Source of the DNA: a virus | Taxonomy: Duplodnaviria; Caudoviricetes | DNA length: 64,000 nucleotides | Strand: one strand, 5' to 3' | IMG/VR virus record: IMGVR_UViG_3300003320_000620 | Coordinates: 1-64,000 of that record | Shown: piece after piece, positions 1 to 64,000 of the stretch | How the letters are laid out: each line of letters opens with the position of its first letter | Position numbering within the stretch: position 1 is the stretch's first letter | Made by a program: the position numbers and the translations under genes | Notes under the pieces: generated by a model | What the model was told of the DNA's origin: nothing | The model's input: only the letters and a program-made list of their open reading frames with translations | Databases searched by the model: none

Positions 1-518
1 GGACCATTTCTTCCACGTGTAAACACATAAGACCCATAGCTTTCCTTAATAGCCATTCCGGCAGGCAAATCAAAACTACTGAAAAGTTCAGGATCTCTCG
101 AGCTTATTGAGGCCGATAATCGGCAACCATCACCAATCCACAACCCTAACCAGTAGGGTTCTAATTCAAGAAATTTATGCCTTTTGAAATCTATTGGCTC
201 CACCATTGGAATAAACCATTTACGCCAACCATTAGTGTCACGTAAATCACCAATAAGCTCCTTCAAAGGTTTTATATCATAGTCTTCGCCCCGCCATTTT
301 CTAGTAGGTGTGGTTACCGCCCACAAATGATCCTCACACGTTCTTACGCTAGCACCATCTGAAAAGGTTACTTCAAAAACAGGCTTTTTTCCTTGAGGAA
401 AAACACCTATCACTTTTGTTGCTTTGCCATTCGCGCCGATAACTTTTTCACCGATTTTTATATCGCCTATATTTTTCCAACCACGTGGGGTAAGCACTTT
501 TTCGTCAAGTGGAAGCGC
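1..518 (-). mobile_element. Intein with Ala at position 1 (probable class 3) and start of a LAGLIDADG endonuclease, partial
   Basis: After GGGK the frame reads ALPLDEKVLTPRGWKNIGDI (block A), GASVRTCEDHLW (block B, His followed by Trp at B12) and PYWLGLWIGDGC (LAGLIDADG block C). Confidence 0.85.
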
Positions 519-737
519 TTTGCCCCCACCCATATCAACAAAGAGCATGAAGCGCTTGATTTCCCGGATTAGCAGGAAACAGGCTTTTTGGTGTGCCCAA
601 AGCTTGACGCCAAAATGAGGACGTGGCTTCAGCCTTTTCAGCGCTACATCTAATTCTTCAGCTTTATATTCTTTGATCCAATCGAACGACTGGAGTTTGC
701 GGGCTAAAAACCTTTCAATTTTCTTAGGATTGATCAA
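1..737 (-). CDS. SF2/SNF2-like helicase, N-terminal part, intein-containing (runs off the window)
   Basis: Manual translation from TTG at 737 gives LINPKKIERFLARK...KLWAHQKACF...FMLFVDMGGGK. This has a Q-motif-like WAHQ and a Walker A, followed directly by intein sequence. It is absent from the ORF track because it has no stop in the window. Confidence 0.8.
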   Translation of the reverse strand, partial: MINPKKIERFLARKLQSFDWIKEYKAEELDVALKRLKPRPHFGVKLWAHQKACFLLIREIKRFMLFVDMGGGKALPLDEKVLTPRGWKNIGDIKIGEKVIGANGKATKVIGVFPQGKKPVFEVTFSDGASVRTCEDHLWAVTTPTRKWRGEDYDIKPLKELIGDLRDTNGWRKWFIPMVEPIDFKRHKFLELEPYWLGLWIGDGCRLSASISSRDPELFSSFDLPAGMAIKESYGSYVFTRGRNG

Positions 738-751
738 GAATTAACCTAAAT

Positions 752-970
752 TTACTTATTTAGCCGTTCCAGAGAACGTTGTATGCGCTTTTCGAGTTGC
801 TGAAAACCGCGCGGCCAAGGAACGTCAGATGTGTGCAACAGCACCACCGGCTGCGTTAGCGGCTCTGCTTGCCGTCCCTCACCCGCATATTCGCAGGCAA
901 CAACCACCCCGTCTTGTAGCGTCAGCGTGTATTCGACGTATTCGTTATCCTCACTTTGAATTTCATTCAT
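752..970 (-). CDS. Small hypothetical protein
   Basis: Part of ORF 752..1039. The ATG at 970 (MNEIQSEDNEYVEY) abuts the dnaB stop. Confidence 0.5.
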   Translation of the reverse strand: MNEIQSEDNEYVEYTLTLQDGVVVACEYAGEGRQAEPLTQPVVLLHTSDVPWPRGFQQLEKRIQRSLERLNK

Positions 971-971
971 T

Positions 972-3449
972 TCACTTCTCCTCTTCAGTTTCTTCAGCTT
1001 CACTTTCGCTATTACGTCCAACCAATGACCAATAATCATTGGTCATCATTGCGGAATCAACAACGAAATTACCTAGAGCATAGTTTTGCGATATTAGCAC
1101 TGTAAAACGATCTTCGTCATTACGGCCAGCGGCAACATGCAGCCTTGCCAAGCCTAGTTTGTGCTCTTCCTCGGTTTGGCTATAGGTTATCACTACGTCG
1201 GCGTGGGCTACCTTTGAATACGCTTCTGCAGTATTCTCAAGCCCTACCTGTTTGGCTTTTTCGCCTGACCTGTTGCTCTGACTGACTATGGCCCCAGCAA
1301 TGTTCCGCTTGATCAAAAGCCCCCTAAGCTCCTTATAAGTTTCATCCAATGAAAGCCTGAAATTGTGCTTGTCTATTTTCATCAGGTCTGGGTAATCCAC
1401 TATTAACAATTCTGGCGTAAACCTGTGGGTGTTTTCCAAATTATCTAGGTAAGCTGCCAATTGAGGAACAGTTAACGCCCCTGTTGGGAACTGCTTCACT
1501 ACGATATTGCTGAATACCCTTAAAGCCCACCGATCAATAGATCGCTCCAGCTTTTTTCTGATGTTTGGGTCATCCATAGACATGGCAGGCGCAACCCTGA
1601 CATCCTCAAAGTCAGTGATCCTGCCTAATTTGTCACGGGCGAATTTGGTGACCTGTACTGGGTCCTTACGCTTGGCCAATGCCAGCATGGCTTGGAAATA
1701 ACGCTGAGAGCAGCGGTCTTCTGACATTTCAAGCGTGATATGGACCACCCTAACCCTGTGCATTAGGGCCATTTTGGCCAAATGAATGAGGCCCCATGAA
1801 TTGTGGACTACGATATTGTTTGCAACAAAGTTGTGGGTTCCTTCAACTGCAAGATCATAAGTTTCAGCCTCACCATGGGGTTTTATAGATACAACCCTGT
1901 CAAAGAAAATTTCACCAAACTGGTCACGTACCAAATAGGACAATCTATCAGGTCGACTGCCATTACCTGCAGCCATTTTAGCCAGTTTTTTACCTTTTGA
2001 TCCTAACAAACCAATTTCTTCATGTAGTTTTTTAATTTGACGGCGTCCTCTCACAAGTAAGGACCAACTGCAATAGGGGCACCCAGCAACTGTTTGCCAA
2101 CGTTCTCTGACTTTTGAAACAATTCCAAATCTTGTTAGCAAATTATTGATTTGCTGCATCAGCACAGCGCTTGTTGTGGAATATTCAAAGTCCGAATCAG
2201 CGTAAACTGAGCCGTCACAAGTAAACAAAGCCTGAAGAAAAACTGCAGTGTGTTCTTTGTCTAAAAGACCAAACCATTCAGGCAACTGCTTTTGGTTTGA
2301 CTTTTTTTCCATCAAACCATCACGCCTTAAAAGGTCAGCGACCAAATTACGGTCACCCTTTCCAACAACATAATAATGATCAGGTGCACCTTTTGCTTGT
2401 GTCAATGCGCAGTTATAGACACTAAGACAGCGCTCAAGATCAGTTACTATCTCCTTTTCTTGTTTTGTGAAAGTTGGCGTATGTGGTTTGCTCATACTTC
2501 CATCGGCTATCATATAACCTAATATCTTTAGGTATTCCTTTGAAGCAACCATTGTGCCAAAAGCAAGCCTTAGGGGAACAGCAATGCTATGCCCTACGCT
2601 TATTTCAGACACTGTTTTCCAACCATCTTTAGTAAGCAGACGATGGTTATTTGTGACAATCAGGGTACGCCCTGATCGCGTCTTAACCTCTAGAACAGGT
2701 TTCTTCCCATTAGCCGTAAGTTGTGCTTGTTTAGATTCAAACACACCAGTCGCTTCATTAAAGCTTACAACACAGTCCCCATCTTGTATATTTTCAATAG
2801 GAATGTAGCGGCCAGTATCTAATTGAACCAATGTCCCGACTGCAAGGCATTTCCCTCGCTTCGCATTGGCTATGAGCAACCACAGTTCTTTAGGAACTGG
2901 CCCTAAACCACGTCGGTCCAATTCAACAATGCCTGTAGGCATTGCCTGTTCACTAATATCAAGGAACCTTAGGGCACGCTTCTTATCATTAAGAAATGTC
3001 CCTGGGTCAAATAAGCTAAGCGAATTATGCCTAGAGCCAGCAATCAGCTTTTCAGCTTGTTCTAGCGATTCTTCGGTATCACGCTGCAGGGCTTTGGTTA
3101 GCTCAACAGCGACAGAACGCAGAGCCTGCCTTTTGATGTAGGTCTCAAGCTGAGATAGAACATATTCCCTATTGAGGGTGTCCTTTACAGCATGGATGCT
3201 ACCAATAATGTCAACGTAGAGTTGAGCTTCCCGCTTATTCTCACCCTCAAGCTTGTCAGTCAGCAGATCAGGTAGGTGGTCGCCAGCTGGCTGCTTAAAG
3301 CGGTCCAGGTAGTCATAGCATCTGGCAGCTATGACCCGGTAAGGCCCACCATAGAGTTCAATTGCTATGGCCCCCCTTACTATGGGGGCACCCTCCTTAT
3401 CAAAGGCAAGGAGGGTAATAATGTTCTCCTGTAGGGCACCAAGAAGCAT
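972..3449 (-). CDS. dnaB: DnaB-like replicative helicase, intein-containing
   Basis: Walker A ANAKRGK|S is split by an intein. Also HITLEMS, Walker B LLIVDYPDL, SQSNR and the C-terminal AAGRN motif, all typical of DnaB/RecA-fold helicases. Confidence 0.9.
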   Translation of the reverse strand: MLLGALQENIITLLAFDKEGAPIVRGAIAIELYGGPYRVIAARCYDYLDRFKQPAGDHLPDLLTDKLEGENKREAQLYVDIIGSIHAVKDTLNREYVLSQLETYIKRQALRSVAVELTKALQRDTEESLEQAEKLIAGSRHNSLSLFDPGTFLNDKKRALRFLDISEQAMPTGIVELDRRGLGPVPKELWLLIANAKRGKCLAVGTLVQLDTGRYIPIENIQDGDCVVSFNEATGVFESKQAQLTANGKKPVLEVKTRSGRTLIVTNNHRLLTKDGWKTVSEISVGHSIAVPLRLAFGTMVASKEYLKILGYMIADGSMSKPHTPTFTKQEKEIVTDLERCLSVYNCALTQAKGAPDHYYVVGKGDRNLVADLLRRDGLMEKKSNQKQLPEWFGLLDKEHTAVFLQALFTCDGSVYADSDFEYSTTSAVLMQQINNLLTRFGIVSKVRERWQTVAGCPYCSWSLLVRGRRQIKKLHEEIGLLGSKGKKLAKMAAGNGSRPDRLSYLVRDQFGEIFFDRVVSIKPHGEAETYDLAVEGTHNFVANNIVVHNSWGLIHLAKMALMHRVRVVHITLEMSEDRCSQRYFQAMLALAKRKDPVQVTKFARDKLGRITDFEDVRVAPAMSMDDPNIRKKLERSIDRWALRVFSNIVVKQFPTGALTVPQLAAYLDNLENTHRFTPELLIVDYPDLMKIDKHNFRLSLDETYKELRGLLIKRNIAGAIVSQSNRSGEKAKQVGLENTAEAYSKVAHADVVITYSQTEEEHKLGLARLHVAAGRNDEDRFTVLISQNYALGNFVVDSAMMTNDYWSLVGRNSESEAEETEEEK
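1800..2849 (-). mobile_element. Canonical class 1 intein with LAGLIDADG endonuclease (350 aa) in the DnaB P-loop
   Basis: Starts CLAVGTLVQL and has block B VTNNHRLL, ILGYMIADGS, FLQALFTCDGS and block F TYDLAVEGTHNF. Ends VHN followed by Ser(+1). Confidence 0.95.
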
Positions 3450-3952
3450 TATTCCTTAGCCTTGCGTTCCATAGCCCTAAGTATGAGGTCGGACAACCCT
3501 GATTTGCGGTAGTCTGGGAATGCTGCATCAAATAGGGCTGGTGCCCTGCCTAGGTTTGAGCATACCATTCCAATTGAGGCTGGAAGCTTCTTTTCATTTA
3601 GATCAGAAATAACCAAAGACACCAACTGATTGCACAAAGCTAAGAATTGGACACGCGCTCTAATAGTAAATGTTTGGCAGATAAACTTGGTTACCATAGG
3701 CCTATATTTCTGGAAATCCCTGTAAGCAACAGTTTTTTGAAATGCACCCCAATTCAGTGGAACGGTTTGGGAGGTGATGGCTGTATAAAGGCATTGCTCG
3801 TTGGATGAGGCAGCCTTGATGTTTTTAGGTCGAAGCTGCGCAATGGCAGCTTCGACTGTAGCCAGTTCCTTAGAACTGAGGCTTGGCAGGAGCCCTATAA
3901 TTGTAGATAGAGCCGATGACTTCTTGCCCTTCTGGTGAAGCTGCCCAGGCAT
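3449..3952 (-). CDS. Hypothetical protein
   Basis: ORF 3449..3988. Likely start MPGQLHQ; its stop overlaps the dnaB start. Confidence 0.6.
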   Translation of the reverse strand: MPGQLHQKGKKSSALSTIIGLLPSLSSKELATVEAAIAQLRPKNIKAASSNEQCLYTAITSQTVPLNWGAFQKTVAYRDFQKYRPMVTKFICQTFTIRARVQFLALCNQLVSLVISDLNEKKLPASIGMVCSNLGRAPALFDAAFPDYRKSGLSDLILRAMERKAKE

Positions 3953-4172
3953 CGCTCTCCTCCAATGAAGCGTCAAATTCCCCTTCAATATGACGATCCA
4001 GAAGTTTCAACGCCTCAATTGTCCCAACCGCCGTCAGCTCAATAGCAAGCTGTTGGCAGGGTAAATCGAGGGGAGATAAGAAATCATGGTAATAACCGGT
4101 AGCTGCCCGGTCAGCCATCTCATGAAGGCCAGCCTTCCGCAATTCTTGCGCTAGGTAATCCTTAGTGTGCAT
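3870..4172 (-). CDS. Hypothetical phage protein
   Basis: 100-aa ORF with SD (GGAGG) upstream and globular composition. Confidence 0.6.
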   Translation of the reverse strand: MHTKDYLAQELRKAGLHEMADRAATGYYHDFLSPLDLPCQQLAIELTAVGTIEALKLLDRHIEGEFDASLEESDAWAASPEGQEVIGSIYNYRAPAKPQF

Positions 4173-4416
4173 CTACATTTTCCTCCTTCAGTTCATTTCC
4201 TTCTTCATCTGAGCCCATAGCCTTCAGGGTGGAGGCTATGGCGACTATGGTGTTGATCGCGTGGATCAGCTGACTCCACGCAAAACACATTTCTGGCGGT
4301 GTCAGATCATTAAACTTACCATCTGGTCCTGTTAATTTCAGGTTGTGCTCTATAAAATCACGGATTCGTTTTGCGCTCACTTTCACCTCCTCTGGTTTCT
4401 GACTGTTTTTGCCCAC
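4162..4416 (-). CDS. Hypothetical protein
   Basis: 84-aa ORF in the minus-strand operon. Confidence 0.5.
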   Translation of the reverse strand: MGKNSQKPEEVKVSAKRIRDFIEHNLKLTGPDGKFNDLTPPEMCFAWSQLIHAINTIVAIASTLKAMGSDEEGNELKEENVDAH

Positions 4417-4602
4417 TGCATAATCAGGGTTGCCGTTTCATGCCCCACATTTGGCCGCTGAATAAGCTGTTCATACGTCACGGTACCTAACAGCACCCAA
4501 CTGGGTCGCCAACCACGGGGCCGCTGTGAGCGTTTACGGCCCTGCCTATCAAGCTCTATGGCCCATAGGGCATTCATAGCCTTACCCACCATCCATTTGT
4601 CC

Positions 4603-4851
4603 CTATACAGCATAGAACCAAAGGCCCTTCCTTTCTTTGCGTTTGGCGTCCATGGCTGCTCGGTAGAGTACAATTTGTCGGTACCCTGAAGAGGCGAACA
4701 GATCAACCTCTGGGTCACCAACCATCTTGGGCTTTGGCGGTTCGGGCACAAACAAATAGCCGTTGCAAACCAATTTGCCGCAACGAGTACCTATGTCTGA
4801 TTCGTTCATTCGCTCATAAAAATGATGACACTCACTGCACATAAGGCGCAT
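4603..4851 (-). CDS. Small Zn-ribbon protein
   Basis: CSEC...CGKLVC motif with GGAG SD upstream. Confidence 0.55.
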   Translation of the reverse strand: MRLMCSECHHFYERMNESDIGTRCGKLVCNGYLFVPEPPKPKMVGDPEVDLFASSGYRQIVLYRAAMDAKRKERKGLWFYAV

Positions 4852-4865
4852 TTTGCCCCTCCAAC

Positions 4866-5099
4866 TTACATCCAGGTCTCAACAATCACTGGGTCATCAG
4901 ATGGATCACGCTGAAAGCAGATGAGCCTTTGTATTGGAAGGGCAAGCCGGGCCTCATCTAGCGTTGCAGCTTTGATCACTTCGTCAGTTAGCTGTGGCTC
5001 AAAGTTGTTTGACACAATTTCCCACTTGCGGACAACATATTCAGCATCAGGGTGATCCTTGGGCTTATGGTAGATCACCCATTGATAGAATGGCTCCAT
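4866..5099 (-). CDS. Conserved-type small phage protein
   Basis: WVIYHKPKDHPDAEYVVRKW...RDPSDDPVIVETWM, with GGAG SD. Confidence 0.65.
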   Translation of the reverse strand: MEPFYQWVIYHKPKDHPDAEYVVRKWEIVSNNFEPQLTDEVIKAATLDEARLALPIQRLICFQRDPSDDPVIVETWM

Positions 5100-5127
5100 T
5101 TTTGCTCCTCCTTGTTTTTGCTAAAAT

Positions 5128-5370
5128 CTACAAACTGCGTGGTTGTTTGAAAAACTTCATTGGATCAATTTGCATCCAGCTGCACAGGGCCAAGTAGTGT
5201 TCCACTGTGCAGCATAAGCCTAGTTCCACCCTGACAAGGGTGGAGTGGCTACAGCCAATTTCTAAGGAACACTGCCTTTTTGATCTTTCCCCCCTACACG
5301 CATGAACAGCGTCAGCGAATTTGTTCCAATCAACCTTGGGGCTGCTCGCTAACTTTGTCATTGGGATCAC
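5128..5370 (-). CDS. XRE-like helix-turn-helix protein
   Basis: SKRQCSLEIGCSHSTLVRVELG resembles an XRE HTH. Confidence 0.6.
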   Translation of the reverse strand: MIPMTKLASSPKVDWNKFADAVHACRGERSKRQCSLEIGCSHSTLVRVELGLCCTVEHYLALCSWMQIDPMKFFKQPRSL

Positions 5371-5647
5371 CTGTTAGTTCTATCACTTCGAACACATGCC
5401 AGACATAGCCGTTGGCAAAGATCACTGTTCCAACGAACGCTGTGACCATTAGTGATTGGGGTATTTCCCAGCCAGTACCAATAACGTAGAACAGCATAGG
5501 AACTTTAGGGTTCTCAGTCTCTACGTTGATCCATATGTTAATCTCATAATCAGGAAACTTAGTTCCTACACTCAATGGCTTAGAACCTACAGGAACATCT
5601 ATCCTATTTAACCCTGTATCTAGCTCATATTTCCACACAGTAAGCAT
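5330..5647 (-). CDS. Hypothetical phage protein
   Basis: VWKYEL...IGTGWEIP...FVGTVIFANGYVWHVFE pattern, GGAGG SD. Confidence 0.65.
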   Translation of the reverse strand: MLTVWKYELDTGLNRIDVPVGSKPLSVGTKFPDYEINIWINVETENPKVPMLFYVIGTGWEIPQSLMVTAFVGTVIFANGYVWHVFEVIELTGDPNDKVSEQPQG

Positions 5648-6276
5648 ATCTAACCTCCCTACTTAACACTAGACAATAGTATACCCCCGCAATGTCCGGC
5701 ACATAGGGAAACCCTGTGAGCCTGCCCTTGCTATTGGGCTGTGTTAGCTAATGTTAGTAGAGTTAACTAGATTTGTATTAGTTAGCTTACTAGAGCACTA
5801 GCCACTTACAAAGACAATCTGAGATAACAGGTATACCCTAGGTGTCCGTTCGTCCCTAGCACCACCCCGACCGATGCCTCGTGAAGGGGTAGGAACTAGC
5901 GTGGTGGACCAGACCACTGGCCCTGATTAACCCATCAGGAGGGTAGGTTTGCCTTAAAAGCCTAGGATGCCAGCATACTGCTCAGATTCAGAAATTTGCT
6001 GCGGTCGGGGGTCGTGTTTTCTACCGCCTGTTCCTTCGACGGGGATGTGCCGTCCCACTGCAACTTCAGGTTGGGTAAGTCTGGCTCAATCGGCGTGCTA
6101 GCCGGGCCTGAGAAACTGTTTTTAGGTATTGACCGGAGGCTTGGGGGGTGTTATTAAGCTTCCGTTCTACTACAGGGTTTGTTTCTCAGACGACTTGACC
6201 TGTAGTTTACCGCCCCAGGAAAAGCTGCTCTTTCCTGGGGCACTTTTTTGTAACCTATGCTTTACATTCAGTCAAG

Positions 6277-6545
6277 CTAGATTTCTGTTAGGGCTAGCTT
6301 CCAGGCTAAGGTGCCGTCCCCGGTGATCAGGTACTGCCTTAGGGCCTCTGTAGCTTGAGCGACATTGGCGTGCCAATGTTCTTGATCTTCTGGAAAGAAG
6401 AGGCAACAGAGCCCCCATCCTATTTGGTGGCGCATAGTAAATGCACGCATATCGCTGGCATACAGCATCCCTCTGGAATGCCGAGCTCTACTGCAGTTTT
6501 GAACACTGCGCTTGCTTTATCCCATTTCTTACTGTCATAAAGCAT
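6277..6545 (-). pseudogene. Degenerate third copy of the MLYDSK(K/N)WDK paralog family
   Basis: The N-terminus MLYDSKKWDKASAVFKTAVELGIPE stops at 6420. The C-terminal homology (FTMRH..LFFP..ANVAQATEALRQYLITG) lies in another frame (6277..6468), with internal deletions. Confidence 0.75.
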
Positions 6546-6547
6546 GC

Positions 6548-6940
6548 TTATTCTCCTTCCTTCATTGCTTCACGCCAAGCTGCCCTGGCATTGCCGGTAG
6601 TCAAGAAGCCACGTAGGGCTTTGGCCCCCTGTTGGACGTTAGCTTTATAAACACCGTCTGGACCACTTGGGTAAAACAATGGGCCAACGGCCTCTGGCCG
6701 GAACCCATTGCGCATTAACGGTTCGAATGTGGCAGCCCAACCCAGGATACAGCCAGCGGTGCCACATTCTGGTGCACCAATAAAGTGCATTGTGAACATG
6801 TGCCTAGGTACCTTCCCGCTTTCAAACAGTTCCAGCGTTTTCAGTAGGGCCACATAGTGGTTTTCGGGTATTTGCAGTTCTTCTGCTGACTTGAACTTGG
6901 CAGGCAGGTTCTTATCCCAATTCTTACTGTCATAAAGCAT
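6548..6940 (-). CDS. Tandem paralog, CGTxGCILGW family, unknown function
   Basis: 130 aa with CGTAGCILGW; clearly homologous to 6943..7359. Confidence 0.8.
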   Translation of the reverse strand: MLYDSKNWDKNLPAKFKSAEELQIPENHYVALLKTLELFESGKVPRHMFTMHFIGAPECGTAGCILGWAATFEPLMRNGFRPEAVGPLFYPSGPDGVYKANVQQGAKALRGFLTTGNARAAWREAMKEGE

Positions 6941-6942
6941 GC

Positions 6943-7359
6943 TTATGCTCCTTCCTTCATTGCAGCTGGCCAGTCAGTATGGGCGGTTTCCAGATAGCCG
7001 CGAAGCGCTGTTGCGGCCTGCTTTGGGGTGGCCATGTATGCCCCAATTTCATATGCGCTTGTGATGCTCGGAAAGAAGAGCCGATCTAGCTCATGAGGAA
7101 ACCAGCCACGACGCCCCTCCGTGCGGTCATAAACCGACATGCTGATTGTTTTTGACCAACCCAGAATGCAGCCAGGGGTGCCACATTCGGGATGCCCGAC
7201 CCGGTTCATGTTGAACATTTCAGGCGGTACTTTCCCTTCCTCAAAAAGAGCAAGTGTTTTGATTAAGGTATCGTGCTGCTCCTCAGTCAAACCTAGCTCT
7301 TTTGCTGACTTGAAGGTATTGACTGGGAGCTTATCCCACTTCTTACTGTCATAAAGCAT
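6943..7359 (-). CDS. Tandem paralog, CGTxGCILGW family, unknown function
   Basis: 138 aa with CGTPGCILGW and the same N-terminus as its neighbour. Confidence 0.8.
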   Translation of the reverse strand: MLYDSKKWDKLPVNTFKSAKELGLTEEQHDTLIKTLALFEEGKVPPEMFNMNRVGHPECGTPGCILGWSKTISMSVYDRTEGRRGWFPHELDRLFFPSITSAYEIGAYMATPKQAATALRGYLETAHTDWPAAMKEGA

Positions 7360-7400
7360 GCTTATTCTCTCCTCTTCTGGTCAAAATTAACTAATGAACA

Positions 7401-7420
7401 GGGCGGCTTTCCAGCCGCCC
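7401..7420. terminator. GC-rich hairpin, possible terminator or processing site
   Basis: GGGCGGC-TTTCCA-GCCGCCC between two minus-strand genes. Confidence 0.5.
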
Positions 7421-7426
7421 CTTAGA

Positions 7427-7843
7427 TTATTCAACGGTAATTGCAATTTTCCGTGCTTTGACTTTTTGCTCATTCGGCAACTGCAGGACAGTTGCCTTCA
7501 TGCCTTCCTTCAAGTCGTTGATTAGGACGACTTGGCCGTTGGCGAACTCAAGCGCATCGTGATGCACAAGGTCTTTGTTTTCATCCACCTTGGTGAATCG
7601 GGCAACTTTGTCGAAGGGCTTTACACCCTTCAGGCACTGCAGAAACGTGCGATGGGGGGCCTCACTGAAAACGATCTCAGTGCCTTTTGTGAGGCAGACT
7701 GCTGTAGTGATGTAGTCTTCATCATTATAGCCAACATCATCTTCTGGCATAAAGCCTTTGGAATACACAAATTTATGGACGACAAGCCTGTCGCCAGCTA
7801 CGGCCTTCCTTTCGTTATCAGCATGAACGCTGTAGTCACACAT
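7427..7843 (-). CDS. Conserved hypothetical protein of a type I associate with Rhizobiales
   Basis: MCDYS...AVCL..GTE..F...HHDALEF..G..VL...L.EG..ATVLQLP pattern, recalled rather than searched. Confidence 0.65.
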   Translation of the reverse strand: MCDYSVHADNERKAVAGDRLVVHKFVYSKGFMPEDDVGYNDEDYITTAVCLTKGTEIVFSEAPHRTFLQCLKGVKPFDKVARFTKVDENKDLVHHDALEFANGQVVLINDLKEGMKATVLQLPNEQKVKARKIAITVE

Positions 7844-8228
7844 CGGTAGCTACTCCTTCTCTCTGGTTGTGAACCTTCGTTTGTTGTGAATAGAACGCCC
7901 ATAGCGGCTAGAGCGCAAGTTATATGTTGGGTCATTGTCCCAACGCTCACTCGGATCTATAAAACGCATACAGTTAGCAGATAAACTCTGAACCCTAGAG
8001 GCTAGTACTAAGGCGCCTCCATACCAAACTAACGTATCTAACTTTTCATCTTGGTCCATTGTATGTCACCTATTGGCTGTTAAATGGCCTCACAAACCCA
8101 ATACGGGGCCTGCTGATAAAGCTTTTGACTTAGGGGGCCTATATGCCCTACCTCAAAACCCGCAGTACCGTTGTATGGCCACGGTAGCGTCAGAGGCCCT
8201 TAACCCGCTGCGGTGCCGGGAGGGGAAC

Positions 8229-8435
8229 TCAACCCTTAAGCTTAGTACGTTCGCGGGGCTCAATCAGCGTAAAGCTAGATGAGCCATTCAAAGCTTTTGT
8301 CATCACGGAATGGTCAATCAGCAGGTGTTCTAGTGCTACAGCGTCAACAGAGACATAGCCCTTACGGGCAGTTGAGAGCCGATCATGAAGGTCTTCAAAC
8401 TCATTCAGTTTGGTGCAGAGTCTGATTTCTGGCAT
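8229..8435 (-). CDS. Hypothetical protein
   Basis: 68-aa ORF in the operon. Confidence 0.5.
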   Translation of the reverse strand: MPEIRLCTKLNEFEDLHDRLSTARKGYVSVDAVALEHLLIDHSVMTKALNGSSSFTLIEPRERTKLKG

Positions 8436-8668
8436 CGCACTGACTCCACATAAGCACTGTAAGGATCACACACCGCATAGATCATGGCCGGTGATCGATG
8501 CCCTTCTTCAAGCAAGGCTTTTGCCAGAGCCCTTGCTTTTTCTATGGTATCAACCTCAAAGCGAGCCCTAGCCCTGTAGGCGTGGATGATTACGGTGAAA
8601 TAGTCTGCGTTGTCACGCACCCACACATCGTGTTCCGTGTGGGTTTTGAAGTCCGGCGCTTGTTTCAT
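8405..8668 (-). CDS. Hypothetical protein
   Basis: Part of ORF 8405..8707; likely start MKQAPDF after a duplicated SD. Confidence 0.55.
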   Translation of the reverse strand: MKQAPDFKTHTEHDVWVRDNADYFTVIIHAYRARARFEVDTIEKARALAKALLEEGHRSPAMIYAVCDPYSAYVESVRCQKSDSAPN

Positions 8669-8949
8669 GTAGCCTCCCTTTTGCATGTTGTAGCCTCCCT
8701 TTTGCATGGTATAGTAACAGAGCGGGGATCATCGCATCGGCCTGCTGTTGTGATGGCTATGGTGTAGCCACAGCTAGTGCAATGGACCAAGTAATAGCCG
8801 CACCGCTGGGCGGGATACGGCAGTTCTGCCTTGCAGTACGGCAGGCTGCCAGCTGAGACATTTATGTCCTTCCCTTTTGGGAAGGCTGAATCTGGTGCAC
8901 ACTTTGGTTCCCGCCCATGATCAAACCACTTTATGACAAACTGTTTCAT
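8665..8949 (-). CDS. Cys-rich (Zn-binding) small protein
   Basis: CKAELPYPAQRCGYYLVHCTSCG...GRCDDPRSVTIPC; ATGA overlap with its neighbour. Confidence 0.65.
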   Translation of the reverse strand: MKQFVIKWFDHGREPKCAPDSAFPKGKDINVSAGSLPYCKAELPYPAQRCGYYLVHCTSCGYTIAITTAGRCDDPRSVTIPCKREATTCKREAT

Positions 8950-9302
8950 TTCCCTTCTCCCTTTACTTTCCGCTCCACTTCGGATAAAATCTCTGCCTCG
9001 GTTCTCCCGCCCCTGCGTGGGTCACCGGGCGGAAAGGCTAAGTCTTCAAGATGATTACGGAGGCTTAGGTAGAGAGTTTTGAACCTTTCTAGGCTTTCTA
9101 TTTCTTTTCTAAGCCTTTCAATTTCTTCAGCTGCTTCCAATTTTAGAGGGGTTGTTGGGTATTGTTCCCAGCCAAATTCAGGCTCACCATTTTCCATGGT
9201 TGGGCCTTTGGCATAGAGGCCACGCAAACGCTTTACGAGATCATTGTTTATTTCAACCTTCTTGCGAAGGAATGGGTCAAAAACAGTTCTGGTTTCAGTC
9301 AT
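8946..9302 (-). CDS. Hypothetical protein
   Basis: 118 aa with LVKRLRG..YAKGP and EAAEEIERLR motifs common in phage small proteins. Confidence 0.6.
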   Translation of the reverse strand: MTETRTVFDPFLRKKVEINNDLVKRLRGLYAKGPTMENGEPEFGWEQYPTTPLKLEAAEEIERLRKEIESLERFKTLYLSLRNHLEDLAFPPGDPRRGGRTEAEILSEVERKVKGEGK

Positions 9303-9322
9303 GTCACACTCTCCAGCCCCCC

Positions 9323-9373
9323 AAAAAAGAACCCGGCCGGACGCAAGCGGGGGGCTGCTGCATCCGACCGGGT
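9323..9373 (-). terminator. Rho-independent terminator
   Basis: On the minus strand: ACCCGGTCGGATGCA...TGCGTCCGGCCGGGT (15-bp stem with G-U pairs) followed by TCTTTTTT, downstream of 9406..9924. Confidence 0.75.
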
Positions 9374-9405
9374 ATCGGCTGGTAAGGGAGGAGAAAACCA
9401 GCCGG

Positions 9406-9924
9406 TTAATGTTTACGAGCAGAAAGGTGATACCGGGTAGCAGGCCTATTTGCCTGCCCAGCCACTTCTTTAGTGGTTACTTTGTAACCTTTCGCCCTCA
9501 ACTCATTGAGGATATTGTATTGTACGGTTCCTGTTTTTGCCTTTACTTCGGCCAAGGTGGCGCCCTTAGGCGCAGAATACATGGCGGCAGCAATGCTGCG
9601 TGCAGTTCCCTCACGGAATCCATACCTGTCGACCTTAGCCTCTTTGGCAGGCTTCTTAGCTGTTTTAGCCTTACGAACACCCTTGGCTTTGCCATTGGCC
9701 TTAGCTTTCTGCTTCTGCCGCTTGGCCTTTGGCTTTGAAACCTTCTCTTCAGAATTCAAACCCTCAACCTCGACTACAGGCTGTTCCCAATCAGCAGGTA
9801 GTTCCTGCTCACCAACCCAACCAGTTTCCTGAGTTTCCATCTTTGGTTCTGGGATGACTTCCTGCTTAACCTCTTCGGTCAGAGGCTTGCTCACATCATC
9901 ATACGTATCGTTCATCAAACTCAA
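9406..9924 (-). CDS. Lys/Ala-rich putative DNA-binding protein with DUF3489-like winged HTH (paralog 1)
   Basis: Acidic N-terminus, K/A-rich linker and REGTARSIAAAMYSAPKGATLAEV motif. Confidence 0.7.
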   Translation of the reverse strand: MSLMNDTYDDVSKPLTEEVKQEVIPEPKMETQETGWVGEQELPADWEQPVVEVEGLNSEEKVSKPKAKRQKQKAKANGKAKGVRKAKTAKKPAKEAKVDRYGFREGTARSIAAAMYSAPKGATLAEVKAKTGTVQYNILNELRAKGYKVTTKEVAGQANRPATRYHLSARKH

Positions 9925-9941
9925 CTCCTAAATGGTCAAAC

Positions 9942-9978
9942 GACACACAGATAAAGCGATCACTTAGCTGTGTGTCAA
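9942..9978 (-). promoter_or_regulatory. Putative sigma70 -35 box overlapped by a 9-bp inverted repeat (operator-like)
   Basis: GACACACAG (9942-9950) and CTGTGTGTC (9968-9976). TTGACA lies on the minus strand at 9978-9973; the -10 box is weak. Confidence 0.4.
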
Positions 9979-9983
9979 GGGCA

Positions 9984-10274
9984 TTAATTATCGATTTTTG
10001 GGTAACCCTTATCGCCTACCTTAATAGAACCGTACCCCATCGCCCTGATGGCAGCCCAGACCGTAGAAAACTGCGGCCTTTTGGTCTTGCCTTTTTCCCA
10101 ATTACGTACTGTTGTCGCTGTTGGGCCACCACTTTCTTCTATGGCGGCGTAGCCAATTTTCTTGAATTGACGCACAGTTCTGACTGCATCAATGATTGGG
10201 TCCTTGTCACGGAACATGTAACTGTTATAGACCCTTAGTGCCCCTCGCTTCTTGGGGCTTTTCTTTCCATTCAC
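9984..10274 (-). CDS. XRE-family HTH transcriptional regulator
   Basis: AAIEESGGPTATTVRNWEKGKTKRPQFSTVWAAIRAMG. Confidence 0.75.
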   Translation of the reverse strand: MNGKKSPKKRGALRVYNSYMFRDKDPIIDAVRTVRQFKKIGYAAIEESGGPTATTVRNWEKGKTKRPQFSTVWAAIRAMGYGSIKVGDKGYPKIDN

Positions 10275-10286
10275 AATAGTTCCTCC

Positions 10287-11375
10287 TCACTCATCGCTGT
10301 TGGAATCCAACCCCGTAGATTGGACCTTACGTGGCCGTAAGTGCTTTGTCCGCTTGCCGGAATTTACATGCTCTGCCAGCATTTGGTAGATTGTTGTCAG
10401 GGTTGCTGTGGCAGATGAGGCCAAAGGCGCCAGCCCTGGGTCGGTGTTAATTGGGAATGAAGCGATTTTGGCGCGCATTGGCGCTTCAATAAACAGCTTC
10501 TCTTCCCTAGGCCCTTTCCAGAAGTCATGGTGATTGCTGAAGAACCGTGCCAGCATAACAAGGAATGAGGCCTGTAGGTGCCGTGAAAGGTCCCTATATT
10601 GTACGTTCTTCACCCCCCACATTTCCTCAATGTAGGTAAAGAATGTGCGAATATTGTCCCTGACCCCACTAGCTGTGATCTTTTCTGAAAGAGCATTCAG
10701 CTGATTTGCCAGATTAAAAAGGCTCTTCTCCCTGCCGGGGGAAATGTGCTGATGCAGTTCACCAGCTATCTTCAAGATATTGAAGGCTGTTATCAGATGA
10801 TGACGCTTCATATTCTGATCCCAGCATGTTCTGCCACCAAGACAGAACCCAAAGTTGTCCGATTCTGTCAGTTTGTACAACACATTTATGAGGTTGTGGT
10901 CCTCCCTCATATTTCTGGCCAGAACGTTTGGCGCTACCTTCACACGGTAGGAGTTTAGAACGCGGAACCGTTCGCGCTCCCATGCCTTGTCTGTGTTGAA
11001 GTGTATGGTGGCCCCGATGAACACAGGTACCCCTGGGTTGACCAGTAGGGACGTTTTGCCAGCACTTACACGCTGTTGGCCATCTATAATGAAGCACTCA
11101 TCTTGAAGGTACCAAGCGTCAGGCTCACCCTTCACATCCCTTGTCCTTGACCCACGCATGCCAATCTCAATATCTGGCAACGGGCTGCCGCTCTTGATGG
11201 CCCCCATCAAGCTTTTTAGGGAAGCTAGTGGCAGCACCTCCCGCTGATAGTCATCTACCAGCAAGTTATTGAGGCTTTGGGCATCAATAACACCACGGAG
11301 GATGATGGAGCCCCCACGAAGCGAGCTTTCGTGGAGAGCGCCATGAATAACTTTCACTGACTTTGTCTCAGCCAT
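10287..11375 (-). CDS. ParB/Srx-like (DGQHR-type) N-terminal domain protein
   Basis: LLVDDYQRE and FIIDGQQRVSA (GxxRxxA) motifs. Confidence 0.65.
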   Translation of the reverse strand: MAETKSVKVIHGALHESSLRGGSIILRGVIDAQSLNNLLVDDYQREVLPLASLKSLMGAIKSGSPLPDIEIGMRGSRTRDVKGEPDAWYLQDECFIIDGQQRVSAGKTSLLVNPGVPVFIGATIHFNTDKAWERERFRVLNSYRVKVAPNVLARNMREDHNLINVLYKLTESDNFGFCLGGRTCWDQNMKRHHLITAFNILKIAGELHQHISPGREKSLFNLANQLNALSEKITASGVRDNIRTFFTYIEEMWGVKNVQYRDLSRHLQASFLVMLARFFSNHHDFWKGPREEKLFIEAPMRAKIASFPINTDPGLAPLASSATATLTTIYQMLAEHVNSGKRTKHLRPRKVQSTGLDSNSDE

Positions 11376-11417
11376 TTGGACTCCTTTGAGTTGGAATGGC
11401 TTTTTTTAATACGAGAG

Positions 11418-11786
11418 TTATTTACCCACCTTTTTCGCAAGAACGTTGTATTCCCCCTTTTCACTGTTGTAGACACCCAGAACTTTTAGATCTCTCAACC
11501 CTTTGACGTAGTAAGGAAGCCCATCAGGATTTCCTCCTATTGTTTTGATCATTTCCTTCAAAGCATCCCTTTGAAGGGCTTTGGCTTTTGCAGCTGAAAT
11601 TAGATGAGCAACCTTTTCAGCCATGCTGCCCCCTACAGGCTCGCTTTCTGCGATAGCTTTTTTGCCACGCTTTACAAGTGCCCCCCGTATGCCCCGCAGT
11701 TCCATGTCAACGACTTTGCCGTCAATGGCTTCCAGCACTTCACTTAGCTTTTTTGCTTCTACTTTCAGGATTATTTCCCACAGCAT
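11418..11786 (-). CDS. Hypothetical protein, possibly DNA-binding
   Basis: 122-aa basic ORF with strong GGAGGA SD. Confidence 0.6.
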   Translation of the reverse strand: MLWEIILKVEAKKLSEVLEAIDGKVVDMELRGIRGALVKRGKKAIAESEPVGGSMAEKVAHLISAAKAKALQRDALKEMIKTIGGNPDGLPYYVKGLRDLKVLGVYNSEKGEYNVLAKKVGK

Positions 11787-11920
11787 TTTCTCCTCCTTTT
11801 GTTATGCTGGCGAAGTATGCTTCGCCAGCAGCAGTCAGTTTGAAGGTTTCAACTCCATCCTCAAACACAACTACAACGTAGCCTTTGCCTATCATCCATT
11901 CTCTAGATGCAGGCAGAAGC

Positions 11921-12256
11921 TCAGTTACCATCTGGATGTTTGATTTCATACCTATCCCAAGCTTCATCCATGCGCTTGCGTAGCTCAAGCCCAAAAGACA
12001 TCAGAAGATTACTGCAGGCCTGCAGGCCTTTCCTGACATGGGCTTCTGTTCGAATATTGTGCCTAGTGAAAGCGTGTTTGACTGTAAAATCAGCCAAGAC
12101 AGCAGTCAAACCGATCCCAAAATGCTTTTGATCTTGAAGATCAATTATTCTTTTTCTTATTTCTTCATAAATAGGAAGTTTCATTATGTGATTGAAATCA
12201 TCATCTGATGACATAGCGTATTCTCCTCTCTTTTGATGTTTTGCAGTATTCAGCAT
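11921..12256 (-). CDS. Hypothetical protein
   Basis: Likely start MSSDDDF after a GAGAGGAG SD. Confidence 0.55.
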   Translation of the reverse strand: MLNTAKHQKRGEYAMSSDDDFNHIMKLPIYEEIRKRIIDLQDQKHFGIGLTAVLADFTVKHAFTRHNIRTEAHVRKGLQACSNLLMSFGLELRKRMDEAWDRYEIKHPDGN

Positions 12257-12551
12257 GAATCTCAGGCTCTTCTTCTTTAAGAGCCTTTTGATCCAGGCGG
12301 GCTACTGTGCAGTAGGACAAATGTGCTTTGAATTCGGATCCCAGAACCTCTCCTGGTTTCTTCCTCCTGAAGGATTCAACTTCGTCCCTGATGGCTTTAT
12401 CCATTGCTTCAGTTATTCTTTCTATGGCTGAGATCCTAGCCCCCACATCCACTGTGGCTTGGAGGTTTAGTTTGGGCACTATTGCCCGGAGCTTTTCAAG
12501 GGAAAGTGATATTCCCTTCAAAAGCTCCCGTGCTTCATCTGCTGCCGTCAC
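12201..12551 (-). CDS. Hypothetical phage protein
   Basis: C-terminal ARLDQKALKEEEPEIHAEYCKTS motif, a pattern seen in phage recombination-module proteins. Confidence 0.6.
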   Translation of the reverse strand: MTAADEARELLKGISLSLEKLRAIVPKLNLQATVDVGARISAIERITEAMDKAIRDEVESFRRKKPGEVLGSEFKAHLSYCTVARLDQKALKEEEPEIHAEYCKTSKERRIRYVIR

Positions 12552-12829
12552 TGAATGTGTTCCTTGGCTTCTGCTTCCTCGGTTTCTGGCCCATCACAAA
12601 CAAATTCGTTGTGCTTTGCTATTGTCTCAGTTTGCCGAAGCATTAGCTTTACAAGAAGGGCTACTCCTTTCATAAAGCACTTTTTATGCCTGCACGGCAG
12701 CATCTGAGCCAAAGCTTCTATTGCCGCAGTTGCCAATACAGGCGCTTGAAAATTACCAAGAGTGCTTGTAACTGAGAGAACATCATTCATCGCTGATTCA
12801 AACTCTTCAGGATTAGTAAGCTTACTCAT
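12548..12829 (-). CDS. Hypothetical protein
   Basis: Part of ORF 12548..12895; likely start MSKLTNPEEF after GGAGGAG. Confidence 0.55.
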   Translation of the reverse strand: MSKLTNPEEFESAMNDVLSVTSTLGNFQAPVLATAAIEALAQMLPCRHKKCFMKGVALLVKLMLRQTETIAKHNEFVCDGPETEEAEAKEHIQ

Positions 12830-12894
12830 TTTTCTCCTCCTTTTGAAGCGAAGTGCTTCCTGATGGGGGCAGTTGCCCGCCCCCACTAGAAACA

Positions 12895-14628
12895 CTACTG
12901 GTTGCTGATAATGGTTTCGGTGTCTTCCTTAACCCGGTCAACCCGATCCTTCAGCGTAGTCATGGCCTTCTGCAGGCCACCATTAGCCGCTTCCTTCCGC
13001 AGGGTTTGGACCCCTGTGTTGGCTGACGCGGCCTGATTTAGAATCTCTGAGATATAATTCTGAAGCCTGTCAACCGACGTGGTATCAAGGGTGCCAATGA
13101 CATCCCTGAGCGCCGAAGCCAGCCGGTCAGCTGCTGACGGTGCCTTGACCTCCTTGTTAAGGAGAGCCAAGTGGTTTTTCATAGTTTGAGCGGATGTGAC
13201 AATGTCCTCACCGCTTAAACGCTTAGCCCGACGGCCGATCATACCAAGTTTGGCACGCTCAACACATTCACGGATACTGGCAGGGATTTGACCTGCCAGT
13301 TCCTCACCCGCCCTTGTAAGGTCAGCACCTTCTTCCAGAAGATCACCCGCGTAGTAGCAGATGAGTTTCTGGACAGTACCGGCCTGTGGCGCCCGCAGTG
13401 AGATCACGGCGTCCAGCCTGCCCGGTCGCAGAATGACCGGGTTCAGCTTTTCGACATGATTGGTTGTCAGCACCGTCATGATTTTGGCAGATTTGCTGAC
13501 CACACCGTCGATCACATTGATCAAATCATTCATTTGATCATTGCGCTCACTTGCGATGCGATCAATGTCCTCCGCAAAAACCACGGCTGGGGCATACCTG
13601 TTGGCAAATTCCAAGGCTGTGCGCAGGCCTTGAACTTTATCCAGCAGTACAAACGTCCAGCCTTCGCGCTCACAGACGTTGGCGGTCATGCGTGCCGTCA
13701 ACGACTTGCCGGTGCCAAACGGCCCTTCAAGCAGAACGCCCCGCTTGAGCGGGATTTTTAGCTTTACGCACAGGGCCGTCTCCTTGATTGGAACCAGTAT
13801 GTTGGTATTGATCTGGTTCTCAATATCAGCATCAAACAGAAGGTTTGCTTCTGTAGTATTGCTGACGTCAAGGAATTCAGGCGGGTGGCTCAGGTCCAGA
13901 TGACCCTCATCGTTGACACCGAGCCTGATAGCTTTGCCGCGATAAATGCTGTTGGTTTTAAGCAGGCGCCGAGTTTCCTCGGCCAGCTCAACCAACACGT
14001 GCTTTTCTTTCTTTGTCACCTCAGTTGAGATGTAGAAAGCTGGGCGGCCTTTCGAATCTTCCCCAAATCCCGAATGAACCAATTCGGTAATTCCAGGCAG
14101 TTTGAAGGCACCCATGGGGCACTGCAGCACGTCTTCTTCGTTTGGCCCCACCTTGATGCTGAGCATTGCAGGCGGCTGCGGCCCGAAGAAAGTCATGACC
14201 GTCTGTGGGCTGGCCCAACCGTAGAGGTTGGTCATGGCGCGCACAAAGGCCACTGCGGCGTCGTGAGGGTACGCATCAAAGTATTCAACAGCCTGAAATT
14301 CCTGGTTGTCATCATTGATGCGCCGCTGAAGCGCTTCGACTGCCTTTTCCATCGGCATTTTGGATGGGTCGTCCGGCAGCGTGATGGCACGCCCTGAATG
14401 TTCAATTGGAACTTCCAGTTTGTCCCACTGCTTTTCAGCCTTCTTCCTCAGTTCTTCCTCAACCATAGCGTTGAGGATGTCTGACCTCACTTCGTCACGC
14501 GTCTTTTCAACAGCTTTTGCCATTATTCTCTCTTCCTCCTTAGTGATAAAGGCAATAGAATGCCCTGAAGCACAACAAGTGCTTCCTAATGGGCTGAACC
14601 TGTCAGCCCATCGAGCTGCACTTTTCAA
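12895..14628 (-). CDS. AAA+ ATPase (classical clade; true start probably MAKAVEK near 14523)
   Basis: Walker A GVLLEGPFGTGKS, Walker B VVFAEDID, SRH TTNHVEKLNPVILRPGRLD. Confidence 0.9.
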   Translation of the reverse strand: MKSAARWADRFSPLGSTCCASGHSIAFITKEEERIMAKAVEKTRDEVRSDILNAMVEEELRKKAEKQWDKLEVPIEHSGRAITLPDDPSKMPMEKAVEALQRRINDDNQEFQAVEYFDAYPHDAAVAFVRAMTNLYGWASPQTVMTFFGPQPPAMLSIKVGPNEEDVLQCPMGAFKLPGITELVHSGFGEDSKGRPAFYISTEVTKKEKHVLVELAEETRRLLKTNSIYRGKAIRLGVNDEGHLDLSHPPEFLDVSNTTEANLLFDADIENQINTNILVPIKETALCVKLKIPLKRGVLLEGPFGTGKSLTARMTANVCEREGWTFVLLDKVQGLRTALEFANRYAPAVVFAEDIDRIASERNDQMNDLINVIDGVVSKSAKIMTVLTTNHVEKLNPVILRPGRLDAVISLRAPQAGTVQKLICYYAGDLLEEGADLTRAGEELAGQIPASIRECVERAKLGMIGRRAKRLSGEDIVTSAQTMKNHLALLNKEVKAPSAADRLASALRDVIGTLDTTSVDRLQNYISEILNQAASANTGVQTLRKEAANGGLQKAMTTLKDRVDRVKEDTETIISNQ

Positions 14629-15014
14629 TTAAGTTTGCTATTGGAGACAACCACTACTTCTTTGTCTCCAGGCTCCCTTTCTTTGGCAGCCTCTTCCCAG
14701 CAAGCTTCAGCGGATCCAGCAACTTGCTCAAACATATGTTTGATCAACACATCAACACCGTCTTTGCTGCCGCCAGACTTGAAGATTGTGCTGGCAATTG
14801 ATACCCCCAGCAAGTTGGCGGCGGCATTGCAGTTTGTCATAGCCCAGACACTTTGGCTAGCGTTTTCCCTGCTTAGGACGGTGTTGAGGATTTCATTGTA
14901 GGCTTCGATTAGCTTGTTGGTGATTTCGGAAATCAGCTCTTGCATTTTTCGGTTTGGCAGCAGTTCGCTTTCTTCACTCATTTCACTTCCTCTCCCTTCA
15001 GTAGCCTGGGCCAA
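14625..15014 (-). CDS. Hypothetical protein
   Basis: 129-aa ORF in the operon. Confidence 0.55.
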   Translation of the reverse strand: MAQATEGRGSEMSEESELLPNRKMQELISEITNKLIEAYNEILNTVLSRENASQSVWAMTNCNAAANLLGVSIASTIFKSGGSKDGVDVLIKHMFEQVAGSAEACWEEAAKEREPGDKEVVVVSNSKLN

Positions 15015-15093
15015 AGATTACAGCCCAACCAATGATAAGGTAAACCACAACAGTCATAAGGATTGAGGTTTTGTATCCCATGTCTATCTCCGT

Positions 15094-15375
15094 TTACCTG
15101 CACCGCAGCAACAACCACTCGACTGCTTGTTGGCGGTGCTCAGGGTTAATAATAAGTTCCCACTCACTCATGCCGTCTGGATGACGGCGTATTAGCCTGA
15201 GGGCGATGTGTGGCGTAACATGCACGTCATCGTCTGGTACATAATCCTTATGAGGTAAGGACCAGCGTACTCCAACGGTGACGCGCTTTTTTGGAAGCCA
15301 GTGGCAGGCCACCCCTCTTTCAGGGTGGCCGTTGAAGGCCCTTAGGACCTTTTGGGTGTTTAGGATGAGCCGCAT
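15094..15375 (-). CDS. Hypothetical protein
   Basis: 93-aa ORF, coupled to the upstream gene. Confidence 0.5.
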   Translation of the reverse strand: MRLILNTQKVLRAFNGHPERGVACHWLPKKRVTVGVRWSLPHKDYVPDDDVHVTPHIALRLIRRHPDGMSEWELIINPEHRQQAVEWLLLRCR

Positions 15376-15647
15376 TATGGATGGTCGTAGCCTTTCACAT
15401 ACTTTTTGGCTTCATCTTTGCTGACAAATTTTCCATCCCAGTCAAGGTAGACTTGATCAAAGTTGCCCTCGTCAATAAGTTCACAGATTATTTCCTTTTG
15501 ACGCGGTGTGTCGTGCTGAAGCGCTGCGCTCATTGAGGAACCAATTTCACAGTATTCCTCAAGGAGCTTTAGGGCTTTTTGGCTATGAAACGTCCACGCC
15601 TTAAGGGTTCCCCATTTAAGGGTTAGGCTGTCCTTTTTCTCTGTCAT
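15375..15647 (-). CDS. Hypothetical phage protein
   Basis: LTLKWGTLKAW...DWDGKFVSKDEAKKYV pattern; likely start MTEKKDS. Confidence 0.6.
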   Translation of the reverse strand: MTEKKDSLTLKWGTLKAWTFHSQKALKLLEEYCEIGSSMSAALQHDTPRQKEIICELIDEGNFDQVYLDWDGKFVSKDEAKKYVKGYDHP

Positions 15648-15648
15648 G

Positions 15649-15954
15649 TTAATCCATCCTGCAGATTTCACAGCTTCGGTCAGGTTGAATTATTGCCACC
15701 CAAGCATAGGGATAAATCAGAATTAATTCATCCCTGAACTGACATGAAGCCAACGGGCTTATGTCAGGGTCGCCAAGATAACTAAGTGTGTTATCCTTGT
15801 TGAGGGTGTGGCCAGTAAAGGGACGCCAGCCTGACACATAGTTTGTGTCAAACTGTTCCTTTGCAGGCTTGGGATCCTTATCATCTAGGAAAAATGGTAT
15901 AATCCCAAGATGATCAGGCGTTGCCCTACGGTCCAGAAACTTCCATGTGAGCAT
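15649..15954 (-). CDS. Hypothetical phage protein
   Basis: LGIIPFFLDDKDPKPAKEQFD...YPYAWVAIIQPD..EICRMD, with strong SD. Confidence 0.65.
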   Translation of the reverse strand: MLTWKFLDRRATPDHLGIIPFFLDDKDPKPAKEQFDTNYVSGWRPFTGHTLNKDNTLSYLGDPDISPLASCQFRDELILIYPYAWVAIIQPDRSCEICRMD

Positions 15955-15987
15955 TTTCTCCTCCTTTTTGAAGCGGTCTAAGCGCTT

Positions 15988-16010
15988 CTCACTGCTGAGC
16001 TAAAAACTCA
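15988..16010. terminator. Hairpin CTGCTGAG-CTAAAAA-CTCAGCAG
   Basis: Perfect 8-bp stem in an intergenic gap. Confidence 0.45.
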
Positions 16011-16024
16011 GCAGGAAGCTGCGC

Positions 16025-16345
16025 TCAGTGAAGTGGCCGGTCTTCAACAGCCCTTTTCAGTAGGTCTTTGCCTAGCCTCTTCATTTCAGTGACATTGGAC
16101 TTTGCAATCAAACGCCCCAGACCTTTGCACAAGGCCTCCTTCAGGTCAGCCGGTACCGCAAGGCCTTTCCCAGGCATCCAAACATCATTTTTGTCTTTGT
16201 AAATTGTGCGGATGCTGAAGTAGCGTTGTCCTTTGAAGTCGCTAAGGTAGGCCACAACACGCTCACCATTTGGCTTTTCAGCCAATTCGCTGAAAGTGCC
16301 AGGGATGTGGTCGAAGCCCAGCTGAACAGTCATCTTTTTAGTCAT
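16025..16345 (-). CDS. PC4/p15-like ssDNA-binding protein
   Basis: VVAYLSDFKGQRYFSIRTIYKDKNDVWMPGKGLAV matches the PC4 fold signature (F.G..Y.DIR..Y...GEW.P.KGI). Confidence 0.8.
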   Translation of the reverse strand: MTKKMTVQLGFDHIPGTFSELAEKPNGERVVAYLSDFKGQRYFSIRTIYKDKNDVWMPGKGLAVPADLKEALCKGLGRLIAKSNVTEMKRLGKDLLKRAVEDRPLH

Positions 16346-16506
16346 GTGTCATCTCCTCCATTTTGCGGTGCATAAGCACACCCTGAGATGGCCCATGTAG
16401 GGCCATCCTAGCTGCGCTTCAGCCCTCTTCTTGCATTTTGGCTATTTGGTCGCGGATGCGACTAGCTACCAACCGCTCCACTTCAGCCCCCATAAGTGGA
16501 AGCCTT

Positions 16507-16791
16507 TCATTGAGGTATTGTTGACCAGTGTGGTGGGCGCTCTAAACGCCCACCTGCATCCAGCGCAGCGCATAGGGTATCATCACGGGAAAGTGGCCGT
16601 GCCCTAGATGCAGGCTGCTCCCGAAAGGCTTGATACAAGGCCTCACCACGAAGGCCAGTGACATGCCTAAGTGTTTCAAGCTTTTCCAGATCAGTCAGGG
16701 TGCTGCACACACCACCTGTTGGAACAGGTAGCTTTTTAGGGGCCATTGAAGACGGCCCTACTGGCTTCCTGAGCTTTTCCCTCATTTCCAT
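16507..16791 (-). CDS. Hypothetical protein
   Basis: 94 aa with GGAGG SD. Confidence 0.45.
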   Translation of the reverse strand: MEMREKLRKPVGPSSMAPKKLPVPTGGVCSTLTDLEKLETLRHVTGLRGEALYQAFREQPASRARPLSRDDTLCAALDAGGRLERPPHWSTIPQ

Positions 16792-17284
16792 CCTCCTTCC
16801 TTGGTTGAACTGAATAACCCGCTAAGCACTTCCTGGTTTCAGTTTCGTAGAGCATCATCAGGCACCAGCTAGTACCCAATTCAACACCAAGAAGCGCTCT
16901 TAGCAGGTAGAAAAAGCCTAGACTTATTGCGAACGCATTGATTGAACACCAATCAATTCTCAGGCGGTACTTTCTCATGATTCTCCAGCCAGTCGTTGAG
17001 GCCAAAAGCGAGTAAAGTTACTAACATCCCGCTCATGACACCTATGGCGTAGTAATACCACATTTCCCTACCTCCTTTGTTTAAGTCAACGTTAGGTTGC
17101 TTTCTTTGTGGCGCTTTGCTGTGCTTATCTTATGTGAATTATCTTCAGGCTGCACAGTATGTGCAGCCTGCCGTAGACCCAGTCAAAGGCCGTTGCAATG
17201 GCTCCGTAGTCATCCACACATACTACTTTCATGTAGCGGGTAGAGGCCTGATGTTTGGGGGGCCTTTTATGACGGTGCCAGTAT

Positions 17285-17617
17285 CTAATCCTGACTGTGT
17301 ATGTTTTCGTCACCGTTCCCACCTTTTCTTGTGCTTGGGAACCGCTTTTCGCGATCAAAGTGACCGTGTTGGGTGTAACCGTTCAGATCAATTACACCCC
17401 ACAAAAAGCTATTCCATCTTTCGCTGTTTGGTGCCCTTGGCGATCTCAGCAGGTAAAAATCCCAAACTGAGGTATTGATCACCAGTTCCTGCACTTTCCT
17501 GGGTAATGCAGCATACTTCAGTGGTCCTTTTACGATTGTGGCCCGGTCATGTTTCAGCATTTCACGCGGGAACGGAGGCCGCCCGAAAGCGACGTAGTTG
17601 TACGGCTTATCGCCCAT
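17285..17617 (-). CDS. Hypothetical protein
   Basis: 110 aa with GGAGGGG SD, inside the first long-range stem. Confidence 0.6.
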   Translation of the reverse strand: MGDKPYNYVAFGRPPFPREMLKHDRATIVKGPLKYAALPRKVQELVINTSVWDFYLLRSPRAPNSERWNSFLWGVIDLNGYTQHGHFDREKRFPSTRKGGNGDENIHSQD

Positions 17618-17719
17618 TTACCCCTCCTTTTGTTTCTTTCAATTTGAAAGCGCCACAAAAAGAGCAACCTAGTGTTCACAAAGACTCAGGCTGCCAGTTT
17701 TGAGGCGCCTTTAGATTGT

Positions 17720-17953
17720 TTATTTCCTGCTGTAGATGAGTAGGTAGTTGCATCCTTTTGCCCTGATATCTGTTATGGCAGGGCAGCTGTCACATCTTCC
17801 TTTCGTGTAGAATTTGTTGGGCTCGTCAATGGTCAAGCGTTTGCCACAGCCATCACAGGTGAACTTTTGATAGACTGTGCCACCCTTCTCAATCCATTCA
17901 CGGGCCGTTTTTGCTACATCGTCAAAAGGAAAGTCAGGGGCTTCTTCCGTCAT
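17720..17953 (-). CDS. Small Zn-ribbon protein
   Basis: Part of ORF 17720..18025 (likely start MTEEAPDF) with CDGC...CDSC. Confidence 0.65.
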   Translation of the reverse strand: MTEEAPDFPFDDVAKTAREWIEKGGTVYQKFTCDGCGKRLTIDEPNKFYTKGRCDSCPAITDIRAKGCNYLLIYSRK

Positions 17954-18128
17954 TTGCCTATCCTGATCCTGCGTGGAAGGCACCCCAGTGGGATGATGGC
18001 TAACAGCCCGCCGTACTGATAGCAATAGAGGCGCGTTGCAGTACGGAAGTATGTTATCCTCCCACTGGCGATGTTGTAAGCCAAAACGTGGCCATCATGC
18101 TGTTCAAGGTGCTTCATTTCAGCCCCTC

Positions 18129-18323
18129 TTAATTGTCCGCAAAGTAGCGGCAATTGAAACATTGGCATTTGTGGCCATGAATTGCTGCGCTGGCGTGCCA
18201 AGTCGCTGGCTGGCCCCCTGATTGTTCGTCAGCAAAGCAAAACCACGCTATCTTTGCGTGGTTTTCAGACGAAGTGTTTATGCTGGCTCGTGTTAAGTCT
18301 AACCACTGCTTTAAGGTCTTCAT
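18129..18323 (-). CDS. Small hypothetical protein
   Basis: 64 aa, AAAGGA SD, C-terminal HKCQCFNC. Confidence 0.5.
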   Translation of the reverse strand: MKTLKQWLDLTRASINTSSENHAKIAWFCFADEQSGGQPATWHASAAIHGHKCQCFNCRYFADN

Positions 18324-18424
18324 GTGTCATGTGTCCTTTCATAGATGAAAGGCGCCCCAAGACAAGCAGCCTGAGCTTTGTGAGATACTGACACCAGCCA
18401 GCTTTAGGGTGCTTGGATTATCAT

Positions 18425-18652
18425 CTACTTCTTGCTTTGCTGAAACAAAGCAATTTTCTCTATGTATTCAGGTGGGAATGGGCAGTCATACAGCTTTGCC
18501 ATGGTTTGGCAAATTACTACCTCAAACCCTTTTTCGATATTGCAGGCCCAGGTGTTGACTACCAAATTCCACTCACGCGGATCATGTGGCTTGTCTATGC
18601 CGTAAACGTTGCAGGCAAAAGCATGTAGCTCATCTGGTGATCTCATTTGCAT
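18425..18652 (-). CDS. Small hypothetical protein
   Basis: 75 aa, AAAGGA SD; exactly fills the loop of the third inverted-repeat pair. Confidence 0.55.
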   Translation of the reverse strand: MQMRSPDELHAFACNVYGIDKPHDPREWNLVVNTWACNIEKGFEVVICQTMAKLYDCPFPPEYIEKIALFQQSKK

Positions 18653-19235
18653 TTCAGGGTGTCCTTTCAGGTTGAAAGCACCCTAAAGCAAGCCGGTGTC
18701 AGTATTTATCACATGGAGGAGGAGTGCAAGCTTGCTGGTATGGTGTAACGTTGCGCTGTGAACCTGTCACGGCCAGGGTGCGTAAAAGATATCACCTCAG
18801 TTGGTCAGATGTGATTATGTGCCGCAACCTGAAAACCAAACCCTGTAACTATTGTGTTTTTGTATTGACAACCTTTTGATGTAACGATTCAAACCTCAAC
18901 TACCCTAGTATTAGACCTTATGCAGGGTTAATGTCACCAAGCAGTTTTGGATTCACTGTTTGTTTGACTACCTGTTAGATCAGCGCGCAACACAGTGGCC
19001 CGCCTTGAGTGGAGTGGGGCGGGAGTTTTACGTAAGGGCTAGTTGATTGCCAGTATCAGGCAATGTCAGGTGAAACCATTACAGGGTACGGCATGCTCAG
19101 GCATGCACGGCACACGCGGCCCAGTAGGGCAGCAGACGCCCATGGGCAGCATAGCTTGCAACCGGGCGCGCGGCACTTAAGCCACCCTAACCCCGGTACA
19201 ACCATCATCCTCACGCCCCTATCTGGGGCACCGCT

Positions 19236-19643
19236 TCAAACCTTCGTTATGAGATTGCCCTGCAAGTCAGGCACAAGCACGCCTTTACGGCGTGCTGATT
19301 TATGCCACAAAAACATCCTGACTTTGACTTGGGGGGCAACATAGGCACCATGGGCCAGTTGACCGCGTATAGCACGGCCCTTTGCCCTACAGGCGCCTGT
19401 ATAGCGCTCAATAGGCGTTGCCCTGACAGGTGACTGGCTAGTACGCAAACCCGTGCCAGTGCTACGCCAAAAGCCCGTATTCAGGCGCATAAAGCCCGCA
19501 GGCCGTTGACGTATAGTATCAGTGTTGGCAACACCTGGAGGTACCGGAATGACAAGCACGGGCTGCCGTGCCGCGCTACGGGGTACAACCCCTTGCTTAG
19601 CGCGGCGCCGACGGCCGTATTGCCCGTATTGTGGTGCCCTCAT
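19236..19643 (-). CDS. Arg-rich hypothetical protein
   Basis: 135-aa ORF inside a compositionally unusual island; coding status uncertain. Confidence 0.4.
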   Translation of the reverse strand: MRAPQYGQYGRRRRAKQGVVPRSAARQPVLVIPVPPGVANTDTIRQRPAGFMRLNTGFWRSTGTGLRTSQSPVRATPIERYTGACRAKGRAIRGQLAHGAYVAPQVKVRMFLWHKSARRKGVLVPDLQGNLITKV

Positions 19644-20138
19644 GTGACTTGGCTCATAACATTCAAGTGCGACGCTGTTGACCAGCTGTTAGGCGGCTAG
19701 ATGTGGGTGCTTTGTTATGCGTAGGGCCACATTGTGAAACGGGGTGACCACCCGCCTATGTGTTTGGGCCACATAGTCACATTGGGCAACGGCCAAACGG
19801 GAATGATGGATTTTTGACCCCGTACCGTTGCCCCTAGTTGTATGGTATTGTGGCACAGGCCTTGGGATGATTGGCGGGAATTTAGGATGAGTGTTCCAAA
19901 CCTCTGTTCGGTAGGTAACGAAGAATGCGCATGGATGACTTTGTCCTTAAAATTGCAGCCTCCCTTATTCGTGGAAGGAGGAAGGGGATAGCGGCTGGCA
20001 TCTTCGACCAAGAAGATTATTTAGGTTATGACGAAGCGCTTATCCGAGCCAATGACGTAGCGCATGCTCTAAAGCCGCTGTTCCAACCTGATTAGACCCG
20101 TATTTAGGGTTGGAACTTAAAAGTGAGGAGAAAGCAAA

Positions 20139-20369
20139 ATGGATGTTAAAGCTTTAGAGCATAGGTCAGAAACGTTAAAGAAGGAACAGTTTGAGAAATG
20201 GTTGTCAGAACCTATGGTCCGAATGGGTTTAAGCATGGTACCCCCTGGTGACAAACAGGAGGTGTTGAAAACACTTTTACAGAGTGCTTTCAATACTGGC
20301 TTCAATACTGGAACTGGTGATATGATACGCACAATGCTTGAAATGATAATGAAGGATAAACCCAAATAA
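20139..20369 (+). CDS. Hypothetical protein
   Basis: 76 aa with GAGGAG SD. Confidence 0.65.
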   Translation: MDVKALEHRSETLKKEQFEKWLSEPMVRMGLSMVPPGDKQEVLKTLLQSAFNTGFNTGTGDMIRTMLEMIMKDKPK

Positions 20370-20500
20370 TTTGCGTAGTATCATAGTGTTACCTACCCTA
20401 CTAATCCATTAAAACCCCAAAACGTCGTAAAAAGTGTGAAACCAGTTCGCACCTTTTGCGCTTTAATTGGCACCGTGGGGGCAAATAATGGAGTGTTAGT

Positions 20501-20806
20501 ATGAGTATGCGTAACAACGAGTACCCAGCTCTTCTGAACTGGCCAAGAAGTGCTGGTAGAAAGCCTGATCATAAGGTCCTTAAAAACATTCATGAGAAGG
20601 CTTTAGCAAGGAGAGGATCAAAGGATGCTGTGGCCTTAGCTATGGCCCTGAGGCCGGAAGGTGCTACACAACCACAGATCATTTCAGTTCTTGGCAGCCC
20701 ACACAGAAACAAGTTTAATGAACTTGTTAGGAAACGTAAGGTTAGGCTGTCAAAGTTTGCGTCAAAGCATGGCTTGACGGTGTATAAGTTGGAACTCAAG
20801 GTTTGA
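20501..20806 (+). CDS. DUF3489-like winged-HTH protein (paralog 2)
   Basis: RRGSKDAVALAMALRPEGATQPQI motif, GGAG SD. Confidence 0.7.
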   Translation: MSMRNNEYPALLNWPRSAGRKPDHKVLKNIHEKALARRGSKDAVALAMALRPEGATQPQIISVLGSPHRNKFNELVRKRKVRLSKFASKHGLTVYKLELKV

Positions 20807-20883
20807 TCCATTGCATGGTGCTTCTCATCCAGCGGTGGTGAGAGTGGTTGTATGGTGACATAACAACTGGAATGGATCAAACA

Positions 20884-20925
20884 GCCCAGGAGGCTTTAAC
20901 CTTTCAGCCTCCTGGGCTTGCTTTT
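20884..20925 (+). terminator. Rho-independent terminator
   Basis: GCCCAGGAGGCT-N10-AGCCTCCTGGGC followed by TTGCTTTT. Confidence 0.8.
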
Positions 20926-20937
20926 GTCTGAGGCAAA

Positions 20938-21399
20938 ATGATCATCACTATAAAAGATGCAGCTGAATACCTCCGAACAGGAAAAGCAATAAAGGTCTTC
21001 CTTGATTTGATCAGAGGGATGAGGAAGATATTCACATTTAAGCAAGAGCGTGAGAACAGGCCTGTTCGTTACCTAGAAGTAGTGAAGGCCTATGAGAAAG
21101 GCATGATGGTAGATGACATACTTGAGAAGTACGGATGTAGCCGTGCCACAATATGTCGCTACGCAGCGATGGCTGGCCTTCCGAAACGGCATTGGAGGCC
21201 TAAGGATGAAGACCAACATGCTAAGATACTAGAATTGTCAAAGGCTGGCCTTACGCAGGATGTTATAGCCAAGCAATGCAACTGTTCTCCAGCCTTAGTT
21301 AGGAAAGTTGAGAAAACTGCTGGCATTAAAAGAACACGATCAAAAATGACAAAGAAGAAAGCGTATCAAATAGTAACAGGCAAGGAAAATCACTTATGA
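20938..21399 (+). CDS. Protein with two HTH motifs
   Basis: DDILEKYGCSRATICRY and DVIAKQCNCSPALVRKV. Confidence 0.7.
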   Translation: MIITIKDAAEYLRTGKAIKVFLDLIRGMRKIFTFKQERENRPVRYLEVVKAYEKGMMVDDILEKYGCSRATICRYAAMAGLPKRHWRPKDEDQHAKILELSKAGLTQDVIAKQCNCSPALVRKVEKTAGIKRTRSKMTKKKAYQIVTGKENHL

Positions 21400-22103
21400 T
21401 CTGGCCGTTCTCACTATTTAGATCACAAACCAGCAACCCTCTTGCTGGCAAGCGTTTGAGATATCTCATTGGGGCAGATGACGGCTTGTATGATGGCCTA
21501 GAGAACAACGACATTACTGTTGTTCCTTATGATCACGGCCCTTTGAAGCGTGGAATAAGTGTTGGCTACTGCAATTTGTTCGATGAGTACAACACAGGTC
21601 GCTACGGCCCTTACCTATATACTTCTGATACAGCAAGACAATACGGGGAAGGTCAAATTGATCCCAAAGGTGTCGGATGGGTTAGAAACCTGTCAACTCA
21701 GTTCCTCAACAGGCATCAACAAGGAATCACTTACATTGAGCTCGACAATACAGATGCCTACAAAATTGAGGACGTATTAGGCGCCATCCAGCTTGCAGAG
21801 GATATGGGCCTTAAGGTTCTAGCCAAAAATCCAGCTTTGTCAGATGACCCGGTTAGATATTTAGCCCACAAAAACATTTACGGTGCTATTGTTGAGTATG
21901 ATGCTGGCCTGCCGGAGGAGTACCAGTTGCTCAGAAATCAAGCCAAGAAGCCCTTACTACCCATTTGGTTTGTGTTCTATCTCCACTATGACAGCCATGT
22001 TCGCATGGTGGCAGAGGAAGCACGTAAATATAAAGGGATGGGGGTAACGATTAGCGTGAAGGGTGAGTACGAAACTTCAACTGATCTGTTGGTTCCGCTA
22101 TGA
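21396..22103 (+). CDS. Putative glycoside hydrolase, GH114-like TIM barrel
   Basis: GYCNLF, GITYIELDNTDAY, GLKVLAKN and AIVE resemble the GH114 D-N-x-D-x-Y, KN and catalytic-Glu motifs. Confidence 0.5.
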   Translation: MIWPFSLFRSQTSNPLAGKRLRYLIGADDGLYDGLENNDITVVPYDHGPLKRGISVGYCNLFDEYNTGRYGPYLYTSDTARQYGEGQIDPKGVGWVRNLSTQFLNRHQQGITYIELDNTDAYKIEDVLGAIQLAEDMGLKVLAKNPALSDDPVRYLAHKNIYGAIVEYDAGLPEEYQLLRNQAKKPLLPIWFVFYLHYDSHVRMVAEEARKYKGMGVTISVKGEYETSTDLLVPL

Positions 22104-22175
22104 TAACTACGTTCGTTCTGGTGCTCTTAGGCGTAGCTGTAGGTGCAGAGCTTTGCTACCTAGCATTTATCTGGA

Positions 22176-22481
22176 TTGTGTGGAAATGGTGGTCAAGAAG
22201 ATGAAGGAGGGAAGATGGCAAAAGTTAAGGTTGGTAGATTAGCTTTCAGGGTAGAGGGCGTAAACTGGAATGCCTATTACGCCAGCCCAGATTCAATGGA
22301 AAACGCTATTTACCTAGGATCAATTAGGATGAGTTTTGTAGAAAGGAATCCCAGGAGAAAGCATGAATTCATGAGCCTTATGCGTTCGTGCTTCGCCGAT
22401 GCAGTTAAAGAACTAACTGGTGAATACCCAAGCTGGGAAAGCCCAATCTCAGCGCCAGAGCATGAAAGAACAAAAGAATGA
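22176..22481 (+). CDS. Hypothetical phage protein
   Basis: GRLAFRVEGVNWNAYYA...APEHERT pattern; likely start MAKVKVG. Confidence 0.65.
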   Translation: MCGNGGQEDEGGKMAKVKVGRLAFRVEGVNWNAYYASPDSMENAIYLGSIRMSFVERNPRRKHEFMSLMRSCFADAVKELTGEYPSWESPISAPEHERTKE

Positions 22482-22816
22482 GTGTGTGTCAAGAATGTGG
22501 GATGATTGAAGGTGAACCGTTCCTAGGAACACCCACCTGTCGTAGGTTTGATCCAAAGAGCTATAGTGAAGCAAAGAAGGCAGAATTAGCAGCCAAAGGA
22601 TGCTTCAATTTCCTAGAATACAGGCAAAACAGCCAGGACTTTAAGTACAAGGTAGGTGATCTTGTCATTAAGGAAGGTGGGGATTACCGTTATTACGGCT
22701 GGGTAGTCGCTGCCTACCATAAACGGTCTGGTGTTAAACGCTATGTAGTTGAGAATGTAGATGGGATGAACTTCATCTTTAATGAAACCCAACTTAGCAG
22801 ATGGCAGGAACCATGA
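22478..22816 (+). CDS. Hypothetical protein with an SH3/KOW-like C-terminus
   Basis: FKYKVGDLVIKEGGDYRYYGWVV...RYVVE. Confidence 0.6.
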   Translation: MSVCQECGMIEGEPFLGTPTCRRFDPKSYSEAKKAELAAKGCFNFLEYRQNSQDFKYKVGDLVIKEGGDYRYYGWVVAAYHKRSGVKRYVVENVDGMNFIFNETQLSRWQEP

Positions 22817-22948
22817 TTTGCTGCATTTGCAAAGAGCCATTCCTTGGCTACGGGAACAACCCACAACCAATAAAGAACCATGGAAAGTGTTGTGATCGCT
22901 GTAATGTGTTGGTGGTAAGGGCTAGAACACCCAAAGAGAAGGAAACAG

Positions 22949-23191
22949 ATGAAGGAAACGTCACCTTATCATGAGATCAAACGCACTGGCTGTTCTTACA
23001 ACATTGGCTACGAACTGGCTGAGACGATAGTGCGTAATCTCAACCCGGAAAAATGGCAATTCAGGGACGGTGTACTGGAAGCGGCGGCTAAGGCTATAGA
23101 AGGCCTGAAATCACCTGCTAAAGTAGCAGATGTATTGGAACGGGTCCTTTTGTCATATCACATCACAGGAACGAGCAATGCTAAACCGTAG
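22949..23191 (+). CDS. Hypothetical protein
   Basis: 80 aa with AAGGA SD. Confidence 0.45.
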   Translation: MKETSPYHEIKRTGCSYNIGYELAETIVRNLNPEKWQFRDGVLEAAAKAIEGLKSPAKVADVLERVLLSYHITGTSNAKP

Positions 23192-23582
23192 GAAAGCTAT
23201 GGGTGTTCTAGGCGGTGCCCTGGCGACGCTACTAGCAAGGGATGCCCTACAATCAAAAGAGAAGATGAATCTTGTCCAAAGTTTTGGGCAGTTAAACCCA
23301 GCCCCTGCTCAAGAACAAACACCAGCCCACCTTTCCTTGCAAGATATAGCTAGGAAATACCTAACTACAGATTCAATGAAAGCAGCCTTCAGGTCCAAGC
23401 TATTTAGGGAAGATCACCGCTATATCTACGGCTTAGATGAGGACATTGCCTCAAAGAAGTCATGGTCTCAAGCCGCTAAGATCGCCTTTCAGAGGCAGAG
23501 GATTGTAGATCAGCGCGAAAAGATAGCGTTTGAAGGCGAAGGGAACGCATTCCAATGGTTGATTGGCTTCACCAAGCTCTAA
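23178..23582 (+). CDS. Hypothetical protein with a twin-arginine-like N-terminus
   Basis: MLNRRKAMGVLGGALATLLA resembles a Tat-type signal. Confidence 0.5.
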   Translation: MLNRRKAMGVLGGALATLLARDALQSKEKMNLVQSFGQLNPAPAQEQTPAHLSLQDIARKYLTTDSMKAAFRSKLFREDHRYIYGLDEDIASKKSWSQAAKIAFQRQRIVDQREKIAFEGEGNAFQWLIGFTKL

Positions 23583-24613
23583 AGTATGAAGTATGGGCCA
23601 CCGAATTAACAGCAGCTTTTAAAGATTCAGGAAACACGCTAGAAATGATGGTAGTTTTCAGGGTAGATGAGCAAGAATGAAAGACAGATGCTTAGATATT
23701 TATGTGTGGTCGGTAATCGCAGTGGTAACGTTAGTTATAGTGTTAGATTATTCCACAAAGATCAGGAACACAAAATCTATGCAAGAACAACATAGAACAA
23801 TGACCTTTGGAAATAAGCCATGAACACTAGAAACCTAGAAAGGCTATTCTACGGATTAATGATCCTGTTAACCCTATTCTGGCTAGCAGCAGCTGTAGTA
23901 GTGACCCATTTCGTAATCAAGTTTTGGTAGACAGATGAACCAAAGAATTCACACAGAACAAGAGCTAGATGAGATGCAGGATGACCCTGAAAAGCTAAGA
24001 CGCTATTACAAAGGGATCATAATGCACTGGAAGAGGCTGGCATATGAGATGAGGCAGGAATCAAGGTATCTGGGTAGAACCTACCCAGTGCAGGGCTATA
24101 GACAGACATTTCAGGACGGACAAGACCTAATTAAATGGTCAGAAGCATTAGACAGAGCGGCCAATACTCTTGCAGAACACCTAGATGAGTTTGTTGAATA
24201 TACAGTTAGTAGATGAGCAGATTTGAAGCTATCCTCTAAGATCACCCCTAGAAGGAATTGATCCTAGGATAGCACCGATGTGCTGGTTTTGTTGCTGAAT
24301 ATGGTAGATGAGGTGGCAAGAATCGGTGGATTTGGGAGGAAGGAATTTGGCCTCCCTCCGACTTCTTCTGTCTTAGTCTTTCATCCGACGTCATAAATAC
24401 ACGACGATAGACGAAGAAGACTTTAAAATTACTTAGATGAGCCTGTCTAATCGGCATCGGACACCCCCGACATAATAGCCGACACAACAGATTCGGCGGT
24501 GGGCTCGTCGACGTCGCCGCCGAATCTGTTGTGGATGAGCCGATTAAGCTAGATGAGCCTGTCTAATCGCCGTCGGAGGCTAGACGAGCCAGACAGCAGA
24601 TGAGGTAGATGAG
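23435..24613 (+). repeat. Polar cluster of AGATGAG heptamers
   Basis: Exact copies at 23435, 23665, 23967, 24047, 24183, 24211, 24306, 24435, 24551, 24598 and 24607. A longer direct repeat TAGATGAGCCTGTCTAATCG occurs at 24434 and 24550. Confidence 0.75.
23935..24216 (+). CDS. Hypothetical protein
   Basis: 93-aa ORF. Confidence 0.55.
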   Translation: MNQRIHTEQELDEMQDDPEKLRRYYKGIIMHWKRLAYEMRQESRYLGRTYPVQGYRQTFQDGQDLIKWSEALDRAANTLAEHLDEFVEYTVSR

Positions 24614-24687
24614 CTAGCAAGAGCCCGACGGACTGACGCCAGCAAAGCCATAAAACTAGCCAGGGACAGGCTAGGACTTTACAGGGC

Positions 24688-24720
24688 AAAAATAAACTGG
24701 TAGGCCATGCGGCCTACCAG
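24688..24720 (-). terminator. Rho-independent terminator
   Basis: CTGGTAGGCC-GCAT-GGCCTACCAG followed by TTTATTTTT on the minus strand. Confidence 0.8.
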
Positions 24721-24882
24721 CCATTTTACGCCTTAACCGTCAATTTTGTACCAGTTGCCGTTTTCAGCGTTCAATTGGTACTTTTGGCCTTTGCCCAGCC
24801 CTAAGCCAACGCCGTACTGCTTGTGACTATGCGGCGTCATAATGGCCCGTCAATGCGTTTCACTTGCCAACGTAACGGCCAA

Positions 24883-24906
24883 CCAAGGCCTTAGCTAAGG
24901 CCTTGG
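24883..24906. repeat. Perfect 24-bp palindrome
   Basis: CCAAGGCCTTAGCTAAGGCCTTGG is its own reverse complement. Confidence 0.9.
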
Positions 24907-24938
24907 CAAGCTCAACCAGTAGCTTTTTGAGCATGTGG

Positions 24939-25616
24939 CTACTGTTGCGGCTGGTCACTCAACGCCGCGTCAACGGCCTGCTCAACGCTATGGGCAAGCT
25001 GTTGCTGAATGTCAGGGGTTGCCTGATCAGGCTCAGCCGCGGGCTTTTCAGCCTTTGGCTTGGGCTTACGCTTTGAAGCCGCCGCTTTGGGCTCAGGCGC
25101 GTCACTGGTAGCCTTTTCAGCTTTGGGCTTAGTAGTACCGCCCTTAGCCTTTTGCTTACCAGCGGGCTTTGTAGCGTCACTGTCAGCACCTGCTGTTAGC
25201 GTAGCCTGAAAGCCCTGCAAGGCACGTTCAAGCGCTTTCACGCCCTTTTGAGTGAACGTCAACCAAAACCGCCCACTGCCTTTAACCCTAGTGAAGTAGT
25301 GTAACCCCTCACCACGGTTATTGGCGCTTAACTCCCGGCTATGGTTATGAGCCGGGCCGCTGTTGAAAGCGGCTGAAAGCTCAGCAACGCTTGCCCCTTC
25401 AGGGCGTAATTGCATGGCCACAAAACCGGCTTCAGGCCCCGGCTTACGTAGCTTACCAAACGCCAAGGCCACAGTCAGCATTTCAGCCGTAGGGGCAGGC
25501 CCGGCATGCTTTACCGGCCACCCTTTCAACCAGGGCTGAAAACCGTCAACCAAAAATTGCACGGGTGTAACGGTTTTCAGTACGTCAACGTTGTTGATAG
25601 TGTTTTGAGTGGTCAT
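24939..25616 (-). CDS. DUF3489-like protein (paralog 3) with a histone-H1-like K/A/P tail
   Basis: KPGPEAGFVAMQLRPEGASVAEL motif, tail KPKAEKA repeats, GAGGTG SD. Confidence 0.75.
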   Translation of the reverse strand: MTTQNTINNVDVLKTVTPVQFLVDGFQPWLKGWPVKHAGPAPTAEMLTVALAFGKLRKPGPEAGFVAMQLRPEGASVAELSAAFNSGPAHNHSRELSANNRGEGLHYFTRVKGSGRFWLTFTQKGVKALERALQGFQATLTAGADSDATKPAGKQKAKGGTTKPKAEKATSDAPEPKAAASKRKPKPKAEKPAAEPDQATPDIQQQLAHSVEQAVDAALSDQPQQ

Positions 25617-25850
25617 AGTGTCACCTCAAGTTGTAGGGTGCCGCTAGTTGTCAACGTAGCCCTAGCCACGTTCAAAGGCACCCGGTTGTCAAAAAGCCCG
25701 GTTGCTGCGGCAACCGTGGTTTACGTATGAACCATGATGATGCGCATTACAAGCCACCAAAAACAAAAAACACAAAAAACACGTTCACAGTTGCGTGATT
25801 GCTTTGTGATTTACGGGGGGACCTTTAAGGATTTGCCCCGACCCGCCTAG

Positions 25851-25868
25851 ATGTTTCACGTGAAACAT
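25851..25868. promoter_or_regulatory. Perfect parS centromere site
   Basis: A-TGTTTCACGTGAAACA-T. The core is identical to the established bacterial chromosomal parS consensus and lies in a non-coding gap. Confidence 0.85.
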
Positions 25869-25891
25869 GCTTGACAGAGCAGGACGATGTG

Positions 25892-25916
25892 AAGTACCGC
25901 CTTAGGCGGTACTTTT
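25892..25916 (+). terminator. Hairpin/terminator
   Basis: AAGTACCGCC-TTA-GGCGGTACTT-TT. Confidence 0.55.
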
Positions 25917-26607
25917 GCACAGAGCCCAATGGAGCAGGAGGACGGCGGAGGGGAGGCCCCCAGCAAAAGAACAGGACGAGGGTGCATTCAGTTGGATTTT
26001 TCAAAAATGGTACCCCCTCCTCCCTCTAGACTCGCCTCATCCCTATACAATACGCGGCAAATTTTGACTTAACTATCTTTTTGGACAGGGCCATAAGCTT
26101 CAAGCCGTAATCCTTCACCTCCAGCTCTAACCTGGTCTATTTCTGCTCTTAACGCGATAAGGGTTTCCAGCCATGGCGACCCACCACGGGTCGGGATCAG
26201 CGGCGATGGTCTCGCGGCGTTGCGAATTCTTGATCGCGCCGATGACGGTATATTCGCTGGTCATGGTGTAGTCTTTCGGGGCGCAAATAGAGGGGATGAC
26301 TGTATTATCCGAAGAGTGACAATTTCAGTTCGTTCAAACAGGCAATCTCCGCACTTCACTTCAGGCTTTGTATCCGAATCGTAGGACGTGACTCGGTTGC
26401 ACTTTGGGCATCGCAGATGATAGCGAGTCATGATGCAATCTCATCAATGCAGCGCGAGAGCAGCATCTTCTGGATTAAAGCCTACAAAGACCTTTGTGCC
26501 ACTGCTTAATGTGCATTCTATGCCCTTCACTGTCTTTTTAGCCATTGATCTACCTCCTTGTTGATATGGATGTTAGGCCCTGGTTCTGGCCCAGGTATAG
26601 GTCTGGC

Positions 26608-27093
26608 CTAACTATCTTTTTCATCTGCTTCAATCAAGATTTTTGCTGCTGTCTTAACATCATCATCCCTGACAAGGGCTATTTTGGCAGTTTTGATGGC
26701 TGATCTCAGTCGTTTGATTTCAGTTTCTGGGTCTTCAGGTAAGTTTTTGAGCTCTTCGTCAGTGCCTATAAATCGGCAGTGTTTGGCCATACCTTGATCT
26801 ATAAGGCTTTGGGGGTAGCCATCCCTTAGCAGGGTTTGTTCTAAAGCTTCATTTGGTTCTGGCTTATAGGGTTTTGGGAACCCATAGCGCCAGCCTGCTG
26901 GCGCTAGTACCTGTACCCAGGCATTCCTTGGTTTGGAACTTAGGAATTCATCTATTGCTTTTTTCCCTTCACTGAAGTCTTTGTATTCAATTTGTAAAAT
27001 CCCTGTTAAATCCACTATCCTGCAGGGCAGCATAATACCGCCCCTTATTTCACATAGATGTGCTGGTCTTTCATGTGTATTACACCATTTCAT
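26608..27093 (-). CDS. Hypothetical protein
   Basis: 161 aa containing the PAGWRYGFPKP motif seen in phage small proteins. Confidence 0.55.
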   Translation of the reverse strand: MKWCNTHERPAHLCEIRGGIMLPCRIVDLTGILQIEYKDFSEGKKAIDEFLSSKPRNAWVQVLAPAGWRYGFPKPYKPEPNEALEQTLLRDGYPQSLIDQGMAKHCRFIGTDEELKNLPEDPETEIKRLRSAIKTAKIALVRDDDVKTAAKILIEADEKDS

Positions 27094-27258
27094 CGGTCCA
27101 GTTCCTCAGCTAGAAATTCTAGCTTCTTTATCCACTCATTGGCCTTCCCACTGAAATACACAGTGAAGATGTGTTCTGGATCTGGGTTATTTAGCTCCTT
27201 CTTTATTTCTTCCATTAGATCAAGCAGCACTTTCCTTATCTGGTGATCTTGCAACATG

Positions 27259-27588
27259 TCATCTACTCACAAAACAGCGGGATTTTTTATGCAGGCGACG
27301 TTGTGCCTGCTTGCTCGGTGGTTGCCTTTCGTTACGAAACTTTTTGTAGGCACGTTTGAGCAAGCGCTTACCTATCTGACCACGTGGGTCTGGCGGCGCT
27401 GATTTGTACCAGAAGTAAGGACTGGTTATCATGCGACCACGGTTGTTGTAGGTACAGGAACCAGCCCGGTGGTTTTCGTCACGTATTGTTTCTACAATGA
27501 AGAGTTTGGCATAACGCTGCCATAGCGGATCTTCTTCGTCACGTAGGCGGTCGCATACCCGCCGTACCATTTGTGTCTCGGTAAGCAT
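27259..27588 (-). CDS. Basic hypothetical protein
   Basis: 109 aa, GGAGAG SD. Confidence 0.55.
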   Translation of the reverse strand: MLTETQMVRRVCDRLRDEEDPLWQRYAKLFIVETIRDENHRAGSCTYNNRGRMITSPYFWYKSAPPDPRGQIGKRLLKRAYKKFRNERQPPSKQAQRRLHKKSRCFVSR

Positions 27589-27600
27589 TTCTGTTCTCTC

Positions 27601-27909
27601 CTATTTCAGCGTTACCTCACGCCCATTCAGGTGTTTGCTCAGGTGCTTTTCGTAACGCTTTTGCTCTAGCTCCATTTGATCTGCCATTGCTTCAGTATAT
27701 TCTGCTTCTGTTATGAGTCCTTTCTTAATCAAGAGGGCCGCTAACCCGGCAGTATCGGACATGGCTGAGTTGACCCCTACCCTTAGATGCTTTGGCTCTG
27801 TGGCGCTGGGGCAGTAGTTCATGTCCATTGTTACGCCTGATTGCATGGCGTGAGCGGCCCGGTGATAGCGTTCTACTGCTTCTGCTATTCTTTTTTCATC
27901 GTCTGTCAT
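27601..27909 (-). CDS. Hypothetical phage protein
   Basis: HAMQSGV...TEPKHLRVGVNSAM..ALAALLIKKGLITEAEY pattern. Confidence 0.7.
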   Translation of the reverse strand: MTDDEKRIAEAVERYHRAAHAMQSGVTMDMNYCPSATEPKHLRVGVNSAMSDTAGLAALLIKKGLITEAEYTEAMADQMELEQKRYEKHLSKHLNGREVTLK

Positions 27910-27926
27910 TAGCCTTTTCTCCCAAT

Positions 27927-27956
27927 AAAAAAGGTGGGCTATGATAGCCCACCTTT
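27927..27956. terminator. Rho-independent terminator (U-tract on the minus strand)
   Basis: AAAGGTGGGCTA-TGA-TAGCCCACCTTT with an A-run on the left. Confidence 0.75.
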
Positions 27957-27981
27957 AACAAGTTCGTTGCTAATCTTGCGA

Positions 27982-28338
27982 TTAGGCAGCTGGCGCCGGG
28001 GGCGGCGTCATCGCATCAAGTGCGTCGAGCTTATCAGCGATTACACCCGCATGGTTCTGGATATCATCTAGAAGTGCCTGGTCTTCCGGTGTGATGGCAC
28101 CGTTGCTGTTCTGTAGTGCGATGATCTTGTCGTTCAGGGTCTGAACGTCCTGCTGCAGGCCAGCCACAGCAGCGTCCTGACGATCAGTGAACGCTTTCAT
28201 TTTGGCAGCAAAGTCAGAAATGGCAGACATCATCTTCTCCAGTTGGCGTTCTATTGCAGCGAATTGTCGCTTTGCGAAAACTTCAAATTCGCTGGGTCCG
28301 AAAAGCGACATGAGGGGGTCCTCCAGTACCGCCCTCAT
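27982..28338 (-). CDS. Coiled-coil hypothetical phage protein
   Basis: SAISDFAAKM..FTDRQDAAVAGLQQDVQTLNDKI..LQNSNGAITPEDQALLD pattern. Confidence 0.65.
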   Translation of the reverse strand: MRAVLEDPLMSLFGPSEFEVFAKRQFAAIERQLEKMMSAISDFAAKMKAFTDRQDAAVAGLQQDVQTLNDKIIALQNSNGAITPEDQALLDDIQNHAGVIADKLDALDAMTPPPAPAA

Positions 28339-28374
28339 ATAGCAACGAACTATGACTATTTGAAGAGGCGTGGC

Positions 28375-28855
28375 CTAAGCCTGCCCAGCTAACTGTTGCG
28401 CCAGCTGCTTGCATTCCTCCTTTACATACTCAAAGGTCCTGTATTTGGCATCTGCAAAGGCGTATGAGCGTATGCCCTCAAACCTAAAGAGTTTTGGGGC
28501 AACGTCGTCGCAGTGAGCGCAGTCAAACCCTAACCACCACACTTTGTCTGGTTCACCCTCTTCTACCACATGACAAAATACCGTGCTCTTTAGCAGGGGG
28601 GTGTATCTGACAAGGCCCAGCGAACGTAAGGCCGCCATGGCATTCTACGTCAACAGTGTCATACTCTTTACCGTGACATGGGCGGCCCTCCGGTACCCCC
28701 ACATAGCCACAGAGCGCCCCAACAGGGTTGCGCACTATCAGGCAAGGCAAACCAGTATCTTCATCTTGCCATTGCACCTTGTCTGGCTCATGGTCCCACA
28801 CACCGCGTGGCCACTCAGATTTGTCAACGACATTTTCATAGACAATTGTCTTCAT
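28375..28855 (-). pseudogene. Conserved phage protein (CGYVGVP..HGGLTF / WWLGFDCAH) split by a 1-nt frameshift
   Basis: N-half in ORF 28553..28969 and C-half in ORF 28375..28638. Removing one base of the A4 run at 28575-28578 joins them as EHG-ICHVVEEGEPDKVWWLGFDCAH. Confidence 0.75.
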
Positions 28856-29166
28856 TTTTTCCTCACTCAACGCAGGTATATGCTCAAAGCCAGGGCGAGA
28901 TAGGCAACCAGCAATCCAGAGTAGTGCCCTGTTGCCCACAGCCAAGCAGGTTGGCCTGTATCCTTCCATTTAAGGTAGGTGTAGGCTGTACAGGCAATCA
29001 GTAGTCCGCTCCCTATCAGAAAGTAGGGCATTCCCATGTCTTTGCCTCCTGTTATGTTTTCGCTTTATTGCTTTACGAACGCCAGCACGCCATCTGCGCC
29101 AGCGCTTTGCCTTCCTACACAAAGCATCAAATTCACTTCCGCTTATTAAGCGGGTTCTATGGCCCA

Positions 29167-29655
29167 TCATTGTAACCTCGTTACTAAACCACGCTCCCTG
29201 TATTCAGTCAGCATGTGATCTGCTAAGTTGTTGGTCCAGTGGTTTTCAGTGCTGGCATGACCTTCTTTGCCCACAACCATTGCTGCGCAGATGGGGCATA
29301 TTGGTTTATGCTCTACGTGTGCGTACATCCTCAACAGGTCCTCCGGGCCAACCATTTCCATCAGCGCAACAGTCATTTTGGTGAAGGATTCCATAAGCGG
29401 ATCAGTAAACGCTTCAGGCCCTTCATCTTGAATTTTTTTGGCCATGGCCTCGGCTTCGGCAGGCCCCTTACTGATTAAGTGGCCCATTCCTCTGTCTGAG
29501 ATGGCAGCGTGCATCATTTCCCAGTGTTTGCTGCAGCAGGCAAAAGCAACCTGATCGCCGTTCTCAACGTCAACGCCATTGAATGTAGAATGATAGTTAA
29601 TCATAAACCCCTCCTGTTGTGGCGTGGCTTCTGATTTTTGAGTATACGGGTGCAC
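29167..29655 (-). CDS. Hypothetical protein
   Basis: 162 aa with CC..HW and CPIC. Confidence 0.6.
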   Translation of the reverse strand: MHPYTQKSEATPQQEGFMINYHSTFNGVDVENGDQVAFACCSKHWEMMHAAISDRGMGHLISKGPAEAEAMAKKIQDEGPEAFTDPLMESFTKMTVALMEMVGPEDLLRMYAHVEHKPICPICAAMVVGKEGHASTENHWTNNLADHMLTEYRERGLVTRLQ

Positions 29656-29708
29656 GCCGCTTTAACCAGTATACCCAACCCCTGCTTTCTTGAAGCAGCA
29701 ACGGGGAT

Positions 29709-29738
29709 TTGACAAAAAACTATAAGATGTTGTATCTA
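29709..29738 (+). promoter_or_regulatory. Putative sigma70 promoter of the rightward operon
   Basis: TTGACA at 29709 then 17-18 nt then (G)TATCTA, 30 nt upstream of the RfaH-like gene. Confidence 0.45.
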
Positions 29739-29769
29739 CAGCAAGTTCCTTGCTGAACCAAGTGCCCCA

Positions 29770-30252
29770 ATGCCCTGGATCGTAGCCTTAACGAAGCCAA
29801 ATCAGGAGCACATAGCCTGCGAAAATCTTTCGCGTCAGGGCTTCCAGTATTATTGGCCTCGTTTCAGTCAAAAAAGACCTAACAAAAAGGATGTTGTTTG
29901 CAGTCTGTTTCCTCGCTATCTTTTTGTTCTTATTTCACAAATTTGGTATCCATTAACAGGGACAAGGGGTATTTCAAAAGTGCTATTAGGAAATGATGGA
30001 CCCCTAATTCTACCGGGGTCAGAACTAGACAATTTGAGAAAGCGTGAAGGGGTGAATGGCCTCATTCAGCTTTCGCCACTCCCTCCTAAATTCCAGAACG
30101 GCGACAAGGTCAAGGCAACAGAAGGTGCTTTGGCTGGCCACCTGTTGATCTATGAGGGGATGACTGCTAAGGACCGTTGTCGTGTCCTAGCCCAGCTGCT
30201 GGGTGGGCACGTTCGCGTAGAACTGGACGAAAAGCTGCTGGTGGCAGCTTAA
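29770..30252 (+). CDS. RfaH/NusG-paralog transcription antiterminator
   Basis: NGN domain (WIVALTKPNQEHIACENLSRQGFQYYWP...LFPRYLFV) plus KOW domain (FQNGDKVKATEGALAG). Confidence 0.9.
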   Translation: MPWIVALTKPNQEHIACENLSRQGFQYYWPRFSQKRPNKKDVVCSLFPRYLFVLISQIWYPLTGTRGISKVLLGNDGPLILPGSELDNLRKREGVNGLIQLSPLPPKFQNGDKVKATEGALAGHLLIYEGMTAKDRCRVLAQLLGGHVRVELDEKLLVAA

Positions 30253-30300
30253 TGGGTTTGTGATCCACAACAGTAGGCAGTCTAGGTAAATCCCTGGACT

Positions 30301-30311
30301 GCGGTAGCTTG
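30301..30311 (+). promoter_or_regulatory. ops-like element
   Basis: TGCGGTAGCTTG versus the ops consensus GGCGGTAGnnTG (only the first base differs). It sits in the gap between the RfaH-like gene and csp, on the non-template strand. Confidence 0.65.
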
Positions 30312-30322
30312 AGGGCTTTATT

Positions 30323-30550
30323 GTGAGTGAAGATGTTTTAGTACAGGGGGTTGTTAAGTGGTTCAACAAAGAAAAAGGCTATGGCTTTGTTACGCCTAAT
30401 GGCAATGGATTTGACATCTTCATTCACGCTAAGCAACTCAGGCTGTCCGGGATAGACAGCCCTCTGGAAGAGGGGAATAAAGTCAGCTTTGTAACCAGTA
30501 AAGGCCCAAAAGGGCCTTTTGCTACGAAAATCACAATCCTGAAAGGTTGA
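30323..30550 (+). CDS. Cold-shock domain protein (CspA family)
   Basis: GVVKWFNKEKGYGFV (RNP1) and DIFIH (RNP2). Confidence 0.95.
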   Translation: MSEDVLVQGVVKWFNKEKGYGFVTPNGNGFDIFIHAKQLRLSGIDSPLEEGNKVSFVTSKGPKGPFATKITILKG

Positions 30551-30554
30551 TCTA

Positions 30555-30725
30555 ATGGCTAAGAAGAGCTACTCGGCTAAGGCGGCTGCTGCAGGCAAAG
30601 ACATTGGAAAGCCTGGGAAGAACTTTTCGAAAATTGCTGAAAGCGCTGGCAAGAAGTATGGCTCAGCCGAAGCTGGTAAGCGCGTAGCTGGTGCTGTGCT
30701 GGCCAAGCTCCGTAAGAAGGGCTAA
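30555..30725 (+). CDS. Small basic protein (56 aa)
   Basis: MAKKSYSAKAAAAGKDIGKPGKNFSKIA...VAGAVLAKLRKKG; below the ORF-track size cut-off. Confidence 0.7.
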   Translation: MAKKSYSAKAAAAGKDIGKPGKNFSKIAESAGKKYGSAEAGKRVAGAVLAKLRKKG

Positions 30726-30728
30726 TTC

Positions 30729-31034
30729 ATGGCAACTTTGTACGTCACTGAGTTTTCTGCTGTCCTTAATATCCATGCTGTCGGTGGCGCTGCAGCTTTT
30801 CAGCCGCCAGTAGCCGAACAGACAGTTTCTATTGGCGGCGCTTCTACGGCTTCTTCTGCATTCAATAATGGCACACGCCTTGTTCGCCTGCACACCGATG
30901 CAATCTGTTCTATTGAGTTTGGTACCAGCCCAACAGCAGATGCTACAAAAGCTCGAATGGCAGCAGGGCAGACAGAATACTTTGCAGTACCTGAGGGTAA
31001 GAGCTATAAAGTAGCTGTCATTACGAATACCTAA
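30729..31034 (+). CDS. Hypothetical virion-associated protein
   Basis: 101 aa, beta-rich, in the late operon. Confidence 0.7.
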   Translation: MATLYVTEFSAVLNIHAVGGAAAFQPPVAEQTVSIGGASTASSAFNNGTRLVRLHTDAICSIEFGTSPTADATKARMAAGQTEYFAVPEGKSYKVAVITNT

Positions 31035-31042
31035 GAGGCAAA

Positions 31043-31654
31043 TTGGCCATGATGCTAACATCTACTACAGCTGCAGACGCAAGTGGTGCTTTTGCTATCC
31101 TTAAGATGCTTGGTGATGACAACGAATATAAAAAGAGATTCGATGAAATCACTGAGGCACTCAATCAGGCAAACAAAGCACAGGAAGATGCCAAAGCAGC
31201 GGCCGATGCGGCTCAACGTAAAATTGATCTAGCTGAGAAAGTAGCAATTGAGGCTCAGGCTAGGGCTGCAGAACTAGAAGTAAGGAAAACCAATCTCGAT
31301 GCAAAAGAAGCTTATCTGCTCTCCTATCTTGAGAGCTTAAAGCAAAAAGAATCTCAGATTAAGGCTGAGGCTGAAAAAGCATCAGCCGATGTAAAGAAAG
31401 CACTTCAGCAAGAAGCTGCAAAGATTTCAGACAAAGAAAAAGAGATACAGGCTAAGATTGCTGACTTTGAAAAGTACAAAGCTAATGAAACAAAACGAAT
31501 TGATTCTATCAACAACGATCTTCAGTCAAAGGTTCAAGCTTTGAATTTACAGGATGTTAATCAAAAAAAGCTATTAGCAGAAGCTATGGCGTTAAAGGCT
31601 GATTATGAAAAGAGGATTGCAGCTGTGCTGGCTGCTATCAATAAAGATAAATGA
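31043..31654 (+). CDS. Coiled-coil protein
   Basis: Heptad-rich A/K/E composition. Confidence 0.7.
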   Translation: MAMMLTSTTAADASGAFAILKMLGDDNEYKKRFDEITEALNQANKAQEDAKAAADAAQRKIDLAEKVAIEAQARAAELEVRKTNLDAKEAYLLSYLESLKQKESQIKAEAEKASADVKKALQQEAAKISDKEKEIQAKIADFEKYKANETKRIDSINNDLQSKVQALNLQDVNQKKLLAEAMALKADYEKRIAAVLAAINKDK

Positions 31655-31923
31655 GCATTGTAGCCTCCATCATACTCTCAACTTACGTCCAAGCCGACGG
31701 CCGCCACTGGGTGCGTGAGCAGCATACCGACCAGATCGGGGTCAAATGGTTGCGGACCTATCTGGTGGGCGCGGCGGACGACCTTAATGCGGCACTCGCA
31801 GCCTATGCCGTGCAGCTCGCGGCGGACATTACGGCGCAGGAGATTGCGACCAACATCGCGGCAGTGATGGCAACCGGATCACAGGCGACGATCAGTCTCG
31901 TCTACTCAACGGCAGGGCAATAG
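31651..31923 (+). CDS. Hypothetical protein
   Basis: 90 aa; ATGA overlap with the upstream gene. Confidence 0.6.
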   Translation: MSIVASIILSTYVQADGRHWVREQHTDQIGVKWLRTYLVGAADDLNAALAAYAVQLAADITAQEIATNIAAVMATGSQATISLVYSTAGQ

Positions 31924-33342
31924 ATGGCTAGCTATTACGTCCGATCAGGTGCTGCCGGTGCTGGCACGGGGGCTGATTGGGCCAATGCCTATACGACGCT
32001 GACGGCGGCCGTATCGGGCAAGGCGGCTGGCGATATTTTCTACGTGTCGGAGGATCACAATGAATCGACTGCTGGTGTGGTGACAATTACGTCGCCGGGG
32101 TCACTTACTAGTTTCTGCTTTTTCTATTGTGTCGATCATAACGGAACTGTCCCGCCAGTATCTGCAGATTTAAGAACAACTGCTCAAGTATCAACAACGG
32201 GCAACAACATCCTTTCGGTTAACGGAATCGGGTATTTTTACGGGATAATCTTTTCGTCCGGTAGCGGGGCTAACTCAGTAAATTTCGTAGTCAACAATAC
32301 GAATACATCTCAACAAATATATGATTCTTGCGCTTTGCGTCTTGGTGGAACTTCTGGCGGCCAATTGCAGTTGGGGCGAACCAATGCTCAGGTTACATTG
32401 AATAATACAACGTATCAGGTATCTGCATCAGGGTCTACGATAGCAGTCGCTGGACCAACCGTATGGAGAAATACACCGTCTGCCATTACCGGAGCGACGT
32501 TACCAACGAATCTAATTTCAGGCGGGAATACGGACCTGAACCTCATTATGATTGGTGTTGATTTGAGCGCTTTGGGTTCCGGCAAAACGATCTACGGTGC
32601 TGGATCAGTTAGCGGGTTCGCTAGACTTATCGATTGCAAATTAGGTGCCTCCGTGACAGTGGCGGGCACAATCTCAGGTCCTGGGCGATATGCAGATCTC
32701 GTAAGGTGTGACAGCGGGGCAACGAATTACCGAGATGAGAGGTATTGGCTCCAAGCAATTCAGACAGTTGAGACAACGATTGTTAGAACTGGCGGGGCCA
32801 CTGACGGAACAACACCAATTAGCTGGAAAATCGTAACAACTACCAGTGCTAAATGGGTTGGTCCATTCGAATCCCAGCCCATCACCATCTGGAACGACTC
32901 CACATCAGCCATCACCACGCTGACGTTCTACGGCACCACGACAGGCGGAGGTGTGCCGAACAACGATGACATCTGGGTAGAGGTGGAATACCTCGGATCG
33001 GCGTCAACGCCGCTGGGCTCATTTGTAACTACGACCAAGAGCAATAACCTAGCTCCATCTACTACGACAAATAATTCCTCTGACGGCTCTACGTGGGGTG
33101 GCGGCGGTGCTGGGAATGGGTTCAAGATTGTGGTGCCTTCGTTCACACCTAGAATGAAAGGGCCGCTCAACATTACAATCAAAGTAGCGAAGGTGAGCAG
33201 CACTTATTACATTGATCCGCGCCCTGCAATAAACGGCGTTACAGTTTCAAAGTCTGAAATTCTGGCCCCTGGTGTCTATGCCAACGAACTAAGCAGTGGC
33301 GGTCTTGTTCGTAACCCTAGTCTTGCTGGGGCTGCGCAATGA
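31924..33342 (+). CDS. Putative virion fibre or spike protein (beta-helix-like)
   Basis: N-terminus YYVRSGAAGAGTGADWANAYTTL..A...GD is typical of beta-helix proteins; T/S/G-rich. Confidence 0.65.
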   Translation: MASYYVRSGAAGAGTGADWANAYTTLTAAVSGKAAGDIFYVSEDHNESTAGVVTITSPGSLTSFCFFYCVDHNGTVPPVSADLRTTAQVSTTGNNILSVNGIGYFYGIIFSSGSGANSVNFVVNNTNTSQQIYDSCALRLGGTSGGQLQLGRTNAQVTLNNTTYQVSASGSTIAVAGPTVWRNTPSAITGATLPTNLISGGNTDLNLIMIGVDLSALGSGKTIYGAGSVSGFARLIDCKLGASVTVAGTISGPGRYADLVRCDSGATNYRDERYWLQAIQTVETTIVRTGGATDGTTPISWKIVTTTSAKWVGPFESQPITIWNDSTSAITTLTFYGTTTGGGVPNNDDIWVEVEYLGSASTPLGSFVTTTKSNNLAPSTTTNNSSDGSTWGGGGAGNGFKIVVPSFTPRMKGPLNITIKVAKVSSTYYIDPRPAINGVTVSKSEILAPGVYANELSSGGLVRNPSLAGAAQ

Positions 33343-34031
33343 AACTTAATGTTCCTCTTGGGGCTACATCTTATATAACTCAAATTTTTATTCAGGATTC
33401 TTCAAGCACGACTGGGGCTGGCCTAACTGGACTTGTGTTTAATTCTTCAGGTTTGACTGCCTATTATCACCGAGATACCGATACAACAGCTACTGCGATT
33501 ACTCTTGTCACAATGACAGTTGGCACGTTTACGTCATCAGGATTTAAAGAGATCGATTCTACGAATATGCCAGGATGGTATCAATTCTGTCCGCCAAATG
33601 CGGCACTAGCTTCTGGGGCTAAGTCCTGTGCCTTCCATCTAAAAGGCGCAACCAACATGGCGCCATTACCGATTGAGGTGCAATTGGTAGCTTATAACCC
33701 TGACGATGCAACATCCCTTGGTTTATCTCGTCTTGATACTGCTGTTTCTACACGCGCTGCCCCCGGCGATGCAATGGCCTTAACATCTTCTGAAAGGAAT
33801 TCTACTGCAGATGCTTTTCTAAATCGAGATATGTCAGTAGGGGCCGATTCTGGTTCTTCAACCGTTCGAACGGTACGACAAGCTCTTCGTTTCCTTCGAA
33901 ATAAGTGGACTATTGTTACATCTACATTAACTGTTTACAAAGAGGACGATAGCACAACGTCTTGGACTGCAACTGTTGGCACTGATCCATCTGCTGTACC
34001 AATAATCTCTAACGATCCAGCAGGTCCTTAA
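33339..34031 (+). CDS. Putative virion structural protein
   Basis: 230 aa, T/S-rich, coupled to the fibre gene. Confidence 0.65.
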   Translation: MKLNVPLGATSYITQIFIQDSSSTTGAGLTGLVFNSSGLTAYYHRDTDTTATAITLVTMTVGTFTSSGFKEIDSTNMPGWYQFCPPNAALASGAKSCAFHLKGATNMAPLPIEVQLVAYNPDDATSLGLSRLDTAVSTRAAPGDAMALTSSERNSTADAFLNRDMSVGADSGSSTVRTVRQALRFLRNKWTIVTSTLTVYKEDDSTTSWTATVGTDPSAVPIISNDPAGP

Positions 34032-34032
34032 A

Positions 34033-35286
34033 ATGTCTTTTATAGATCGCTGCATATTCACTCCGACAGCCGGGGGCCTGGGCGACTTTGTCGTTTCAGC
34101 TGCCGTGCAGGGCTATATGACGCCAGCACAGGCGAGTGCGGTGGATGGAAAGACCTATGGTTATGCCGCGCAATCGAGCGATCTAAGCCAGTGGGAGGTT
34201 GGCGTTGCTACTTATACCGCGTCCACTACAACGCTTGCACGAACGACCATTCTGTTTTCCAGTGCTGGCGGCGCCAAGGTTGATTTCAGCGCTGCACCAC
34301 AAGTGCTCTTATCGGCGCTTGCTGAGCAGCTCATTCCCGCTGATATTTCATCTCCGAGCGACGGCCAAGTCCTGTGCTTTCGAGGCGCGGATTCTACTTG
34401 GACTAACGACGCCCGTATGATCGGCAAGAATGCTGCTGGAGGCTCCGGCAATCCAGGGCAGGACGTGACGGTCAGAAGCGGGAATGGTGATGGGGTCGGA
34501 GCTGGAGGACAAGTATCGCTGATCTCCGGTGATTGTTTCTATTCGGGCTACTATGGGGGCAAGCTGCTCATCAAAACCGGAGATGGGCATAATGGAGCTT
34601 ATGCGGGCCGCATGTATATTCAAGGCGGTGCGCCTTACGGCTATGTGAACATCCGATCGGGCGACGGCAGCGCGGATTATGAAACCGCTGCGGATTTGCG
34701 AATTTACTCCGGCAATGGTTACGGTGCCGAGGGTGCTGGCGGCTATGTGGTTCTTGCTGGCGGATATGGAAAAGGAACCTCCGCAGGAGGAACCGTTCGA
34801 GTTAAAGGCGGCAATGGCTCCTATGGACTTGGATCTTACACACAGATGGGCCCTGGGTTTTATAAAACGGGCGGAAGTTTGACGATGCGTGGTGGGGCGA
34901 GCGGGAATCCGGGCTCTGGTGGATCATTTAATTTATATGGCGGGAATGGTGCTGGTGGAGGGTATTTTGCAGGGGGCTTCGTGTTGAAGGGCGGAAGCGG
35001 CAACAATGGTGCTATTGGGGGCGACGTCTACATAAGGGGCGGAAGTGCCAGTTATGCAAATGGGGGCCACTCTAAACTGTCAACAGGGCCGAGCGCCGGA
35101 TCGGGTCAAGCGGGGCACCTCTATCTTGATGTAGGCTCGGCTACTGGCGGTTCATCGCCCGCGAGCATCTACATCAACAAAGATGGAAATACATCCAACA
35201 TCATCGTTAAGAACCTGCCGATATCAAGCGCCGGACTCCCCTCTAATGCCTTGTGGAACAATTCAGGCGTCATCAATATAACGTGA
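34033..35286 (+). CDS. Gly-rich tail fibre-like protein
   Basis: Repeated GG.v.i.gG.G units after an N-terminal anchor-like domain. Confidence 0.7.
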   Translation: MSFIDRCIFTPTAGGLGDFVVSAAVQGYMTPAQASAVDGKTYGYAAQSSDLSQWEVGVATYTASTTTLARTTILFSSAGGAKVDFSAAPQVLLSALAEQLIPADISSPSDGQVLCFRGADSTWTNDARMIGKNAAGGSGNPGQDVTVRSGNGDGVGAGGQVSLISGDCFYSGYYGGKLLIKTGDGHNGAYAGRMYIQGGAPYGYVNIRSGDGSADYETAADLRIYSGNGYGAEGAGGYVVLAGGYGKGTSAGGTVRVKGGNGSYGLGSYTQMGPGFYKTGGSLTMRGGASGNPGSGGSFNLYGGNGAGGGYFAGGFVLKGGSGNNGAIGGDVYIRGGSASYANGGHSKLSTGPSAGSGQAGHLYLDVGSATGGSSPASIYINKDGNTSNIIVKNLPISSAGLPSNALWNNSGVINIT

Positions 35287-35293
35287 GGATCGC

Positions 35294-35578
35294 ATGCCAA
35301 AGACGGCGACGACGTCGTTTACCGAAATCAAGTTTAGCCGGGAAGAGATTCTGGAATGGATCCAGTCCCACATGTCGATATTGCAACCAACCGATGCGGC
35401 GATTAATCACGGTTCCGGCCCCGGCTCTCCGGCAAAATTCATCGGGCTGACGTTTGGTGCGACCCGCGATCAGGTCGACGAGTATTTGCGCGAGGTCGTC
35501 CAGGGCCTTCCCCCGATTGGGCGTTACCAGTTCCGGCTTACAGAAGACGGCGGCGCCATGGTCAGGTGGCAGAATTGA
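35294..35578 (+). CDS. Hypothetical protein
   Basis: 94 aa, GAGG SD. Confidence 0.55.
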   Translation: MPKTATTSFTEIKFSREEILEWIQSHMSILQPTDAAINHGSGPGSPAKFIGLTFGATRDQVDEYLREVVQGLPPIGRYQFRLTEDGGAMVRWQN

Positions 35579-36402
35579 TGCACTTCATTTCCGGGCTGCC
35601 GCGGTCCGGCTCCACGCTGCTTGCAGCCATTCTGCGGCAGAATCCGCGGTTTCATGCGGGCATGTCATCGCCGCTCTCTGGCGTCGTGATGAAAGTGCAG
35701 CAAGCCCTCTCGCGCGGGAATGAGGGGGCGGAGTTCATCAGTTCCGATCAGAAGCAGCGCATTCTCTCGGGTGTGTTTCGCAATTTCTACGAGGGCTTCA
35801 CTGAGGAAGTCATCTTCGACACCAGCCGCGCATGGTGCTCCAAGCTGCCGTTAATCGCTTCCTTGTTACCGGACGCCAAGGTGATCTGCTGTGTGCGCGA
35901 CGTATCGTGGATCATGGATTCGATCGAGCGGATATTGACCAAGAATCCGCTCGAGCTGTCGGGCATCTTCGGGTTCAATCCGGGGGGCACTGTTTTCTCT
36001 CGGGCTGACGGGCTGGCATCGGCGAACGGCATGGTCGGGTTTGCGCTCAATGCCGTGAAAGAGGCATTCTTCGGAAAACATGCTTCGCGTTTGATGCTCG
36101 TTGAATATGAGGCGCTGGCGCGCGATCCGGCCGCGGTCGTCAGGCACATCTACGAGCATATCGGCGAGCCCGCATTCGACCACGATTTCACGAACGTGAG
36201 CTATGAGGCAGACGACTTTGACGCGCTGCTCGGTACGCCAGGGCTGCACAAGGTCGAAGGGCCGGTTGTGTGGCGTGAGCGAGAGACCATTCTGCCTCCG
36301 GCGTTGTTCAATCGCTTCAGCAATGATGCCTTCTGGCGTGACCAGACGCTGAACGTGCGCAAGGTGCCTGTGGTTATGCACGTTCGGAAGGGCGCGGTTT
36401 AG
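35566..36402 (+). CDS. PAPS-dependent sulfotransferase family protein
   Basis: 5'-PSB loop FISGLPRSGSTLL, 3'-PB CVRDVSWIMDS, then VEYEAL. Confidence 0.85.
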   Translation: MAELMHFISGLPRSGSTLLAAILRQNPRFHAGMSSPLSGVVMKVQQALSRGNEGAEFISSDQKQRILSGVFRNFYEGFTEEVIFDTSRAWCSKLPLIASLLPDAKVICCVRDVSWIMDSIERILTKNPLELSGIFGFNPGGTVFSRADGLASANGMVGFALNAVKEAFFGKHASRLMLVEYEALARDPAAVVRHIYEHIGEPAFDHDFTNVSYEADDFDALLGTPGLHKVEGPVVWRERETILPPALFNRFSNDAFWRDQTLNVRKVPVVMHVRKGAV

Positions 36403-36600
36403 ATGCTTGGAAATTTTGCATTAATGCAAACACCATTGATGGGTTTCTCACCGAGCGGTGTTGTTCAGGGTGATTGCCGATCGATGTTTGCATTCTGGAT
36501 GGGTGGTGCCTGCGCTCAGTCACCTGATGCCCTAAGTCGAATTCATTTTGTTGGATTTCATGGGATGGGTGGTGGTGGGTTAATGCATGGAGCTTAAGAA

Positions 36601-36762
36601 ATGCCATCAAAAAGTGTAAAGCAAGCGAAAACGATGTCTGCTATTGCTCATGGTTGGAAACCTAAGGGCAACGCTGCTGACATTCCAGTCAAAGTGGCTA
36701 AGGAATTTCACAACGCCGACGCAGGCAAGAAATACGGTCATAAAAGAGGAAAGGGTAAGTAA
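36601..36762 (+). CDS. Small basic protein (53 aa)
   Basis: MPSKSVKQAKTMSAIAHGWKP...VAKEFHNAD. Confidence 0.7.
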   Translation: MPSKSVKQAKTMSAIAHGWKPKGNAADIPVKVAKEFHNADAGKKYGHKRGKGK

Positions 36763-37059
36763 ATGGGCTACGGTAAGGAAAGTGTGAAAGCTTACGTTGG
36801 TACCGAAAAGCGTGGCTCATCCCTAATTGGTGAGTGCGGCGAAGGCCACGACAAGCAGCCGCAAGGCCACCCGATTGGCACTGGCCAAAAAGGGCCTAAT
36901 CTTCGTGGTTTGCCCCGCAGTGGTGACAGCCAGATCTTTGGCAAAGTGTCGCTGAAGACCCCCGACATCTTCCGCTCAGCAGGACATCACAAGGATGGTA
37001 AACTGCGCATGTCTGGTCATTCTGGTGCTCACCGGGTTGGCGGTAAGAAGAAGTACTAA
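36763..37059 (+). CDS. Small basic Gly/His/Lys-rich protein
   Basis: C-terminus LRMSGHSGAHRVGGKKKY. Confidence 0.65.
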   Translation: MGYGKESVKAYVGTEKRGSSLIGECGEGHDKQPQGHPIGTGQKGPNLRGLPRSGDSQIFGKVSLKTPDIFRSAGHHKDGKLRMSGHSGAHRVGGKKKY

Positions 37060-37322
37060 TGGCCAAGAAAAAAGCCCTTTACAGCCAAACGCCAGCTGTG
37101 CCTGCAAAGAAAATAGCAGGCACAAATCCTGTTGGCTTAGTCCTGATTGGGCTTCATGGCCCCGGTATGGTTCCTGAGAAGGGCGGCATGACTAGGGGGC
37201 TGGTACCAAAGAACAAGTTCCACCAGCCTAAGCCACATGGTTTCAACCATAGTATAAGACAACGCAGTGGCCATCTACGATTGTCCGGTCATGAAGGGGC
37301 GCATAGGGTTGGCAAGAAATGA
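37059..37322 (+). CDS. Small basic Gly/His/Lys-rich protein
   Basis: C-terminus LRLSGHEGAHRVGKK. Confidence 0.65.
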   Translation: MAKKKALYSQTPAVPAKKIAGTNPVGLVLIGLHGPGMVPEKGGMTRGLVPKNKFHQPKPHGFNHSIRQRSGHLRLSGHEGAHRVGKK

Positions 37323-37951
37323 AACTAAAGCTACCTCAAGCTTTTAGGTCCAAGCTTGCTGTAAACCCTAGGATGTATGTGAAGGGGAAGCACAAAGGCG
37401 GCTCCAATTTTGTACCAGGGAACCAACTTTCCACAATTGAAAACCTTTCAGCAGAGGCACATGCAGCCAAAATGTCCGCGATGTATCAAGGATGGAAAAC
37501 TAGAGTGCAAAAATCCAAAGGCATAAAGGTACTCTCTGTGGAACAGAAGAAAAAGCGCGAGATGCGCAAACGTGTTAAGCTGCAGGAGACTGTTGCCCGC
37601 GAGGCACGTGAAATTCAGGATATGGCTAGGATGGCAGCTGAAGAGGCAATGCTCTGCCTTCAGGCCATTATGCTGAGCCCTGATACGCGGCCTAGTGACA
37701 AGATATCAGCCATCAACACGATCCTTGATCGGGCCTACGGCAAGGCTACTCAGACTAACGTCAACGCAAACGTAGACGCTAATGGCAAAGAAGCAGACAT
37801 CAGCGCAGCTGAACTCCAGAGAAGAGTTGAGAAGGCTCTCAATAGAATTGAGACAATTGCAGGGGGAGATGGAGAAGCGCGAGCGAGCCAAGACAGACCT
37901 CCTGACGTACGCGAGTACGATAGAGATCCCAACAGCTCCACAAAGCACTGA
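37319..37951 (+). CDS. terS: Terminase small subunit (probable)
   Basis: Immediately upstream of TerL; DKISAINTILDRAYGKATQ motif. Confidence 0.65.
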   Translation: MKLKLPQAFRSKLAVNPRMYVKGKHKGGSNFVPGNQLSTIENLSAEAHAAKMSAMYQGWKTRVQKSKGIKVLSVEQKKKREMRKRVKLQETVAREAREIQDMARMAAEEAMLCLQAIMLSPDTRPSDKISAINTILDRAYGKATQTNVNANVDANGKEADISAAELQRRVEKALNRIETIAGGDGEARASQDRPPDVREYDRDPNSSTKH

Positions 37952-39431
37952 TTCTGACGAGGAACGCGAAGAGTTTATTCCTCTAACCACGAATTTTGGG
38001 GCACACCACTTGCTATGGCTCAATTGCTTGCAGCAGGTGGAAGACGGTAAGATAAAACGTCTTATGGGCTTCATGCCGCCAGGATCGGCCAAATCAACCT
38101 ATACGTCAGTTGTATTTCCAACACACTTTTTAGGCAGGTTCCGTAGAAGCCAAATAATTTTGGCTTGTTACGACAGTGACCTGCCTAGGAAGCTAGGCCG
38201 TCGAGCTAGGTCCATAATCACTCAACCAAAGTTTAAGCGTATCTTTGATTGCACAATTTCGCCAGAATCCGCAGCAGCAGACGAATGGGCATTGACAAAT
38301 GGTAGTGAGTGGATGGCAAAAGGCATCACTACCGGCATTTCAGGTAACCGCGCAGACGGCATAATTTGGGACGATCCAATAAAGAACCGTGAAGCTGCTG
38401 ACTCCGAAGTCATCAGGGAAAAAACCTGGAGTGAGTATCAAGATGCTCTCCTTACCCGTAAAAAGCCACAGGCTTTTGAGGTGGGAATAACTACAAGATG
38501 GCACGAAGATGACCTTGCAGGCCGAATTTTGCCCCTCAACTATGCTGGTGAATCTGGCTGGATAAAATGCCGTGACGGCAATGATTGGTACGTTGTCTGT
38601 TTGCCTGCAGAATGTGAACGTGAAGATGACATTTTAGGCCGAGAAATCGGCGAAATTCTTTGGCCAGAATGGTTTAGCAAAGATTTTTTTGCTACTTTCA
38701 AGCGTCAAACTAGGACGTGGAACGCACTGTATCAGCAGCGCCCAGCACCAGAAACAGGCGATTTCTTTCAGGCTGACTGGCTTAAGCCCTATCAAAAGAT
38801 GCCAGACAGGCGTACCCTTAACATTTATGGCGCTAGCGACTACGCGGTGACCCAAGATGAGGGTAACTATACCGTCCACATTGTTGTGGGCGTTGATCCT
38901 GCTCACCGTGTCTACCTCCTTGATCTTTGGCGCAGTCAAGCTAGCCCAGATAAGTGGATTGAAGCCTTTTGCGACATGGTGGCCTTCTGGCGGCCAATCG
39001 GCTGGGCTGAAGAAACAGGGCAAATCAAAGCCAGTATTGGGCCATTCCTTGAGAAACGGCTACGCGAACGTCAGCTTTACATCGCAAGGGCTAAATTCCC
39101 AACAAAGGGCGACAAGGCAGTCAGGGCACAGTCTATAAGGGGTAGGATGGCTCAGGACGGCCTATACGTTCCAATTCACGCCCCATGGTTTCCTGACTTT
39201 AAACGTGAATTGATGACCTTTCCAGCAGCCCGCAACGACGACCAGGTTGACTGTTTGGGTTTGATAGGTCAAATTCTTGACAAGATGATCTCAGGAAGAG
39301 CCATAGACCCTGAATCTTTACGGCCGAAAGTATTTTCTACTAACCCAGAGGAGTGTACAGTTACCCTTTTGGACATGTTTGAGGCGAACGAACAGCGGGT
39401 TAACGTGCGTAGCAACTTAAGGATACATTAA
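37782..39431 (+). CDS. terL: Terminase large subunit (start may be MEKRER near 37870)
   Basis: MPPGSAKST (Walker A), GIIWDDP (Walker B), TTRWHEDDL, ASDYA nuclease Asp and RNDDQVD. Confidence 0.95.
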   Translation: MAKKQTSAQLNSREELRRLSIELRQLQGEMEKRERAKTDLLTYASTIEIPTAPQSTDSDEEREEFIPLTTNFGAHHLLWLNCLQQVEDGKIKRLMGFMPPGSAKSTYTSVVFPTHFLGRFRRSQIILACYDSDLPRKLGRRARSIITQPKFKRIFDCTISPESAAADEWALTNGSEWMAKGITTGISGNRADGIIWDDPIKNREAADSEVIREKTWSEYQDALLTRKKPQAFEVGITTRWHEDDLAGRILPLNYAGESGWIKCRDGNDWYVVCLPAECEREDDILGREIGEILWPEWFSKDFFATFKRQTRTWNALYQQRPAPETGDFFQADWLKPYQKMPDRRTLNIYGASDYAVTQDEGNYTVHIVVGVDPAHRVYLLDLWRSQASPDKWIEAFCDMVAFWRPIGWAEETGQIKASIGPFLEKRLRERQLYIARAKFPTKGDKAVRAQSIRGRMAQDGLYVPIHAPWFPDFKRELMTFPAARNDDQVDCLGLIGQILDKMISGRAIDPESLRPKVFSTNPEECTVTLLDMFEANEQRVNVRSNLRIH

Positions 39432-40250
39432 ATGCGTGTGTTAGTTACTGGCGGAACTGGAACTATTGGATCAGCCATTGTTAAGCATTTAATTTCAAAA
39501 CAACACGAAGTAGTTATTCTAAGCCGTGATGAATATAAGCAGCATAGGCTTAGGCAAGAAATAGGTGATAGTACCAAATTTATACTGGGCGATATCAGAT
39601 CTTACGACACTCTATTAGACGCAATGGCTGGAGTAGATAAGTGCTTTCACGTAGCAGCCATGAAGCATGTTTCCCTTTGTGAAGAAAATCCCTATGAAGC
39701 GGTCCAAACCAACGTGATTGGAACTAAAAACGTAATAAGGACAGCAAAAGAACGATTGGTGTCAAAGGTGTTGGCAATATCTACAGATAAGGCAGTCAAC
39801 CCCATTTCAGTCCTTGGTGGAACCAAGTTTATTATGGAGAAATTGCTTAAGGCTGAAAAAAACGAACCACCATTCGTAACCAAATTTGCATCAATCCGCT
39901 TTGGTAATATTTTTGATTCGCGTGGATCAGTTTTTGATGTTTGGAAACGCCAAGCGGCATTGGGTGAACCGATAACAATAACTGATTCTAGAGCTACAAG
40001 ATATTTCATATCAATAGATAAGGCTGTGTTTGCTGCCTATAAAGCGATGCTTGCTTTTCAGGGTGGGGAAACCTTTATTGTTGATTGTGGTGATCCAGTT
40101 AACATCTCTGGTTTGGCTCATAAGCTTTATCCTGAAGAAGGAAGGACATTTGTTTATTCTGGGTTAAAAGCAGGCGAGCGTCTTCATGAAGAATTATTTT
40201 CTTCAAACGAAACACCAGAATTTGGCCCCGAAGGGTTGATGGTAGTCTAA
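39432..40250 (+). CDS. NDP-GlcNAc 4,6-dehydratase (PglF/PseB/LegB-like, Polysacc_synt_2 type)
   Basis: TGGTGTIG, SRDEYKQ, AAMKHV..CEENP.EAV.TNVIGT, STDKAVNP..LGGTK and RFGNI.DSRGSV. Confidence 0.9.
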   Translation: MRVLVTGGTGTIGSAIVKHLISKQHEVVILSRDEYKQHRLRQEIGDSTKFILGDIRSYDTLLDAMAGVDKCFHVAAMKHVSLCEENPYEAVQTNVIGTKNVIRTAKERLVSKVLAISTDKAVNPISVLGGTKFIMEKLLKAEKNEPPFVTKFASIRFGNIFDSRGSVFDVWKRQAALGEPITITDSRATRYFISIDKAVFAAYKAMLAFQGGETFIVDCGDPVNISGLAHKLYPEEGRTFVYSGLKAGERLHEELFSSNETPEFGPEGLMVV

Positions 40251-42978
40251 ATGGCCATTGAACTTGACGAGCTGGCAGGCCCAGACGGTGGTGAAGAGAG
40301 CAGGAAGCTAGCCAAGCACTGGATAGAACAGTTGTCCATGATTAAGGACAATGGCGACAATAAACGTTGGGTTAAACGTGGTGAGGATATTGAAAAGCGT
40401 TATAGGGACGAACGCAGTCGCAGTGACGAGCAAGGTCAGCGCCGCTACAACGCCCTATGGTCCAATGTTCAGATCCTTAAGCCCGCCTTGTTTGGCAAGG
40501 TGCCAATCCCAATTTGTGAGCGGCGTTTCAAAGACAAAGACCCGGTTGGCCGGGGCGCTGCTCAAATGCTTGAGCGTGCTCTAAGGAATGAGATAGAAGT
40601 TTGTGGCTTTGGGGACTCACTAAGCAGGGCCGTTGATGACTATCTTCTTCCTGGTCGTGGTGTGGTTTGGGTACGCTATGAGCCTGAATTTTCAGAAAGT
40701 ATTTCACTTCCTGTTGAGCAGGAAACTGATATTGACGCCAAAATAGGCCAAAGAGCCGTTGGCAAAAATGATGACGATGAAGATCATGATGACGGTCCTG
40801 CATCTGAGGAAGGAAAGCAAGAAGATTACAATGAAGAGGGTGAGGCTCATGAGCCACATGAACAAGCTAATGAAGAAAAGCTTCAAAGTACAGGCGATAG
40901 AATTATCAGGGAATCTACCCCTGTAGATTACATTCCCTGGAAAGACTTCATAACCTTTCCGGCTCAAGCGCGAACATGGCCTGAAGTTACCGCTATTGGC
41001 AAGCGCGTTTACATGTCGCGCAGCCAAATGAAGAAACGGTTTGGAAAGAGGATCGGCAGTGCTATTCCCTTACAGCGTGACGACCGTGGTCCTAAAACCC
41101 AAAACGCAAGCGTTGTCGTATCATCAGACCAAGACAAAGGTATCATCTACGAAATATGGTCGATTGACCACATGGCGGTTTTTTGGGTGGCTGAGGGCTA
41201 TGATTATCTTTGTGATCGCAAAGACGACCCACTAGAATTGGAAAACTTTTGGCCAGTTCCACGACCACTCTTCGCTAATTCCACCAACAACACTTTGATA
41301 CCAGTCCCTGACTATATTCAGTATCAGGATCAGGCAATTCAGATTGATGAATTAACGCAACGCATTGCTATGCTGGCAAAGGCTTGTAAGGTTGCTGGTG
41401 TCTATAATGCCGCAGCCAAAGAAATTAAGCGCGTCTTTAACGAATCCTTAGAGAACGAACTCATACCAGTTGACGATTGGGCTGCTTTTGCTCAAGAGGG
41501 TCAAGGTGTGGCTGGAAATATCAGCCTAATGCCCATCAAGGATATTATGGGTGTTCTAAATGAGCTTATTACAGTTAGGAAGTTGGCTATTGAAGATATG
41601 GATCGTCTTACTGGTATCAACGATATTATGCGTGGCACTAGTGACGCGCGTGAAACTTTGGGTGGGGTGCGACTTAAACAAAATTCAACAGGCACTAGAA
41701 TTACTGCACGACAAAATGAAGTAGCTAGGTTTGCTAGAGACATAGTTCGTATTATGGCGGACATCATGTGTCGTCATTTCAGTCCTCAATCGCTAATTGA
41801 GGCCTCAGGTGCCCTTTACGAAGAAGGGCTTGGGCCTGAAGATATGCCTGATTTGACAGAATTGCAGCCGCCAGAACAGCAGCAAATGCCGCCACAGGGA
41901 CAGAAACCGCTTGGTCTTCTGTCATCACAGGCTCAGCCAAATGTTTCCTCAGCCCCAGCCGGTTCCTAATCAGGGGCCAATGCCCCCTCAAATGCCGCCG
42001 TCTGGCCCTCCACAGGGGATGCAGCCGCCAATGGGCGGGCAGCAGCCTCTAAATGGCCAGATTTTGCCACCTCAGCAGCAGATGCCGCCTGAGATTATGG
42101 CAAAAATGAAGGCCTTTGAGCGGATTGGCAACGCTATAGAACTACTTAGAGATGAAAAACTTCGCGGATTTCGCGTAGATATTGAAGTAGATTCTACAAT
42201 TTTCCCAGATGCGGCCCAAGAGAAGGCAGATAGGACAGAATTTATCACTGCTACAACCAAATTTCTTGAGACTGCAATGCAGATGGGCTCAGTAATGCCC
42301 GAATCTATCCCACTTTTGGGCAAAATGCTGCAATTTGGCGTTAGGGGCTACCGTGTAGGCCGTGATCTTGAGGCTTCAATTGAAGAATTCACTGATGAAG
42401 CCATAAGAGCAGCCAAAAAGAAGCAAGAAAACGCTGCAACTGCCCAGAATCCGGACATGATTAAGGCTCAGGCCGATGCAAAGAAGGCCGAAAGCCAATC
42501 TCAGGTTGCTCAGATCAAGGCACAGGCCGATATTGAGAAGATTAAGGCTGATCGTGAGAACCAGCAGCAAGAATCGGCTGCTGAAGTTGAACGACAACGC
42601 CTAGAAAATGAGGGTGAGAAGCAAAACGCCCAAATGGAATATATGTCTAAACAAATTGACATACAAATGAAAATGATGGAGAAGCAACTTCTTGAAATGA
42701 AGATGCAGATGGAAATGTTTAAGGCTCAGCATCAGACCAGACAGGGTCAACAGGAGATTGAGCAGCAAGACCGTGCTATGGCGCATGACGAACAAATGCA
42801 GCAGCAGCAAGCTGTGCAGCAGGAACGTCAATCTCAGCGTGACGCTCAAATGCAGGACCGACAGATGGCTATGCAGGAGCGTGATGCTATGTTCCAGGAG
42901 CGTCAGGCAAACCAAAAGATGCAGCAACAGGCTATGAAGCCCGTCCATTCCCCTAAACCAAACCCCATACAGCAGTAG
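40251..42978 (+). CDS. Portal protein, split by a +1 frameshift near 41940-41969
   Basis: ORF 40251..41969 is portal-like (GINDIMRG, RETLGG). The homology-type tail (ELLRDEKLRGFRVDIEVDSTI) continues in the +1 frame, 41911..42978. Confidence 0.85.
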
Positions 42979-42983
42979 CGTTC

Positions 42984-43295
42984 ATGTCAACTTATGTCTT
43001 ACGCAACGGTCGGCTTGTAAACAAAGAGCGAGCTCCACCTTTAATTGAAAGATTTGGCGACGCCCCTTATGTTGTCAGCGATTGCATGCCAGAAACAAGG
43101 CATATGGTGGATGGAAATTACTACACATCAAAAGCCAAGTTCCGTGAGGTAACTAGGGCAAATGGATGTGAAGAAGTAGGAACAGAAACAGCCTATATGC
43201 TGAAGCCACGGCAGAAAGTAAAGCTAGATCGTGGCAAAAGACGCGAAGACATAAAGAAAGCTATCTACACTCTCAGAAATGGTAAGCGGAGATAA
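42984..43295 (+). CDS. Hypothetical head-module protein
   Basis: DGNYYTSKAKFRE..RANGCEEVG pattern, located between portal and scaffold. Confidence 0.75.
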   Translation: MSTYVLRNGRLVNKERAPPLIERFGDAPYVVSDCMPETRHMVDGNYYTSKAKFREVTRANGCEEVGTETAYMLKPRQKVKLDRGKRREDIKKAIYTLRNGKRR

Positions 43296-43297
43296 GT

Positions 43298-44506
43298 ATG
43301 TTGTTTGTGGACAAGTATAAGCCGTATTTCAGCCCCGACATGGAGGTTGGAGCTGAGCAAGATGTAGGGTTGCCAGAAGGCGCTATTGCTGAAAATATTC
43401 AGGAACAAGGCATTCCAGAACCTGCTGATGGCCCTGGCAGTGGTCGTAGCAAGCTTCGTAAGCAGCTAGAAACCAGCGTTGCTGAAGTAAACAAGCGAAC
43501 TCAAGAGAAGCCTGCGAAATATGTAAGCCGAGCACGTCAGGAGGGGACAGCTGCGCCGGAGGCTGAGGAAGAGCCAGAAGCCGAACAGGAAGGTCAGGAG
43601 CAGGAAGCGAAACCTGCTACAAACCCACCCGAGGCATGGGCAAAAGAGGCAAAAGCTGAATGGGCAAAAGTCCCTACAAATGCCCAAGCAGCCATTCTCA
43701 AGCGTGAAGAGGATGTGGCTAAGGGCGTGCACGCCCTTCAGTCGTATTACAGGGATCTGGAAGAAGTACTGTCACCCCGCTACGAACTTTTTAAGCAGTA
43801 CAACAAGACGCCTGCGCAGGCTGTAAATCAGCTGTTTGGCTGGTTCGATGCCTTAGGCGGCAACCCAGACCAAGCCTTCCCTGCGTTGATGAGGACGTTT
43901 AACTACGACCCAAGGCGTTTGATCCCATTTATCAACCAGCTGGGTGGACAGCAGCAACAGCAGCAGCCCGAAGGTGAGCAAGAAGTACCGCCTGCCTACC
44001 TACAATACATCAACCAGCTGGAACAGCGCGTTGCTGGCCTGACCGATGCTGTCTCAAAGAAAATAGGCGGCCTCGAAAATATGTTTGCTCAGCAGAATCA
44101 GGCCAGGGTTCAGGAGACTCTAGATGTGTGGTCAGCCAATAAGCCACACTTTGAAAAAGTTCGTGTTATGATGGGCCATCTGCTGGAGTCTGGTCAGGTG
44201 CCACCACTGCCAAATGGCGCTGCTGATCTAGACAAGGCATATGATATGGCTTTGTGGGCGCTTCCTGAAGTCAGACAGCAAGTAATGGCTGACATAGAGG
44301 CTAAGCGTGCAGCCGAACTGAAGGCTAAGCAGGATGCTGAGCGTAAAGCACAGAAAGAAGCTGCTGACAAAGCCCGCCGCGCCTCCGGTGGCCTTGGTCC
44401 TAGCGCCCCAGGCTCCCCAGTTAATCCAAACCAGTCACGCAGGCCACAGCGAAAGAGCGTTCGCGAATCCTTAGCTGATGCCATCGCAGAGGTGCGCGGC
44501 GAATAA
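43298..44506 (+). CDS. Capsid scaffolding protein (probable)
   Basis: Position before the capsid gene, acidic N-terminus, PPEAWAKEAKAEW motif, coiled coils, C-terminal SVRESLADAI. Confidence 0.8.
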   Translation: MLFVDKYKPYFSPDMEVGAEQDVGLPEGAIAENIQEQGIPEPADGPGSGRSKLRKQLETSVAEVNKRTQEKPAKYVSRARQEGTAAPEAEEEPEAEQEGQEQEAKPATNPPEAWAKEAKAEWAKVPTNAQAAILKREEDVAKGVHALQSYYRDLEEVLSPRYELFKQYNKTPAQAVNQLFGWFDALGGNPDQAFPALMRTFNYDPRRLIPFINQLGGQQQQQQPEGEQEVPPAYLQYINQLEQRVAGLTDAVSKKIGGLENMFAQQNQARVQETLDVWSANKPHFEKVRVMMGHLLESGQVPPLPNGAADLDKAYDMALWALPEVRQQVMADIEAKRAAELKAKQDAERKAQKEAADKARRASGGLGPSAPGSPVNPNQSRRPQRKSVRESLADAIAEVRGE

Positions 44507-44716
44507 ATGAATGTCTTCAGGACAGCCATAAAACTTAAATGCAAAAGGGAACTGGCTCTAATGCTTGGGGCCTACAAGCCTCATCTTCTAGAGCCGCGTT
44601 CCTATTGCATTCACGTTAAGACTGAGCTAGACAGAATTAAAGGAACACTGATCTGGCCCATAGTCAGTGATGGAACAGTTTCAGTTACGTCCAAAGGAAT
44701 AAAGATAACCTCATAG
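44507..44716 (+). CDS. Small hypothetical protein
   Basis: 69 aa, coupled to the scaffold stop. Confidence 0.45.
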   Translation: MNVFRTAIKLKCKRELALMLGAYKPHLLEPRSYCIHVKTELDRIKGTLIWPIVSDGTVSVTSKGIKITS

Positions 44717-44870
44717 CAGTTCGTGAGGACCCTCACAGGGGTAAAGGAACTGCAGCGTGGCAATGTCACTTACGACGTGTCAGTAGCTGTGGCCAGAACA
44801 AGTGTGCCAAGCGAACCACACAAAGGGTGGTGCTACTCCAAACCGGGCTAGGAAACCGAAAGGAGTAACC

Positions 44871-47800
44871 ATGGCTTTTCCTAACCTATCAGAAATCGTT
44901 ACGACTACGCTGCGAAATCGCACAGGCGAGCTCGCAGATAATATGAGCCGTAACAACGCTGCGTTGCTTAGGCTTACTAAACGTGGTAGAAGTTGTACCT
45001 AAGGTTGCCACGTAACCCAGTGAATTCGGTGAAGGCTGAGATGCTAATACCGAGCCAAGATGCAAACGTATAGTGATTACAGTCACTAAAGGGTTGCATA
45101 AGGTGTAGAGACTAGGTAGCCCCGAAAGGGTGTTACCCACGAGCGCTGGGTGTTAGTATGGATGAAGTTCCTGGTATCTATGTTATAGAGTGTGTGCCAA
45201 CAGGTAGAGTTTATGTTGGATCTTCAGTAAAGCCACTGGCTAGAATCAAGTCTCACAAAAACTTGCTTAGCAAAGGTACCCATCGTAATGTTCATCTCCA
45301 AAGGGCTTGGGGTTTGCATGGCTCTAATTCCTTTACTTTCACGGTGGTACAACAGTGTGTTGCTGAAGAGCGCTTCAAAGTAGAACAGGAATGGATAACG
45401 AAGCTTCAAGCTACTGGTAAAAATGGGTTTAATATAGCGTTCCCTGTTGAACAAGTTCTGCCAAGTGAAAGGATGTCACAGGTAAGCCGTACTTCCTGGA
45501 AGGACAAGAAAACCAGAAAGAATAGGCATGCAGGCATACTTACAAAATGGCAAGACGATGCCTTTAGGGAAAGAAAGCTGCGCGATGGCCTAAAGGCTAG
45601 AGAAGCTTTAGCTAAAAAGCGGTTAGACCCAGAATGGCGTGCTCGGATTAGTGAAAAGACAAGTAAAACTATGAAGGAGCGTGCCAAGACTGAAGAAGGA
45701 TTAAAAGCTTTGCGTGTTGCAAGTAAGATTGCTCATATGCGCAGAGAAAATGATCCTGAATTCAAAGCAAAATGTGAAGCAGGCTTGAAGTATTCGAGTA
45801 CTAACAAAGAGATAGTCCGACCAGCAGCAAATAAAGAAGCTGCTGAAGTGATGGATAAAGAGCCGTCACGGTAACAACTAAGAACCTAAAGACGTTCTCA
45901 GGTGGGCGTACGATTGTTCAAGAGCTTGTAATGGGCTCATAGTATAGTAAGAGCTTACGGCTTCAGGATACTATGATATGCTGGTGAATTCGGAGAAAAC
46001 CCAATGCCCGGCCGAAAGGTGCGGAAGGGCAACCCCGAGCCAAGCAGGCAGTTTTATGCTGCCGGGCGTGTGTAACGATCATGAACCAGCCCCGGAAGGG
46101 AAGATATGATCTGTTCTGCATGGGAACATGCAGAGGCTGACAGAAATGATCAGCCCGGCTGTAAGGACAGTCAGTAACAACTAGAAATTATGCGAACAAT
46201 CAAACCTTCCAATGGTATTCAGGATATCAATCCTTGAATATCAGCCCGTCGCAGGTCTTCTCTGCGGCTGAGTACCCGATCCGTCAAGCAGCGGTGGCTG
46301 TCTCTATCTCTGGCCTAGAGGAACTCCAGAACAGTGGAGAGGAAGCCATAATCGACTTGCTGGAGAGTCGGATAATGAATGCGGAAGACACCTTCGATTT
46401 GAGGGCCGCTGCGTAGTTAAAAGGACGCAGATGGAATGCTGGTGAATTCGGTGGAAACCCAATGCCCGGTCTAGAGTTGATGCGGAAGGGTAATACCGAG
46501 CCAAGCAAGGAACTTACAAGTTCCTGGGCGTGTGTAACGAGCATGGACCAGCCCCGGAAGGGAAGATGTGCTCTGATCTGCATGGGAACATGCAGAGGTT
46601 GGCAGAAATGACCAACCCCTTAAGTTGAAACTTAAGAGTAACAAATTGTCATGAACGGTCTTTCGCAAGGGGTGTACGGCGACGGTACTGTGGCCAACTC
46701 AGTCGGCGGCCTCCAGTTGCTTGTTTCCAGCTCCCCGACCTCAGGTGTTGTTGGCGGCATTGACCGCTCGCAGTGGTCTTTCTGGCAGAACCAATCTTGG
46801 TCAGCCAGCACGAACGGCAGCACTACCCTCAGCTCGGCTACCATCATCCAAATGATGGATGCTCTGTGGGTTCAGCTGATCCGCGGCCGTGATTCGCCTG
46901 ATCTGATCATCGCAGACAACGTCTGCTACCGCTACTACCTGAATGCCCTCCAGGCCATTCAGCGCGTTACCCAGACTTCTTCGGCTCCTGATATGGCTGA
47001 GGCTGGCTTCCAGAGCCTCAAGTATATTACGGCCGATGTGGTGCTGGATGGTGGCTTCCAGGGATTCAGCACTGATCCGCTGCCTTCCCAGGTTTCTACT
47101 AGCTCGTCTGCTGTTGGCGGTGCGCCAAGTTCGACGATGTATTTCCTTAACGAGTCGGTGACGATTCACTAACTCATGGGGCTGTTAATCAGTAAGCGGA
47201 GGGTATGATCGTTTCTTGAGAGCTTTACACTTCAAATAAAGCTCTTCTCGATAAGCAAGGATTAAATCTCGGTCCTTGCGGTTGCTACCATCACCTCGAC
47301 CTGGAAAGTTATAGGGGTGTTGGTCAATGTGGTCACGAAGGGCTAGAACTAAATCTACCTCTTCACGTTTTACGATCACATAGGGTTGTATGCGTCGAAG
47401 GAAAGGGGCAACGCCTTGGTTGTGAATGCCCCAACAAAACTGGATACGATTCTTAGGGTTTCGCAAGTCATGTCGGTTTTGGTTCAAATGACCGCCAAAT
47501 TCATCATAAAGCATCTTTATGATGGGATAGTGTGTCATGCCAATTCCAACAGCGGGGTAATAGCCCACATGGCCTTTGCGAACCTTTTTGAAGATTCGAG
47601 CAAAGCCTTCGCCGTCAAACAAGCCAGCAACGTAACGATCATCCAAGACTCAACTCCGTCAGGGGTTAACAGAATGGCAGCGAATTCGGAGAAAACCCGA
47701 TGCCCGGCTCTAAATGAGTGCGGAAGGGCGACCCCGAGCCAAGCAAGCAGAGACAAACTGCTGGGCGTGTGTAACGAACATGTGCTGTCCTCGGAAGAGA

Positions 47801-48555
47801 AGATATGTTCTGAACTCTACAGGAATGTAGAGAAGTTGGCAGAAATGACCAACTCGGCTAATGTACTTATCACTTATAAGTATGTCAAGTCGGTAACAGA
47901 TTGCAATACGAAGTACATCCACTGGCGCCCTCATAGCCGCCGCAACATGGTCCCTCTTGATCCAGACCGCTTCTCGGTTAATAGTTGGCCGCATGCAAAG
48001 GCGACTTTGCATTGAAAATTGGGTGAATTGCTGGAACACCCCACTGGGGCAATCAGCAGCCAAGCTGCTTAGGAATAAGCAGAAGGTTCAACGACTAGGT
48101 AGAGTAATCCAGACCGGACGAAATACCCACGAGCGCCCAACACCTCTAGTAGGTGAAGATATAGTCTGAACTGTGCAGCAATGTGCAGAAGTGGCAAATA
48201 AAGAGTTGTCACGGTAACAAAAATGCAACCAAGACGCGATGGTAAGATTGATAGGATGGGCTGGGAATATGACCCTGAGCAATGCGTTAACTGAGAAGCG
48301 CCCTCAATATCTAAATTGAGGAAAACTGGGTGAAACGGAGAAAACCCTTATGGGGCAACTCCGTAGGAAGCTGGCAAGGGCATGGTTTGCCAGAACCTCT
48401 AGAGACTAGGTCCTGAGTCCCAACAATAATGGACCCACGAGCGCCCGGCACCGAAAGGTGATGAAATAGTCCGATCTGTGTAGCAATACGCAGAAGTGCA
48501 GGATAAAGAGCTTGCACGGTAACAGAATGTTCTTCAGGGGATCTTAGTGTCGTAA
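44871..48555 (+). CDS. Major capsid protein, 7 exons, 343 aa after splicing
   Basis: Exons: 44871-44987, 45883-45926, 46185-46393, 46649-47147, 47904-47978, 48226-48287, 48530-48555 (1032 nt, one open frame). Junctions read TKRG|NLKTFSGGRTIVQEL|NYANN...AEDTF|MNGLSQG...MYFL|NTKYIHW...DRFSV|NQDAMVRLIGWAGNMTLSNAF|LQGILVS. AAAGGAG SD upstream. Confidence 0.9.
44988..45882 (+). mobile_element. Group I intron 1 (895 nt) with GIY-YIG ORF
   Basis: Exon ends in U and intron ends in G. IGS AGGTT|GCCACG pairs with both exons (U.G at the splice site). Core motifs GAATTCGGTGAA, CCGAGCCAAG, AGAGACTAG and GATAGTCC. Confidence 0.9.
45158..45874 (+). CDS. Intron-encoded GIY-YIG homing endonuclease
   Basis: GIYVIECVPTGRVYVGSS...RIKSH...EQEWI...FN; its 3' end overlaps the intron core. 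Confidence 0.9.
   Translation: MDEVPGIYVIECVPTGRVYVGSSVKPLARIKSHKNLLSKGTHRNVHLQRAWGLHGSNSFTFTVVQQCVAEERFKVEQEWITKLQATGKNGFNIAFPVEQVLPSERMSQVSRTSWKDKKTRKNRHAGILTKWQDDAFRERKLRDGLKAREALAKKRLDPEWRARISEKTSKTMKERAKTEEGLKALRVASKIAHMRRENDPEFKAKCEAGLKYSSTNKEIVRPAANKEAAEVMDKEPSR
45927..46184 (+). mobile_element. Group I intron 2 (258 nt, no ORF)
   Basis: U|...G| boundaries, P1 GAGCU/GGCUC, core GGTGAATTCGG, CCGAGCCAAG, TGTAACGA, GAAGATATG. Confidence 0.85.
46394..46648 (+). mobile_element. Group I intron 3 (255 nt, no ORF)
   Basis: U|...G| boundaries, IGS TGA|GGG; core nearly identical to intron 2. Confidence 0.85.
47148..47903 (+). mobile_element. Group I intron 4 (756 nt) with antisense LAGLIDADG ORF
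   Basis: U|...G| boundaries; the core at about 47670-47903 is similar to introns 2 and 3. Confidence 0.85.
47185..47646 (-). CDS. Single-motif LAGLIDADG homing endonuclease, antisense within intron 4
   Basis: YVAGLFDGEGF motif, VKREEVDLVL and LKKR C-terminus typical of the family; GGAG SD on the minus strand. Confidence 0.9.
   Translation of the reverse strand: MDDRYVAGLFDGEGFARIFKKVRKGHVGYYPAVGIGMTHYPIIKMLYDEFGGHLNQNRHDLRNPKNRIQFCWGIHNQGVAPFLRRIQPYVIVKREEVDLVLALRDHIDQHPYNFPGRGDGSNRKDRDLILAYREELYLKCKALKKRSYPPLTD
47979..48225 (+). mobile_element. Group I intron 5 (247 nt, no ORF)
   Basis: IGS TTG|GCCG pairs with exon CGGU and with 3' exon CAA; AACGACTAG and GAAGATATAGTC. Confidence 0.9.
48288..48529 (+). 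mobile_element. Group I intron 6 (242 nt, no ORF)
   Basis: IGS GAA|GCGC pairs with exon GCGU and with 3' exon TTC; AGAGACTAG and GAAATAGTCC. Confidence 0.9.
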
Positions 48556-48601
48556 AGACACCAACAAATGTTTTTACTCCGTTAGTGAAGCCTATTATGT
48601 A

Positions 48602-49720
48602 TTGGGCCTAATCACTAACGGAGTAAAACTTACAATGGCTGGATCAGGCATTTATGCCATAGTTTGCATACCAACAAACCAGCGCTATGTTGGATATGCT
48701 GTAAATTGGGAGAAACGAACGAAAAGTCACTTTTCAAAACTTGAGCGCGGTGTTCATAAAAACAAGAAACTTCAAGATGCTTGGTTTTTACATGGTGAAA
48801 ATAATTTCAAGTTTGAGTTGTTGGAATTGTGCCCAATAAAGGATTTGGTGCATAGAGAGTATTGGTGGATTAAACATTTCAACTCCGTTGAAAATGGTTT
48901 CAATAACTTACGATCTGGTTGCTTTTCTAATACTTCGCATGGAATGTCTGGCACGCCAACATTCAAATCTTGGGAATCAATGCTTCAGCGCTGCAATAAT
49001 CCAAACTCACCAGATTATCCAAAATGGGGTGGTTGTGGTATTAAGGTTCATGAAAGCTGGTTTGAGTTTTCTAAATTTTATGCTGATATGGGTGAGAGAC
49101 CGCCAGGAACCTCAATAGATAGGCATCCAAACAAGTTTGGAAATTATGAACCTGGGAATTGCCGTTGGGCAACTGGCTCAGAACAACAGAAAAACAAAAG
49201 CAACACATTGTTTATAACGCATAATGGAATATGCAAACCCCTTGTTGAATGGGCTGACGAAAAGGGAATGCCTCGAGACCTTTTACGTAGGCGTTATCAT
49301 GCAGGAATGCTTGGTGATGAACTTTTCGCTCCATCCTACAGCCGTTATAAAGGTGACGTTAACGGCGTTAAGAGAAAGAGGGTTGAGACTAGGCATAACT
49401 TGCATAAATTTGAATATAAAGGAAAAATGCGTTCAATTACAGAAATAGCGGAGCTAGCAGGGATTAAGCGCTCGAGGTTGAAACAACGCTTGGTTAGAGA
49501 CAAAATGAGCCTCGAGGTAGCGTTAAGTGAAAATGCTTTGCCTAGGGGGAAAGCCGGGCCTAGAAATGGTAGGGTTATGTTAACTGCCTTTGGCAAGACA
49601 CAATCAATAAGTCGATGGGCTGAACAATACCACATGGCACTTTCAACCTTAAGGAATAGAATTTTTAGATCTGGCATGAAACTAGAGGATGCCTTAACAC
49701 TGAACAAGTCCACATCGTGA
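48602..49720 (+). CDS. Free-standing homing-endonuclease-like protein with GIY-YIG and HNH-type domains
   Basis: GIYAIVCIPTNQRYVG (GIY-YIG), then SWESMLQRC...SIDRHPNKFGNYEPGNCRWAT (HNH-like), then repeated small DNA-binding units. Confidence 0.85.
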   Translation: MGLITNGVKLTMAGSGIYAIVCIPTNQRYVGYAVNWEKRTKSHFSKLERGVHKNKKLQDAWFLHGENNFKFELLELCPIKDLVHREYWWIKHFNSVENGFNNLRSGCFSNTSHGMSGTPTFKSWESMLQRCNNPNSPDYPKWGGCGIKVHESWFEFSKFYADMGERPPGTSIDRHPNKFGNYEPGNCRWATGSEQQKNKSNTLFITHNGICKPLVEWADEKGMPRDLLRRRYHAGMLGDELFAPSYSRYKGDVNGVKRKRVETRHNLHKFEYKGKMRSITEIAELAGIKRSRLKQRLVRDKMSLEVALSENALPRGKAGPRNGRVMLTAFGKTQSISRWAEQYHMALSTLRNRIFRSGMKLEDALTLNKSTS

Positions 49721-49834
49721 CTTGACCACTTACATCTTTCTGCTAAATTCCACGTGCTCAAGCTTGGAAACCAATTCTTGCTGCGGCACCGTTGAACTGG
49801 CGTAAAAAATCGACATTCAATCAAAAGGTGCCAT

Positions 49835-50506
49835 ATGGCTCAGCCTGTCTTCTATCAAACCGTAAATAACGTGGGCGTAGACCCTACTGTCTACTACGCC
49901 GTTTCGGCGTCTGTGACGCCTGAATACCCCGCACCACCGTTTCTTGTTGGTACCCGTGCCTTCGGAAGTGATGGTTCTGAGTTTGTCTTCGTTCAAGCTT
50001 CTACTACCATTAACCCTACTGACTTTGTAATGCTTAATATGGGTTCTACTGGTGGTGGTTCCTATCAGGCAAACTCCATAACCAATACGAACGTAGTAAG
50101 TTCTTTGGGGGTTGGACTTGCCTCTACCGGCCTTGTTCTGCGTCAATCAGTGACGTACATCCCTGCAGGTGCGTACTTTTGGGCGTGCACGAAAGGCCAA
50201 TATCTGCCTGCTACTACCTCTGCTGGCTTGGCCAGCAACGCTGGTGGTGTTGCTCTCTATACGTCGGCCACTGCCGGTGTGCTAACTTCGGTCACAACCA
50301 GCTCTTCTACAGCAGCTGCTCTTGCAGGCATCATCTGCATCAACTCACTGACGGTTAGCATTCCGTCATCTATTGTACCCGGTGCTGGTGCTACAGCGTC
50401 CAATGGCTACACGGTTGGCCCAGTTGTCAACCTTAACAGCCCCCGAACCATAGTGCTGACGTCCTTGACGTTTGCTACTCTGTCCTTACCTGTGTTTTCG
50501 TTCTAA
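49835..50506 (+). CDS. Capsid decoration/cement protein (probable)
   Basis: Follows the capsid gene; GTRAFGSDGSEFVFVQA pattern; S/T/A/G-rich. Confidence 0.65.
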   Translation: MAQPVFYQTVNNVGVDPTVYYAVSASVTPEYPAPPFLVGTRAFGSDGSEFVFVQASTTINPTDFVMLNMGSTGGGSYQANSITNTNVVSSLGVGLASTGLVLRQSVTYIPAGAYFWACTKGQYLPATTSAGLASNAGGVALYTSATAGVLTSVTTSSSTAAALAGIICINSLTVSIPSSIVPGAGATASNGYTVGPVVNLNSPRTIVLTSLTFATLSLPVFSF

Positions 50507-50515
50507 ACACGACGA

Positions 50516-50539
50516 AGGGAAGGGAGAAATCCCTTCCCT
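50516..50539 (+). terminator. Hairpin after the head genes
   Basis: AGGGAAGGGA-GAAA-TCCCTTCCCT; the U-tract is weak. Confidence 0.55.
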
Positions 50540-50580
50540 CTAACAAGAGGGAAAAATGGCTGCTGCTATCTGGATAAGGG

Positions 50581-51525
50581 GTGGTAATTGAAATGGTTGC
50601 TGAAGTACCAAATCTTTATGCTGGTGAGTCGGCAAATCTTCCTCCAATAACCGTTTATGATGAAACTGGTGAAGATCCAGTTAAGCATCCAATAAAATTT
50701 AAGCTGAAAAGGCCAGATGGAGCTGATGGTGTTGAGAGGGATCAAACGCATGATGCTGCAAGTCACATGCGTTATGCAGCCACGCTCGGCTTACCAGAAC
50801 TAACCAAGCGTCAAGTTCCACGGTTAGGAAGGGCTGTAATTGTTGGAGGTGGCCCTTCCATAAAAGGTGAGATTGAAACAATACGATCTTTAGCTGCCGA
50901 TAAGAACAATGCTGTTTTTGCAGTAAATTGGACGCACACGTGGTTGTTACAAAACGGCATAACGCCTAGGGGATGCGTCTTTTTTGAAATAGACGCAGAG
51001 CCTGACACTGTTCTGGAATCGGCTCATCCAGATGTTACCTATTTCATCTGTTCCCACTGTCACGAAAAAACATTCGACATGCTTGCAGGAAAAAAGCGTG
51101 TCTTATGGCACTCACCACCAAATTCTGATCCTGAAAGGGTGGTCGCTGAGGAACTGTTTCAAAGTTCTGAGCATGTAGGTGGAGGGATCAGCACCTTCAC
51201 ACGCACAATGTCCATTGCTCTGTACCTCGGGTACAGGCATTTTGACCTTTTTGGTTGTGACAGTAGCTTTCCTGAAGAAGAGGGAACTCATGTTGACGGC
51301 TACCAGACTGTTATGGATGCAAAAGTGGATGGGATGTTTGTTTACGCTAGGTCCCTCACCACTGGGCAGGTAAGACGTTTTAGAACTTTGGGGTATCTAG
51401 CTCTTCAGGCAGAAGAGTTCAAAATCTATTGTGAGCAGAACCATCAACACTTTTCATTAAGAGTCTATGGGGATACCTTGCTTCGTTATATTCACAAAGA
51501 AACTTACCCAGATCAATATGAGTGA
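50581..51525 (+). CDS. Maf-type (DUF115/MptE-like) glycosyltransferase 1
   Basis: AVIVGGGPSI, VFAVN...LLQNGITP and ALYLGYRHFDLFGCDSSF match the Maf/DUF115 signature. Confidence 0.75.
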   Translation: MVIEMVAEVPNLYAGESANLPPITVYDETGEDPVKHPIKFKLKRPDGADGVERDQTHDAASHMRYAATLGLPELTKRQVPRLGRAVIVGGGPSIKGEIETIRSLAADKNNAVFAVNWTHTWLLQNGITPRGCVFFEIDAEPDTVLESAHPDVTYFICSHCHEKTFDMLAGKKRVLWHSPPNSDPERVVAEELFQSSEHVGGGISTFTRTMSIALYLGYRHFDLFGCDSSFPEEEGTHVDGYQTVMDAKVDGMFVYARSLTTGQVRRFRTLGYLALQAEEFKIYCEQNHQHFSLRVYGDTLLRYIHKETYPDQYE

Positions 51526-52342
51526 AGTTCAGCCTGTAAGATTCTTTAAGATAAATGCAGCATCCAAATTACCAGACGATATATTTGACAATCTGGTTGC
51601 TGCATCAAAACTTCCAATTTTGCATCTTAGGCAATTTCCCGAACACTCAGGAAGGGCTGTAATTGTTGGCGGTGCCCCCAGCGTTGAAAAATATTATCCA
51701 CGCATTTGGCAGCTTATGGCCAACAAGAAGAAAAGCACGCTCTTCTCAATAAATTGCATGCACCGTTGGCTTGTTGAGCGTAATCTAAGGCCCAATATCC
51801 ATGTTGTCTTTGAAGAGGATATTGATCCTACTGTTGTGATAGGGAAGCCGTGCCATAAGACAGCTTACTACATAAGCTCACACTGTCCTCCAAAGCTTTT
51901 TGACTACTTCAAGGGGCACAAAACCGTACTTTGGCATTTCTATGCTGAGGAGCTTAAGTACCAGTCAGCCATAGCTGCCTTATTTCCAAGTGAGCCGATG
52001 ATTGCTGGTGGCTACACCACGCTTTTTCGCGCCATAAACATAGCTATTGTGCTGGGCTACAGGAAATTTGATCTTTTTGGAGTTGATAGTTCCTTTGAAA
52101 ATGATGATAATCAGCACATAGAGGGATACCCTACAAAGCCAAGCAACGTAGGTTTGGCTGATGTGTGGTGGGGCGAGCGTAAGTTTAGAACTACTGGCGC
52201 GCTTGCGTTTCAGGCCGAGATGATTCGGCGCTTTTGTAAAGAAAACAGAGGTAAAATTCAATTCAGCGTATATGGCAGTGGATTGCTGCCGTACATGCTC
52301 GAAACTGAACCAAAGGAGGTTCAAAGTGAATCTAGCAAGTAA
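51517..52342 (+). CDS. Maf-type (DUF115/MptE-like) glycosyltransferase 2
   Basis: AVIVGGAPSV, LFSIN..H.WL and AIVLGYRKFDLFGVDSSF; paralog of the upstream gene. Likely start MSEVQP. Confidence 0.75.
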
Positions 52343-52721
52343 CCTTATGGGCTTCGGCATGCCGCCGTTGCTGGCTCAGGAAATTGGGACCGTAGGCTCC
52401 CTAACCATTACTGCAGCTGGCACTTCGTATACCGCATCTACCAAAATTGGTGCGAACCAGTATGTCGTAAGCTGCAGTAATGGTGACAGCACCAAATCTG
52501 TCGGCTTGCCGACAATTGGTGGTGACAGTGGCGCATCGCCTGCTGATGACTTTTGGATCAACAACGCAGGTACCGATTCTTTCGTTCTGCGTGCCTCAAC
52601 TGGTGTTCTGCTCAGTGCAGGTGGCACTTCCGGTGACAGCAAGATTGTTATTGGCCCAGGCAGCACAATTCTTATGATGCCGGTGTCCTCTACACTTTGG
52701 ATGGGTTGCAAAGGCGGCTAA
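52326..52721 (+). CDS. Small virion structural protein (probable)
   Basis: GTG start after GGAGG (MNLASNLMGFGMPPLLA); G/S/T-rich beta protein. Confidence 0.6.
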   Translation: MNLASNLMGFGMPPLLAQEIGTVGSLTITAAGTSYTASTKIGANQYVVSCSNGDSTKSVGLPTIGGDSGASPADDFWINNAGTDSFVLRASTGVLLSAGGTSGDSKIVIGPGSTILMMPVSSTLWMGCKGG

Positions 52722-52739
52722 GAGCTTGCAGGCGGTGGG

Positions 52740-53630
52740 GTGTGCGTGCTTAAGTTCCTTCACTCCAGTCAAACAGCCCAGTGGCGATCTTACCTATTCA
52801 GATTGCCGCCTGGGCTGTTAGACATTCACTTCTACCCTGAAATGGTGATGCCCTATGAGAAGGCCGGAATGGGTCAGGGCATGCTCGCTGTCATAGATCA
52901 GGGCAGAGATTTCTTAATTCAGCCTTTTTTGCAGCTAAATAATGGCGATGGAAACCTTCGCCATCCGTACAATTTTGGCGGACCTATAGCCACAGAAGAG
53001 TTTGAGCTTAAGAAAGTAAACGTAAATTCAATCTCTACTTTCAACCCATTTCTTTGGGTAAGACAACAACAGCTTGTCAAGCACAGAGCTGTACACATAA
53101 AGAACGTTGTTTGGATTGATCTAACAAAGCCCTTAGATTTAAGGCAGACAACAAGGCATTCAGTTGAAAAGGCTGAGGCGTCTGGAGTCACTGTAGAATT
53201 GGTTGAACCAACCAGCGAAAACATCGAGGTTTTCTCACGTCTTTACGTCGAACATATGCAAGCAGTGGATGCTGCAGAGCATTTTAGGTTTCCTAAGGTG
53301 TGGTTTGAGGCTTTTTTCAGCAGTCTAGGTAAGTCAATGTCATCTTTACTGTTTGCAAAGCATAAGGATGAAGTTGTAGGGGCCTGCATTCTGTTGCATG
53401 ACGACAACACCTGTTACTACCACTTCGCTGTCAGCAAAAGAACCCCTGTAGGCATTGCCGCACGTATGGTTGTCAGTGCAGTTGGTTTTGCTAAGGAAAA
53501 AAATCACTGCAGGCGTTTGCATCTAGGCGGCGGGGTTGAACCAACAGACGGTCTCTACAGGTTCAAAGCTGGATTCTCTGACCTGAGGGCGCCTGTCTTC
53601 AGACATGAGTGCAAAAGAAATGTCAATTGA
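52740..53630 (+). CDS. GNAT acyltransferase, FemAB-like
   Basis: YNFGGP, YYHFA and LHLGGG...LYRFKAGF motifs. Confidence 0.8.
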   Translation: MCVLKFLHSSQTAQWRSYLFRLPPGLLDIHFYPEMVMPYEKAGMGQGMLAVIDQGRDFLIQPFLQLNNGDGNLRHPYNFGGPIATEEFELKKVNVNSISTFNPFLWVRQQQLVKHRAVHIKNVVWIDLTKPLDLRQTTRHSVEKAEASGVTVELVEPTSENIEVFSRLYVEHMQAVDAAEHFRFPKVWFEAFFSSLGKSMSSLLFAKHKDEVVGACILLHDDNTCYYHFAVSKRTPVGIAARMVVSAVGFAKEKNHCRRLHLGGGVEPTDGLYRFKAGFSDLRAPVFRHECKRNVN

Positions 53631-54435
53631 AATCATCAGCGAAGCAGGTTTGAACCATCTAGGTAAATTGGATATTGCCAAACAGATGGTAGTGGCTGCT
53701 AAAGCAGCAGGCTCAGATATAGTAAAGTTCCAGACTTATTTAGCTAATAACATCTGCCATCCTGAAGATAGAAACTTCAAACTGCTTTGTGACCTCGCCC
53801 TATCAAGGGCAGAAACTATTCAATTGGCTAAATTCTGCGAAGGCACTGACATAGAATTTATGTCAACCCCAGGGGATGTAGATAGCCTTAAGTTTCTGAC
53901 GCAGGAAGTTGGGGTAAAAAGGATAAAGATAGGTTCTGATGACCTGACGTTCACACCTTTGCTTGTGGCAGCATCTGACAGCGGCCTTCCAATAATTCTC
54001 AGTACAGGAATGGCCAATATTGAAGAGATTGGGGGGGCGATTGCCGTTATTGGTGGGGTGGAGCTGACGCTTTTACACTGTGTCAGCCTCTACCCCTGCC
54101 ATTATTCTTTGGCCAATCTCAATGCAATTGACACACTACGTCAATTTGAGCTTCCTGTTGGCTATTCAGACCATGTACCAGGGTTCTGGGCTTGTGTTGC
54201 CGCAGTTTCTAAAGGCGTCACAGTCATAGAGAAACATTTCAAGCTGCGAAATGTGATTGGTTGTGTTGACGAGGTAGTTTCAATAAACGAACTTGAGCTA
54301 ATGAACATGATCAATCATATAAGAATGACCGAAGAAATGCTTGGAACTGGTAACAAAGAACCTTCTCCTGAGGAGGTCTTAAATATAAACAAGTTGCGTA
54401 AGCAGGCTGACGGGAAAAGAGGTATTCAGAAATGA
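53605..54435 (+). CDS. neuB: Nonulosonic acid synthase (NeuB/LegI/PseI family), lacking the C-terminal AFP-like domain
   Basis: ISEAGLNHLG, VKFQT, KIGSDD, ILSTGMA, LLHCVSLYP, GYSDH and IEKHF. Confidence 0.95.
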   Translation: MSAKEMSIEIISEAGLNHLGKLDIAKQMVVAAKAAGSDIVKFQTYLANNICHPEDRNFKLLCDLALSRAETIQLAKFCEGTDIEFMSTPGDVDSLKFLTQEVGVKRIKIGSDDLTFTPLLVAASDSGLPIILSTGMANIEEIGGAIAVIGGVELTLLHCVSLYPCHYSLANLNAIDTLRQFELPVGYSDHVPGFWACVAAVSKGVTVIEKHFKLRNVIGCVDEVVSINELELMNMINHIRMTEEMLGTGNKEPSPEEVLNINKLRKQADGKRGIQK

Positions 54436-55064
54436 CGGTTATGGGTTTGATCCCTGCACGCTATGGGTCTCAAAGGATTCCACGCAAAAACATCGCTGAC
54501 CTTGGCGGTATTCCGTTAATCCAGTGGACAATTAATGCTGCTAAAGCAAGTGGTATCTTTGATGTCTTAGCAATTAGCACTGACGACAGTGAAGTTGCTG
54601 AAATTGCGAAGCTAAACAACTGCCTGCTCATAGAACGGCCAAAGGAACTGGCTAGAGCTGAAACTGAGATGCTGCCAGTTGTCAAACATGCTAGAAAAGC
54701 TGTTCCTTTGGCTGAAGCAATAGTGCTTCTTCAGCCTACTTCGCCATTTAGAACAGCAGAAGATGTAAAGCTTTCCTACCAACAACTAAAAACCTATAAG
54801 GCAGATTCAATAGTGTCTGTTGTGTCTGCGCCTCAGGCTTTAGCCTTTGAGGTAGGCCACGCCCAAAGGCTCCGTGAAGCTAAGAACATTGTGGTGCCAA
54901 ACGGCGCCCTCTACCTGATAACCACAGAACATCTGGATTCTGGCGGCGATTGGTATGATGGCTATGCCTATGCGTATGTAATGCCAAAGGAACGTTCAAT
55001 TGATATTGACGTTCATTTCGATCTAGAAATGGCTAGATTGATGTTGGCACAGAGGGCTGCATGA
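54432..55064 (+). CDS. neuA: CMP-nonulosonate synthetase (NeuA/LegF family)
   Basis: LIPARYGSQRIPRKN, STDD, LLQPTSPFR, NGALY and SIDID. Confidence 0.95.
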   Translation: MTVMGLIPARYGSQRIPRKNIADLGGIPLIQWTINAAKASGIFDVLAISTDDSEVAEIAKLNNCLLIERPKELARAETEMLPVVKHARKAVPLAEAIVLLQPTSPFRTAEDVKLSYQQLKTYKADSIVSVVSAPQALAFEVGHAQRLREAKNIVVPNGALYLITTEHLDSGGDWYDGYAYAYVMPKERSIDIDVHFDLEMARLMLAQRAA

Positions 55065-55606
55065 GAGTTCTTGTAGCTTGTGAATTTAGTGGAAGAGTTA
55101 GAGATGCTTTTATAGCAAGAGGACATGAAGCCGTATCATGTGACTTACTACCTTCAGAATCTGAAGGCCCGCATTACCAGTGTGATGTAAGAGACGTTTT
55201 AGATGAGAAATGGGATTTGATGATTTGTCATCCACCATGCACTTATTTGGCTGTTTCGGGAGCGAGGTGGTTTAAGTTTAGGCAAGATGAGCAATGTCGG
55301 GCTCTGGACTTTGTGAAGTTGTTACTGACTGCAAAAGTTGAAAAAATTGCCCTAGAAAACCCAATATCAATTATCTCTACAAGGATAAGAAAGCCAGATC
55401 AAATAGTACATCCGTGGATGTTTGGGCATGGTGAAACTAAAGCGACTTGCCTTTGGTTGAAGAATTTACCCTTGTTAAGGCCGACAAAAGTAGTTTCCGG
55501 CAGAGAACAAAAAGTTCATAGGATGCCCCCAAGTAAAGAACGGTGGAAGGATCGTTCAAGAACGTATGCTGGAATAGCTGAAGCTATGAGCATTCAATGG
55601 GGATAG
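55061..55606 (+). CDS. Short phage-type DNA C5-cytosine methyltransferase-like protein
   Basis: VLVACEFSG (SAM-binding), HPPCT (catalytic PC), ALENP and RSRTYAGIAEAM..QWG. Confidence 0.8.
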   Translation: MRVLVACEFSGRVRDAFIARGHEAVSCDLLPSESEGPHYQCDVRDVLDEKWDLMICHPPCTYLAVSGARWFKFRQDEQCRALDFVKLLLTAKVEKIALENPISIISTRIRKPDQIVHPWMFGHGETKATCLWLKNLPLLRPTKVVSGREQKVHRMPPSKERWKDRSRTYAGIAEAMSIQWG

Positions 55607-55607
55607 C

Positions 55608-56744
55608 ATGAGCGTTGAGAGCGTAGTAAAGACAATAAGCAGTGTCACCTTGGGGCCGAAAGGCCACCATGATCCTTCTTTTGGCGAACTTGAAAGCGAC
55701 TATGTTACCCGTTGTCTAAAGGCAAATGGACAGGGTGACTTTTGGCGCCTTAACCTAGAAAAGAAAATTGGTAATTATTGCCAAGTGCCTTTTGTTGTTC
55801 CAACAAATTCAGGAACAGCAGCCCTGCATGTTGGATTAGCAGCTGCAGGTGTAAAGCCTAACGAGGAAGTGCTTGTTCCAAGCCTTACTTTTGTTGGTAC
55901 GGCAAACGCTGTTTGCTATGTGGGCGCTATTCCTCATTTTATTGACTGTCTGCTAGTTCTTAGCGGGTATACATTAAGGAAATACCTAGAAAAAAACACA
56001 AAGCCAACTGAGGATGGTAGAGGACGGTTGAATCCTACAACAAATAGGGTAATATCAGCGGTCATAGCTGTTGATCTTTTGGGTTTTCCAGCAGAATTAA
56101 ACGAGCTTGAGGAAGTAGCTGAGGACTTTGGCCTTTGTTTGATTGAAGATGCAGCCCAAGCCTTCGGCTCATCTATTGGTGACCGCAAGTGCGGTAGCTT
56201 TGGGAAAGCTGCTATTTTAAGTTTCAATAGTAATAAGATTGTAACTGGACATGGTGGTGGTGCTCTACTGACCAAGGACGAATCTATAGCTGCTAGGGCC
56301 AGGGCCTTATCCAACACAGCACGAACTGACCACCCCTGGCGCATAGAACACGTAGAACTAGCCTTCAATTACAGAATGTCTTCATTAACTGCTGCTTTGA
56401 TTTGTGCTCAAATTGACCGGATTGATTCTTTTCTTGAGGCAAAGAAAATTATACTGGAAAAGTATGTAAACGCCTTAGTACATGAGAACGACGTTTCAGT
56501 TCTACGGTATGCCAACTCAATCTATAAGCCGAACTACTGGCTAGCCACAATCCTATCAAATTCAAGAAGCGAGTTGCTCAACTCCTTGCATAAGAAAGGA
56601 ATCAAGGCTAGGGCACTTTTCACGCCGCTGCACAGTCTCCCTGCTTTTGATGGTTTTCCTCATGAAGAGGATATGTGTGGTACCAAGTTTTGCTATAAGA
56701 ACTACGTGTGCTTACCTTCTGGTGTATCAATAGCATGGCAATAG
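55608..56744 (+). CDS. legC: PLP-dependent sugar aminotransferase (DegT family, LegC-like)
   Basis: N-terminal HDPSF (LegC HEPxF-like), NSGTAALH, IEDAAQAFGS, SFNSNKIVTGHGGG and FNYRMS. Confidence 0.85.
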   Translation: MSVESVVKTISSVTLGPKGHHDPSFGELESDYVTRCLKANGQGDFWRLNLEKKIGNYCQVPFVVPTNSGTAALHVGLAAAGVKPNEEVLVPSLTFVGTANAVCYVGAIPHFIDCLLVLSGYTLRKYLEKNTKPTEDGRGRLNPTTNRVISAVIAVDLLGFPAELNELEEVAEDFGLCLIEDAAQAFGSSIGDRKCGSFGKAAILSFNSNKIVTGHGGGALLTKDESIAARARALSNTARTDHPWRIEHVELAFNYRMSSLTAALICAQIDRIDSFLEAKKIILEKYVNALVHENDVSVLRYANSIYKPNYWLATILSNSRSELLNSLHKKGIKARALFTPLHSLPAFDGFPHEEDMCGTKFCYKNYVCLPSGVSIAWQ

Positions 56745-57766
56745 TGGTCGTTTCCGGCAGTAGAGCAGACAAAGGGCCTCTGTCACCTGTAGTAGCTGCT
56801 CTAAGGGCTCAGTGGTTGTTTCTAGAAACAGCTTACAATGCAGACGGGCATCAATGTGCTGTTTCGTGTAGTGTTGCTATGGCTCAAGCAGCCAATGCTT
56901 TCGACAAGCTAAAGCCAGAACTAGTCATACTTCTTGGTGACAGGTATGAAATTCTGGCTGCAGCTACAGCTGCTCATCTAATGAACATCCCAATAGCTCA
57001 TTTGAGTGGTGGGGACGTTACTGAAGGCTCACAAGACGATTCTATGCGGCATGCAATTACGAAATTGTCGCATCTTCATTTTGCTACTTGCTATCAAAGT
57101 GCGTCTAGAATCATAGCTATGGGGGAAGAACGCTGGCGTGTTTACGACGTAGGCTGCCCTGGCATTGACGGCCTGCTAAATACCGTTTTATTGGGTCGTG
57201 AAGCCACTCTACGTCAGCTTAATCTAGCTGAGCCTTACTACCTAGTGGCTTTTCAACCAGCCACCCTGCTGCCCGATCCAGCTGACGAGGCCAGGGCTTT
57301 AGTCAAAGCCCTGAAGTTCTTTCAAACTCCATGCATTTTTACTACCCTAAACACAGACATAGGCAGCCTTGATATTGAGGACCTTTTCAAGAGCTTTTGT
57401 AAGGAAGACGGCAAAAGCCAAATCTTGTCAATGTCTAGGCAGCTTTTCCTTTCAGCTATGAAACACAGTCATTTGATGATCGGGAATTCATCATCTGGCC
57501 TGTACGAAGCACCAACTCTACAAAAAGCTTTTGTCAATGTTGGCGTTAGACAGCAGGGTAGAACCAAGGCTAGATCAGTAATTGACTGCCCTGCTGAGAC
57601 AGCAGCTATCATCAAAGCTGTGCAACGAGCGTCGACTCTAGATTGTTCAAATGTTACGAACCCCTATGGTGATGGGAACACGGCAAAACGCATTGAGACA
57701 ATCATTAAGGCATTACCCGTAGATAAACAGCGCTTGTTGCATAAGAAATTAAGCTACGTTGCATGA
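56735..57766 (+). CDS. neuC: Hydrolysing NDP-GlcNAc-type 2-epimerase (NeuC/LegG family)
   Basis: SGSRAD, LLGDRYE, HLSGGDVTEGSQDDSMRHAITKLSHLHF, GNSSSG..EAP, NVGVRQQGR and YGDG. Confidence 0.95.
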   Translation: MAIVVVSGSRADKGPLSPVVAALRAQWLFLETAYNADGHQCAVSCSVAMAQAANAFDKLKPELVILLGDRYEILAAATAAHLMNIPIAHLSGGDVTEGSQDDSMRHAITKLSHLHFATCYQSASRIIAMGEERWRVYDVGCPGIDGLLNTVLLGREATLRQLNLAEPYYLVAFQPATLLPDPADEARALVKALKFFQTPCIFTTLNTDIGSLDIEDLFKSFCKEDGKSQILSMSRQLFLSAMKHSHLMIGNSSSGLYEAPTLQKAFVNVGVRQQGRTKARSVIDCPAETAAIIKAVQRASTLDCSNVTNPYGDGNTAKRIETIIKALPVDKQRLLHKKLSYVA

Positions 57767-58377
57767 ACATAATTTGGGATAAGGTTCATTCTGAACGGGA
57801 ATGGGGTATCTACCCAAACGAACATCTAGTCCGTTGGGCTTGTGGCAGGTTCAAGACAGGCGCTCAGCAAAAGGTACTAGATTTAGGTTGTGGTCAGGGG
57901 TCATCTACGTTGTTTTTGGCTAGAGAAGGTTTTGACGTCTCAGCCATAGATTTTAGCCATAACGCTGTTGCGAAATGTAACAAACGCTTAAGGGCAGAAA
58001 AGCTTAAAGCTCGTGTTTTTGTTGGCGAAATGATGCTGCTACCGTTTCAGAGCGGCTATTTCGACGGAGTTGTGGACGTTGTGTCTTCGGCTCATAATAC
58101 AAAGGCACACATAGAGCTTATCTACAAGGAAGCGGCTAGGGTACTGAAGGTAAACGGCACACTGTTCTTGATTACGCCAACCAACAGTTGCTCCAGGCGC
58201 CCTTTTATGGAATATGGTACGATCAGTTTCATGGAATCTGAGGAAATAAAGCATATCCTCGAAAAGAACTTTACGAATATAAAGATTCGCCATACATCTT
58301 ACGAAATTGATGATGGTTGCGAAGTCAGGAATTGGGTTGTAACTGCTGACCGCAAGGCGGCACAAGGAGAAGGTTAA
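57763..58377 (+). CDS. Class I SAM-dependent methyltransferase
   Basis: WGIYPNEHLVR and VLDLGCGQG, a type common in nonulosonate gene clusters. Confidence 0.9.
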   Translation: MNIIWDKVHSEREWGIYPNEHLVRWACGRFKTGAQQKVLDLGCGQGSSTLFLAREGFDVSAIDFSHNAVAKCNKRLRAEKLKARVFVGEMMLLPFQSGYFDGVVDVVSSAHNTKAHIELIYKEAARVLKVNGTLFLITPTNSCSRRPFMEYGTISFMESEEIKHILEKNFTNIKIRHTSYEIDDGCEVRNWVVTADRKAAQGEG

Positions 58378-59156
58378 TGGTTGACGAGTATGGCTTGGCC
58401 AATTCTGGCCAGATTCAGTGGCAGGGTGATTGGGGAGGCGTCGTTCAAGTCGAACGAAATAACAACATGGCCATTTTCTTCAATAAGGCTGTGCATAACC
58501 CAGCCAAATCTGCAGAAAGTGGGCATCCTTTCTACGACAACGTAGTTTTTGTGCGCATCGCACCCCCTGGTGAACGCCTTAATATTGTAGAGCGGCCTGC
58601 CCGTGATGAAGACCGCCGACGTTTTGCCGTTCAATGGGCACAGTTTCAGCAAAATCAGGAACAGCTGCCAGAAGGCATGCCAATTGACCTGCTCTACCCA
58701 GAGCAGCCAGCTGTCGGCGCTACGTTAAGGGCACACGGCGTTTACACTGTAGAACAGTGCGCTGATCTATCAGTCAATGCCATAGAAACAATTGGCATGG
58801 GGGCTCAGCAGTACGTCAACGATGCCAAGCGCATGTTGGAAATGGCTAATGCCGGGGTCACGGCTGTTCAACATCGTAAAGCTCTGGAAGAGCGCGATCA
58901 AAAGATCAGATTGCTCGAAAATACTGTGGCACAATTGCAGCAGACAGTTGCACGCCTCGAAAGTCAGAACACTGCTGCCCCGAATATTCAACAGCTGGCA
59001 CAGTTGCTCGCCAGTGTTCAGCAGCGCCCTGTGCATCTGCCAGAACAGGGTTTTGATGTGCAGACTACAACCATCAATGCCAATCACGCATCTGCGCTTG
59101 AAGCAGAGACCCGCAATCAGTCACAACGACAGCGCTCAAGAGCACGGGCTAGATAA
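58377..59156 (+). CDS. Conserved head/neck-module phage protein
   Basis: FF..AV.NPAKS.E.GHPFY....FVRI..PGE..NIVERP motif followed by a coiled coil. Confidence 0.75.
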   Translation: MVDEYGLANSGQIQWQGDWGGVVQVERNNNMAIFFNKAVHNPAKSAESGHPFYDNVVFVRIAPPGERLNIVERPARDEDRRRFAVQWAQFQQNQEQLPEGMPIDLLYPEQPAVGATLRAHGVYTVEQCADLSVNAIETIGMGAQQYVNDAKRMLEMANAGVTAVQHRKALEERDQKIRLLENTVAQLQQTVARLESQNTAAPNIQQLAQLLASVQQRPVHLPEQGFDVQTTTINANHASALEAETRNQSQRQRSRARAR

Positions 59157-59347
59157 AAAGAATGGTATGGGCGATCGCTGTTATTTGCGTATCGTTATCA
59201 TGTTCGCCCATACCTAAGATGGCTGGTTGGTTTTATTCTGAGCGTGATTGCGCAGAAGCTGCACACATGATTGCTCAATCATGGCAGCCAAAGATTGGCT
59301 TATATGAGATAAAGTGCGTCCCTAGATCAGCAATCTAAGGGCAACGA

Positions 59348-60319
59348 ATGCCTAAAACCATTCTAAACATGGTTAATTCAGCCCAAGCCGAACTTGGGCT
59401 GGCTCAATCTACATCGCTGTTTACGGCAGGCTCTACGGACGTTACCGGCACTCAAATGCTGGCACTGGCCAACCGTGCGCTCGACGAAATCAGGCGCATG
59501 CACCGATGGACAGCCCTAGACTTTGAATACAACCTTGTTGTTAGCACACCTCTGATAACTACTGGGGACATGGTTGCTGGGTCTGCTGTAATTACGAATA
59601 TACCCAGTACCGCTACGCTCACAGCCAACAATTACATGGTGTCGGGGGATGGTATACCCGCACCAGCACGTCTCCTATCAGTAGACAGTGCTACCCAAGT
59701 CACCATGACCATGGAGAATTCCAACACTACGAATTTGACCGGAACTTCAATAACTTTTGCCCGTGATACCTACCCAATCCCAGCTGATTTCGACAACTAT
59801 CATAATAGGACTATGTGGGACCGCACAAATAGGTGGGAACTGCTAGGCCCTGACAGCCCGCAAATAGACCAATGGCATAGATCAGGCATTGTAGCTACGG
59901 GGCCACGGCGCCACTTCAGGCAGATCGGCCCGTATTCTAGCAATTTCCGTATTTGGCCACCACCAGCTGAGATTGTAGCTCCCCTTCAGCTAGTCTTTGA
60001 ATACAGCAGCATCTATGCTGTAGCCCTTAATGGAAGTTCAACCAATTTTGCTCAGTATTTTGCCAACGATGCCGACACTATATTGCTTGATGAAAATGCC
60101 CTGATCATGGGCATCAAGTGGATGTTTTGGGAAGTCAAAGGCTTTGGCAGCTACGTTACCTTGCAGAACCGCTGGATAGATTACGTTAACCGTCTAATTG
60201 CACGTGACGGTGCCAATGAAACCCTTAGAATGGTTCAGCGCAGAGATCCACTGCTCATTTCTCCTGCGAACACGCAAGATGGGTTTTTCCCTGGCCCAGT
60301 GGGACCAAATGAAAGCTAG
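59348..60319 (+). CDS. Head-tail adaptor / tail tubular protein (probable)
   Basis: TILNMVNSAQAELGL...LLDENALIMGIKWMF..KG pattern typical of podovirus adaptors. Confidence 0.7.
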   Translation: MPKTILNMVNSAQAELGLAQSTSLFTAGSTDVTGTQMLALANRALDEIRRMHRWTALDFEYNLVVSTPLITTGDMVAGSAVITNIPSTATLTANNYMVSGDGIPAPARLLSVDSATQVTMTMENSNTTNLTGTSITFARDTYPIPADFDNYHNRTMWDRTNRWELLGPDSPQIDQWHRSGIVATGPRRHFRQIGPYSSNFRIWPPPAEIVAPLQLVFEYSSIYAVALNGSSTNFAQYFANDADTILLDENALIMGIKWMFWEVKGFGSYVTLQNRWIDYVNRLIARDGANETLRMVQRRDPLLISPANTQDGFFPGPVGPNES

Positions 60320-60371
60320 TTGACAGGGGTTGTAAAACTGCTGTATAGCCTCCTTAACCAAGGAGGTTTCG

Positions 60372-61079
60372 ATGAGAGGGCGTAAGTACGATCCAGAGTT
60401 TATGGCTGTTCTAAAAGAACAGGCAGAGGTCGATCCTGATACCGGCAAACTGAGTTTTAAGAAATTGTATGCTTCATTAGCCGTAAACGTAGGCTGGAGG
60501 GATGGTGTTATTGTTATTCCATACAGCCACATTGTTTGGTTTCTTACACATGGGGAATGGCCAGAACCAGGAATGCATGTTGATCATATAAATGACAATC
60601 CACTTGATAACAGATTGCTTAACTTAAGGATTGTTACTGAGGAGGAAAACCACAAAAAACGCAGAGGCAGAGCGGTAAACAGAAATTATGGATCAGGAAA
60701 ATATGGTTTTGGCCTTTGCATACACCACGATAAGCGTGATGGTAGGTACTATGTTAATCGCCATTTGTCACGCGGGCATGGAAATGGTGAGTTAAAGACA
60801 ATAAGAAAAGGATTGGGTGGTTTTGACACCTTAGAGGAAGCTGAAGACAGGGTTAATGACGCGATAGATCAAATAAAGGCCAATGGCTTGGATTTCATCC
60901 CAGTATACGAAAATATTGGTAAGAAAAGAGAAAGTTTGTTTCTTCAGTCTCAAGTAGAAAAGATGCGTGTTTTGCGTCGTGAAGGTAAAACTCTTGATGA
61001 GATCAAAAGAATTACTGGGTGTAATACTGTATACAAATTTGTCCGTGACATTGAGTCTGTTCGAGACAAGAAGAAATAA
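60372..61079 (+). CDS. Free-standing HNH endonuclease
   Basis: HIVWFLTHGEWPEPGMHVDHINDNPLDNRLLNLR..T.EEN. Confidence 0.9.
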   Translation: MRGRKYDPEFMAVLKEQAEVDPDTGKLSFKKLYASLAVNVGWRDGVIVIPYSHIVWFLTHGEWPEPGMHVDHINDNPLDNRLLNLRIVTEEENHKKRRGRAVNRNYGSGKYGFGLCIHHDKRDGRYYVNRHLSRGHGNGELKTIRKGLGGFDTLEEAEDRVNDAIDQIKANGLDFIPVYENIGKKRESLFLQSQVEKMRVLRREGKTLDEIKRITGCNTVYKFVRDIESVRDKKK

Positions 61080-62209
61080 TGGACGACACGTTCTTAACTG
61101 CTCAAACTCTAAAGAACAGCCCACCACTACCGCAATGGCCTGATCCAGCTATTGATCGCTTCATGGCCTCTTTGGGGCATAAGCCTGCTGTCCCAAACCC
61201 AGATTTAATCCCACCACCATCTCAACAACACGTAACAAACGCTAGAAGTGCTATAAATCAGGCTCTATTTGAACCTGGGATGGAATTAGGTGAAACCCTA
61301 AAGCGAACAGCTGACAGTCAGGGTAGTCCTTCTGACTACGCAGACATAGTTTCAAACCTGACTGGTTTGGTGCCTGCCGGTGCTTCTAAAGCGCTTATTG
61401 CTGGTCCTCTGGCTTTGGGTGCTGACCTAAAAAAGCTTTCCTTGGCACAAAAGATGGCCAAGGCTGATGAAGCCCTAAGGAGTGGTGGAAATTTAAGCCC
61501 TATTGAACAGGGGGCTGCAAAAATCAAATCTGAGCGAGAAATCTATGATAATACTGGCTGGTATCGTGGCGTAGACGGTAAATGGCGGTTCGAGATACCT
61601 GACAGAAACACTTTGTTTTTCAGGGAATCAAAACCTACAGGTGAGATACCGCTAAGTAAGAACTTTTATCACGCAGAATTGTTCAAAAACTACCCAGACA
61701 TGAAGAATATGAATTTGCAATGGGGCGATGCAAACACTTTAGGCGGCAACTATTTTGGAATGCATCATCCAGATGAAAATTTAATTCAGCTGTTAGTTGG
61801 AAGATCCAGAGAGGACACGAAAAGTACATTGCTGCACGAATTGCAGCATGCAATTCAACAAAGAGAAGGTTTTGCTCCAGGCACAAACGTAGAGCATCTT
61901 GGCGAACTGACACGCAAACATCTTATAGACAGTGGCAAAATTCCAGATAGGTCAATGTTTCCAGACGACAAGTCATGGCATGAAGCTTTAGACAAAATAG
62001 AATCTGTGCCTTTTAATCTTTACAAACGCCATGCTGGGGAAGTTGAAAGCAGAACTGTTCAACACCGTTTTGCACACCCATACATAGATATTCCGCCCTA
62101 TTATGGTGATTACCCCCGTCAGGAACAGATAATTCCCTATGAGTGGCTGCGTCATCAGCCGAAAGACGTTCAAGATTACGTCAGAAGCAACCTAGATCAC
62201 TATAAATAA
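61079..62209 (+). CDS. LPD23-like polyvalent-protein domain with an HExxH zincin motif (probable ejected protein)
   Basis: TGWYRGVDGKWRFEIPD, STLLHELQHAIQQREGFAPG and Y.RHAGEVESR.VQ.R. Confidence 0.75.
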   Translation: MDDTFLTAQTLKNSPPLPQWPDPAIDRFMASLGHKPAVPNPDLIPPPSQQHVTNARSAINQALFEPGMELGETLKRTADSQGSPSDYADIVSNLTGLVPAGASKALIAGPLALGADLKKLSLAQKMAKADEALRSGGNLSPIEQGAAKIKSEREIYDNTGWYRGVDGKWRFEIPDRNTLFFRESKPTGEIPLSKNFYHAELFKNYPDMKNMNLQWGDANTLGGNYFGMHHPDENLIQLLVGRSREDTKSTLLHELQHAIQQREGFAPGTNVEHLGELTRKHLIDSGKIPDRSMFPDDKSWHEALDKIESVPFNLYKRHAGEVESRTVQHRFAHPYIDIPPYYGDYPRQEQIIPYEWLRHQPKDVQDYVRSNLDHYK

Positions 62210-62219
62210 TGTCAGGACC

Positions 62220-64000
62220 ATGCTGATGGATTTTCAAACGTTAGCAGATGCGCTGAAGCGCACACGCGAAGCCACTGACATAACTAACTTAGTCCCAAGA
62301 GCTGTTGGGCCGACTACTGGTAGTATACCTCAGGATATGATTGGTTCGCTGCCAGCAGCCTTAATGGGACTTGGTCCATCAGGACGTGCAGCCCCTGCTG
62401 CTGGTGGCCGAATGGGCTACAGGGATGTATTTACAGGCCGCTATGCCAACCCAGCAAACGATCCTGGTAGGCAGGCCTACCCTGCAGTCGCAGCCACTCA
62501 AATAGCAGGTGCTTTATCCCCAACTGGTGGCCCTCCCAGTATAGCCTCTGAGCCAATTCAAGGCTCACCAGAAATTAATAGAATGCCTCCAGCAGGCCAA
62601 CCTGAAATGCCACTTTGGATGCAAAGTGGTATGCAGGAAACTCCTCAGGCACCTAATCCGTTTAATGTTGAGCCCCCACGTCCTGAAGACGCTTTGCGTG
62701 AGCTATACCGTTCAGGCATGAGTGCCGACACGGGCAAAGCAGCTTCTCCTGGTGCCTCTTCTGGTAAGGCTGCACGCCCTAAGCCAAAAAAGAAAATGGC
62801 GTATAAGGCGCCCGCTAAGCCAGAACCAGGGCCATTTGATTTCTTACACAAACTACTTCCGATGGAACAGGGTGGCGTTAACCCGACTGGCCAACCCATG
62901 CTGGTAGGTGAGGACGGCCCTGAAGTAGTAGTTCCGAGCGGCCCAACAGCAGTCATACCAAACGAAAATTTGCCTAATCTCGCAATCAGGTCAGGGATGC
63001 AGCGTACGCCCCCCGAGCAGGTAGATGCTTTTCCAGCGCCACCACAATCCCGTGCTGATCAGGCTTACCAAACCAGCATTGACAGGTGGAAGAACATATT
63101 CAACAATCCAGGACCTGCAATAAGCAATCTTGGTACAACAGGCCAGATCATTGGCACTGTTATGGAAAATGCAGATCCTGAAAGAAGGCTTCAACGTGGA
63201 TTGCTGCCGCTTAATGCGCCAAAAACGCCAAAAACAGTAAGCGAAGATGATACAATTCCAGCTTTAGCACAGCCTGCACAGGGCACCCAAGCTTTGGACC
63301 TTCAGGCGCTAATGAAACAGCGTGAATCGCTTAATACTCAACGCCAATCTCTTGATGCTCAACGTTCAACTGCTGTTGCTGACAGAGATATGCAACTAAA
63401 GGGTGGCATAGACAAGAAAACCGGCAAGCCTATTCAGGCTGGACGTGGGCCAAACTACGACGCCAAAGAAGCTGAGGTGGCACGTCTGACTGGCGAAGTA
63501 GGCACTATTGATGGTCAGATAAAGAATCTTGACGAACTTATTAAAAATCAGACTAAGATTCAATCACCCGAATATCAGGATATGCTTTCTGAAGGGCGCA
63601 AAGCAGCTGCTGTTCGTGATCAAATGCTTACCGATAGGCGTCACACTTACGAAGAATTAGCTCCCAATTGGCTGAAAAATGCACAAGCCGTTTTGCCGTT
63701 TGCAACCGGAGCTACTGTTCAGGGTATTACTGCTTTGGTTCAAGCTTTGAAGAACAGGGTAGGCGCTAACCGATGGTGGAATGCTATAGAAGCTGCGAAT
63801 GATGCCAAAACCTACACACCAACCCAAAGAAAAGGCTTTGCCAGAACTTCAGAGGGGTATGAAAAGGAATACCCTAGGCCAACAGTAGGGTCAGTGTTGG
63901 GTTCTTATGGTAAGAACGCAGCCCTTGGAGGGGTTGAGGGTTTTGCTTTGAGCAACTTGCCAGAAGCCTATAACTCATTTCTTCCTGCAGAAAACCAAGA
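62220..64000 (+). CDS. Large Pro/Ala/Gly-rich protein, probable internal virion/ejection protein (partial)
   Basis: Open frame from ATG 62220 (MLMDFQTLADALKR); contains GGVNPTGQPMLVGEDGPEVVVPSG...IPN. No ORF-track entry, consistent with running off the window; I translated only the first part. Confidence 0.7.
   Translation, partial: MLMDFQTLADALKRTREATDITNLVPRAVGPTTGSIPQDMIGSLPAALMGLGPSGRAAPAAGGRMGYRDVFTGRYANPANDPGRQAYPAVAATQIAGALSPTGGPPSIASEPIQGSPEINRMPPAGQPEMPLWMQSGMQETPQAPNPFNVEPPRPEDALRELYRSGMSADTGKAASPGASSGKAARPKPKKKMAYKAPAKPEPGPFDFLHKLLPMEQGGVNPTGQPMLVGEDGPEVVVPSGPTAVIPNENLPNLAIRSGMQRTPPEQVDAFPAPPQSRADQAYQTSIDRWKNIFNNPGPAISNLGTTGQIIGTVMENADPERRLQRGLLPLNAPKTPKTVSEDDTIPALAQPAQGTQALDLQALMKQRESLNTQRQSLDAQRSTAVADRDMQLKGGIDKKTGKPIQAGRGPNYDAKEAEVARLTGEVGTIDGQIKNLDELIKNQTKIQSPEYQDMLSEGRKAAAVRDQMLTDRRHTYEELAPNWLKNAQAVLPFATGATVQGITALVQALKNRVGANRWWNAIEAANDAKTYTPTQRKGFARTSEGYEKEYPRPTVGSVLGSYGKNAALGGVEGFALSNLPEAYNSFLPAENQ

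Follow-up and report, generated by a model that had tools for sequence, protein, structure and literature searches.

In rRNA operons, long-range helices flank the 16S and 23S rRNA and form the stalks at which RNase III processes the transcript. The classical RNase III sites of phages are local hairpins, as are the sites R0.3 to R1.3 of T7 early mRNA. A related design is synthetic: the toehold switches reportedly introduced by Green and colleagues in 2014 are said to hold the RBS or AUG in a hairpin with a single-stranded 5' toehold, which a complementary trigger opens by strand displacement. To our knowledge, the bacterial mRNAs documented to pair their ends over a long range are few: icaR, hbs, and the type I toxins.

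In S. aureus icaR, a 7-nt motif pairs the 5' and 3' UTRs and controls both translation and RNase III cleavage (PMC3868564), and in B. subtilis hbs a 14-bp pairing of the two UTRs controls translation and RNase access (PMC5737220). The type I toxin mRNAs (hok/Sok, aapA/IsoA) form transient 5' hairpins at the SD, which are later replaced by stable 5'–3' pairing; this final pairing keeps the SD closed, activation requires both trimming of the 3' end and an antisense RNA partner (bioRxiv 10.1101/615682). At the DNA level, the PeSLs of T4-type phages are direct repeats carrying a promoter and a local terminator stem-loop (PMC2839356).

The window analyzed here, a stretch of 64,000 nt, comes from an uncultured root-metagenome (soil) phage whose genome of 88,094 bp is 97% complete. 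At the start of its minus-strand early operon, three inverted-repeat pairs, C, A, and B, lie head to tail within 1.6 kb, with their arms confined to the intergenic DNA of one co-directional gene block and with complete minus-strand ORFs inside every loop (one in B, three in A, and one plus a doubtful one in C). The repeat search and the ORF list bear out the preliminary description of this locus, which had reported three head-to-tail pairs placed 1–4 nt apart with ORF-holding loops of 530, 635, and 261 nt; we obtain loop lengths of 529–530, 635–636, and 261–262 nt for C, A, and B and spacings of 1 nt (between 18383 and 18385) and 4 nt (between 17671 and 17676), and the extended arms of neighboring pairs overlap. 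The features are, from the 5' end of the minus-strand transcript:

18713-18722, minus strand: a CUCCUCCUCC run upstream of the chain.
18676-18705, minus strand: 5' arm of pair B (arm B'), 30 nt, 90% match with 18385-18414 (repeat search, duplex and nascent folds); folding of the nascent RNA is predicted to leave its outer half single-stranded and to place its inner half in a local hairpin with the SD and AUG.
18650-18690, minus strand: local hairpin of unit B (-19.5 kcal/mol, core CUUUCA-ACC-UGAAAG), predicted to hide the SD GAAAGG (18668-18663) and the AUG (18652).
18425-18652, minus strand: cargo gene of loop B, a 75-aa ORFan (ORF list; homologue searches without a match).
18385-18414, minus strand: 3' arm of pair B, starting 10 nt past the stop codon.
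18348-18383, minus strand: 5' arm of pair A (arm A'), with 1 nt between it and the 3' arm of pair B; the repeat joins 17685-17712 to 18348-18375 and extends to 17676-17712 and 18348-18383 (37 nt, 86%).
18335-18352, minus strand: SD hairpin of unit A, CCUUUCA-UCUA-UGAAAGG, with 5 nt in common with the 5' arm.
17720-18323, minus strand: cargo of loop A, three small genes at 18129-18323 (64 aa), 17950-18117 (55 aa), and 17720-17953 (77 aa), the last of them encoding a zinc-ribbon protein that has 492 homologues.
17676-17712, minus strand: 3' arm of pair A, starting 7 nt past the stop codon and overlapping the extended 5' arm of pair C.
17647-17690, minus strand: 5' arm of pair C (arm C'; repeat search, nascent fold), matching 17074-17117 over 44 nt (77%), with a core at 17647-17671 matching 17093-17117 over 25 nt (92%); its CUCUUUUUGU stretch is predicted in the nascent fold to pair with the SD of the 110-aa gene.
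17621-17650, minus strand: small hairpin CUUUCA-AAU-UGAAAG of unit C (17636-17650), then a strong SD, AAAAGGAGGGG (17621-17631).
17125-17617, minus strand: cargo of loop C, a 110-aa gene (17285-17617, weakly matching phrog_11674) and a doubtful ORF of 35 aa (17125-17232).
17074-17117, minus strand: 3' arm of pair C, core 17093-17117, continuing into the SD of the next gene.
16953-17063: the gene after pair C, encoding a 36-aa membrane peptide.
16025-16345: gene for a PC4-like single-stranded-DNA-binding protein, 0.7 kb downstream of the chain.

Each unit follows the same geometry: the 5' arm is followed by 23–29 nt containing the SD hairpin and then by the AUG, and at the other end the stop codon is followed by 7–10 nt and the 3' arm. 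In a self-BLAST of the whole genome, the three pairs stand far above chance as the top inverted repeats (41.1, 37.2, and 37.2 bits), the runner-up within a 3-kb span scoring 29.5 bits and the bulk no more than 25.7. Most likely, three groups of small early genes are here each framed by complementary arms that turn the mRNA into a chain of closed loops.

The arms are unlikely to have arisen in sequence assembly, and we rejected that explanation. Logan contigs of run X1, made with an independent assembler at a depth of ~4 from what is probably the source root metagenome, are identical to the window and recover arm C whole, arm A' nearly whole, and the first bases of arm B; the contigs listed break off at 17678 and at 18393, and none of them includes arm B' or the greater part of arm A. 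This was the one DNA run in which the region was located, and the listing had no RNA run. Arms of the type found in pair Y of related phages (see below) recur, moreover, across NCBI, JGI, ENA, and Logan assemblies.

Predicted folding of the early transcript is dominated by these pairs, which supports part of the interpretation in the preliminary description. With their own partners, the three arms reach duplex energies of -52.7, -57.9, and -45.9 kcal/mol, compared with -19 to -33 with other partners; RNAduplex ranking alone is too noisy for use genome-wide, chance pairs reaching -45 to -56 kcal/mol. The MFE fold of the 1.7-kb RNA contains all three helices, with 24–34 pairs each, and their ensemble probability is 0.90–0.95. 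These results show that there are three helices, that each arm prefers its proper partner, and that the helices prevail in the predicted equilibrium fold. As in rRNA stalks, all three pairs are predicted to form serial long-range helices, each about 20 bp or longer, between the flanks of each unit on what would be one polycistronic transcript; unlike in rRNA stalks, the loops hold protein genes with their own RBS, neighboring helices abut or overlap, and cleavage is presumed in the phage. The likeness to T7 lies in the setting, an early polycistronic phage transcript that carries double-stranded elements in its intergenic regions and helices with internal mismatches, and in the expected product, stabilized single-unit mRNAs. 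The T7 sites, however, are local irregular hairpins, whereas the strong pairing in the window spans 260–640 nt. At junction B|A', the local fold is no better than that of shuffled sequence (z 0.24), and the elements are thus not ordinary intergenic hairpins; at junction A|C', a competing local hairpin of -32 kcal/mol is possible, weaker than the long-range pairs at -46 and -58.

Which strand carries the pairing is less evident from the three stems themselves. The arm alignment contains nine substitutions: five give G.U on the minus strand, two give C.A (G.U on the plus strand), and two give U.U. The preliminary description had counted these exactly and had read the asymmetry as a sign of RNA pairing, but five versus two is not significant, and folding energies and helix probabilities are nearly equal on both strands (summed duplex energy -156.5 kcal/mol on the minus strand versus -153.3 on the plus strand). 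Across all pairs, the ratio of G.U to C.A is about 6 to 5, and discrimination by G.U and C.A pairs, energies, and helix probabilities is weak. One-sided arm changes between close relatives produce G.U on the sense strand in three of three cases; independent pyrimidine or purine mismatches appear on that strand as U.U and not A.A in four of four. We infer that the arms pair in RNA and not in DNA.

The window's own units can be compared with one another. Their 5' arms are homologous, yet each fits its own 3' arm, and pairs A and B have a common non-canonical motif (5' GCUUG opposite 3' CUGGC) around which positions covary. The genes framed in the window have no orthologues in the relatives, so orthologous covariation is not available for its three stems; compensation is seen for them between paralogues only, and orthologues of the pairs themselves were not found among the relatives. 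Close relatives of the region were found neither by blastn (near and distant modes) nor by tblastn against INPHARED, nor in IMG/VR with the 110-aa cargo protein and the helicase. Among 5.8 billion proteins, the cargo proteins of 110 and 75 aa each matched nothing but themselves, a pattern search of IMG/VR with the SD-hairpin motif gave chance matches only, and Rfam contains no family matching the region. The 577-aa ATPase occurs at 19 loci as a mobile gene without synteny, and the contexts of the zinc-ribbon homologues are too short for use.

Related phages, G2 and its kin, carry the same module: a 5' arm, the SD hairpin UCAAACCUGAAAGG, one or more genes, a stop codon, 7–10 nt, and a 3' arm. 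In pair Y of the G2-type relatives, 11 of 23 columns show at least two types of Watson–Crick pair, and arm identity is 0.95 to the arm's own partner but 0.39–0.43 between arm types; types II and III differ by three double substitutions, all fully compensated. Pair X also covaries, and element p3 in relatives has compensated insertions and deletions. Compensatory base changes, by which conserved structured RNA is recognized, are thus present in modules Y, X, and p3. The preliminary description had listed a lack of compensatory changes in homologues among the findings that would speak against its reading; at the level of the family, homologous modules do show such changes. The arms and the 5' leader are ~100% conserved in relatives, compared with ~85% for coding sequence, and identical arms can surround a single gene, two of them, or an unrelated one. 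In the relative L154, the arms of pairs Y and Z overlap head to tail. Judged by these comparisons, the module is maintained in related phages by compensation and independently of its cargo.

These data weigh against a neutral origin, in which duplications or insertions happened to leave inverted copies that now do nothing at either the RNA or the DNA level. Such an origin fits with the chain being found in the window's genome only and with its ORFan cargo, with the paralogy of the three units, and with the absence of strong pairs from several relatives (among the nearest, G1 and in part G3 to G11). Mere relics, however, would have to outrank every other inverted repeat of the genome, and all three would have to be intergenic with equal spacing to start and stop codons; they would leave unexplained a homologous module that compensation maintains and that is more conserved than coding sequence, as well as a non-canonical motif common to pairs A and B amid flanking pairs that covary. 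We regard this view as decidedly improbable. Hardly credible, in our judgment, is a reading of the arms as paired operators or iterons bound by a DNA- or RNA-binding protein: inverted sites around genes can loop DNA, and the PC4-like protein is encoded nearby, but a binding protein would be expected to keep the sequence of its sites and not their complement. Since arm sequence varies by pair and by orthologous type, with complementarity alone kept, a common protein-binding site offers no explanation.

If the arms acted only at the DNA level, they would be boundaries or short homology for cassette swapping, in the manner of hyperplastic-region shuffling by T4 PeSLs or of integron cassettes, and their complementarity would be a by-product of cassette making, for example from a circular cassette opened mid-palindrome. 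Identical arms with different cargo in relatives would then be natural, and so would an indel between two arms: G3 lacks G2 33100-33724, and the junction falls in a TGATTAT common to the starts of two successive 5' arms. The head-to-tail order near the presumed promoter end also recalls serial insertion at one site. For T4-type phages, shuffling by way of PeSLs and the occurrence of mini-circles have been described (PMC2839356), and like the PeSLs the arms are conserved non-coding motifs between small non-essential early genes of a hyperplastic region, at the boundaries of indels and replacements.

On the other hand, the arms are inverted and partner-specific and not direct repeats, and neither they nor the junctions carry the promoter or terminator signals of PeSLs; a minus-strand scan detected no internal terminator and a single promoter-like site, a weak one at 17165-17138 inside loop C, and the operon promoter was not found. 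Weak TTGNNN (-35-like) motifs seen by eye in the 5' arms were rejected as promoters because transcripts from there would lack an SD. The 97%-complete genome contains no tyrosine or serine recombinase (PF00589 is absent, and there is no resolvase or invertase), and no core site is common to all arms, which sets them apart from integron attC sites. No direct repeats flank the units as in MITEs or transposons, and the G2/G3 indel runs from inside one 5' arm to the 5' arm that follows, without matching the two outer ends of any single pair. Helices of the p3 type enclose 100–150 nt without any gene. An origin by splitting a palindrome leaves unexplained the ongoing compensation in pair Y, the conserved mismatch positions, and arms conserved above the coding level. 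We thus consider a purely DNA-level function unlikely. The coincidence of arms with insertion and deletion boundaries means, however, that a role in cassette exchange may coexist with RNA pairing; this much of the exchange idea in the preliminary description stands, as arms in relatives frame different genes and an indel boundary lies at arm starts, while no recombinase or inverted variant was seen to support the rest.

Flanking inverted repeats are classically a mark of invertible segments, and three adjoining segments recall a shufflon. Crossover sites of the Mu G segment or shufflon type, switching early cassettes on and off, are nevertheless a very improbable reading: the genome encodes neither an invertase nor another recombinase, a single recombinase needs one site whereas the arms vary from pair to pair, and inversion would merely silence genes without promoters. 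The root-metagenome contigs (contigs only, depth ~4) show no inversion joints or inverted contigs, and pair Y has the same orientation in all 10 of its contigs (L171 included), which represent four distinct arm types.

Returning to pairing in RNA, we think it rather probable that the arms form long-range helices of the sense RNA that loop out exchangeable cassettes, that these helices probably serve as sites of RNase III action or stability, and that they free the RBS once the 3' arm has been transcribed. The repeat pairs would be cis-acting helices of the minus-strand early polycistronic RNA, 25–37 bp in length with one or two conserved non-Watson–Crick positions, and each would tie the 5' UTR of a cassette to a site 7–10 nt beyond its last stop codon; the operon leader would thereby fold into three consecutive closed loops. 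During transcription of a cassette, the inner half of its 5' arm may fold onto the SD region, leaving the outer half single-stranded; the emerging 3' arm could then nucleate on this free half and displace the local hairpin, giving a far more stable long-range helix and an open ribosome-binding site. A helix of at least 25 bp would be a natural substrate for host RNase III, the phage genome having no RNase III gene of its own, and cleavage there would separate the cassettes into end-paired, stabilized mRNAs and insulate downstream genes from the loop cargo. Circular RNA, which the preliminary description had entertained, was rejected as a product, as the phage has neither RtcB nor an RNA ligase.

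The case for a translational switch comes from the modeled folds. In nascent folds of all three units and of the G2 unit, the inner part of the 5' arm hides the SD, and the predicted probability of an unpaired SD rises upon addition of the 3' arm (from 0.18 to 0.26, from 0.02 to 0.35, and from 0.01 to 0.79). Local folding energies at the start codons do not stand out from those of 107 further start regions in this genome (5th, 33rd, and 49th percentile), and the evidence for the switching step thus consists of structure predictions. We infer such a switch with that in mind, and cleavage by RNase III at the helices appears plausible alongside it. The behavior resembles that of type I toxin mRNAs in the small genes, the transient SD hairpins, and the end-to-end pairing upon completed transcription; unlike in those mRNAs, the predicted final state frees the SD, the units are chained in an operon, and neither an antisense gene nor an Rfam match was identified for the region. 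The intramolecular pairing of both UTRs is shared with icaR and hbs, but those are single helices on monocistronic mRNAs, whereas the window has three helices of 25–37 bp in a phage operon. Compared with toehold switches, the sequence is natural, the trigger would lie in cis at the 3' end of the cassette, and the mechanism is a predicted one.

A bolder reading, which we offer tentatively and regard as doubtful in its entirety, would see here an "RNA-framed gene slot" of a phage family. A conserved helix and RBS hairpin in the early leader would loop out ORFan cargo delivered by recombination; the frame would act at once as a toehold switch in cis, as an RNase III excision site yielding end-paired mRNAs, and as an insulator of essential genes downstream, its arms doubling as homology for exchange, and the window would contain three chained slots. 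What is distinctive at this locus is the chain of three gene-framing helices, the module that covaries across the family, and the exchangeable cargo. If the reading is true, one element lets some phages acquire early genes freely and express them under control, insulated from the rest of the operon, which would make it nature's equivalent of synthetic toehold switches and RNA insulators; the 1.7-kb system could be cloned to study the interplay of long-range mRNA folding, RNase III, and translation. As a last detail, the SD region of the 36-aa gene (17067-17075) and the run upstream of the chain (18713-18722) form 8 bp in the MFE fold and so close the chain as a whole, a predicted contact that may be due to chance.

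The three inverted-repeat pairs reported in the preliminary description were recovered at its coordinates by a repeat search and, in a whole-genome self-BLAST, score above every other inverted repeat (41.1, 37.2 and 37.2 bits; the runner-up within a 3-kb span reaches 29.5 bits and the bulk at most 25.7). All six arms lie in intergenic DNA, and in RNA-sense order, with primed letters for 5' arms, the units are the following:

18676-18705 (B') and 18385-18414 (B), minus strand: unit 1, a 75-aa gene between the arms
18348-18383 (A') and 17676-17712 (A), minus strand: unit 2, three genes (64, 55 and 77 aa) between the arms
17647-17690 (C') and 17074-17117 (C), minus strand: unit 3, a 110-aa gene (and a doubtful 35-aa ORF) between the arms
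after arm C: gene for a 36-aa membrane peptide

Neighbouring arms stand 1 and 4 nt apart and, in their extended form, overlap. The virus record, from a root metagenome, is a single contig of 88,094 bp, labelled linear and 97% complete in IMG/VR, and the window covers its first 64 kb; since minus-strand genes occupy the stretch between about 18.7 kb and 1 kb and plus-strand genes begin near 20.5 kb, the chain region is the 5' end of a leftward early operon. A scan of the minus strand found no terminator-like sites inside the chain, and its one promoter-like hit there, a weak one (17165-17138), lies within loop C. Just upstream of the chain, the run CUCCUCCUCC (18713-18722) is predicted to form 8 bp with the 36-aa gene's Shine-Dalgarno (SD) region (17067-17075); this pairing, just outside both chain ends, may close the whole array or may be due to chance.

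The 5' arms are homologous among themselves (n = 3), as are the 3' arms (n = 3), and pairing with the own partner (-52.7, -57.9 and -45.9 kcal/mol) is far stronger than with arms of the other pairs (-19 to -33 kcal/mol). When the 1.7-kb sense RNA is folded, the minimum-free-energy structure has all three helices (28, 34 and 24 pairs), with ensemble probabilities of 0.90-0.95. The antisense RNA is nearly equal (helix probability 0.89-0.93; summed energy -153 versus -157 kcal/mol for the sense), and thus the acting strand is not told by thermodynamics. The earlier count of arm mismatches was exact, the arm alignment giving nine substitutions, of which five form G·U on the minus strand, two form G·U on the plus strand and two are U·U; as a sign of RNA pairing, this 5:2 asymmetry is not significant, and both strands fold almost alike. 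Judging by the junction folds, the pairs are no ordinary intergenic hairpins of the T7 type: local folding at junction B|A' does not exceed that of shuffled controls (z 0.24), and at junction A|C' the local alternative is weaker, at -32 kcal/mol. Rfam returned no match.

Close relatives of the chain region were found in neither INPHARED nor IMG/VR, and two of the cargo proteins, encoded in the loops, are ORFans in protein searches. Terminase and helicase searches uncovered a large soil-phage family in which synteny is kept in the distal early operon and not in its proximal part; a strong long-range pair is missing in most relatives examined. One relative, G2, has at the equivalent place a pair (21 nt, 95%) framing an 86-aa gene in the geometry of the window units, with an SD hairpin recognisably homologous to theirs (UCAAACCUGAAAGG). 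Orthologues of this gene, collected with their flanking contexts, fall into three arm types of the pair, called Y:

Type I: TTGATTATTAGCAGGGGCATC / GATGCCCCTACTAATAATCAA
Type II: TGATCACTTACATGATGGGGCG / CGCCCCATCTTGTAAGTGATCA
Type III: TGATCACTTACATGAGTGGGCA / TGCCCACTCTTGTAAGTGATCA

At least two Watson-Crick pair types occur in 11 of the 23 aligned columns, the covariation that the preliminary description had proposed as a check. An arm and its own partner have 0.95 identity, and arms of different types 0.39-0.43; three double substitutions between types II and III are all fully compensated, and a central mismatch (C·A or U·U) is fixed in position. Compensation is likewise seen in pair X, upstream of Y (loop 367 nt), and in the gene-less p3, downstream of Y (arms 20-28 nt, loop 100-150 nt), and includes compensated insertions and deletions and a covarying internal hairpin, which mark p3 as a candidate for a conserved cis-regulatory RNA in this family of phages. 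The p3 sites are these:

G2, 33724-33864 (13724-13864 in contig L052)
G3 and G4 (related phages)
contig L150, 1389-1529
contig L171

The p3 element is a structured leader whose closing helix, 20-28 bp long, has a central mismatch that is conserved; the element is followed immediately by an early gene's AUCAAACAGGAGGA-N-AUG. In contig L154, the Y 3' arm and the following pair's 5' arm overlap, a head-to-tail chain there too. G2 and L150 are essentially identical in the arms and in a leader of about 125 nt, versus about 85% identity in the coding sequence. A GC-rich hairpin with a U run after it, resembling an intrinsic terminator, lies only 8 nt upstream of the Y 5' arm (G2 33060-33087; homologous sites in L150, L153-L155 and L171) and covaries between lineages; transcription might enter the framed cassette past it by read-through or antitermination, or the hairpin may serve as a 5' stabiliser.

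Every 5' arm of the window is followed by a small hairpin, CUUUCA-N3-4-UGAAAG(G), whose 3' strand is the SD in units B and A; the AUG follows the arm by 23-29 nt, and in each unit the 3' arm begins 7-10 nt past a stop codon. In predicted folds of the nascent 5' UTR, the SD is paired with the 5' arm's inner half (as is the AUG in unit B) and the outer half is free; with the 3' arm added, the predicted probability of an unpaired SD goes from 0.18 to 0.26, 0.02 to 0.35 and 0.01 to 0.79. These predicted changes fit a toehold-like displacement, by which the ribosome-binding site would be opened only once the cassette is fully transcribed. Local folding energies of the chain's start regions are unexceptional compared with 107 start regions elsewhere in the genome. 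The hairpin YUUUCA-N-UGAAAGG-N6-12-AUG, SD included, recurs at early-region genes of several relatives (G3 +7365, G6 +7747, G7 -10711 and G10 +9960, as coordinates in oriented upstream regions), often with a terminator-like hairpin ahead of it and with no long-range arms detected.

Arm sequence varies from pair to pair and from one orthologous type to another, and only complementarity is kept, which rejects a protein site and makes nucleic-acid base pairing the selected property. In relatives, cargo-exchange boundaries are clearly marked by the arms: under the same arms, G2 has a single gene in the loop and L150 has two, L171, with identical arms, has an unrelated one, and G3 is without the Y cassette and the next gene, the junction falling within TGATTAT, common to two successive 5' arms. 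Site-specific mechanisms at the DNA level are disfavoured, as the 97%-complete genome has no integrase or resolvase, no core sequence is common to all arms and no inverted variants were found among source-metagenome or pair Y contigs. Given the position of the arms at exchange boundaries, a recombinational role resembling that of PeSL (PMC2839356) may coexist with one in RNA.

We regard long-range helices at the RNA level as the best explanation of the pairs, and a fairly probable one. The sense RNA is the likelier place of pairing on several grounds: the arms sit in UTRs of one co-directional block, at fixed distances to start and stop codons; an SD hairpin is attached to the module; the arms are independent of the cargo and conserved above the coding level; and single-sided changes have a small, consistent sense-strand bias (G·U in 3/3, and U·U, not A·A, in 4/4). 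At 25-37 bp, the helices would be expected to serve as substrates for host RNase III, which makes processing into end-paired units plausible; no RNase III gene occurs in the phage genome. The preliminary interpretation of an RNase III-processed chain is partly supported: in its partner-specific helices, predicted for the early transcript, and in the compensatory change among relatives, and not in its G·U argument or in RNA circularisation, for which we found no support. One of the nearest functional analogues is the rRNA processing stalk; the 5'/3'-UTR pairings of icaR and hbs (PMC3868564, PMC5737220) and type I toxin mRNAs, with a long-distance interaction and metastable SD hairpins (bioRxiv 10.1101/615682), are also near. 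In none of them do gene-framing helices follow one another in a chain within a phage operon whose cargo is exchangeable, and it is the chaining and the slot behaviour that are new here.

Elsewhere in the window, upstream of the chain where genes are sparse, the plus strand has a strong hairpin resembling a terminator (18999-19023); it implies that a short transcript from that strand (a small RNA or small ORF) lies opposite the leftward operon's leader. The early gene at 16025-16345 (minus strand) encodes a match to the PC4/transcriptional coactivator p15 fold (PF02229, 29.9 bits), the sole proximal early protein that this phage has in common with the relatives G7 and G8. Many soil metagenome contigs carry relatives of a 577-aa AAA/nSTAND-type ATPase (12895-14628, minus strand; phrog_10440), with 54-69% identity in the best aligned segment; their neighbouring genes are never those of the window phage, and the gene therefore appears mobile. 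The DnaB-like helicase gene (972-3449, minus strand) contains an intein at residues 213-550 (Intein_splicing and LAGLIDADG domains), missing from the 470-505-aa orthologues of G1-G5 and G7-G11 and present also in G6 (822-aa frame, 57% match over the full length). The fourth-best inverted repeat of the genome (29027-29047 / 30593-30613; 21 nt, 90%, 1546 nt apart) flanks a divergent region that includes, heading the late operon, a NusG/RfaH-like gene (29770-30252).

Follow-up and report, generated by a model that had tools for sequence, protein, structure and literature searches.

What keeps a 1.1-kb stretch of a phage genome almost free of one degenerate three-base word? The window, i.e., the whole stretch of DNA that was analysed, covers the initial 64 kb of the IMG/VR record of an uncultured phage from a root metagenome; this record has 88,094 bp, is 97% complete and has no end repeats. 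The large terminase of this phage shares 53% identity with its counterparts in a Microcystis phage and in Brucella phages. The early genes encode a UDG-PolA fusion, a clamp loader, RecA, an SbcCD-like pair, a PDDEXK nuclease and a dCTP-deaminase/dUTPase-like protein, and most of the early proteins have no family. The late operon is headed by a NusG/RfaH-like gene and includes a nonulosonic-acid pathway. According to the initial annotation, TC[C/G/T] and [A/C/G]GA (TCB and VGA below) are avoided between 24677 and 25818, except for one TCC at 25333. Three features are needed to judge this claim:

24675-25818, no strand: block free of TCB/VGA with one exception (word counts and edge profile)
25333-25335, plus strand: the single exception, TCC; the sense strand reads CGG-GAG, Arg-Glu (word count)
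24939-25616, minus strand: gene of the 225-aa protein P0001 (ORF, homologues, predicted fold)

The computed count agrees with the claim and makes it even stronger. Over the window, the TCC at 25333 is the only TCB/VGA in 24675-25818; the 41 TC and 20 GA found in 24677-25818 are all TCA or TGA apart from this one. The 88,094-bp genome contains 6174 TCB/VGA, i.e., one per 14.3 bp. Outside the block their density is normal, and the flanks of the block are enriched in them. From the genome frequency, about 80 words are expected in the block; at uniform composition, 107 are expected, which is the figure proposed earlier. The words TCA and TGA are not depleted (60 seen vs. 46 expected). The initial annotation had suggested word statistics for the whole genome and a composition or shuffling control. 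It turned out that the two longest stretches without the word anywhere in the genome, of 659 bp (24674-25333) and 486 bp (25333-25819), are adjacent and make up the block, and that the third-longest such stretch is 221 bp. The sharp stop described for both ends was found as well: 23 words lie within the 170 bp of 24505-24674, and from 25819 on a word occurs roughly every 10 bp. The source sample was represented by Logan contigs from three runs with low coverage. A 4023-bp contig of this sample crosses both block edges, with no sign of a break there.

We determined how many words the P0001 protein itself would impose on its gene. Synonymous resampling with the genome codon usage gave 40.5 ± 4.9 words, with a minimum of 23 among 2000 resamples, and permuting the gene's own synonymous codons gave 31.5 words with a minimum of 19; one was observed. 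Codon resampling with the protein unchanged predicts 40-46 TCB/VGA in the gene alone vs. 0-2 observed. Because of these controls, neither the amino-acid composition nor chance accounts for the depletion. The codon choices said to be forced by the ban are largely those found. The gene has no TCT, TCC or TCG codons for Ser, no AGA or CGA for Arg and no GGA for Gly. The statement that all Asp and Glu codons follow a T was slightly too strong: the preceding codon ends in T in 20 of 21 cases in the P0001 gene and in 164 of 166 across eight homologues. In four islands pooled (5.3 kb), the missing tetranucleotides are exclusively those that contain TCB/VGA, and GGCC, CCGG and GCGC are enriched 2.3- to 2.5-fold. 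From the controls and the pooled tetranucleotides together it follows that the avoided word is exactly VGA/TCB and that selection acts on DNA. We rejected avoidance of GANTC (CcrM) or of restriction sites in general, as every VGA/TCB is missing and other palindromes are enriched. Classical restriction-site avoidance concerns words of 4-8 bp, mostly palindromic, while here all missing 4-mers contain TCB/VGA.

One may ask whether any selection is needed. The pattern could in principle result from composition, amino-acid content, mutation bias (e.g., deamination at TC) or recent horizontal transfer, and the G+C content of the block does exceed that of the genome (53% vs. 48%). However, protein and composition are excluded by the codon controls, and thirteen loci that have diverged to 40-73% protein identity are still word-free. 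Deamination at TC does not fit, because the change of AGA or GGA to TGA takes transversions and because G+C was raised, not lowered. We give this explanation practically no credence; it is already refuted by the codon controls and by the conserved ban in the relatives.

The ban covers both strands, all reading frames, and non-coding as well as non-transcribed promoter-upstream DNA. A sequence-specific RNase, or any other cause at the RNA level, was rejected because both strands and the non-transcribed DNA upstream of the promoter are word-free. The reader of the word acts on double-stranded DNA or on either strand. Thus, the idea of DNA-level selection against a very short motif stands: purifying selection on the DNA itself, which keeps the block free of the 3-bp word VGA/TCB, is strongly supported by the codon controls, by the avoidance on both strands of non-coding DNA and by 13 loci diverged to 40% identity. 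Neither of the two causes put forward in the initial annotation, evasion of a host motif-specific defence by first-injected DNA or freedom from a phage-made base modification for the sake of host RNA polymerase, is established by these results.

What, then, is protected? Along the minus strand, the block contains operator-like DNA, a UP element, a promoter, a leader, a ribosome-binding site, the P0001 gene, a possible 35-aa ORF and a terminator. Besides the P0001 gene, these elements are placed as follows:

25781-25818, minus strand: operator-like DNA that lacks the word and precedes the UP element; its length is 32-45 nt in most loci (locus alignment)
25758-25780, minus strand: T-rich UP-like element with the core GTTTTTTGTGTTTT, which occurs once in the genome and does not vary among 11 aligned loci
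25724-25752, minus strand: predicted sigma-70-type promoter with a deduced transcription start (alignment and sequence)
25699-25716, minus strand: hairpin and T-run within the leader of about 100 nt (structure prediction)
24733-24840, minus strand: possible 35-aa ORF in the block (ORF reading)
24695-24722, minus strand: intrinsic terminator closing the unit, with a 12-bp stem, a T-run, -30.9 kcal/mol and z -4.4 (folding)

The -35 element is TTGTAA in the window and TTGACA or TTGACT in most relatives. The spacer is 17 nt long, and the -10-like element is CATACG in the window and the TA-rich TACATA or TATGTA in relatives. The ribosome-binding site is spelled TGAGGTGA or AAAGG in place of GGAGG, i.e., without GGA. 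No RNA genes were found with Rfam at permissive thresholds over 17.5-27 kb, and no tRNAs were found. Since everything from the operator-like DNA through the terminator lies inside the block, the block appears to be one complete, self-contained early transcription unit from predicted promoter to terminator. Its extent equals all the DNA needed for RNA polymerase and regulators to bind and for the unit to be read. The protected thing is a functional expression unit.

The relatives of P0001 were obtained solely from a large protein collection. A search of 5.8 billion proteins gave 18 relatives at 51-73% identity, and a profile search gave about 120 clusters at 50% identity. The viral, genome and metagenome contig collections searched with the P0001 protein or its alignment contained no related loci. 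Another 13 loci (L005-L017), which come from nine or more other samples and have a protein identity of 40-73%, were read. In all 13, a TCB/VGA-free block of 1.0-1.7 kb with 0-2 exceptions surrounds the homologue, even in L017, the protein of which is merely 40% identical to P0001. The block starts 32-45 nt upstream of the UP element in relatives (141 nt in L011); where the contig includes the other end, the block stops at the terminator or shortly ahead of it. The contigs of the relatives are short, and we considered whether they simply end at the island edges; they continue past these edges for 30-370 bp, and in two cases the contig begins within the upstream part. The length of the block varies with its cargo, and non-homologous cargo ORFs inside it are also word-free. 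At the site of the 35-aa ORF, seven relatives have a conserved ORF for a second small protein (winged-helix, 83-97 aa) and others have unrelated small ORFs; all of them are free of the word. The ban on one and the same word in 13 loci at 40-73% identity and in cargo ORFs indicates that the reader of VGA/TCB is constant across a deep phage lineage. A lineage-constant ban argues against strain-variable host defences.

P0001 itself belongs to no family in Pfam and PHROG searches. The protein gave no match by tblastn against 50,697 phage records, nor did the DNA of the block region by megablast against phage records. Residues 1-140 form a conserved winged-helix-like N-terminal domain, which is followed by a disordered tail rich in Lys, Ala and Pro. 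The structural model has a pLDDT of 68, and its best structural matches are weak, to MarR-type winged-helix proteins and ScpB; Foldseek gave E > 0.1, and the Atlas comparison gave TM 0.41-0.46, a weak MarR/winged-helix likeness. Judging by this predicted fold, P0001 looks like a DNA-binding winged-helix protein rather than an enzyme inhibitor. The N-terminal domain has a paralogue in the window:

20501-20806, plus strand: 101-aa paralogue of the P0001 N-terminal domain (BLASTP 1e-5; weak DUF3489 match)

Against DUF3489 (PF11994), the paralogue scored 18.4 bits with a cut-off of 29.5, and P0001 gave no match. TCB/VGA are not depleted in the paralogue gene (20501-20806). Paralogy with a 172-aa protein encoded at 9406-9924 was not confirmed.

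The surroundings of the block are also organised:

25852-25867, no strand: perfect host-type parS, TGTTTCACGTGAAACA (motif match; 34 bp outside the block)
25819-26080, minus strand: upstream flank with a C/T-rich sense strand and a very high density of TCC/TCG (sequence comparison)
23434-24613, plus strand: polar array with nine exact copies of TAGATGAG and 11 of AGATGAG (motif count)
24434-24577, plus strand: a pair of 28-nt direct repeats on either side of a perfect 17-nt inverted repeat at 24483-24533 (repeat search)

A parS is found at the same place in six other loci (L006, L007, L008, L009, L013 and L014). Across the window and these six, it lies about 35-125 bp upstream of the block. 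The upstream flank carries an element consisting of GCGAGGC, a G/C-run and TACC, and a conserved GATAGTTAAGTCA box at 26065-26077. All copies in the TAGATGAG array are on the plus strand, opposite to P0001, and are densest beside the terminator; the window contains 16 copies of (T)TAGATGAG vs. 1.6 expected. Wherever the contig of a relative passes the block end, the array is found after the block; this comparison excludes L009 (ends inside the block) and L008 and L017 (end within about 250 bp). The module of cassette, parS and polar array is compact and conserved in every locus where the contig reaches these elements.

These elements allow the word to be seen as a signal for a transcription or chromatin protein instead of a target of a DNA-changing enzyme. 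A phage shut-off factor would arrest RNA polymerase at the word, or the word would be covered by a coating protein that favours GA steps, for which P0001 and its histone-H1-like tail may be a candidate; the cassette would escape shut-off by not having the word, and the late operon would escape via the RfaH-like factor. It is true that P0001, the tail of which is basic, and the second cassette protein are predicted DNA binders, that a NusG/RfaH-like gene heads the late operon, and that the parS beside the promoter suggests a protein spreading on DNA. Yet when a 3-bp word is lost almost completely, a chemical step is a more typical cause than binding of low specificity, and the early replication genes, which use the word freely, would be shut off as well. 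We therefore regard a protein signal as improbable.

The array may also bear on replication. Primases read trinucleotides, and the word could be a template site of the phage primase or of another replication enzyme, with the cassette, possibly near the origin, having to stay unprimed. The polar array nearby is iteron-like, and there is a possible two-fold depth hump: contig depth is 7.1-7.3 over 23.5-28.8 kb vs. 3-5 around, as measured on two low-coverage contigs. The same rise on these two contigs could reflect a collapsed terminal repeat. Contigs of the second and third runs are scattered, with no sign of preferential recovery of the island. A priming-free zone has no reason to match the promoter and terminator exactly, and "not A" would be an unusual cryptic base. 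Given also that the depth value comes from two low-coverage contigs, an effect of priming is very improbable.

The layout of the locus resembles that of phage T5, in which the pre-early genes are followed by an injection stop signal (10.1101/866236). The first-step-transfer DNA of T5 and BF23, like the cassette, is a small early gene set with strong host-type promoters that acts first (10.1101/866236; 10.64898/2026.04.02.716235). T5 has the essential DNA-binding protein A2, and the cassette has the predicted DNA binder P0001, although homologues of T5 A1, A2 and dmp were not found in the cassette. In T5, sensitivity to EcoRI and CRISPR is confined to first-step-transfer DNA. In T7-like phages, the loss of a motif in the leading region alone leads to escape from a Type I system (PMC12455610). 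That case and ours have in common that the position of the motif in first-used DNA matters and that the motif is tolerated elsewhere. There, however, the motif is a long bipartite Type I site that belongs to one host strain and differs from isolate to isolate, whereas here it is a 3-bp word that is constant in a deep lineage (PMC12455610). Nor is a 3-bp degenerate word removed about 80-fold in T5, where the first-step DNA is 10 kb in contrast to one 1.1-kb unit here. The T5 stop region contains repeats, palindromes and ordered DnaA boxes; here there are repeats, a 17-nt inverted repeat and an 8-mer array, but no cluster of DnaA boxes near the block (3 boxes in 64 kb vs. 7 expected).

A host defence that damages incoming DNA at VGA/TCB is worth weighing: the cassette would be immune to it, would have to be expressed under attack and would encode the countermeasure. 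Possible enzymes are a nuclease or nickase that cuts frequently, a DarT-like DNA ADP-ribosyltransferase with T-C as its target, and a deaminase specific for TC; the remaining genome would be safe owing to later (two-step, T5-like) entry or to a timely countermeasure. The strong predicted promoter of host type fits such a role, as do the adjoining repeat- and palindrome-rich untranslated region with its polar array and the likeness to T5; stochastic damage would also yield a graded cost per site. On the other hand, host defences vary between strains, while one and the same word is avoided by phages from many samples and at protein identities as low as 40%. To our knowledge, no defence has a VGA/TCB-like 3-bp specificity. 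P0001, by its modelled fold, resembles a DNA-binding protein and not an enzyme inhibitor. One source-sample contig crosses both block edges, and a DnaA-box cluster like that of the T5 stop signal is absent. In addition, T5-like damage models have to deal with islands that hold exceptions and with neighbouring genes that are word-rich. We consider a host defence unlikely, although it is the main rival of the explanation that we slightly prefer.

Depletion of the word is not confined to one place in the window. A partially depleted stretch lies at lower window coordinates:

18680-19800, minus strand: partial TCB/VGA-depleted cassette (about 24 seen, about 78 expected)
19236-19643, minus strand: conserved basic 135-aa gene within this second cassette (6 seen, about 29 expected)

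The 18.7-19.8 kb cassette is depleted 3- to 5-fold, and the counterpart stretch in L005 and L006 is likewise depleted. It is conserved at the nucleotide level and matches no Rfam family. The 135-aa protein is 57-59% identical among three phages; the ORF at 19236-19643 is, by these sequence comparisons, a real gene. This cassette may be a second early unit under the same, but weaker, selection.

The exceptions and the second cassette say something about the cost of the word. There are at most two exceptions per island, and the second cassette is depleted only 3- to 5-fold, so a cost per site fits better than a lethal cut. This matters for the possibility that the cassette is immune to a VGA/TCB nuclease or nickase of the phage itself, which would destroy host DNA while the rest of the genome is outside the cell or shielded. 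The A1 protein of T5 degrades host DNA. The viral nickases Nt.CviPII (CCD) and Nt.CviQII (RAG) read 3-bp degenerate words of a form similar to TCB. The chlorella-virus pairs of nickase and methyltransferase thus have words with one "not-N" position, like TCB; they come from eukaryotic algal viruses, however, and no homologous nickase or methyltransferase was detected in this phage genome. We know of no site-free gene cassette described for these pairs. How the DNA of T5 itself escapes A1 has been stated to be unclear (10.64898/2026.04.02.716235). A weapon of the phage would agree with the constancy of the reader in the lineage and with sharp edges that coincide with the functional unit. Against a cutter, though, the exceptions in the islands and a partial second island should be fatal or useless. 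The cassette contains no candidate nuclease, and those elsewhere in the genome are homing-type (GIY-YIG, HNH, LAGLIDADG), SbcCD-like or PDDEXK. The sole metallophosphatase, at genome positions 78274-79278, adjoins the SbcC-like ATPase and is far from the cassette. The genes upstream of the cassette are word-rich, so not all early-entering DNA would be immune. Apparently, such a weapon is a doubtful candidate, and we rate it low.

A covalent mark on the phage DNA at VGA/TCB, encoded by the lineage and escaped by the cassette, is a possible explanation that we hold tentatively. It is slightly preferred because strain-variable defences fit poorly and because the cost per site is graded. The normal density of the word elsewhere and the enriched flanks indicate that the word is harmless or useful outside the cassette, as would be the case for a protective mark. 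The packaged phage DNA would carry a covalent base modification at VGA/TCB. The exclusion of T suggests a mark in the major groove, and the marked base may be G in VGA or else T or C in TCB. Every marked site would have a cost when host proteins must read the DNA. The cassette would be needed at the instant of genome entry, ahead of any phage factor, and it is proposed that it is written without the word for this reason. It would enter as plain DNA, to which host RNA polymerase, its alpha subunits and regulators could bind, and be transcribed at full speed. The next step would be taken by P0001 and, in most relatives, by the second small protein with a winged helix: they would attach to phage DNA, e.g., at the neighbouring TAGATGAG array or at promoters containing VGA/TCB, and switch on the remaining programme. 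The replication genes, which are rich in the word, also have to be expressed from the entering DNA; this counts against a mark, which cannot then be an absolute block to transcription.

Marks of this type are known in phages. In published reports, dPreQ0 is present at 97% of the GA sites of phage iggy (PMC10484667), CAjan has dPreQ0 at GA plus GGC (PMC7544227), and hypermodified T occurs at TC/TG in M6, ViI and phiW-14 (PMC6449724). These modifications, like the putative mark here, have 2-3-bp targets with GA or TC and thousands of sites per genome, and VGA/TCB is a subset of the GA/TC words of known phage marks. The consulted parts of PMC7544227, PMC10484667 and PMC6449724 make no mention of a modification-free cassette. 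Unlike in these dPreQ0 and hypermodified-T phages, TGA/TCA is exempt here, and no genes for DpdA/TGT, preQ0 synthesis or the hydroxymethylase were found. A six-frame PF01702 search of the 97%-complete genome gave no DpdA/TGT candidate, with the control positive in 14 of 14 genomes. A dUMP hydroxymethylase (thymidylate-synthase fold, PF00303) and C5, N6/N4 and Dam-type methyltransferases gave no match in profile searches of the genome with valid controls. Tet/JBP likewise gave no match in the genome, a search in which the control also matched nothing anywhere. The preQ0 genes (FolE, QueD, QueE, QueC) and DNA glycosyltransferases were absent in Pfam scans of nearly all ORFs of at least 60 aa. 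Thus, the genome has no recognisable gene of a known DNA-modification family, which speaks against a mark. The 846-aa PolA has an N-terminal UDG-superfamily domain, and its nearest polymerases are about 32% identical. This architecture is common to SPO1, SP-10 and SP-15, in which T is replaced by modified U, and to unmodified N4-like phages (PMC10201439). The fusion is thus a feature in common with the SPO1/SP-10/SP-15 type, but it is not specific to modified phages.

Local loss of restriction sites in first-used DNA and short-word marks on phage DNA are already known. The new observation is a cassette, from promoter to terminator, that is purged about 80-fold of a 3-bp degenerate word and is kept so down to 40% identity; we did not find such a case in print. 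It is a serious possibility, somewhat short of an even chance, that the lineage has a new DNA-acting enzyme that reads VGA/TCB, either a new base modification that no known writer family would account for or a new frequent-cutting nuclease, and that the plain-DNA immediate-early cassette alone escapes it. If so, the banned word would reveal the specificity of this enzyme from sequence alone. If the word does report a modifying or cutting activity, it gives the target motif of a 3-bp enzyme, which would be of use for modification biology and as a tool, and it also marks the first gene that the phage needs on entry. The locus offers a testable answer to the question posed by T5, i.e., how early phage DNA remains functional while DNA inside the cell is marked or destroyed. 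An early cassette of plain DNA would then be an undescribed organisation of the first minutes of phage infection.

The replicative polymerase of this phage lies beyond the window, and its genome carries sugar genes and selfish elements at the following positions.

Genome 85495–88035, minus strand (9495–12035 of L004, the handle covering this part of the genome): replicative PolA with an N-terminal UDG-superfamily domain
Window 35566–36402: sulfotransferase-family gene, upstream of the terminase
Window 39432–58377: full nonulosonic-acid pathway (NeuB, NeuA, NeuC, aminotransferase, dehydratase) within the virion operon
Window 972–3449, minus strand: 825-aa early protein split by an intein carrying a LAGLIDADG domain
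Window 48602–49720, plus strand: free-standing GIY-YIG gene of the late region

The UDG-PolA architecture is common to N4-like phages and to SPO1, SP-10 and SP-15; in the genomes of the latter three, thymine is replaced by modified uracil. The PolA of this phage shares only 32% identity with the nearest known polymerases. The nonulosonic-acid pathway is accompanied by two Maf/MptE-like transferases in the virion operon. Selfish elements are abundant in this genome.

Besides the cassette, a second region is partly depleted of the VGA/TCB word (V = A, C or G; B = C, G or T). It is also present in L005 and L006, two of the further loci with a P0001 homologue and the same word ban.

Window 18680–19800; L005 15668–16458; L006 9683–10358: second, partly depleted region

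This region encodes a conserved basic protein of 135 aa with the motifs RLNTGFWRG and HLWHKSARRKG, and contains about 500 nt without an ORF that are conserved at the nucleotide level. An Rfam search found no matching family in this region.

Using contigs from the source sample, we found a k-mer depth of 7.1–7.3 over window positions 23500–28800 versus 3–5 on either side (two contigs, low coverage). A direct terminal repeat of about 5.3 kb that has been collapsed might explain this rise, as might a copy-number hump close to an origin. The following features flank the cassette.

Window 23434–24613, plus strand: polar array of TAGATGAG, downstream of the cassette
Window 25819–26080; L008 130–370; L014 560–680; L010 120–310: polypyrimidine upstream flank (sense strand)
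Window 25852–25867: perfect 16-bp host-type parS, upstream of the cassette
L006 6128; L007 820; L008 272; L009 151; L014 683: parS at the equivalent place in relatives

The array holds nine exact copies of TAGATGAG in 1.2 kb, and the whole window holds 16 versus 1.6 expected. It also lies downstream of the cassette in L005–L007 and L010–L016, and in every case the array and the cassette gene are on opposite strands. The copies are densest at the terminator, and the array crosses both small convergent genes and non-coding DNA. The array may act as a stop or pause signal, as iterons or as a Chi-like signal, or its copies may be sites where the cassette protein binds.

In the upstream flank, CCTCC, GTCC and GTCGG recur, and TCB is spaced at 5–10 bp. 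The flank also contains an element consisting of GCGAGGC, a run of 10–16 nt (G-rich in some loci, C-rich in others) and TACC, which may be cos/pac-like or structure-forming.

The parS itself contains no VGA/TCB. It lies 35–125 bp upstream of the cassette, and this position is kept in six relatives. With this site the phage probably brings host ParB onto the DNA beside its strongest early promoter; such putative loading may serve silencing, positioning or SMC loading.

Follow-up and report, generated by a model that had tools for sequence, protein, structure and literature searches.

An RfaH-like elongation factor gene, an ops-type element and a cold-shock gene at the head of the rightward unit of an uncultured phage

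The window analysed here, a DNA stretch of 64,000 nt, is part of an 88,094-bp virus record with a CheckV completeness of 97%. This uncultured phage genome of 88 kb has a leftward and a rightward unit, and a cassette of four elements lies precisely at their divergence point: a gene for an RfaH-like elongation factor (hereafter the factor), an RNA hairpin, an ops-type element and a gene for a cold-shock-domain protein (Csp) (Table 1). A first-pass annotation of the same DNA had described an NGN-KOW protein, an ops-like 11-mer 48 nt further on and then a Csp gene, and all three were found where it had placed them. Genes of the leftward unit, located at 1-29655 and at the far end of the record, specify replication and repair functions: a DnaB-type helicase, a DNA polymerase, SbcCD, a UvsX-like recombinase and SSB. 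To the right, ORF maps showed an unbroken series of co-oriented plus-strand genes, 45.7 kb in all, which begins at 29770 and extends to about 75,479 of the record; the more than 33 kb of co-oriented downstream genes noted in the first-pass annotation run to the end of the window and on to this point. The rightward unit contains small conserved proteins, a terminase, a portal protein, an intron-bearing capsid region, an adaptor, tail genes and a nonulosonic-acid pathway. TerL and the portal protein were assigned by PHROGs, and NeuB, DegT, an epimerase, an MptE-like protein and an SU10 adaptor were identified among the other products.

Table 1. Positions of the features at the divergence point and in the rightward unit.
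Feature	Position	Strand	Basis or remark
Promoter-like site: TTGACA (29709-29714), 18-nt spacer, TATCTA (29733-29738) preceded by TG	29709..29738	+	
7-bp hairpin (CAGCAAG / CTTGCTG) at the start of the presumed 5' UTR	29739..29755	+	read from sequence
RfaH-like NGN-KOW elongation factor, 160 aa	29770..30252	+	Pfam, NCBIfam, profile, fold
10-bp RNA hairpin (GCAGTCTAGG, loop TAAATC, CCTGGACTGC)	30277..30302	+	folding, relatives
ops-type element TGCGGTAGCTTG	30300..30311	+, non-template strand	sequence, relatives; 47-48 nt after the factor stop
Cold-shock-domain protein (Csp), 75 aa	30323..30550	+	Pfam CSD 8.6e-20
Remainder of the rightward unit	30555..64000, continuing to ~75,479 of the record	+	ORF maps
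Group I intron (at least one in the unit)	47969-48188		in the rightward unit

None of the large ORFs scanned in the leftward unit encodes a phage RNA polymerase; all belong to replication and repair or have no assigned function, and the phage therefore appears to depend on the host polymerase. The nearest matches of its terminase are in Brucella phages and a Microcystis phage (53% identity); together with the bacterial homologues of the factor, this hints at an alphaproteobacterial host. Neither the region nor the protein had a relative among 50,697 records of cultured phages searched with blastn and tblastn. A scan of viral contigs with the single sequence likewise revealed none; an alignment-based scan did find relatives. 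Shine-Dalgarno usage showed no clear difference between the late unit (16/51, 31%) and the early unit (27/63, 43%), the start sites of these genes being uncertain.

Upstream of the homologous gene, a TTGACA hexamer and a TG-TAT-type element with a spacing of 17-18 nt were found at the same place in ten relatives (L001, L003, L005, L006 and L164-L167 among them). Here and in the relatives this promoter-like site lies 30-60 nt 5' of the start codon of the factor. The consensus scanner missed the site at 29709 because its second hexamer is weak. The factor gene therefore opens the unit, and the conserved site directly upstream suggests that a sigma-70-type holoenzyme transcribes it. Hairpins of other sequence occupy the matching place in the presumed 5' UTR of L003, L164 and L165. 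A promoter between the factor gene and the 10-bp hairpin was considered and rejected, as no -35 element was found at the proper spacing. A short GYGTAYCC-like element after the factor stop recurs in relatives.

Database searches with the factor revealed matches to the Pfam NusG/NGN family (4.4e-11) and to phrog_6386, 'transcription antiterminator' (2e-12). The best curated model was NCBIfam RfaH (TIGR01955, 77.3 bits), ahead of UpxY, LoaP and NusG. The scores lie below the RfaH equivalog cut-offs (77.3 vs 144.5 bits for TIGR01955 and 45 vs 124 for NF006534) and also below those of the other families (UpxY 37 vs 100 bits, LoaP 20 vs 125 bits); by the NCBI criterion, the factor is classed as a distant relative and non-orthologue of RfaH. 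A profile built from 33 homologues matched E. coli RfaH structures over the full length (residues 2-153) at 4e-18; with the same profile the best NusG chain (Bacillus subtilis NusG, 8ehq) was found at 9e-13 and E. coli NusG entries at about 1e-11. Foldseek searches with an AlphaFold (AF2) model of the factor (pLDDT 83) gave RfaH chains as seven of the eight top matches, and the N-terminal domain of the model superimposed on them with an rmsd of about 2-2.6 Å. PrfaH was the structural match of rank 16, weaker than E. coli RfaH. Judged by these profile and fold comparisons, the factor is a genuine RfaH-like protein, nearer to RfaH than to NusG, and combines an NGN domain with a single C-terminal domain of KOW type.

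The 160-aa form of the factor is backed by all homologues; the public gene call is a 90-aa fragment (P0009), apparently from an internal GTG start. In total, 53 homologues were found, with a monophyletic phage clade. An alignment of the family showed that the polymerase-binding motif LFPRY(L/I)F is invariant. In the RfaH:ops structure, K10, H20, R23, Q24 and R73 form the T6 pocket and contact ops (PMC5995543). Profile and family alignments placed these residues at K9, N19, R22, Q23 and R66 of the factor, so that four of the five ops-binding residues are identical (the equivalents of K10, R23, Q24 and R73) and the fifth, H20, is replaced by Asn, a polar substitution. R22, Q23 and R66 are invariant or nearly so in the 33 homologues, and several relatives carry His where the window protein has Asn. 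Among the other residues known from RfaH, the HTTT loop is not conserved in the family, and E48, an interdomain salt-bridge partner in RfaH, is missing, its equivalent being Cys, Arg or Lys; the equivalents of F130 and R138, Y128 and R136, are conserved. For the C-terminal domain, AF2 with 33 sequences predicted a mixed fold of short strands and a helix at 133-143 (pLDDT 70-82), and AF2 with 10 sequences predicted the helix at 133-143 only (pLDDT < 55). Both runs place a helix where a NusG-type KOW domain has a strand; the rest of the prediction is weak. 'Mixed' predictions have been reported in a 2026 preprint for RfaH homologues adjoining long operons (PMC13015549). The C-terminus of the factor carries a conserved Ala-Ala tail, resembling the end of the ssrA tag.

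The 11-mer GCGGTAGCTTG lies at 30301-30311, with a gap of 48 nt after the end of the factor stop codon at 30252. With the preceding T, it agrees with nine of the ten specified positions of GGCGGTAGnnTG. The 11-mer pattern was found twice in the window against an expectation of 0.31, and two copies were reached by 6 of 100 shuffled sequences, so the count in the window alone proves nothing. The second copy lies at 3506, in antisense orientation. It is the position of the 11-mer and its conservation in relatives that go beyond chance, and this comparative evidence is strong. We compared 80 viral and 80 bacterial loci encoding relatives of the factor (1.2 Mb), together with contigs of the closest metagenomic relatives. 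In the 160 related loci, GCGGTAGNNTG was found at 59 sites on the sense strand and at none on the other strand, and 56 of the 59 sites lie 0-200 nt past the stop of the homologous gene. The exact core GCGGTAGC was found no more than 250 nt past the homologous gene in 91/166 loci, compared with 3/322 control windows; the conservation downstream of homologous genes that the first-pass annotation had proposed as a check is borne out by this result, on the sense strand. In the related loci, a median of 63 nt (interquartile range 52-74) separates the stop from ops.

Within the element, position 1 is a T in 82 of the 91 loci, and TG is present at positions 11-12 in 58 of them and shifted by one base in many others. 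A pause is expected at T11 (30310), with G12 at 30311; G2, T11 and G12 agree with the consensus pause G-10/Y-1/G+1 that ops exemplifies (PMC5995543). The critical T6 is replaced by C in two relatives (L164 and L166). The protein P0007, from one of these two, is also altered at the H20 and R23 equivalents. A search with the degenerate ops pattern across whole related phage genomes was unusable for counting sites, as the pattern was no commoner there than a reversed control. In the phage genome itself, one sense-strand ops-type site was found in a leader, where it heads the 45.7-kb co-oriented block. Across the loci compared, the 11-mer is a conserved element of ops type.

The internal variation of the element follows a pairing pattern. 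Four phage-clade loci (L003, L005, L165 and L166) carry GTGGTAAC or GTGGCAAC in place of GCGGTAGC, with C3 and G8 both changed, to T and A; a single change was found in no locus. RNAalifold analysis of 12 phage-clade loci revealed CG in eight, UA in four and a broken pair in none at C3:G8, and G2:C9 was invariant. L163 and L165, whose proteins each share about 73-74% identity with the window protein, have elements that differ at just C3 and G8. As described for E. coli, C3:G8 plays an architectural part in the non-template hairpin by which G5 and T6 are presented to RfaH (PMC5995543), and the natural double change agrees with the double-substitution result cited in the same study. From these sequences we infer that C3 and G8 also pair in a non-template hairpin of the phage element. 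We regard the C3:G8 covariation as the strongest single argument that the element may work in an ops-like manner.

The 3' arm of the 10-bp RNA hairpin includes ops positions 1-3. The whole stretch between the factor and Csp genes folds with an MFE of -23.8 kcal/mol (z = -2.1), and across 96 loci the 45 nt ending at ops position 3 showed a mean z of -1.9. In 78 of these 96 loci, ops positions 1-3 mark the end of the hairpin, and compensatory changes were found at 5 of the 10 stem pairs among the five closest loci. If the RNA 3' end is placed at U11, the end of the stem would fall about 9 nt behind it, at the edge of the RNA:DNA hybrid, and the hairpin may reinforce the pause or block backtracking. 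Searches with 30253-30322 revealed no match to any Rfam family at E-values up to 10, the JUMPstart leader included.

The Csp sequence matched the CSD family (PF00313) with 70.8 bits against a cut-off of 27, and both RNP1 and RNP2 are intact (KGYGFV and DIFIHA). Its best NCBIfam match was CspE (68 bits), under the equivalog cut-offs of CspE and CspA. CspE and CspA melt RNA hairpins and antiterminate. The Shine-Dalgarno sequence of the Csp gene, GAGGG at 30311-30315, overlaps the end of ops, and in relatives it also lies within a few nt of ops. The factor gene, hairpin/ops and Csp gene are kept together in all 11 close phage loci analysed; in L002, the Csp gene follows after an insertion. In L163, the next small genes past Csp are conserved as well.

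Most of the nearest bacterial homologues of the factor, at about 40% identity, belong to Bradyrhizobium, Pseudolabrys, Afipia, Nitrobacter and other Xanthobacteraceae/Nitrobacteraceae. In Bradyrhizobium-type bacteria, the factor-hairpin-ops cassette heads polysaccharide operons. The locus of Bradyrhizobium sp. McL0615 comprises, in this order, a MarR-type regulator, the factor gene, the hairpin with TGCGGTAGCTTG and the polysaccharide genes, namely a GFO/IDH/MocA (WbpB) oxidoreductase, a hexapeptide acetyltransferase, an epimerase/dehydratase and a DegT aminotransferase. Upstream, in divergent orientation, there is a gene resembling an O-antigen ligase. The 16 bases GGACTGCGGTAGCTTG are identical between this bacterium and the phage. 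In a strict search, the extended hairpin-plus-ops motif adjoined the factor gene in all five such bacterial genomes. One of the five, a Bradyrhizobium, has a second site with the same hairpin and no adjacent factor gene, which makes action in trans possible in bacteria. The first-pass annotation had linked the RfaH-type logic to the sugar-pathway cargo of the phage. The position of the nearest cellular homologues at the head of polysaccharide operons bears on this link only indirectly, and the phage proteins form a clade of their own. A quick, unrooted maximum-likelihood tree separated the phage clade (29 rows, SH-aLRT 99) from the bacterial clade (28 rows, SH-aLRT 96), and a tree of this kind allows no claim on the direction of transfer. 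Recent capture of the cassette and the sugar genes by the phage from Bradyrhizobium-type hosts was considered and is unsupported, the two clades being separate.

The feature is real, and its first reading was largely right. We consider it likely that the cassette is a cis-encoded RfaH/ops processivity (antitermination) module for the 45.7-kb rightward virion unit, and that it very probably keeps the host RNA polymerase transcribing this long block. Applied to the domain family, motif, position, conservation, covariation, hairpin, promoter and gene order found at the locus, the established behaviour of E. coli RfaH and of CspE/CspA would predict the following course. The host multi-subunit RNA polymerase would start at the conserved TTGACA promoter (29709) and transcribe the gene of the 160-aa RfaH-like protein. 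About 25 nt past the stop codon, the nascent RNA would fold the 10-bp hairpin, abutting the transcription bubble, and the polymerase would pause at T11/G12 of TGCGGTAGCTTG (30310/30311). In the paused complex, a non-template hairpin with the pairs G2:C9 and C3:G8 would offer G5 and T6 to the basic patch of the factor (K9, N19, R22, Q23 and R66). Once loaded, the NGN domain would ride on the polymerase, exclude NusG/Rho and suppress pausing, allowing read-through, while the KOW domain would probably capture the first ribosome at the Csp start site, which emerges 1-13 nt later. Csp, an RNA-melting chaperone, would be the first product of the modified complex and would probably aid the highly structured late RNA. 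Since the factor is the first product of the unit on which it acts, distal expression should climb as the factor accumulates. We speculate that this rise is a built-in delay, which could serve as an early-to-late timer.

A more specific version of the same module, which we put forward tentatively and hold to be rather doubtful, concerns recruitment of a NusG paralogue in cis, hypothesised for a long time, of which the cassette would be a natural example. Freshly made factor would load onto the polymerase that has transcribed its own gene, with the stop codon at a conserved 50-75 nt from the hairpin-reinforced ops pause, and the Ala-Ala tail would mark molecules that miss this polymerase for proteolysis. 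Such marking would replace autoinhibition as a safeguard against genome-wide displacement of NusG.

The hairpin could also be read in a different way. The factor might be recruited through the nascent RNA, as LoaP is, by reading the hairpin and GCGGUAGC, in which case the likeness to ops would reflect shared sequence ancestry and not a shared mechanism. LoaP requires a leader RNA hairpin, and PMC12691694 is a paper on LoaP. A hairpin abuts the motif at the phage locus and in its relatives, the C3:G8 covariation is compatible with a small RNA stem as well, and in the bacterial (Bradyrhizobium-type) loci the stem sequence GGTGA...TCACCCGG is itself conserved. In the phage relatives, however, the stem sequence varies and it is the 8-nt core that is conserved, the ops-DNA contact residues of E. 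coli RfaH are retained, and the LoaP model reaches just 20 bits, which makes recruitment through RNA improbable.

Alternatively, pause and factor might act only locally and tune expression or coupling of the factor and Csp genes, with most virion genes transcribed from internal promoters. A candidate internal promoter of the TTGACA...TGTAT type was found at 60320 and a TTGACC site at 49722, and the most distal genes may be independent of ops owing to the former. Consensus scans of the late unit for promoters and terminators gave counts not above shuffled controls, and no specific barrier was found; at the end of the rightward unit there is a weak terminator candidate at most. The internal hairpin at 50516 pointed out in the first-pass annotation does exist, with an 11-bp stem (50515-50540), but its T-run is on the minus strand only; as it has no plus-strand U-tract, it is no obvious terminator to overcome. 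The lack of identifiable terminators above chance would fit local action. Known NusG paralogues, on the other hand, work across whole long operons (PMC7593976), the single ops-type site of the phage exactly heads the 45.7-kb co-oriented block, and in bacteria this cassette stands at the start of long polysaccharide operons, so that we think it unlikely that the action is confined to the factor and Csp genes. That the 11-mer is a functionless chance match beside a general NusG-like gene would suit its non-significant count in the window (2 vs 0.31 expected, 6/100 shuffles, with the antisense copy at 3506), but is effectively refuted by the covariation, by the fact that all 59 sites lie on one strand and by the positional conservation in 91/166 loci, and we give it almost no credence.

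RfaH and ops constitute a textbook system; in E. coli, ops belongs to the JUMPStart leader that precedes LPS, capsule, haemolysin and F tra operons. The phage cassette resembles this system in its two-domain (NGN, KOW) protein of about 160 aa, for which E. coli RfaH is the best match by sequence and fold, in the core GCGGTAGC plus TG, which a very long operon carries in its leader on the non-template strand, and in the conserved equivalents of K10, R23, Q24 and R73 together with the C3:G8 pair. There are also clear differences. E. coli RfaH is encoded by a stand-alone gene and acts on scattered operons, whereas the phage factor is encoded in cis, immediately upstream of its site. Position 1 of ops is G in E. 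coli and T in 82/91 of the related loci. The phage factor has Asn for H20, lacks the HTTT loop and E48 and scores under the RfaH equivalog cut-off, an RNA hairpin abuts its ops, and the leader has no Rfam (JUMPstart) match.

PrfaH/ActX of IncX conjugative plasmids is likewise an RfaH relative carried by a mobile element; its gene is transcribed together with the long operon that PrfaH activates, and it works via an ops-like site on the non-template strand (PMC11880322). The site of IncX3 PrfaH lies in the 5' UTR upstream of prfaH (PMC11880322), whereas the phage site lies about 50 nt downstream of the gene, so that the polymerase would arrive there just after the protein has been made. UpxY of Bacteroides capsule operons and LoaP of Bacillus polyketide operons are, similarly, NusG paralogues encoded first in or next to a long operon, which they make processive in a leader-dependent manner. 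They differ in that their models score just 37 and 20 bits on the phage factor and in that LoaP uses an RNA hairpin. We know of no ops-type DNA element for UpxY or LoaP.

The first-pass annotation had proposed that an RfaH/ops switch takes the place of a lambda Q-type factor for late genes. The RfaH-like factor and the conserved ops were confirmed; the word 'late' and the replacement of Q go beyond this and stay conditional. The cassette is like lambda Q/qut in its logic, as a phage factor would load on the host polymerase at a promoter-proximal pause right after its own gene and enable it to read through a late operon of great length. The protein, however, is unrelated, matching only NusG/RfaH-type families and not the Q family in comparisons with Pfam, NCBIfam and PHROGs, and the locus has no Q-binding element and no sign of a sigma-dependent pause. 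The gene of the RfaH-like factor, moreover, lies inside the unit that it would control. As it is the first gene directly behind a sigma-70-like promoter, the arrangement is closer to that of UpxY or PrfaH than to the Q slot.

To our knowledge, almost all that has been learned about RfaH/ops comes from enterobacterial chromosomes and plasmids. There is passing mention only of rfaH-like genes on phages or prophages (PMC7593976), and in the literature searched we found no description of RfaH/ops as a device of phage late operons. Four features of this locus and its relatives are new: Csp as a conserved partner, a hairpin that adjoins ops, natural covariation at C3:G8 and a cassette in common with Bradyrhizobium-type polysaccharide operons. 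The cassette would give a phage a way to transcribe a 46-kb unit that is unlike Q, N, sigma replacement or a phage polymerase. The natural covariation supports the non-template-DNA hairpin model of ops recognition beyond Enterobacteria, and the fixed short factor-hairpin-ops spacing in phages and Bradyrhizobium-type bacteria makes the idea of an 'ancestral cis-recruitment' (PMC7819879, PMC13015549) directly testable.

Beyond the ops-type element that follows the factor gene, the phage genome holds a single further copy of GCGGTAGNNTG. This copy, GCGGTAGTCTG, sits on the plus strand within a gene encoded on the minus strand; C9 is missing from it, and the match is probably due to chance. On the chromosome of Bradyrhizobium sp. 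McL0615 (L178), the hairpin plus TGCGGTAGCGTG occurs a second time, at about 7,100,686, with no factor gene found within 1.5 kb. This second site is likely a trans target of the bacterial factor.

A short GYGTAYCC-like element lies just past the stop of the factor gene in the window and recurs, 3-20 nt past the stop, in several relatives (L163-L165, L003-L006); it could not be matched to any promoter geometry. Directly 3' of the cold-shock gene, a Lys/Ala-rich ORF of 56 aa without any family match is 94% identical over its matched part in the relative L163, a conservation far above that of its neighbours. Within the late unit, a promoter-like site fills part of a 52-nt gap before ORF 60372-61079 and is arranged in the same way as the one at 29709 preceding the factor gene; it is a candidate internal promoter of the unit.

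The virion unit also contains genes of a nonulosonic-acid pathway, which are located in the middle of the operon and are accompanied by two MptE/Maf-like proteins; together these may serve in the glycosylation of virion proteins. An Rfam scan detected one group I intron only that reached the gathering score, and a homing endonuclease ORF adjoins it. Two neighbouring ORFs that overlap each other both match the portal family phrog_12082 and, as the profile is divided between them, a frameshift, insertion or assembly error appears to have split the portal gene.

Coordinates of features in and around the virion unit (window positions)
Feature	Position	Details
Second GCGGTAGNNTG copy	3506-3516	plus strand
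P0009 gene call	29980-30252
Val-Ala-Ala end of factor	30241-30252
GYGTAYCC-like element	30253-30270
Lys/Ala-rich ORF	30555-30725
Portal ORF 1	40251-41969	phrog_12082 profile positions 10-473
Portal ORF 2	41911-42978	phrog_12082 profile positions 502-714
Group I intron	47969-48188	Rfam 96 bits; inside virion unit
Homing endonuclease ORF	48602-49720	HNH/GIY-YIG-type
Nonulosonic-acid pathway	50581-57766	NeuB, DegT-type aminotransferase, hydrolysing 2-epimerase, GNAT; MptE/Maf-like proteins
Promoter-like site	60320-60355	TTGACA, 18-nt spacer, TG-TATAGC

In public annotation the factor is represented by the gene call P0009, which covers only a C-terminal fragment of 90 aa, apparently starting at an internal GTG. 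This fragment has no precomputed Pfam hit, and database searches based on annotation would therefore miss the factor. The factor itself ends in Val-Ala-Ala, and a C-terminal Ala-Ala is found in 74 of the 80 bacterial homologues (L081-L160) as well as in the phage clade. This terminus is similar to the last residues of the ssrA degradation tag, although NusG, too, has a related strand at its end.

Follow-up and report, generated by a model that had tools for sequence, protein, structure and literature searches.

The window analysed here is a 64-kb stretch of an 88,094-bp IMG/VR virus contig, about 97% complete, whose source is an uncultured phage. Among its capsid-to-neck genes lies a cassette of sugar genes and putative glycosyltransferase genes, bounded by the large terminase gene on one side and an SU10-type adaptor gene on the other, and interspersed with genes for the portal, the capsid, a cement-type decoration protein and two conserved head-neck proteins. 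All features given below are on the + strand, the cassette genes being co-directional with the late virion gene block.

The product of the large terminase gene (37782..39431; phrog_38, E 4e-92) is 53% identical to the TerL proteins of Microcystis phage Mwe-JY13 and Brucella phage Tb, and the stop of the gene adjoins the start of a dehydratase gene. The portal gene (40251..42978) spans two frames that overlap, 40251-41969 and 41911-42978, each matching phrog_12082; in a relative it is one 858-aa ORF. The major capsid gene (44871..48295; phrog_9953) has at least six exons and group I introns: Rfam Intron_gpI matches fall within it, and the intron-less 343-aa major capsid protein (MCP) of relative L022 aligns to six blocks at 79-100% identity. 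At the end of the slot, orf259 (58377..59156; phrog_20268) encodes a conserved head-neck protein found in nearly all of 80 related loci, with or without the cassette. The SU10-type head-to-tail adaptor (59348..60319) matches PF24175 with 31 bits and the tail protein family phrog_6013.

Neighbouring genes adjoin or overlap, stop to start, at 39431/39432, 40250/40251, 54432/54435, 55061/55064, 57763/57766 and 58374/58377, bearing out the interleaving and tight coupling with virion genes that a first-pass annotation had described. G+C is even over the whole region. No integrase was found in the phage genome, which makes lysogenic conversion unlikely, and the phage appears virulent.

Sugar-pathway genes

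Gene families were assigned by Pfam and NCBIfam profile searches, which recovered all genes named in the first-pass annotation at or close to where it had placed them. The first is a short (272 aa) UDP-GlcNAc 4,6-dehydratase of the Polysacc_synt_2 type (39432..40250; PF02719, 265 bits), by predicted function step one of the 5,7-diamino-nonulosonate route. It carries GGTGTIGS and STDKA motifs, and its nearest solved structures are 6BWC, 2GN4 (PseB) and 5BJU (PglF). The PseB model gives 221 bits, under its cut-off; further scores are 191 and 180 bits for PseB/Pen-type, 148 for PglF and 65 for the LegB model, and retention versus inversion is not readable from the sequence. The gene is missing in the complete relative G002 and is not kept across relatives.

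The FemAB-like GNAT (Acetyltransf_6; 52740..53630; PF13480, 30 bits) would N-acylate the 4-amino sugar. It is kept in all cassette-bearing relatives and is the cassette's sole acyltransferase. A hexapeptide-type acetyltransferase (LegH/PglD) is absent, PF00132 having no match anywhere in the phage genome, so that the N-acylation step depends on this atypical GNAT. Next come a nonulosonate synthase (NeuB/LegI-like) that lacks a SAF domain (53605..54435; PF03102, 210 bits), scoring 251 bits with NeuB_NnaB against 164 with PseI, and a CMP-nonulosonate synthetase (54432..55064; CTP_transf_3, PF02348, 82 bits), scoring 111 bits with the PseF model, under cut-off. Both enzymes match their Pfam families, although the equivalog models stay under cut-off. 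An inserted 181-aa ORF outside the pathway (55061..55606; phrog_757, E 3e-67) has no Pfam or NCBIfam match and is not found at the equivalent position in relatives L004, L006, L007 and L008.

The PLP aminotransferase (55608..56744; DegT, 229 bits) has LegC as its best family, with 334.8 bits for TIGR04181 (cut-off 420) against 187 for PseC. The hydrolysing UDP-sugar 2-epimerase of NeuC/LegG type (56708..57766; Epimerase_2, 210 bits) passes the NeuC_NnaA model TIGR03568 (303 bits; cut-off 235.9). Last is a SAM methyltransferase (57763..58377; Methyltransf_25 and Methyltransf_11), which probably modifies the sugar further; it is kept in L004, L006 and L007, and none was detected in L008. The cassette's Pfam matches included neither a membrane glycosyltransferase nor a flippase or polymerase.

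Because the NeuC equivalog passes its cut-off, the LegC family outscores PseC, and NeuB_NnaB outscores PseI, the pathway is predicted to be of legionaminic/neuraminic rather than pseudaminic type, an assignment to class only, as exact stereochemistry cannot be read from sequence. A pseudaminic pathway was considered for this cassette and rejected (PseI 164 below NeuB_NnaB 251; PseC 187 below LegC 335). Where the first-pass annotation had written of a complete nonulosonate module of legionaminic type, the type stands and completeness is inferred at the N-acylation step.

Putative mini-Maf transferases and candidate acceptors

Two paralogous genes encode what we call mini-Mafs, putative CMP-nonulosonate:protein O-glycosyltransferases of 314 and 291 aa. 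Maf1 (50581..51525) matches PF01973 (MptE-like/DUF115) with 59.9 bits and Maf2 (51467..52342) with 50.3 bits (cut-off 34.6). The more likely starts are the ATG at 50593 for Maf1 and, for Maf2, the ATG at 51518, which overlaps the Maf1 stop. The two proteins are 38% identical (E 5e-51). Maf2 is also found in L004 and in a JGI relative, and is not present in L006-L008.

A structure model of Maf1 (pLDDT 89.8) aligns to the Magnetospirillum Maf 5MU5 over 226 aa with Z 22.0 and rmsd 2.9, and a Foldseek search with the model gave E 2.5e-10. The second-best match is the MptE kinase 8SD5 (Z 14.8), and sialyltransferases score Z 8-10. The comparison was run on Maf1, the fold of Maf2 being taken from the 38% identity. 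As modelled, then, the DUF115 proteins are Maf-like by fold and not MptE-like, in agreement with the first-pass annotation, which had named MptE-type pterin kinases as a danger to its proposal.

The Maf1 model covers only residues 243-508 of 5MU5, and neither phage protein has the N- or the C-terminal domain found in flagellar Mafs; given these missing flanking domains, the mini-Mafs might need a partner or act on another substrate. Among cluster representatives, 117 of the best 150 have at most 360 aa. Flagellin is the sole proven Maf acceptor, and Maf enzymes modify Ser/Thr in the cytoplasm, prior to export (PMC7591256). The phage genome yielded no flagellin-like gene, with no Flagellin_N match at E up to 1.

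The gene 5' of Maf1 (49835..50506) encodes a 223-aa protein with 25% Ser+Thr that, by structure matches, is a capsid decoration (cement) protein and a candidate acceptor. Its AF2 model has pLDDT 70; phage capsid decoration or cement proteins account for all of its best 16 structural matches (Z 9.0 to 3.4), and the nearest named Atlas clusters are Phage_cement_2/3. The protein occurs in Maf-bearing and Maf-less relatives alike, with about 21% Ser+Thr whether Maf is present or absent, so that Ser/Thr richness, which the first-pass annotation had used to argue for virion acceptors, did not discriminate. A second candidate acceptor, 3' of Maf2, is the small Ser/Thr-rich head-neck protein of the orf149 family (52347..52721), recognized by homologues in relatives. 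These share an N-terminal motif, and their genes directly precede that of the adaptor whether or not the relative has Maf; the family is independent of Maf2 presence and falls in viral-only Atlas clusters.

The head-neck slot in related phages

The order MCP-decoration-Maf-(Maf2-orf149)-GNAT-NeuB-CMP-transferase-LegC-NeuC-methyltransferase-orf259-adaptor is repeated in assemblies made independently, whose proteins are 35-78% identical. In a 95-kb relative, orf259 and the adaptor gene interrupt the sugar genes. Distant relatives have one to three Maf genes amid the decoration, orf259, orf149 and adaptor genes and no sugar genes close by; all five complete genomes of this kind have NeuB elsewhere, and the copy in G003 is part of a pseudaminic-type cluster (PseI 386 bits, passing its cut-off). 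NeuB is present in 7/7 near-complete Maf-bearing genomes and in 0/5 Maf-less ones, these being related genomes and not independent events.

In the five complete Maf-less relatives neither NeuB nor PF01973 was found, and the slot holds a protein of ~480 aa that combines TPR repeats with a GT9-like (GT-B) region. Both of the architectures by which flagellin is known to receive nonulosonates are therefore represented in the lineage. Since NeuB is absent from these relatives, their donor sugar is probably different. The slot content among relatives is of three kinds: a Leg-type cassette, Maf alone with a pseudaminic-type cluster elsewhere, or the TPR and GT-B-like protein. Sugar genes relocate around the genome, the transferase gene keeps its place in the head-neck module, and comparative genomics ties the transferases to that module over the whole lineage.

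We see an even chance that these uncultured podovirus-like phages, which range over about 64-97 kb, maintain as a whole lineage a swappable slot for protein glycosylation from decoration to adaptor, filled either by mini-Maf with a phage-made legionaminic- or pseudaminic-type sugar or by a TPR and GT-B enzyme. If so, capsids would be coated with bacterial sialic-acid-like sugars by two enzyme classes known otherwise only for glycosylating flagellin, and the slot would be a natural system in which to study how phages change their surface chemistry.

Proposed modification and comparison with known systems

The nonulosonate enzymes together with two cut-down Maf copies suggest that the phage probably coats its own particle with sugar, and glycosylation of the particle by the cassette is the best reading, somewhat favoured on balance. 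Late in infection, UDP-GlcNAc would be converted to a CMP-activated 5,7-diamino nonulosonic acid of legionaminic type, through the 4,6-dehydratase, the LegC-type aminotransferase, N-acylation by the FemAB-like GNAT, the NeuC-type hydrolysing 2-epimerase, the NeuB-type synthase and the CMP-transferase, in that order, with further modification of the sugar probably by the methyltransferase. The two stripped-down cytoplasmic Maf-type transferases would then O-link the sugar to head-surface proteins during capsid assembly in the cytoplasm, the prime candidates being the decoration protein, the orf149 protein and the capsid protein.

Counted for virion glycosylation were the results obtained here on gene identities, the Maf-like fold, conserved gene placement and the pairing of Maf with NeuB, together with the TPR and GT-B-like protein that fills the slot of Maf-less relatives, the missing integrase, the mycobacteriophage precedent, and the cytoplasm as the site both of Maf action and of capsid assembly; the enzyme order, the exact sugar, transferase activity and the acceptor are predicted from these. 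Counted against it were flagellin as the only proven Maf acceptor, the missing Maf domains, the non-conserved dehydratase, the atypical GNAT, the equal Ser/Thr content of decoration proteins with or without Maf, and the lack of a link between orf149 and Maf2.

Alternatively, the cassette might modify a host protein or surface structure (flagellin, pilin, S-layer protein) during infection, excluding competing phages or changing cell behaviour. Its appeal is that Maf enzymes are proven on flagellin alone, and that a phage with no flagellin-like gene could conceivably use a host acceptor. We consider it unlikely: transferase genes stay among the structural genes lineage-wide while sugar genes move, and lie within the late, co-directional virion block; the phage Mafs are without the flanking domains of flagellar Mafs; there is no integrase; and in Maf-less relatives a different putative protein glycosyltransferase takes the slot.

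The phage might instead merely supply CMP-nonulosonate for host LPS or capsule synthesis, boosting or altering it as a form of auxiliary metabolism; the Maf-like proteins would then have another role or a non-protein acceptor. Phage-borne enzymes that alter nonulosonate-containing host capsules are known in Acinetobacter (PMC12053666, PMC6586298), and the dehydratase step of G002 is host-dependent, which suggests that the host already makes related sugars. The co-occurrence of Maf with NeuB, the lack of membrane glycosyltransferase, flippase and polymerase among the Pfam matches and the apparently virulent phage make this quite improbable.

A role of the DUF115 proteins as pterin diphosphokinases of MptE type, or as some other nucleotide-binding enzyme apart from the sugar pathway, would fit the name of the Pfam family (MptE-like) and the second place of MptE among structural matches, and is very improbable given the far better match to a Maf glycosyltransferase, the adjoining sugar rather than folate or pterin genes, and the strict co-occurrence with NeuB. 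Nothing was found to favour a chimeric assembly with bacterial LPS DNA in a phage contig, a danger the first-pass annotation had raised, and gene order shared by assemblies of independent origin (NCBI, Logan, JGI and IMG/VR), uniform G+C and cassette genes that abut or overlap structural genes leave it next to no probability.

The first-pass annotation knew of no described phage with such a module. We likewise found nothing homologous or comparable in 50,697 deposited phage genomes, and our literature search found no paper describing a nonulosonate/Maf sugar coat on the virion of any phage.

In the bacterial legionaminic pathway (Campylobacter LegB/C/H/G/I/F; the UDP-linked Lga route of Legionella and Acinetobacter), the NeuC/LegG epimerase, NeuB-type synthase and CMP-transferase are shared with the phage, whose aminotransferase scores best with the LegC family. 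The phage differs in its Polysacc_synt_2-type dehydratase, nearer PseB/Pen than PglF/LegB, in the FemAB-like GNAT that replaces a hexapeptide acetyltransferase, in the added methyltransferase, and in that most models fall under equivalog cut-offs. The archaeal 6-hydroxymethylpterin diphosphokinase MptE shares the Pfam family and a related Rossmann-like fold with the phage Mafs, but is clearly the weaker match, and the phage has no pterin or folate gene context.

Chloroviruses and mimiviruses encode sugar-nucleotide synthesis and transferases for glycosylation of their own capsids or fibrils. They are eukaryotic viruses with other sugars and enzymes, and we know of no Maf-type transferase among giant viruses. 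A precedent exists in mycobacteriophages, whose virion glycosylation is phage-encoded, with glycans on capsid and tail-tube subunits (Freeman et al. 2023, cited in PMC12619734), and as that citation presents them they too have transferase genes within or beside the structural module. The system outlined there uses ordinary glycosyltransferases and host nucleotide sugars, with neither a nonulosonate pathway nor a Maf-type enzyme, and its glycans are demonstrated experimentally, whereas those of our phage are predicted.

The Maf flagellin O-glycosyltransferases (Magnetospirillum magneticum 5MU5, Aeromonas caviae Maf1, Geobacillus Maf) and the phage Mafs have in common the PF01973 core with the central catalytic domain fold, an encoding position beside a CMP-nonulosonate pathway, and a soluble, cytoplasmic nature. 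The phage proteins, lacking both terminal domains, have about 290-310 aa rather than about 600-670 aa, show only 16-19% sequence identity to 5MU5, and are encoded in a phage head-neck module with no flagellin gene. The other known flagellin nonulosonate transferase is FlmG of Caulobacter, an N-terminal TPR domain joined to a C-terminal GT-B pseudaminyl/legionaminyl transferase (PMC7591256). The TPR and GT9-like protein, outside this window in Maf-less relatives without NeuB, is likened to it by architecture and not by homology.

Were particle glycosylation by the cassette true, it would give the first non-flagellin Maf acceptor, a minimal catalytic unit of about 290 aa of use in glyco-engineering, and a plausible role for more than a thousand clusters of short DUF115 proteins in metagenomes. 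It would also add to the ordinary sugars of virion glycosylation the sialic-acid-like ones, which serve bacteria in surface mimicry and immune evasion.

Late gene block and sugar cassette

The 88,094-bp IMG/VR virus record, whose first 64 kb form the window, is 97% complete by CheckV. G+C is even along the window (0.43-0.56) with no break at the sugar genes, and from ~29.8 kb on all genes lie on the plus strand in a single co-directional block. PHROGs and Pfam place in it the large terminase (37782-39431), the portal in two pieces (40251-42978), a fragment of the major head protein and an SU10-type adaptor (59348-60319). The phage is taken to be virulent and podovirus-like, since no tyrosine integrase was found in it, it encodes its own DnaB-like helicase and SbcCD-like nuclease, and several relatives have direct terminal repeats. 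Judged by these two structural genes, terminase and portal, the cultured phages nearest to it are those of Brucella, Bradyrhizobium, Myxococcus and Microcystis (30-53% identity), which is not decisive for the host, and the window has no tRNAs, which were sought as a host clue. Megablast of the region against deposited phages gave no match.

The late block is headed by a NusG/RfaH-like NGN-domain protein (29770-30252; PF02357, E 4e-11). Upstream of the terminase genes lies a sulfotransferase (35566-36402; PF13469, E 1e-17) that could sulfate a glycan or some other target. The two portal frames (40251-41969 and 41911-42978) overlap in a Gln/Pro-rich stretch, and a relative has a single 858-aa ORF; this could reflect an indel in the assembly, a genuinely split gene or programmed frameshifting. 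The major capsid gene (region 44871-48555) is in at least six exons (44871-44987, 45883-45927, 46186-46395, 46651-47151, 47905-47982 and 48227-48295), which match the intron-less 343-aa capsid protein of a related phage locus, L022, at 79-100% identity. In this gene Rfam gives five matches to group I introns, one over the gathering score. GIY-YIG ORFs lie at 45158-45874 and, free-standing, at 48602-49720.

All nine sugar and transferase genes named in the first-pass annotation were recovered by Pfam and NCBIfam profile searches: a dehydratase of the Polysacc_synt_2 type (39432-40250); two PF01973 proteins, both scoring over the curated cut-off, namely Maf1 (50581-51525, start probably the ATG at 50593) and Maf2 (51467-52342, start probably the ATG at 51518); a FemAB-like GNAT (Acetyltransf_6); NeuB; a CMP-transferase (CTP_transf_3); a DegT aminotransferase, best matched by the LegC family model; an Epimerase_2 protein exceeding the NeuC equivalog cut-off; and a class I SAM methyltransferase (to 58377). 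The cassette is truly interleaved with structural genes, and the tight coupling proposed earlier also stands: stop and start codons are shared or overlapping between the packed head-to-tail genes, including terminase, dehydratase and portal, and both orf259 (a head-neck protein, 58377-59156) and the adaptor are kept in nearly all relatives. Between the CMP-transferase and aminotransferase genes is a 181-aa ORF (55061-55606; phrog_757, annotated as DNA methyltransferase, E 3e-67) that is absent there in relatives, and is therefore an insertion, not a pathway step.

The legionaminic acid route proposed in the first-pass annotation is favored by profile scores, with two of its steps being atypical. 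The synthase scores 251 bits with the NeuB model versus 164 with PseI, the aminotransferase 335 bits with LegC versus 187 with PseC, and the enzyme removing UDP from the sugar is a NeuC-type hydrolysing 2-epimerase; together with the presence of a dehydratase and an aminotransferase, this gene content makes a legionaminic-type 5,7-diamino sugar a likelier product than pseudaminic or plain neuraminic acid. Among the Pfam matches of the cassette genes, none is typical of a PseG-type hydrolase. The first atypical step is the dehydratase, which is short (272 aa) and nearer to the inverting PseB/Pen enzymes than to PglF; it retains nucleotide-binding and STDKA motifs. The second is N-acylation: the whole genome has no hexapeptide acetyltransferase, and the sole candidate within the cassette is the conserved FemAB-like GNAT, which has no solved relatives at E 0.1 and might add a non-acetyl group. 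A second small GNAT (L002:2037-2483 in the rest of the record, genome 66037-66483; phrog_4470, PF13302 just under cut-off) lies past the end of the window among tail and lysis genes and could acylate the sugar too. Sequence does not reveal the stereochemistry of the sugar or its acyl and methyl decorations.

Head-module neighbours and candidate acceptors

Directly upstream of Maf1 is a 223-aa protein (49835-50506) with a predicted fold at pLDDT 70, whose 16 best hits by structure are without exception cement or decoration proteins of phage capsids (Z 9.0 down to 3.4), including those of FCWL1, Pam3, T1, XM1, HFTV1, E217 and P74-26 and the phi29 head-fibre base. The nearest named Atlas clusters are Phage_cement_2 and Phage_cement_3. 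Single matches are modest but consistent, and with a gene position typical for decoration genes the model is consistent with a decoration protein. After Maf2 comes the small protein orf149 (52347-52721), whose family is found immediately ahead of the adaptor gene in many relatives. A specific tie between Maf2 and orf149 was rejected, since relatives with one Maf or none also carry orf149 homologues ahead of the adaptor gene; paralogy of orf149 with the decoration protein was likewise rejected (BLASTP E 0.23).

A stable, G+C-rich hairpin of 11 bp (50515-50540) separates the decoration gene from Maf1 and lacks a coding-strand T-run. It may act in RNA stability or attenuation; more speculatively, it may hold enzyme expression below that of the abundant head proteins.

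We consider it fairly probable that the phage glycosylates its own head-surface proteins. Capsid assembly is cytoplasmic. Maf enzymes add sugar to Ser/Thr while their substrate is still in the cytoplasm and yet to be exported (PMC7591256). A virion-directed system would require a soluble transferase encoded among the head genes and co-expressed with the CMP-sugar supply. The earlier appeal to Ser/Thr richness of virion proteins does not help to pick out an acceptor, because this richness fails to separate Maf-bearing from Maf-less relatives: decoration protein Ser+Thr is ~21% whether relatives lack Maf (15), carry Maf only (7) or have the full cassette (2), and is uninformative as an acceptor marker, and the Ser-rich capsid loop is found in the Maf-less L022 too. 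Glycosylation of flagellin with nonulosonate by Maf or FlmG is already known, and modification of a host protein such as flagellin instead of the virion is conceivable, if rather unlikely; the phage itself encodes no flagellin-like domain. Somewhat less probable again is supply of the sugar for a host polysaccharide, for which phage genes altering host nonulosonate capsules offer a precedent (PMC12053666, PMC6586298). Self-glycosylation of head-surface proteins is the reading that we prefer.

Fold and family of the Maf-like proteins

Maf1 has 143 metagenomic homologues at 52-72% identity and is 38% identical to Maf2. Its model, built from an alignment of 43 sequences (Maf1 and 42 homologues), is confident (pLDDT 89.8). 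It matches the Maf glycosyltransferase of Magnetospirillum (5MU5) with Z 22.0 (rmsd 2.9 over 226 residues; Foldseek E 2.5e-10), the archaeal MptE kinase (8SD5) with Z 14.8 and sialyltransferases with Z 8-10; by sequence, 5MU5 is the sole significant solved relative. The first-pass annotation had allowed that these DUF115 proteins could be of MptE type, a reading to which the comparison of 5MU5 with 8SD5 leaves almost no weight. Since the Maf1 alignment spans only residues 243-508 of Maf, the phage proteins are, as modelled, its bare catalytic core.

An exhaustive profile search with a limit of E 1e-10 returned 1,334 cluster representatives, and 117 of the best 150 are of 360 aa or less; stand-alone mini-Mafs are therefore a large family, mostly unannotated. 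The IMG/VR scan with the single Maf1 sequence found nothing, and that with the Maf alignment two loci only. No cellular homologue of the Maf clade was found by a pattern scan of species-representative genomes, which depends on two short motifs and so carries little weight. The gene call P0243 (862 aa, on a 12.8-kb Logan contig) combines TPR, a GT9-like domain, an FkbM-type methyltransferase and a Maf domain 58% identical to Maf1; either a true fusion or read-through in gene calling may explain it.

The slot in related phages and known systems

Gene order is shared by the contigs with Maf1 homologues across assemblies from NCBI, Logan, JGI and IMG/VR, so that an assembly chimera, such as the mis-assembled LPS locus considered beforehand, can be dismissed for practical purposes. 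In a 95-kb relative, orf259, the adaptor gene and two more ORFs divide the sugar genes into two groups.

Scanning IMG/VR with the adaptor alignment gave 80 related loci, and a tblastn matrix assigned the slot between the decoration gene and orf259/adaptor to three states. State (a) is the full legionaminic-type cassette with one or two Mafs. State (b) has one to three distant Mafs (23-31% identity) between the decoration, orf259, orf149 and adaptor genes, with sugar genes absent from the locus; NeuB lies elsewhere in the genome in all five complete genomes tested. In one complete 66.5-kb genome (G003), a cluster remote from the head module (locus L097, G003:5000-24000, at 6509-13895) contains PseB, a PseC fragment, PseI over the equivalog cut-off, WbuX/WbuZ amidino-modification genes, a cytidylyltransferase and a Pse-associated methylase, a content indicative of a pseudaminic-type pathway. 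Both of its Maf genes remain between head and neck genes, and its synthase is only 30% identical to that of the window.

State (c) is a slot without Maf, and five complete genomes in this state have neither NeuB nor a PF01973 gene. A 463-523-aa protein with N-terminal TPR repeats fills the slot in 11 of 11 loci examined (L022:5937-7382, L021:6898-8337, L012:7437-8864 and eight further loci), and 10 of the 11 have a GT9-like (GT-B) match, weak but consistently placed. Further sugar enzymes sometimes lie beside it (DUF5672 and Glyco_trans_1_2 in L022; two SDR sugar enzymes and a GNAT in L032). Another putative protein glycosyltransferase thus occupies the slot where Maf is missing.

Maf and NeuB travel together, NeuB being found in 7/7 Maf-bearing versus 0/5 Maf-less near-complete genomes; as these genomes are related, the cases counted are not independent of one another. 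Regardless of the type of sugar and the location of its genes, the transferase gene keeps its place in the head-neck module. That the sugar pathway is of two different kinds, and that gene positions differ, speaks for this arrangement having been selected repeatedly.

Phage-encoded virion glycosylation is known from mycobacteriophages (Freeman et al. 2023, as cited in PMC12619734). A full-text literature search turned up no publication describing a Maf encoded by a phage or nonulosonate on a virion; tblastn of Maf1 against 50,697 deposited phage genomes found no homologue, and NeuB had three matches only among deposited phage genomes, all weak. The TPR and GT9-like slot protein of the Maf-less relatives is similar in architecture to FlmG, the other known flagellin nonulosonate transferase, which combines TPR and GT-B (PMC7591256).
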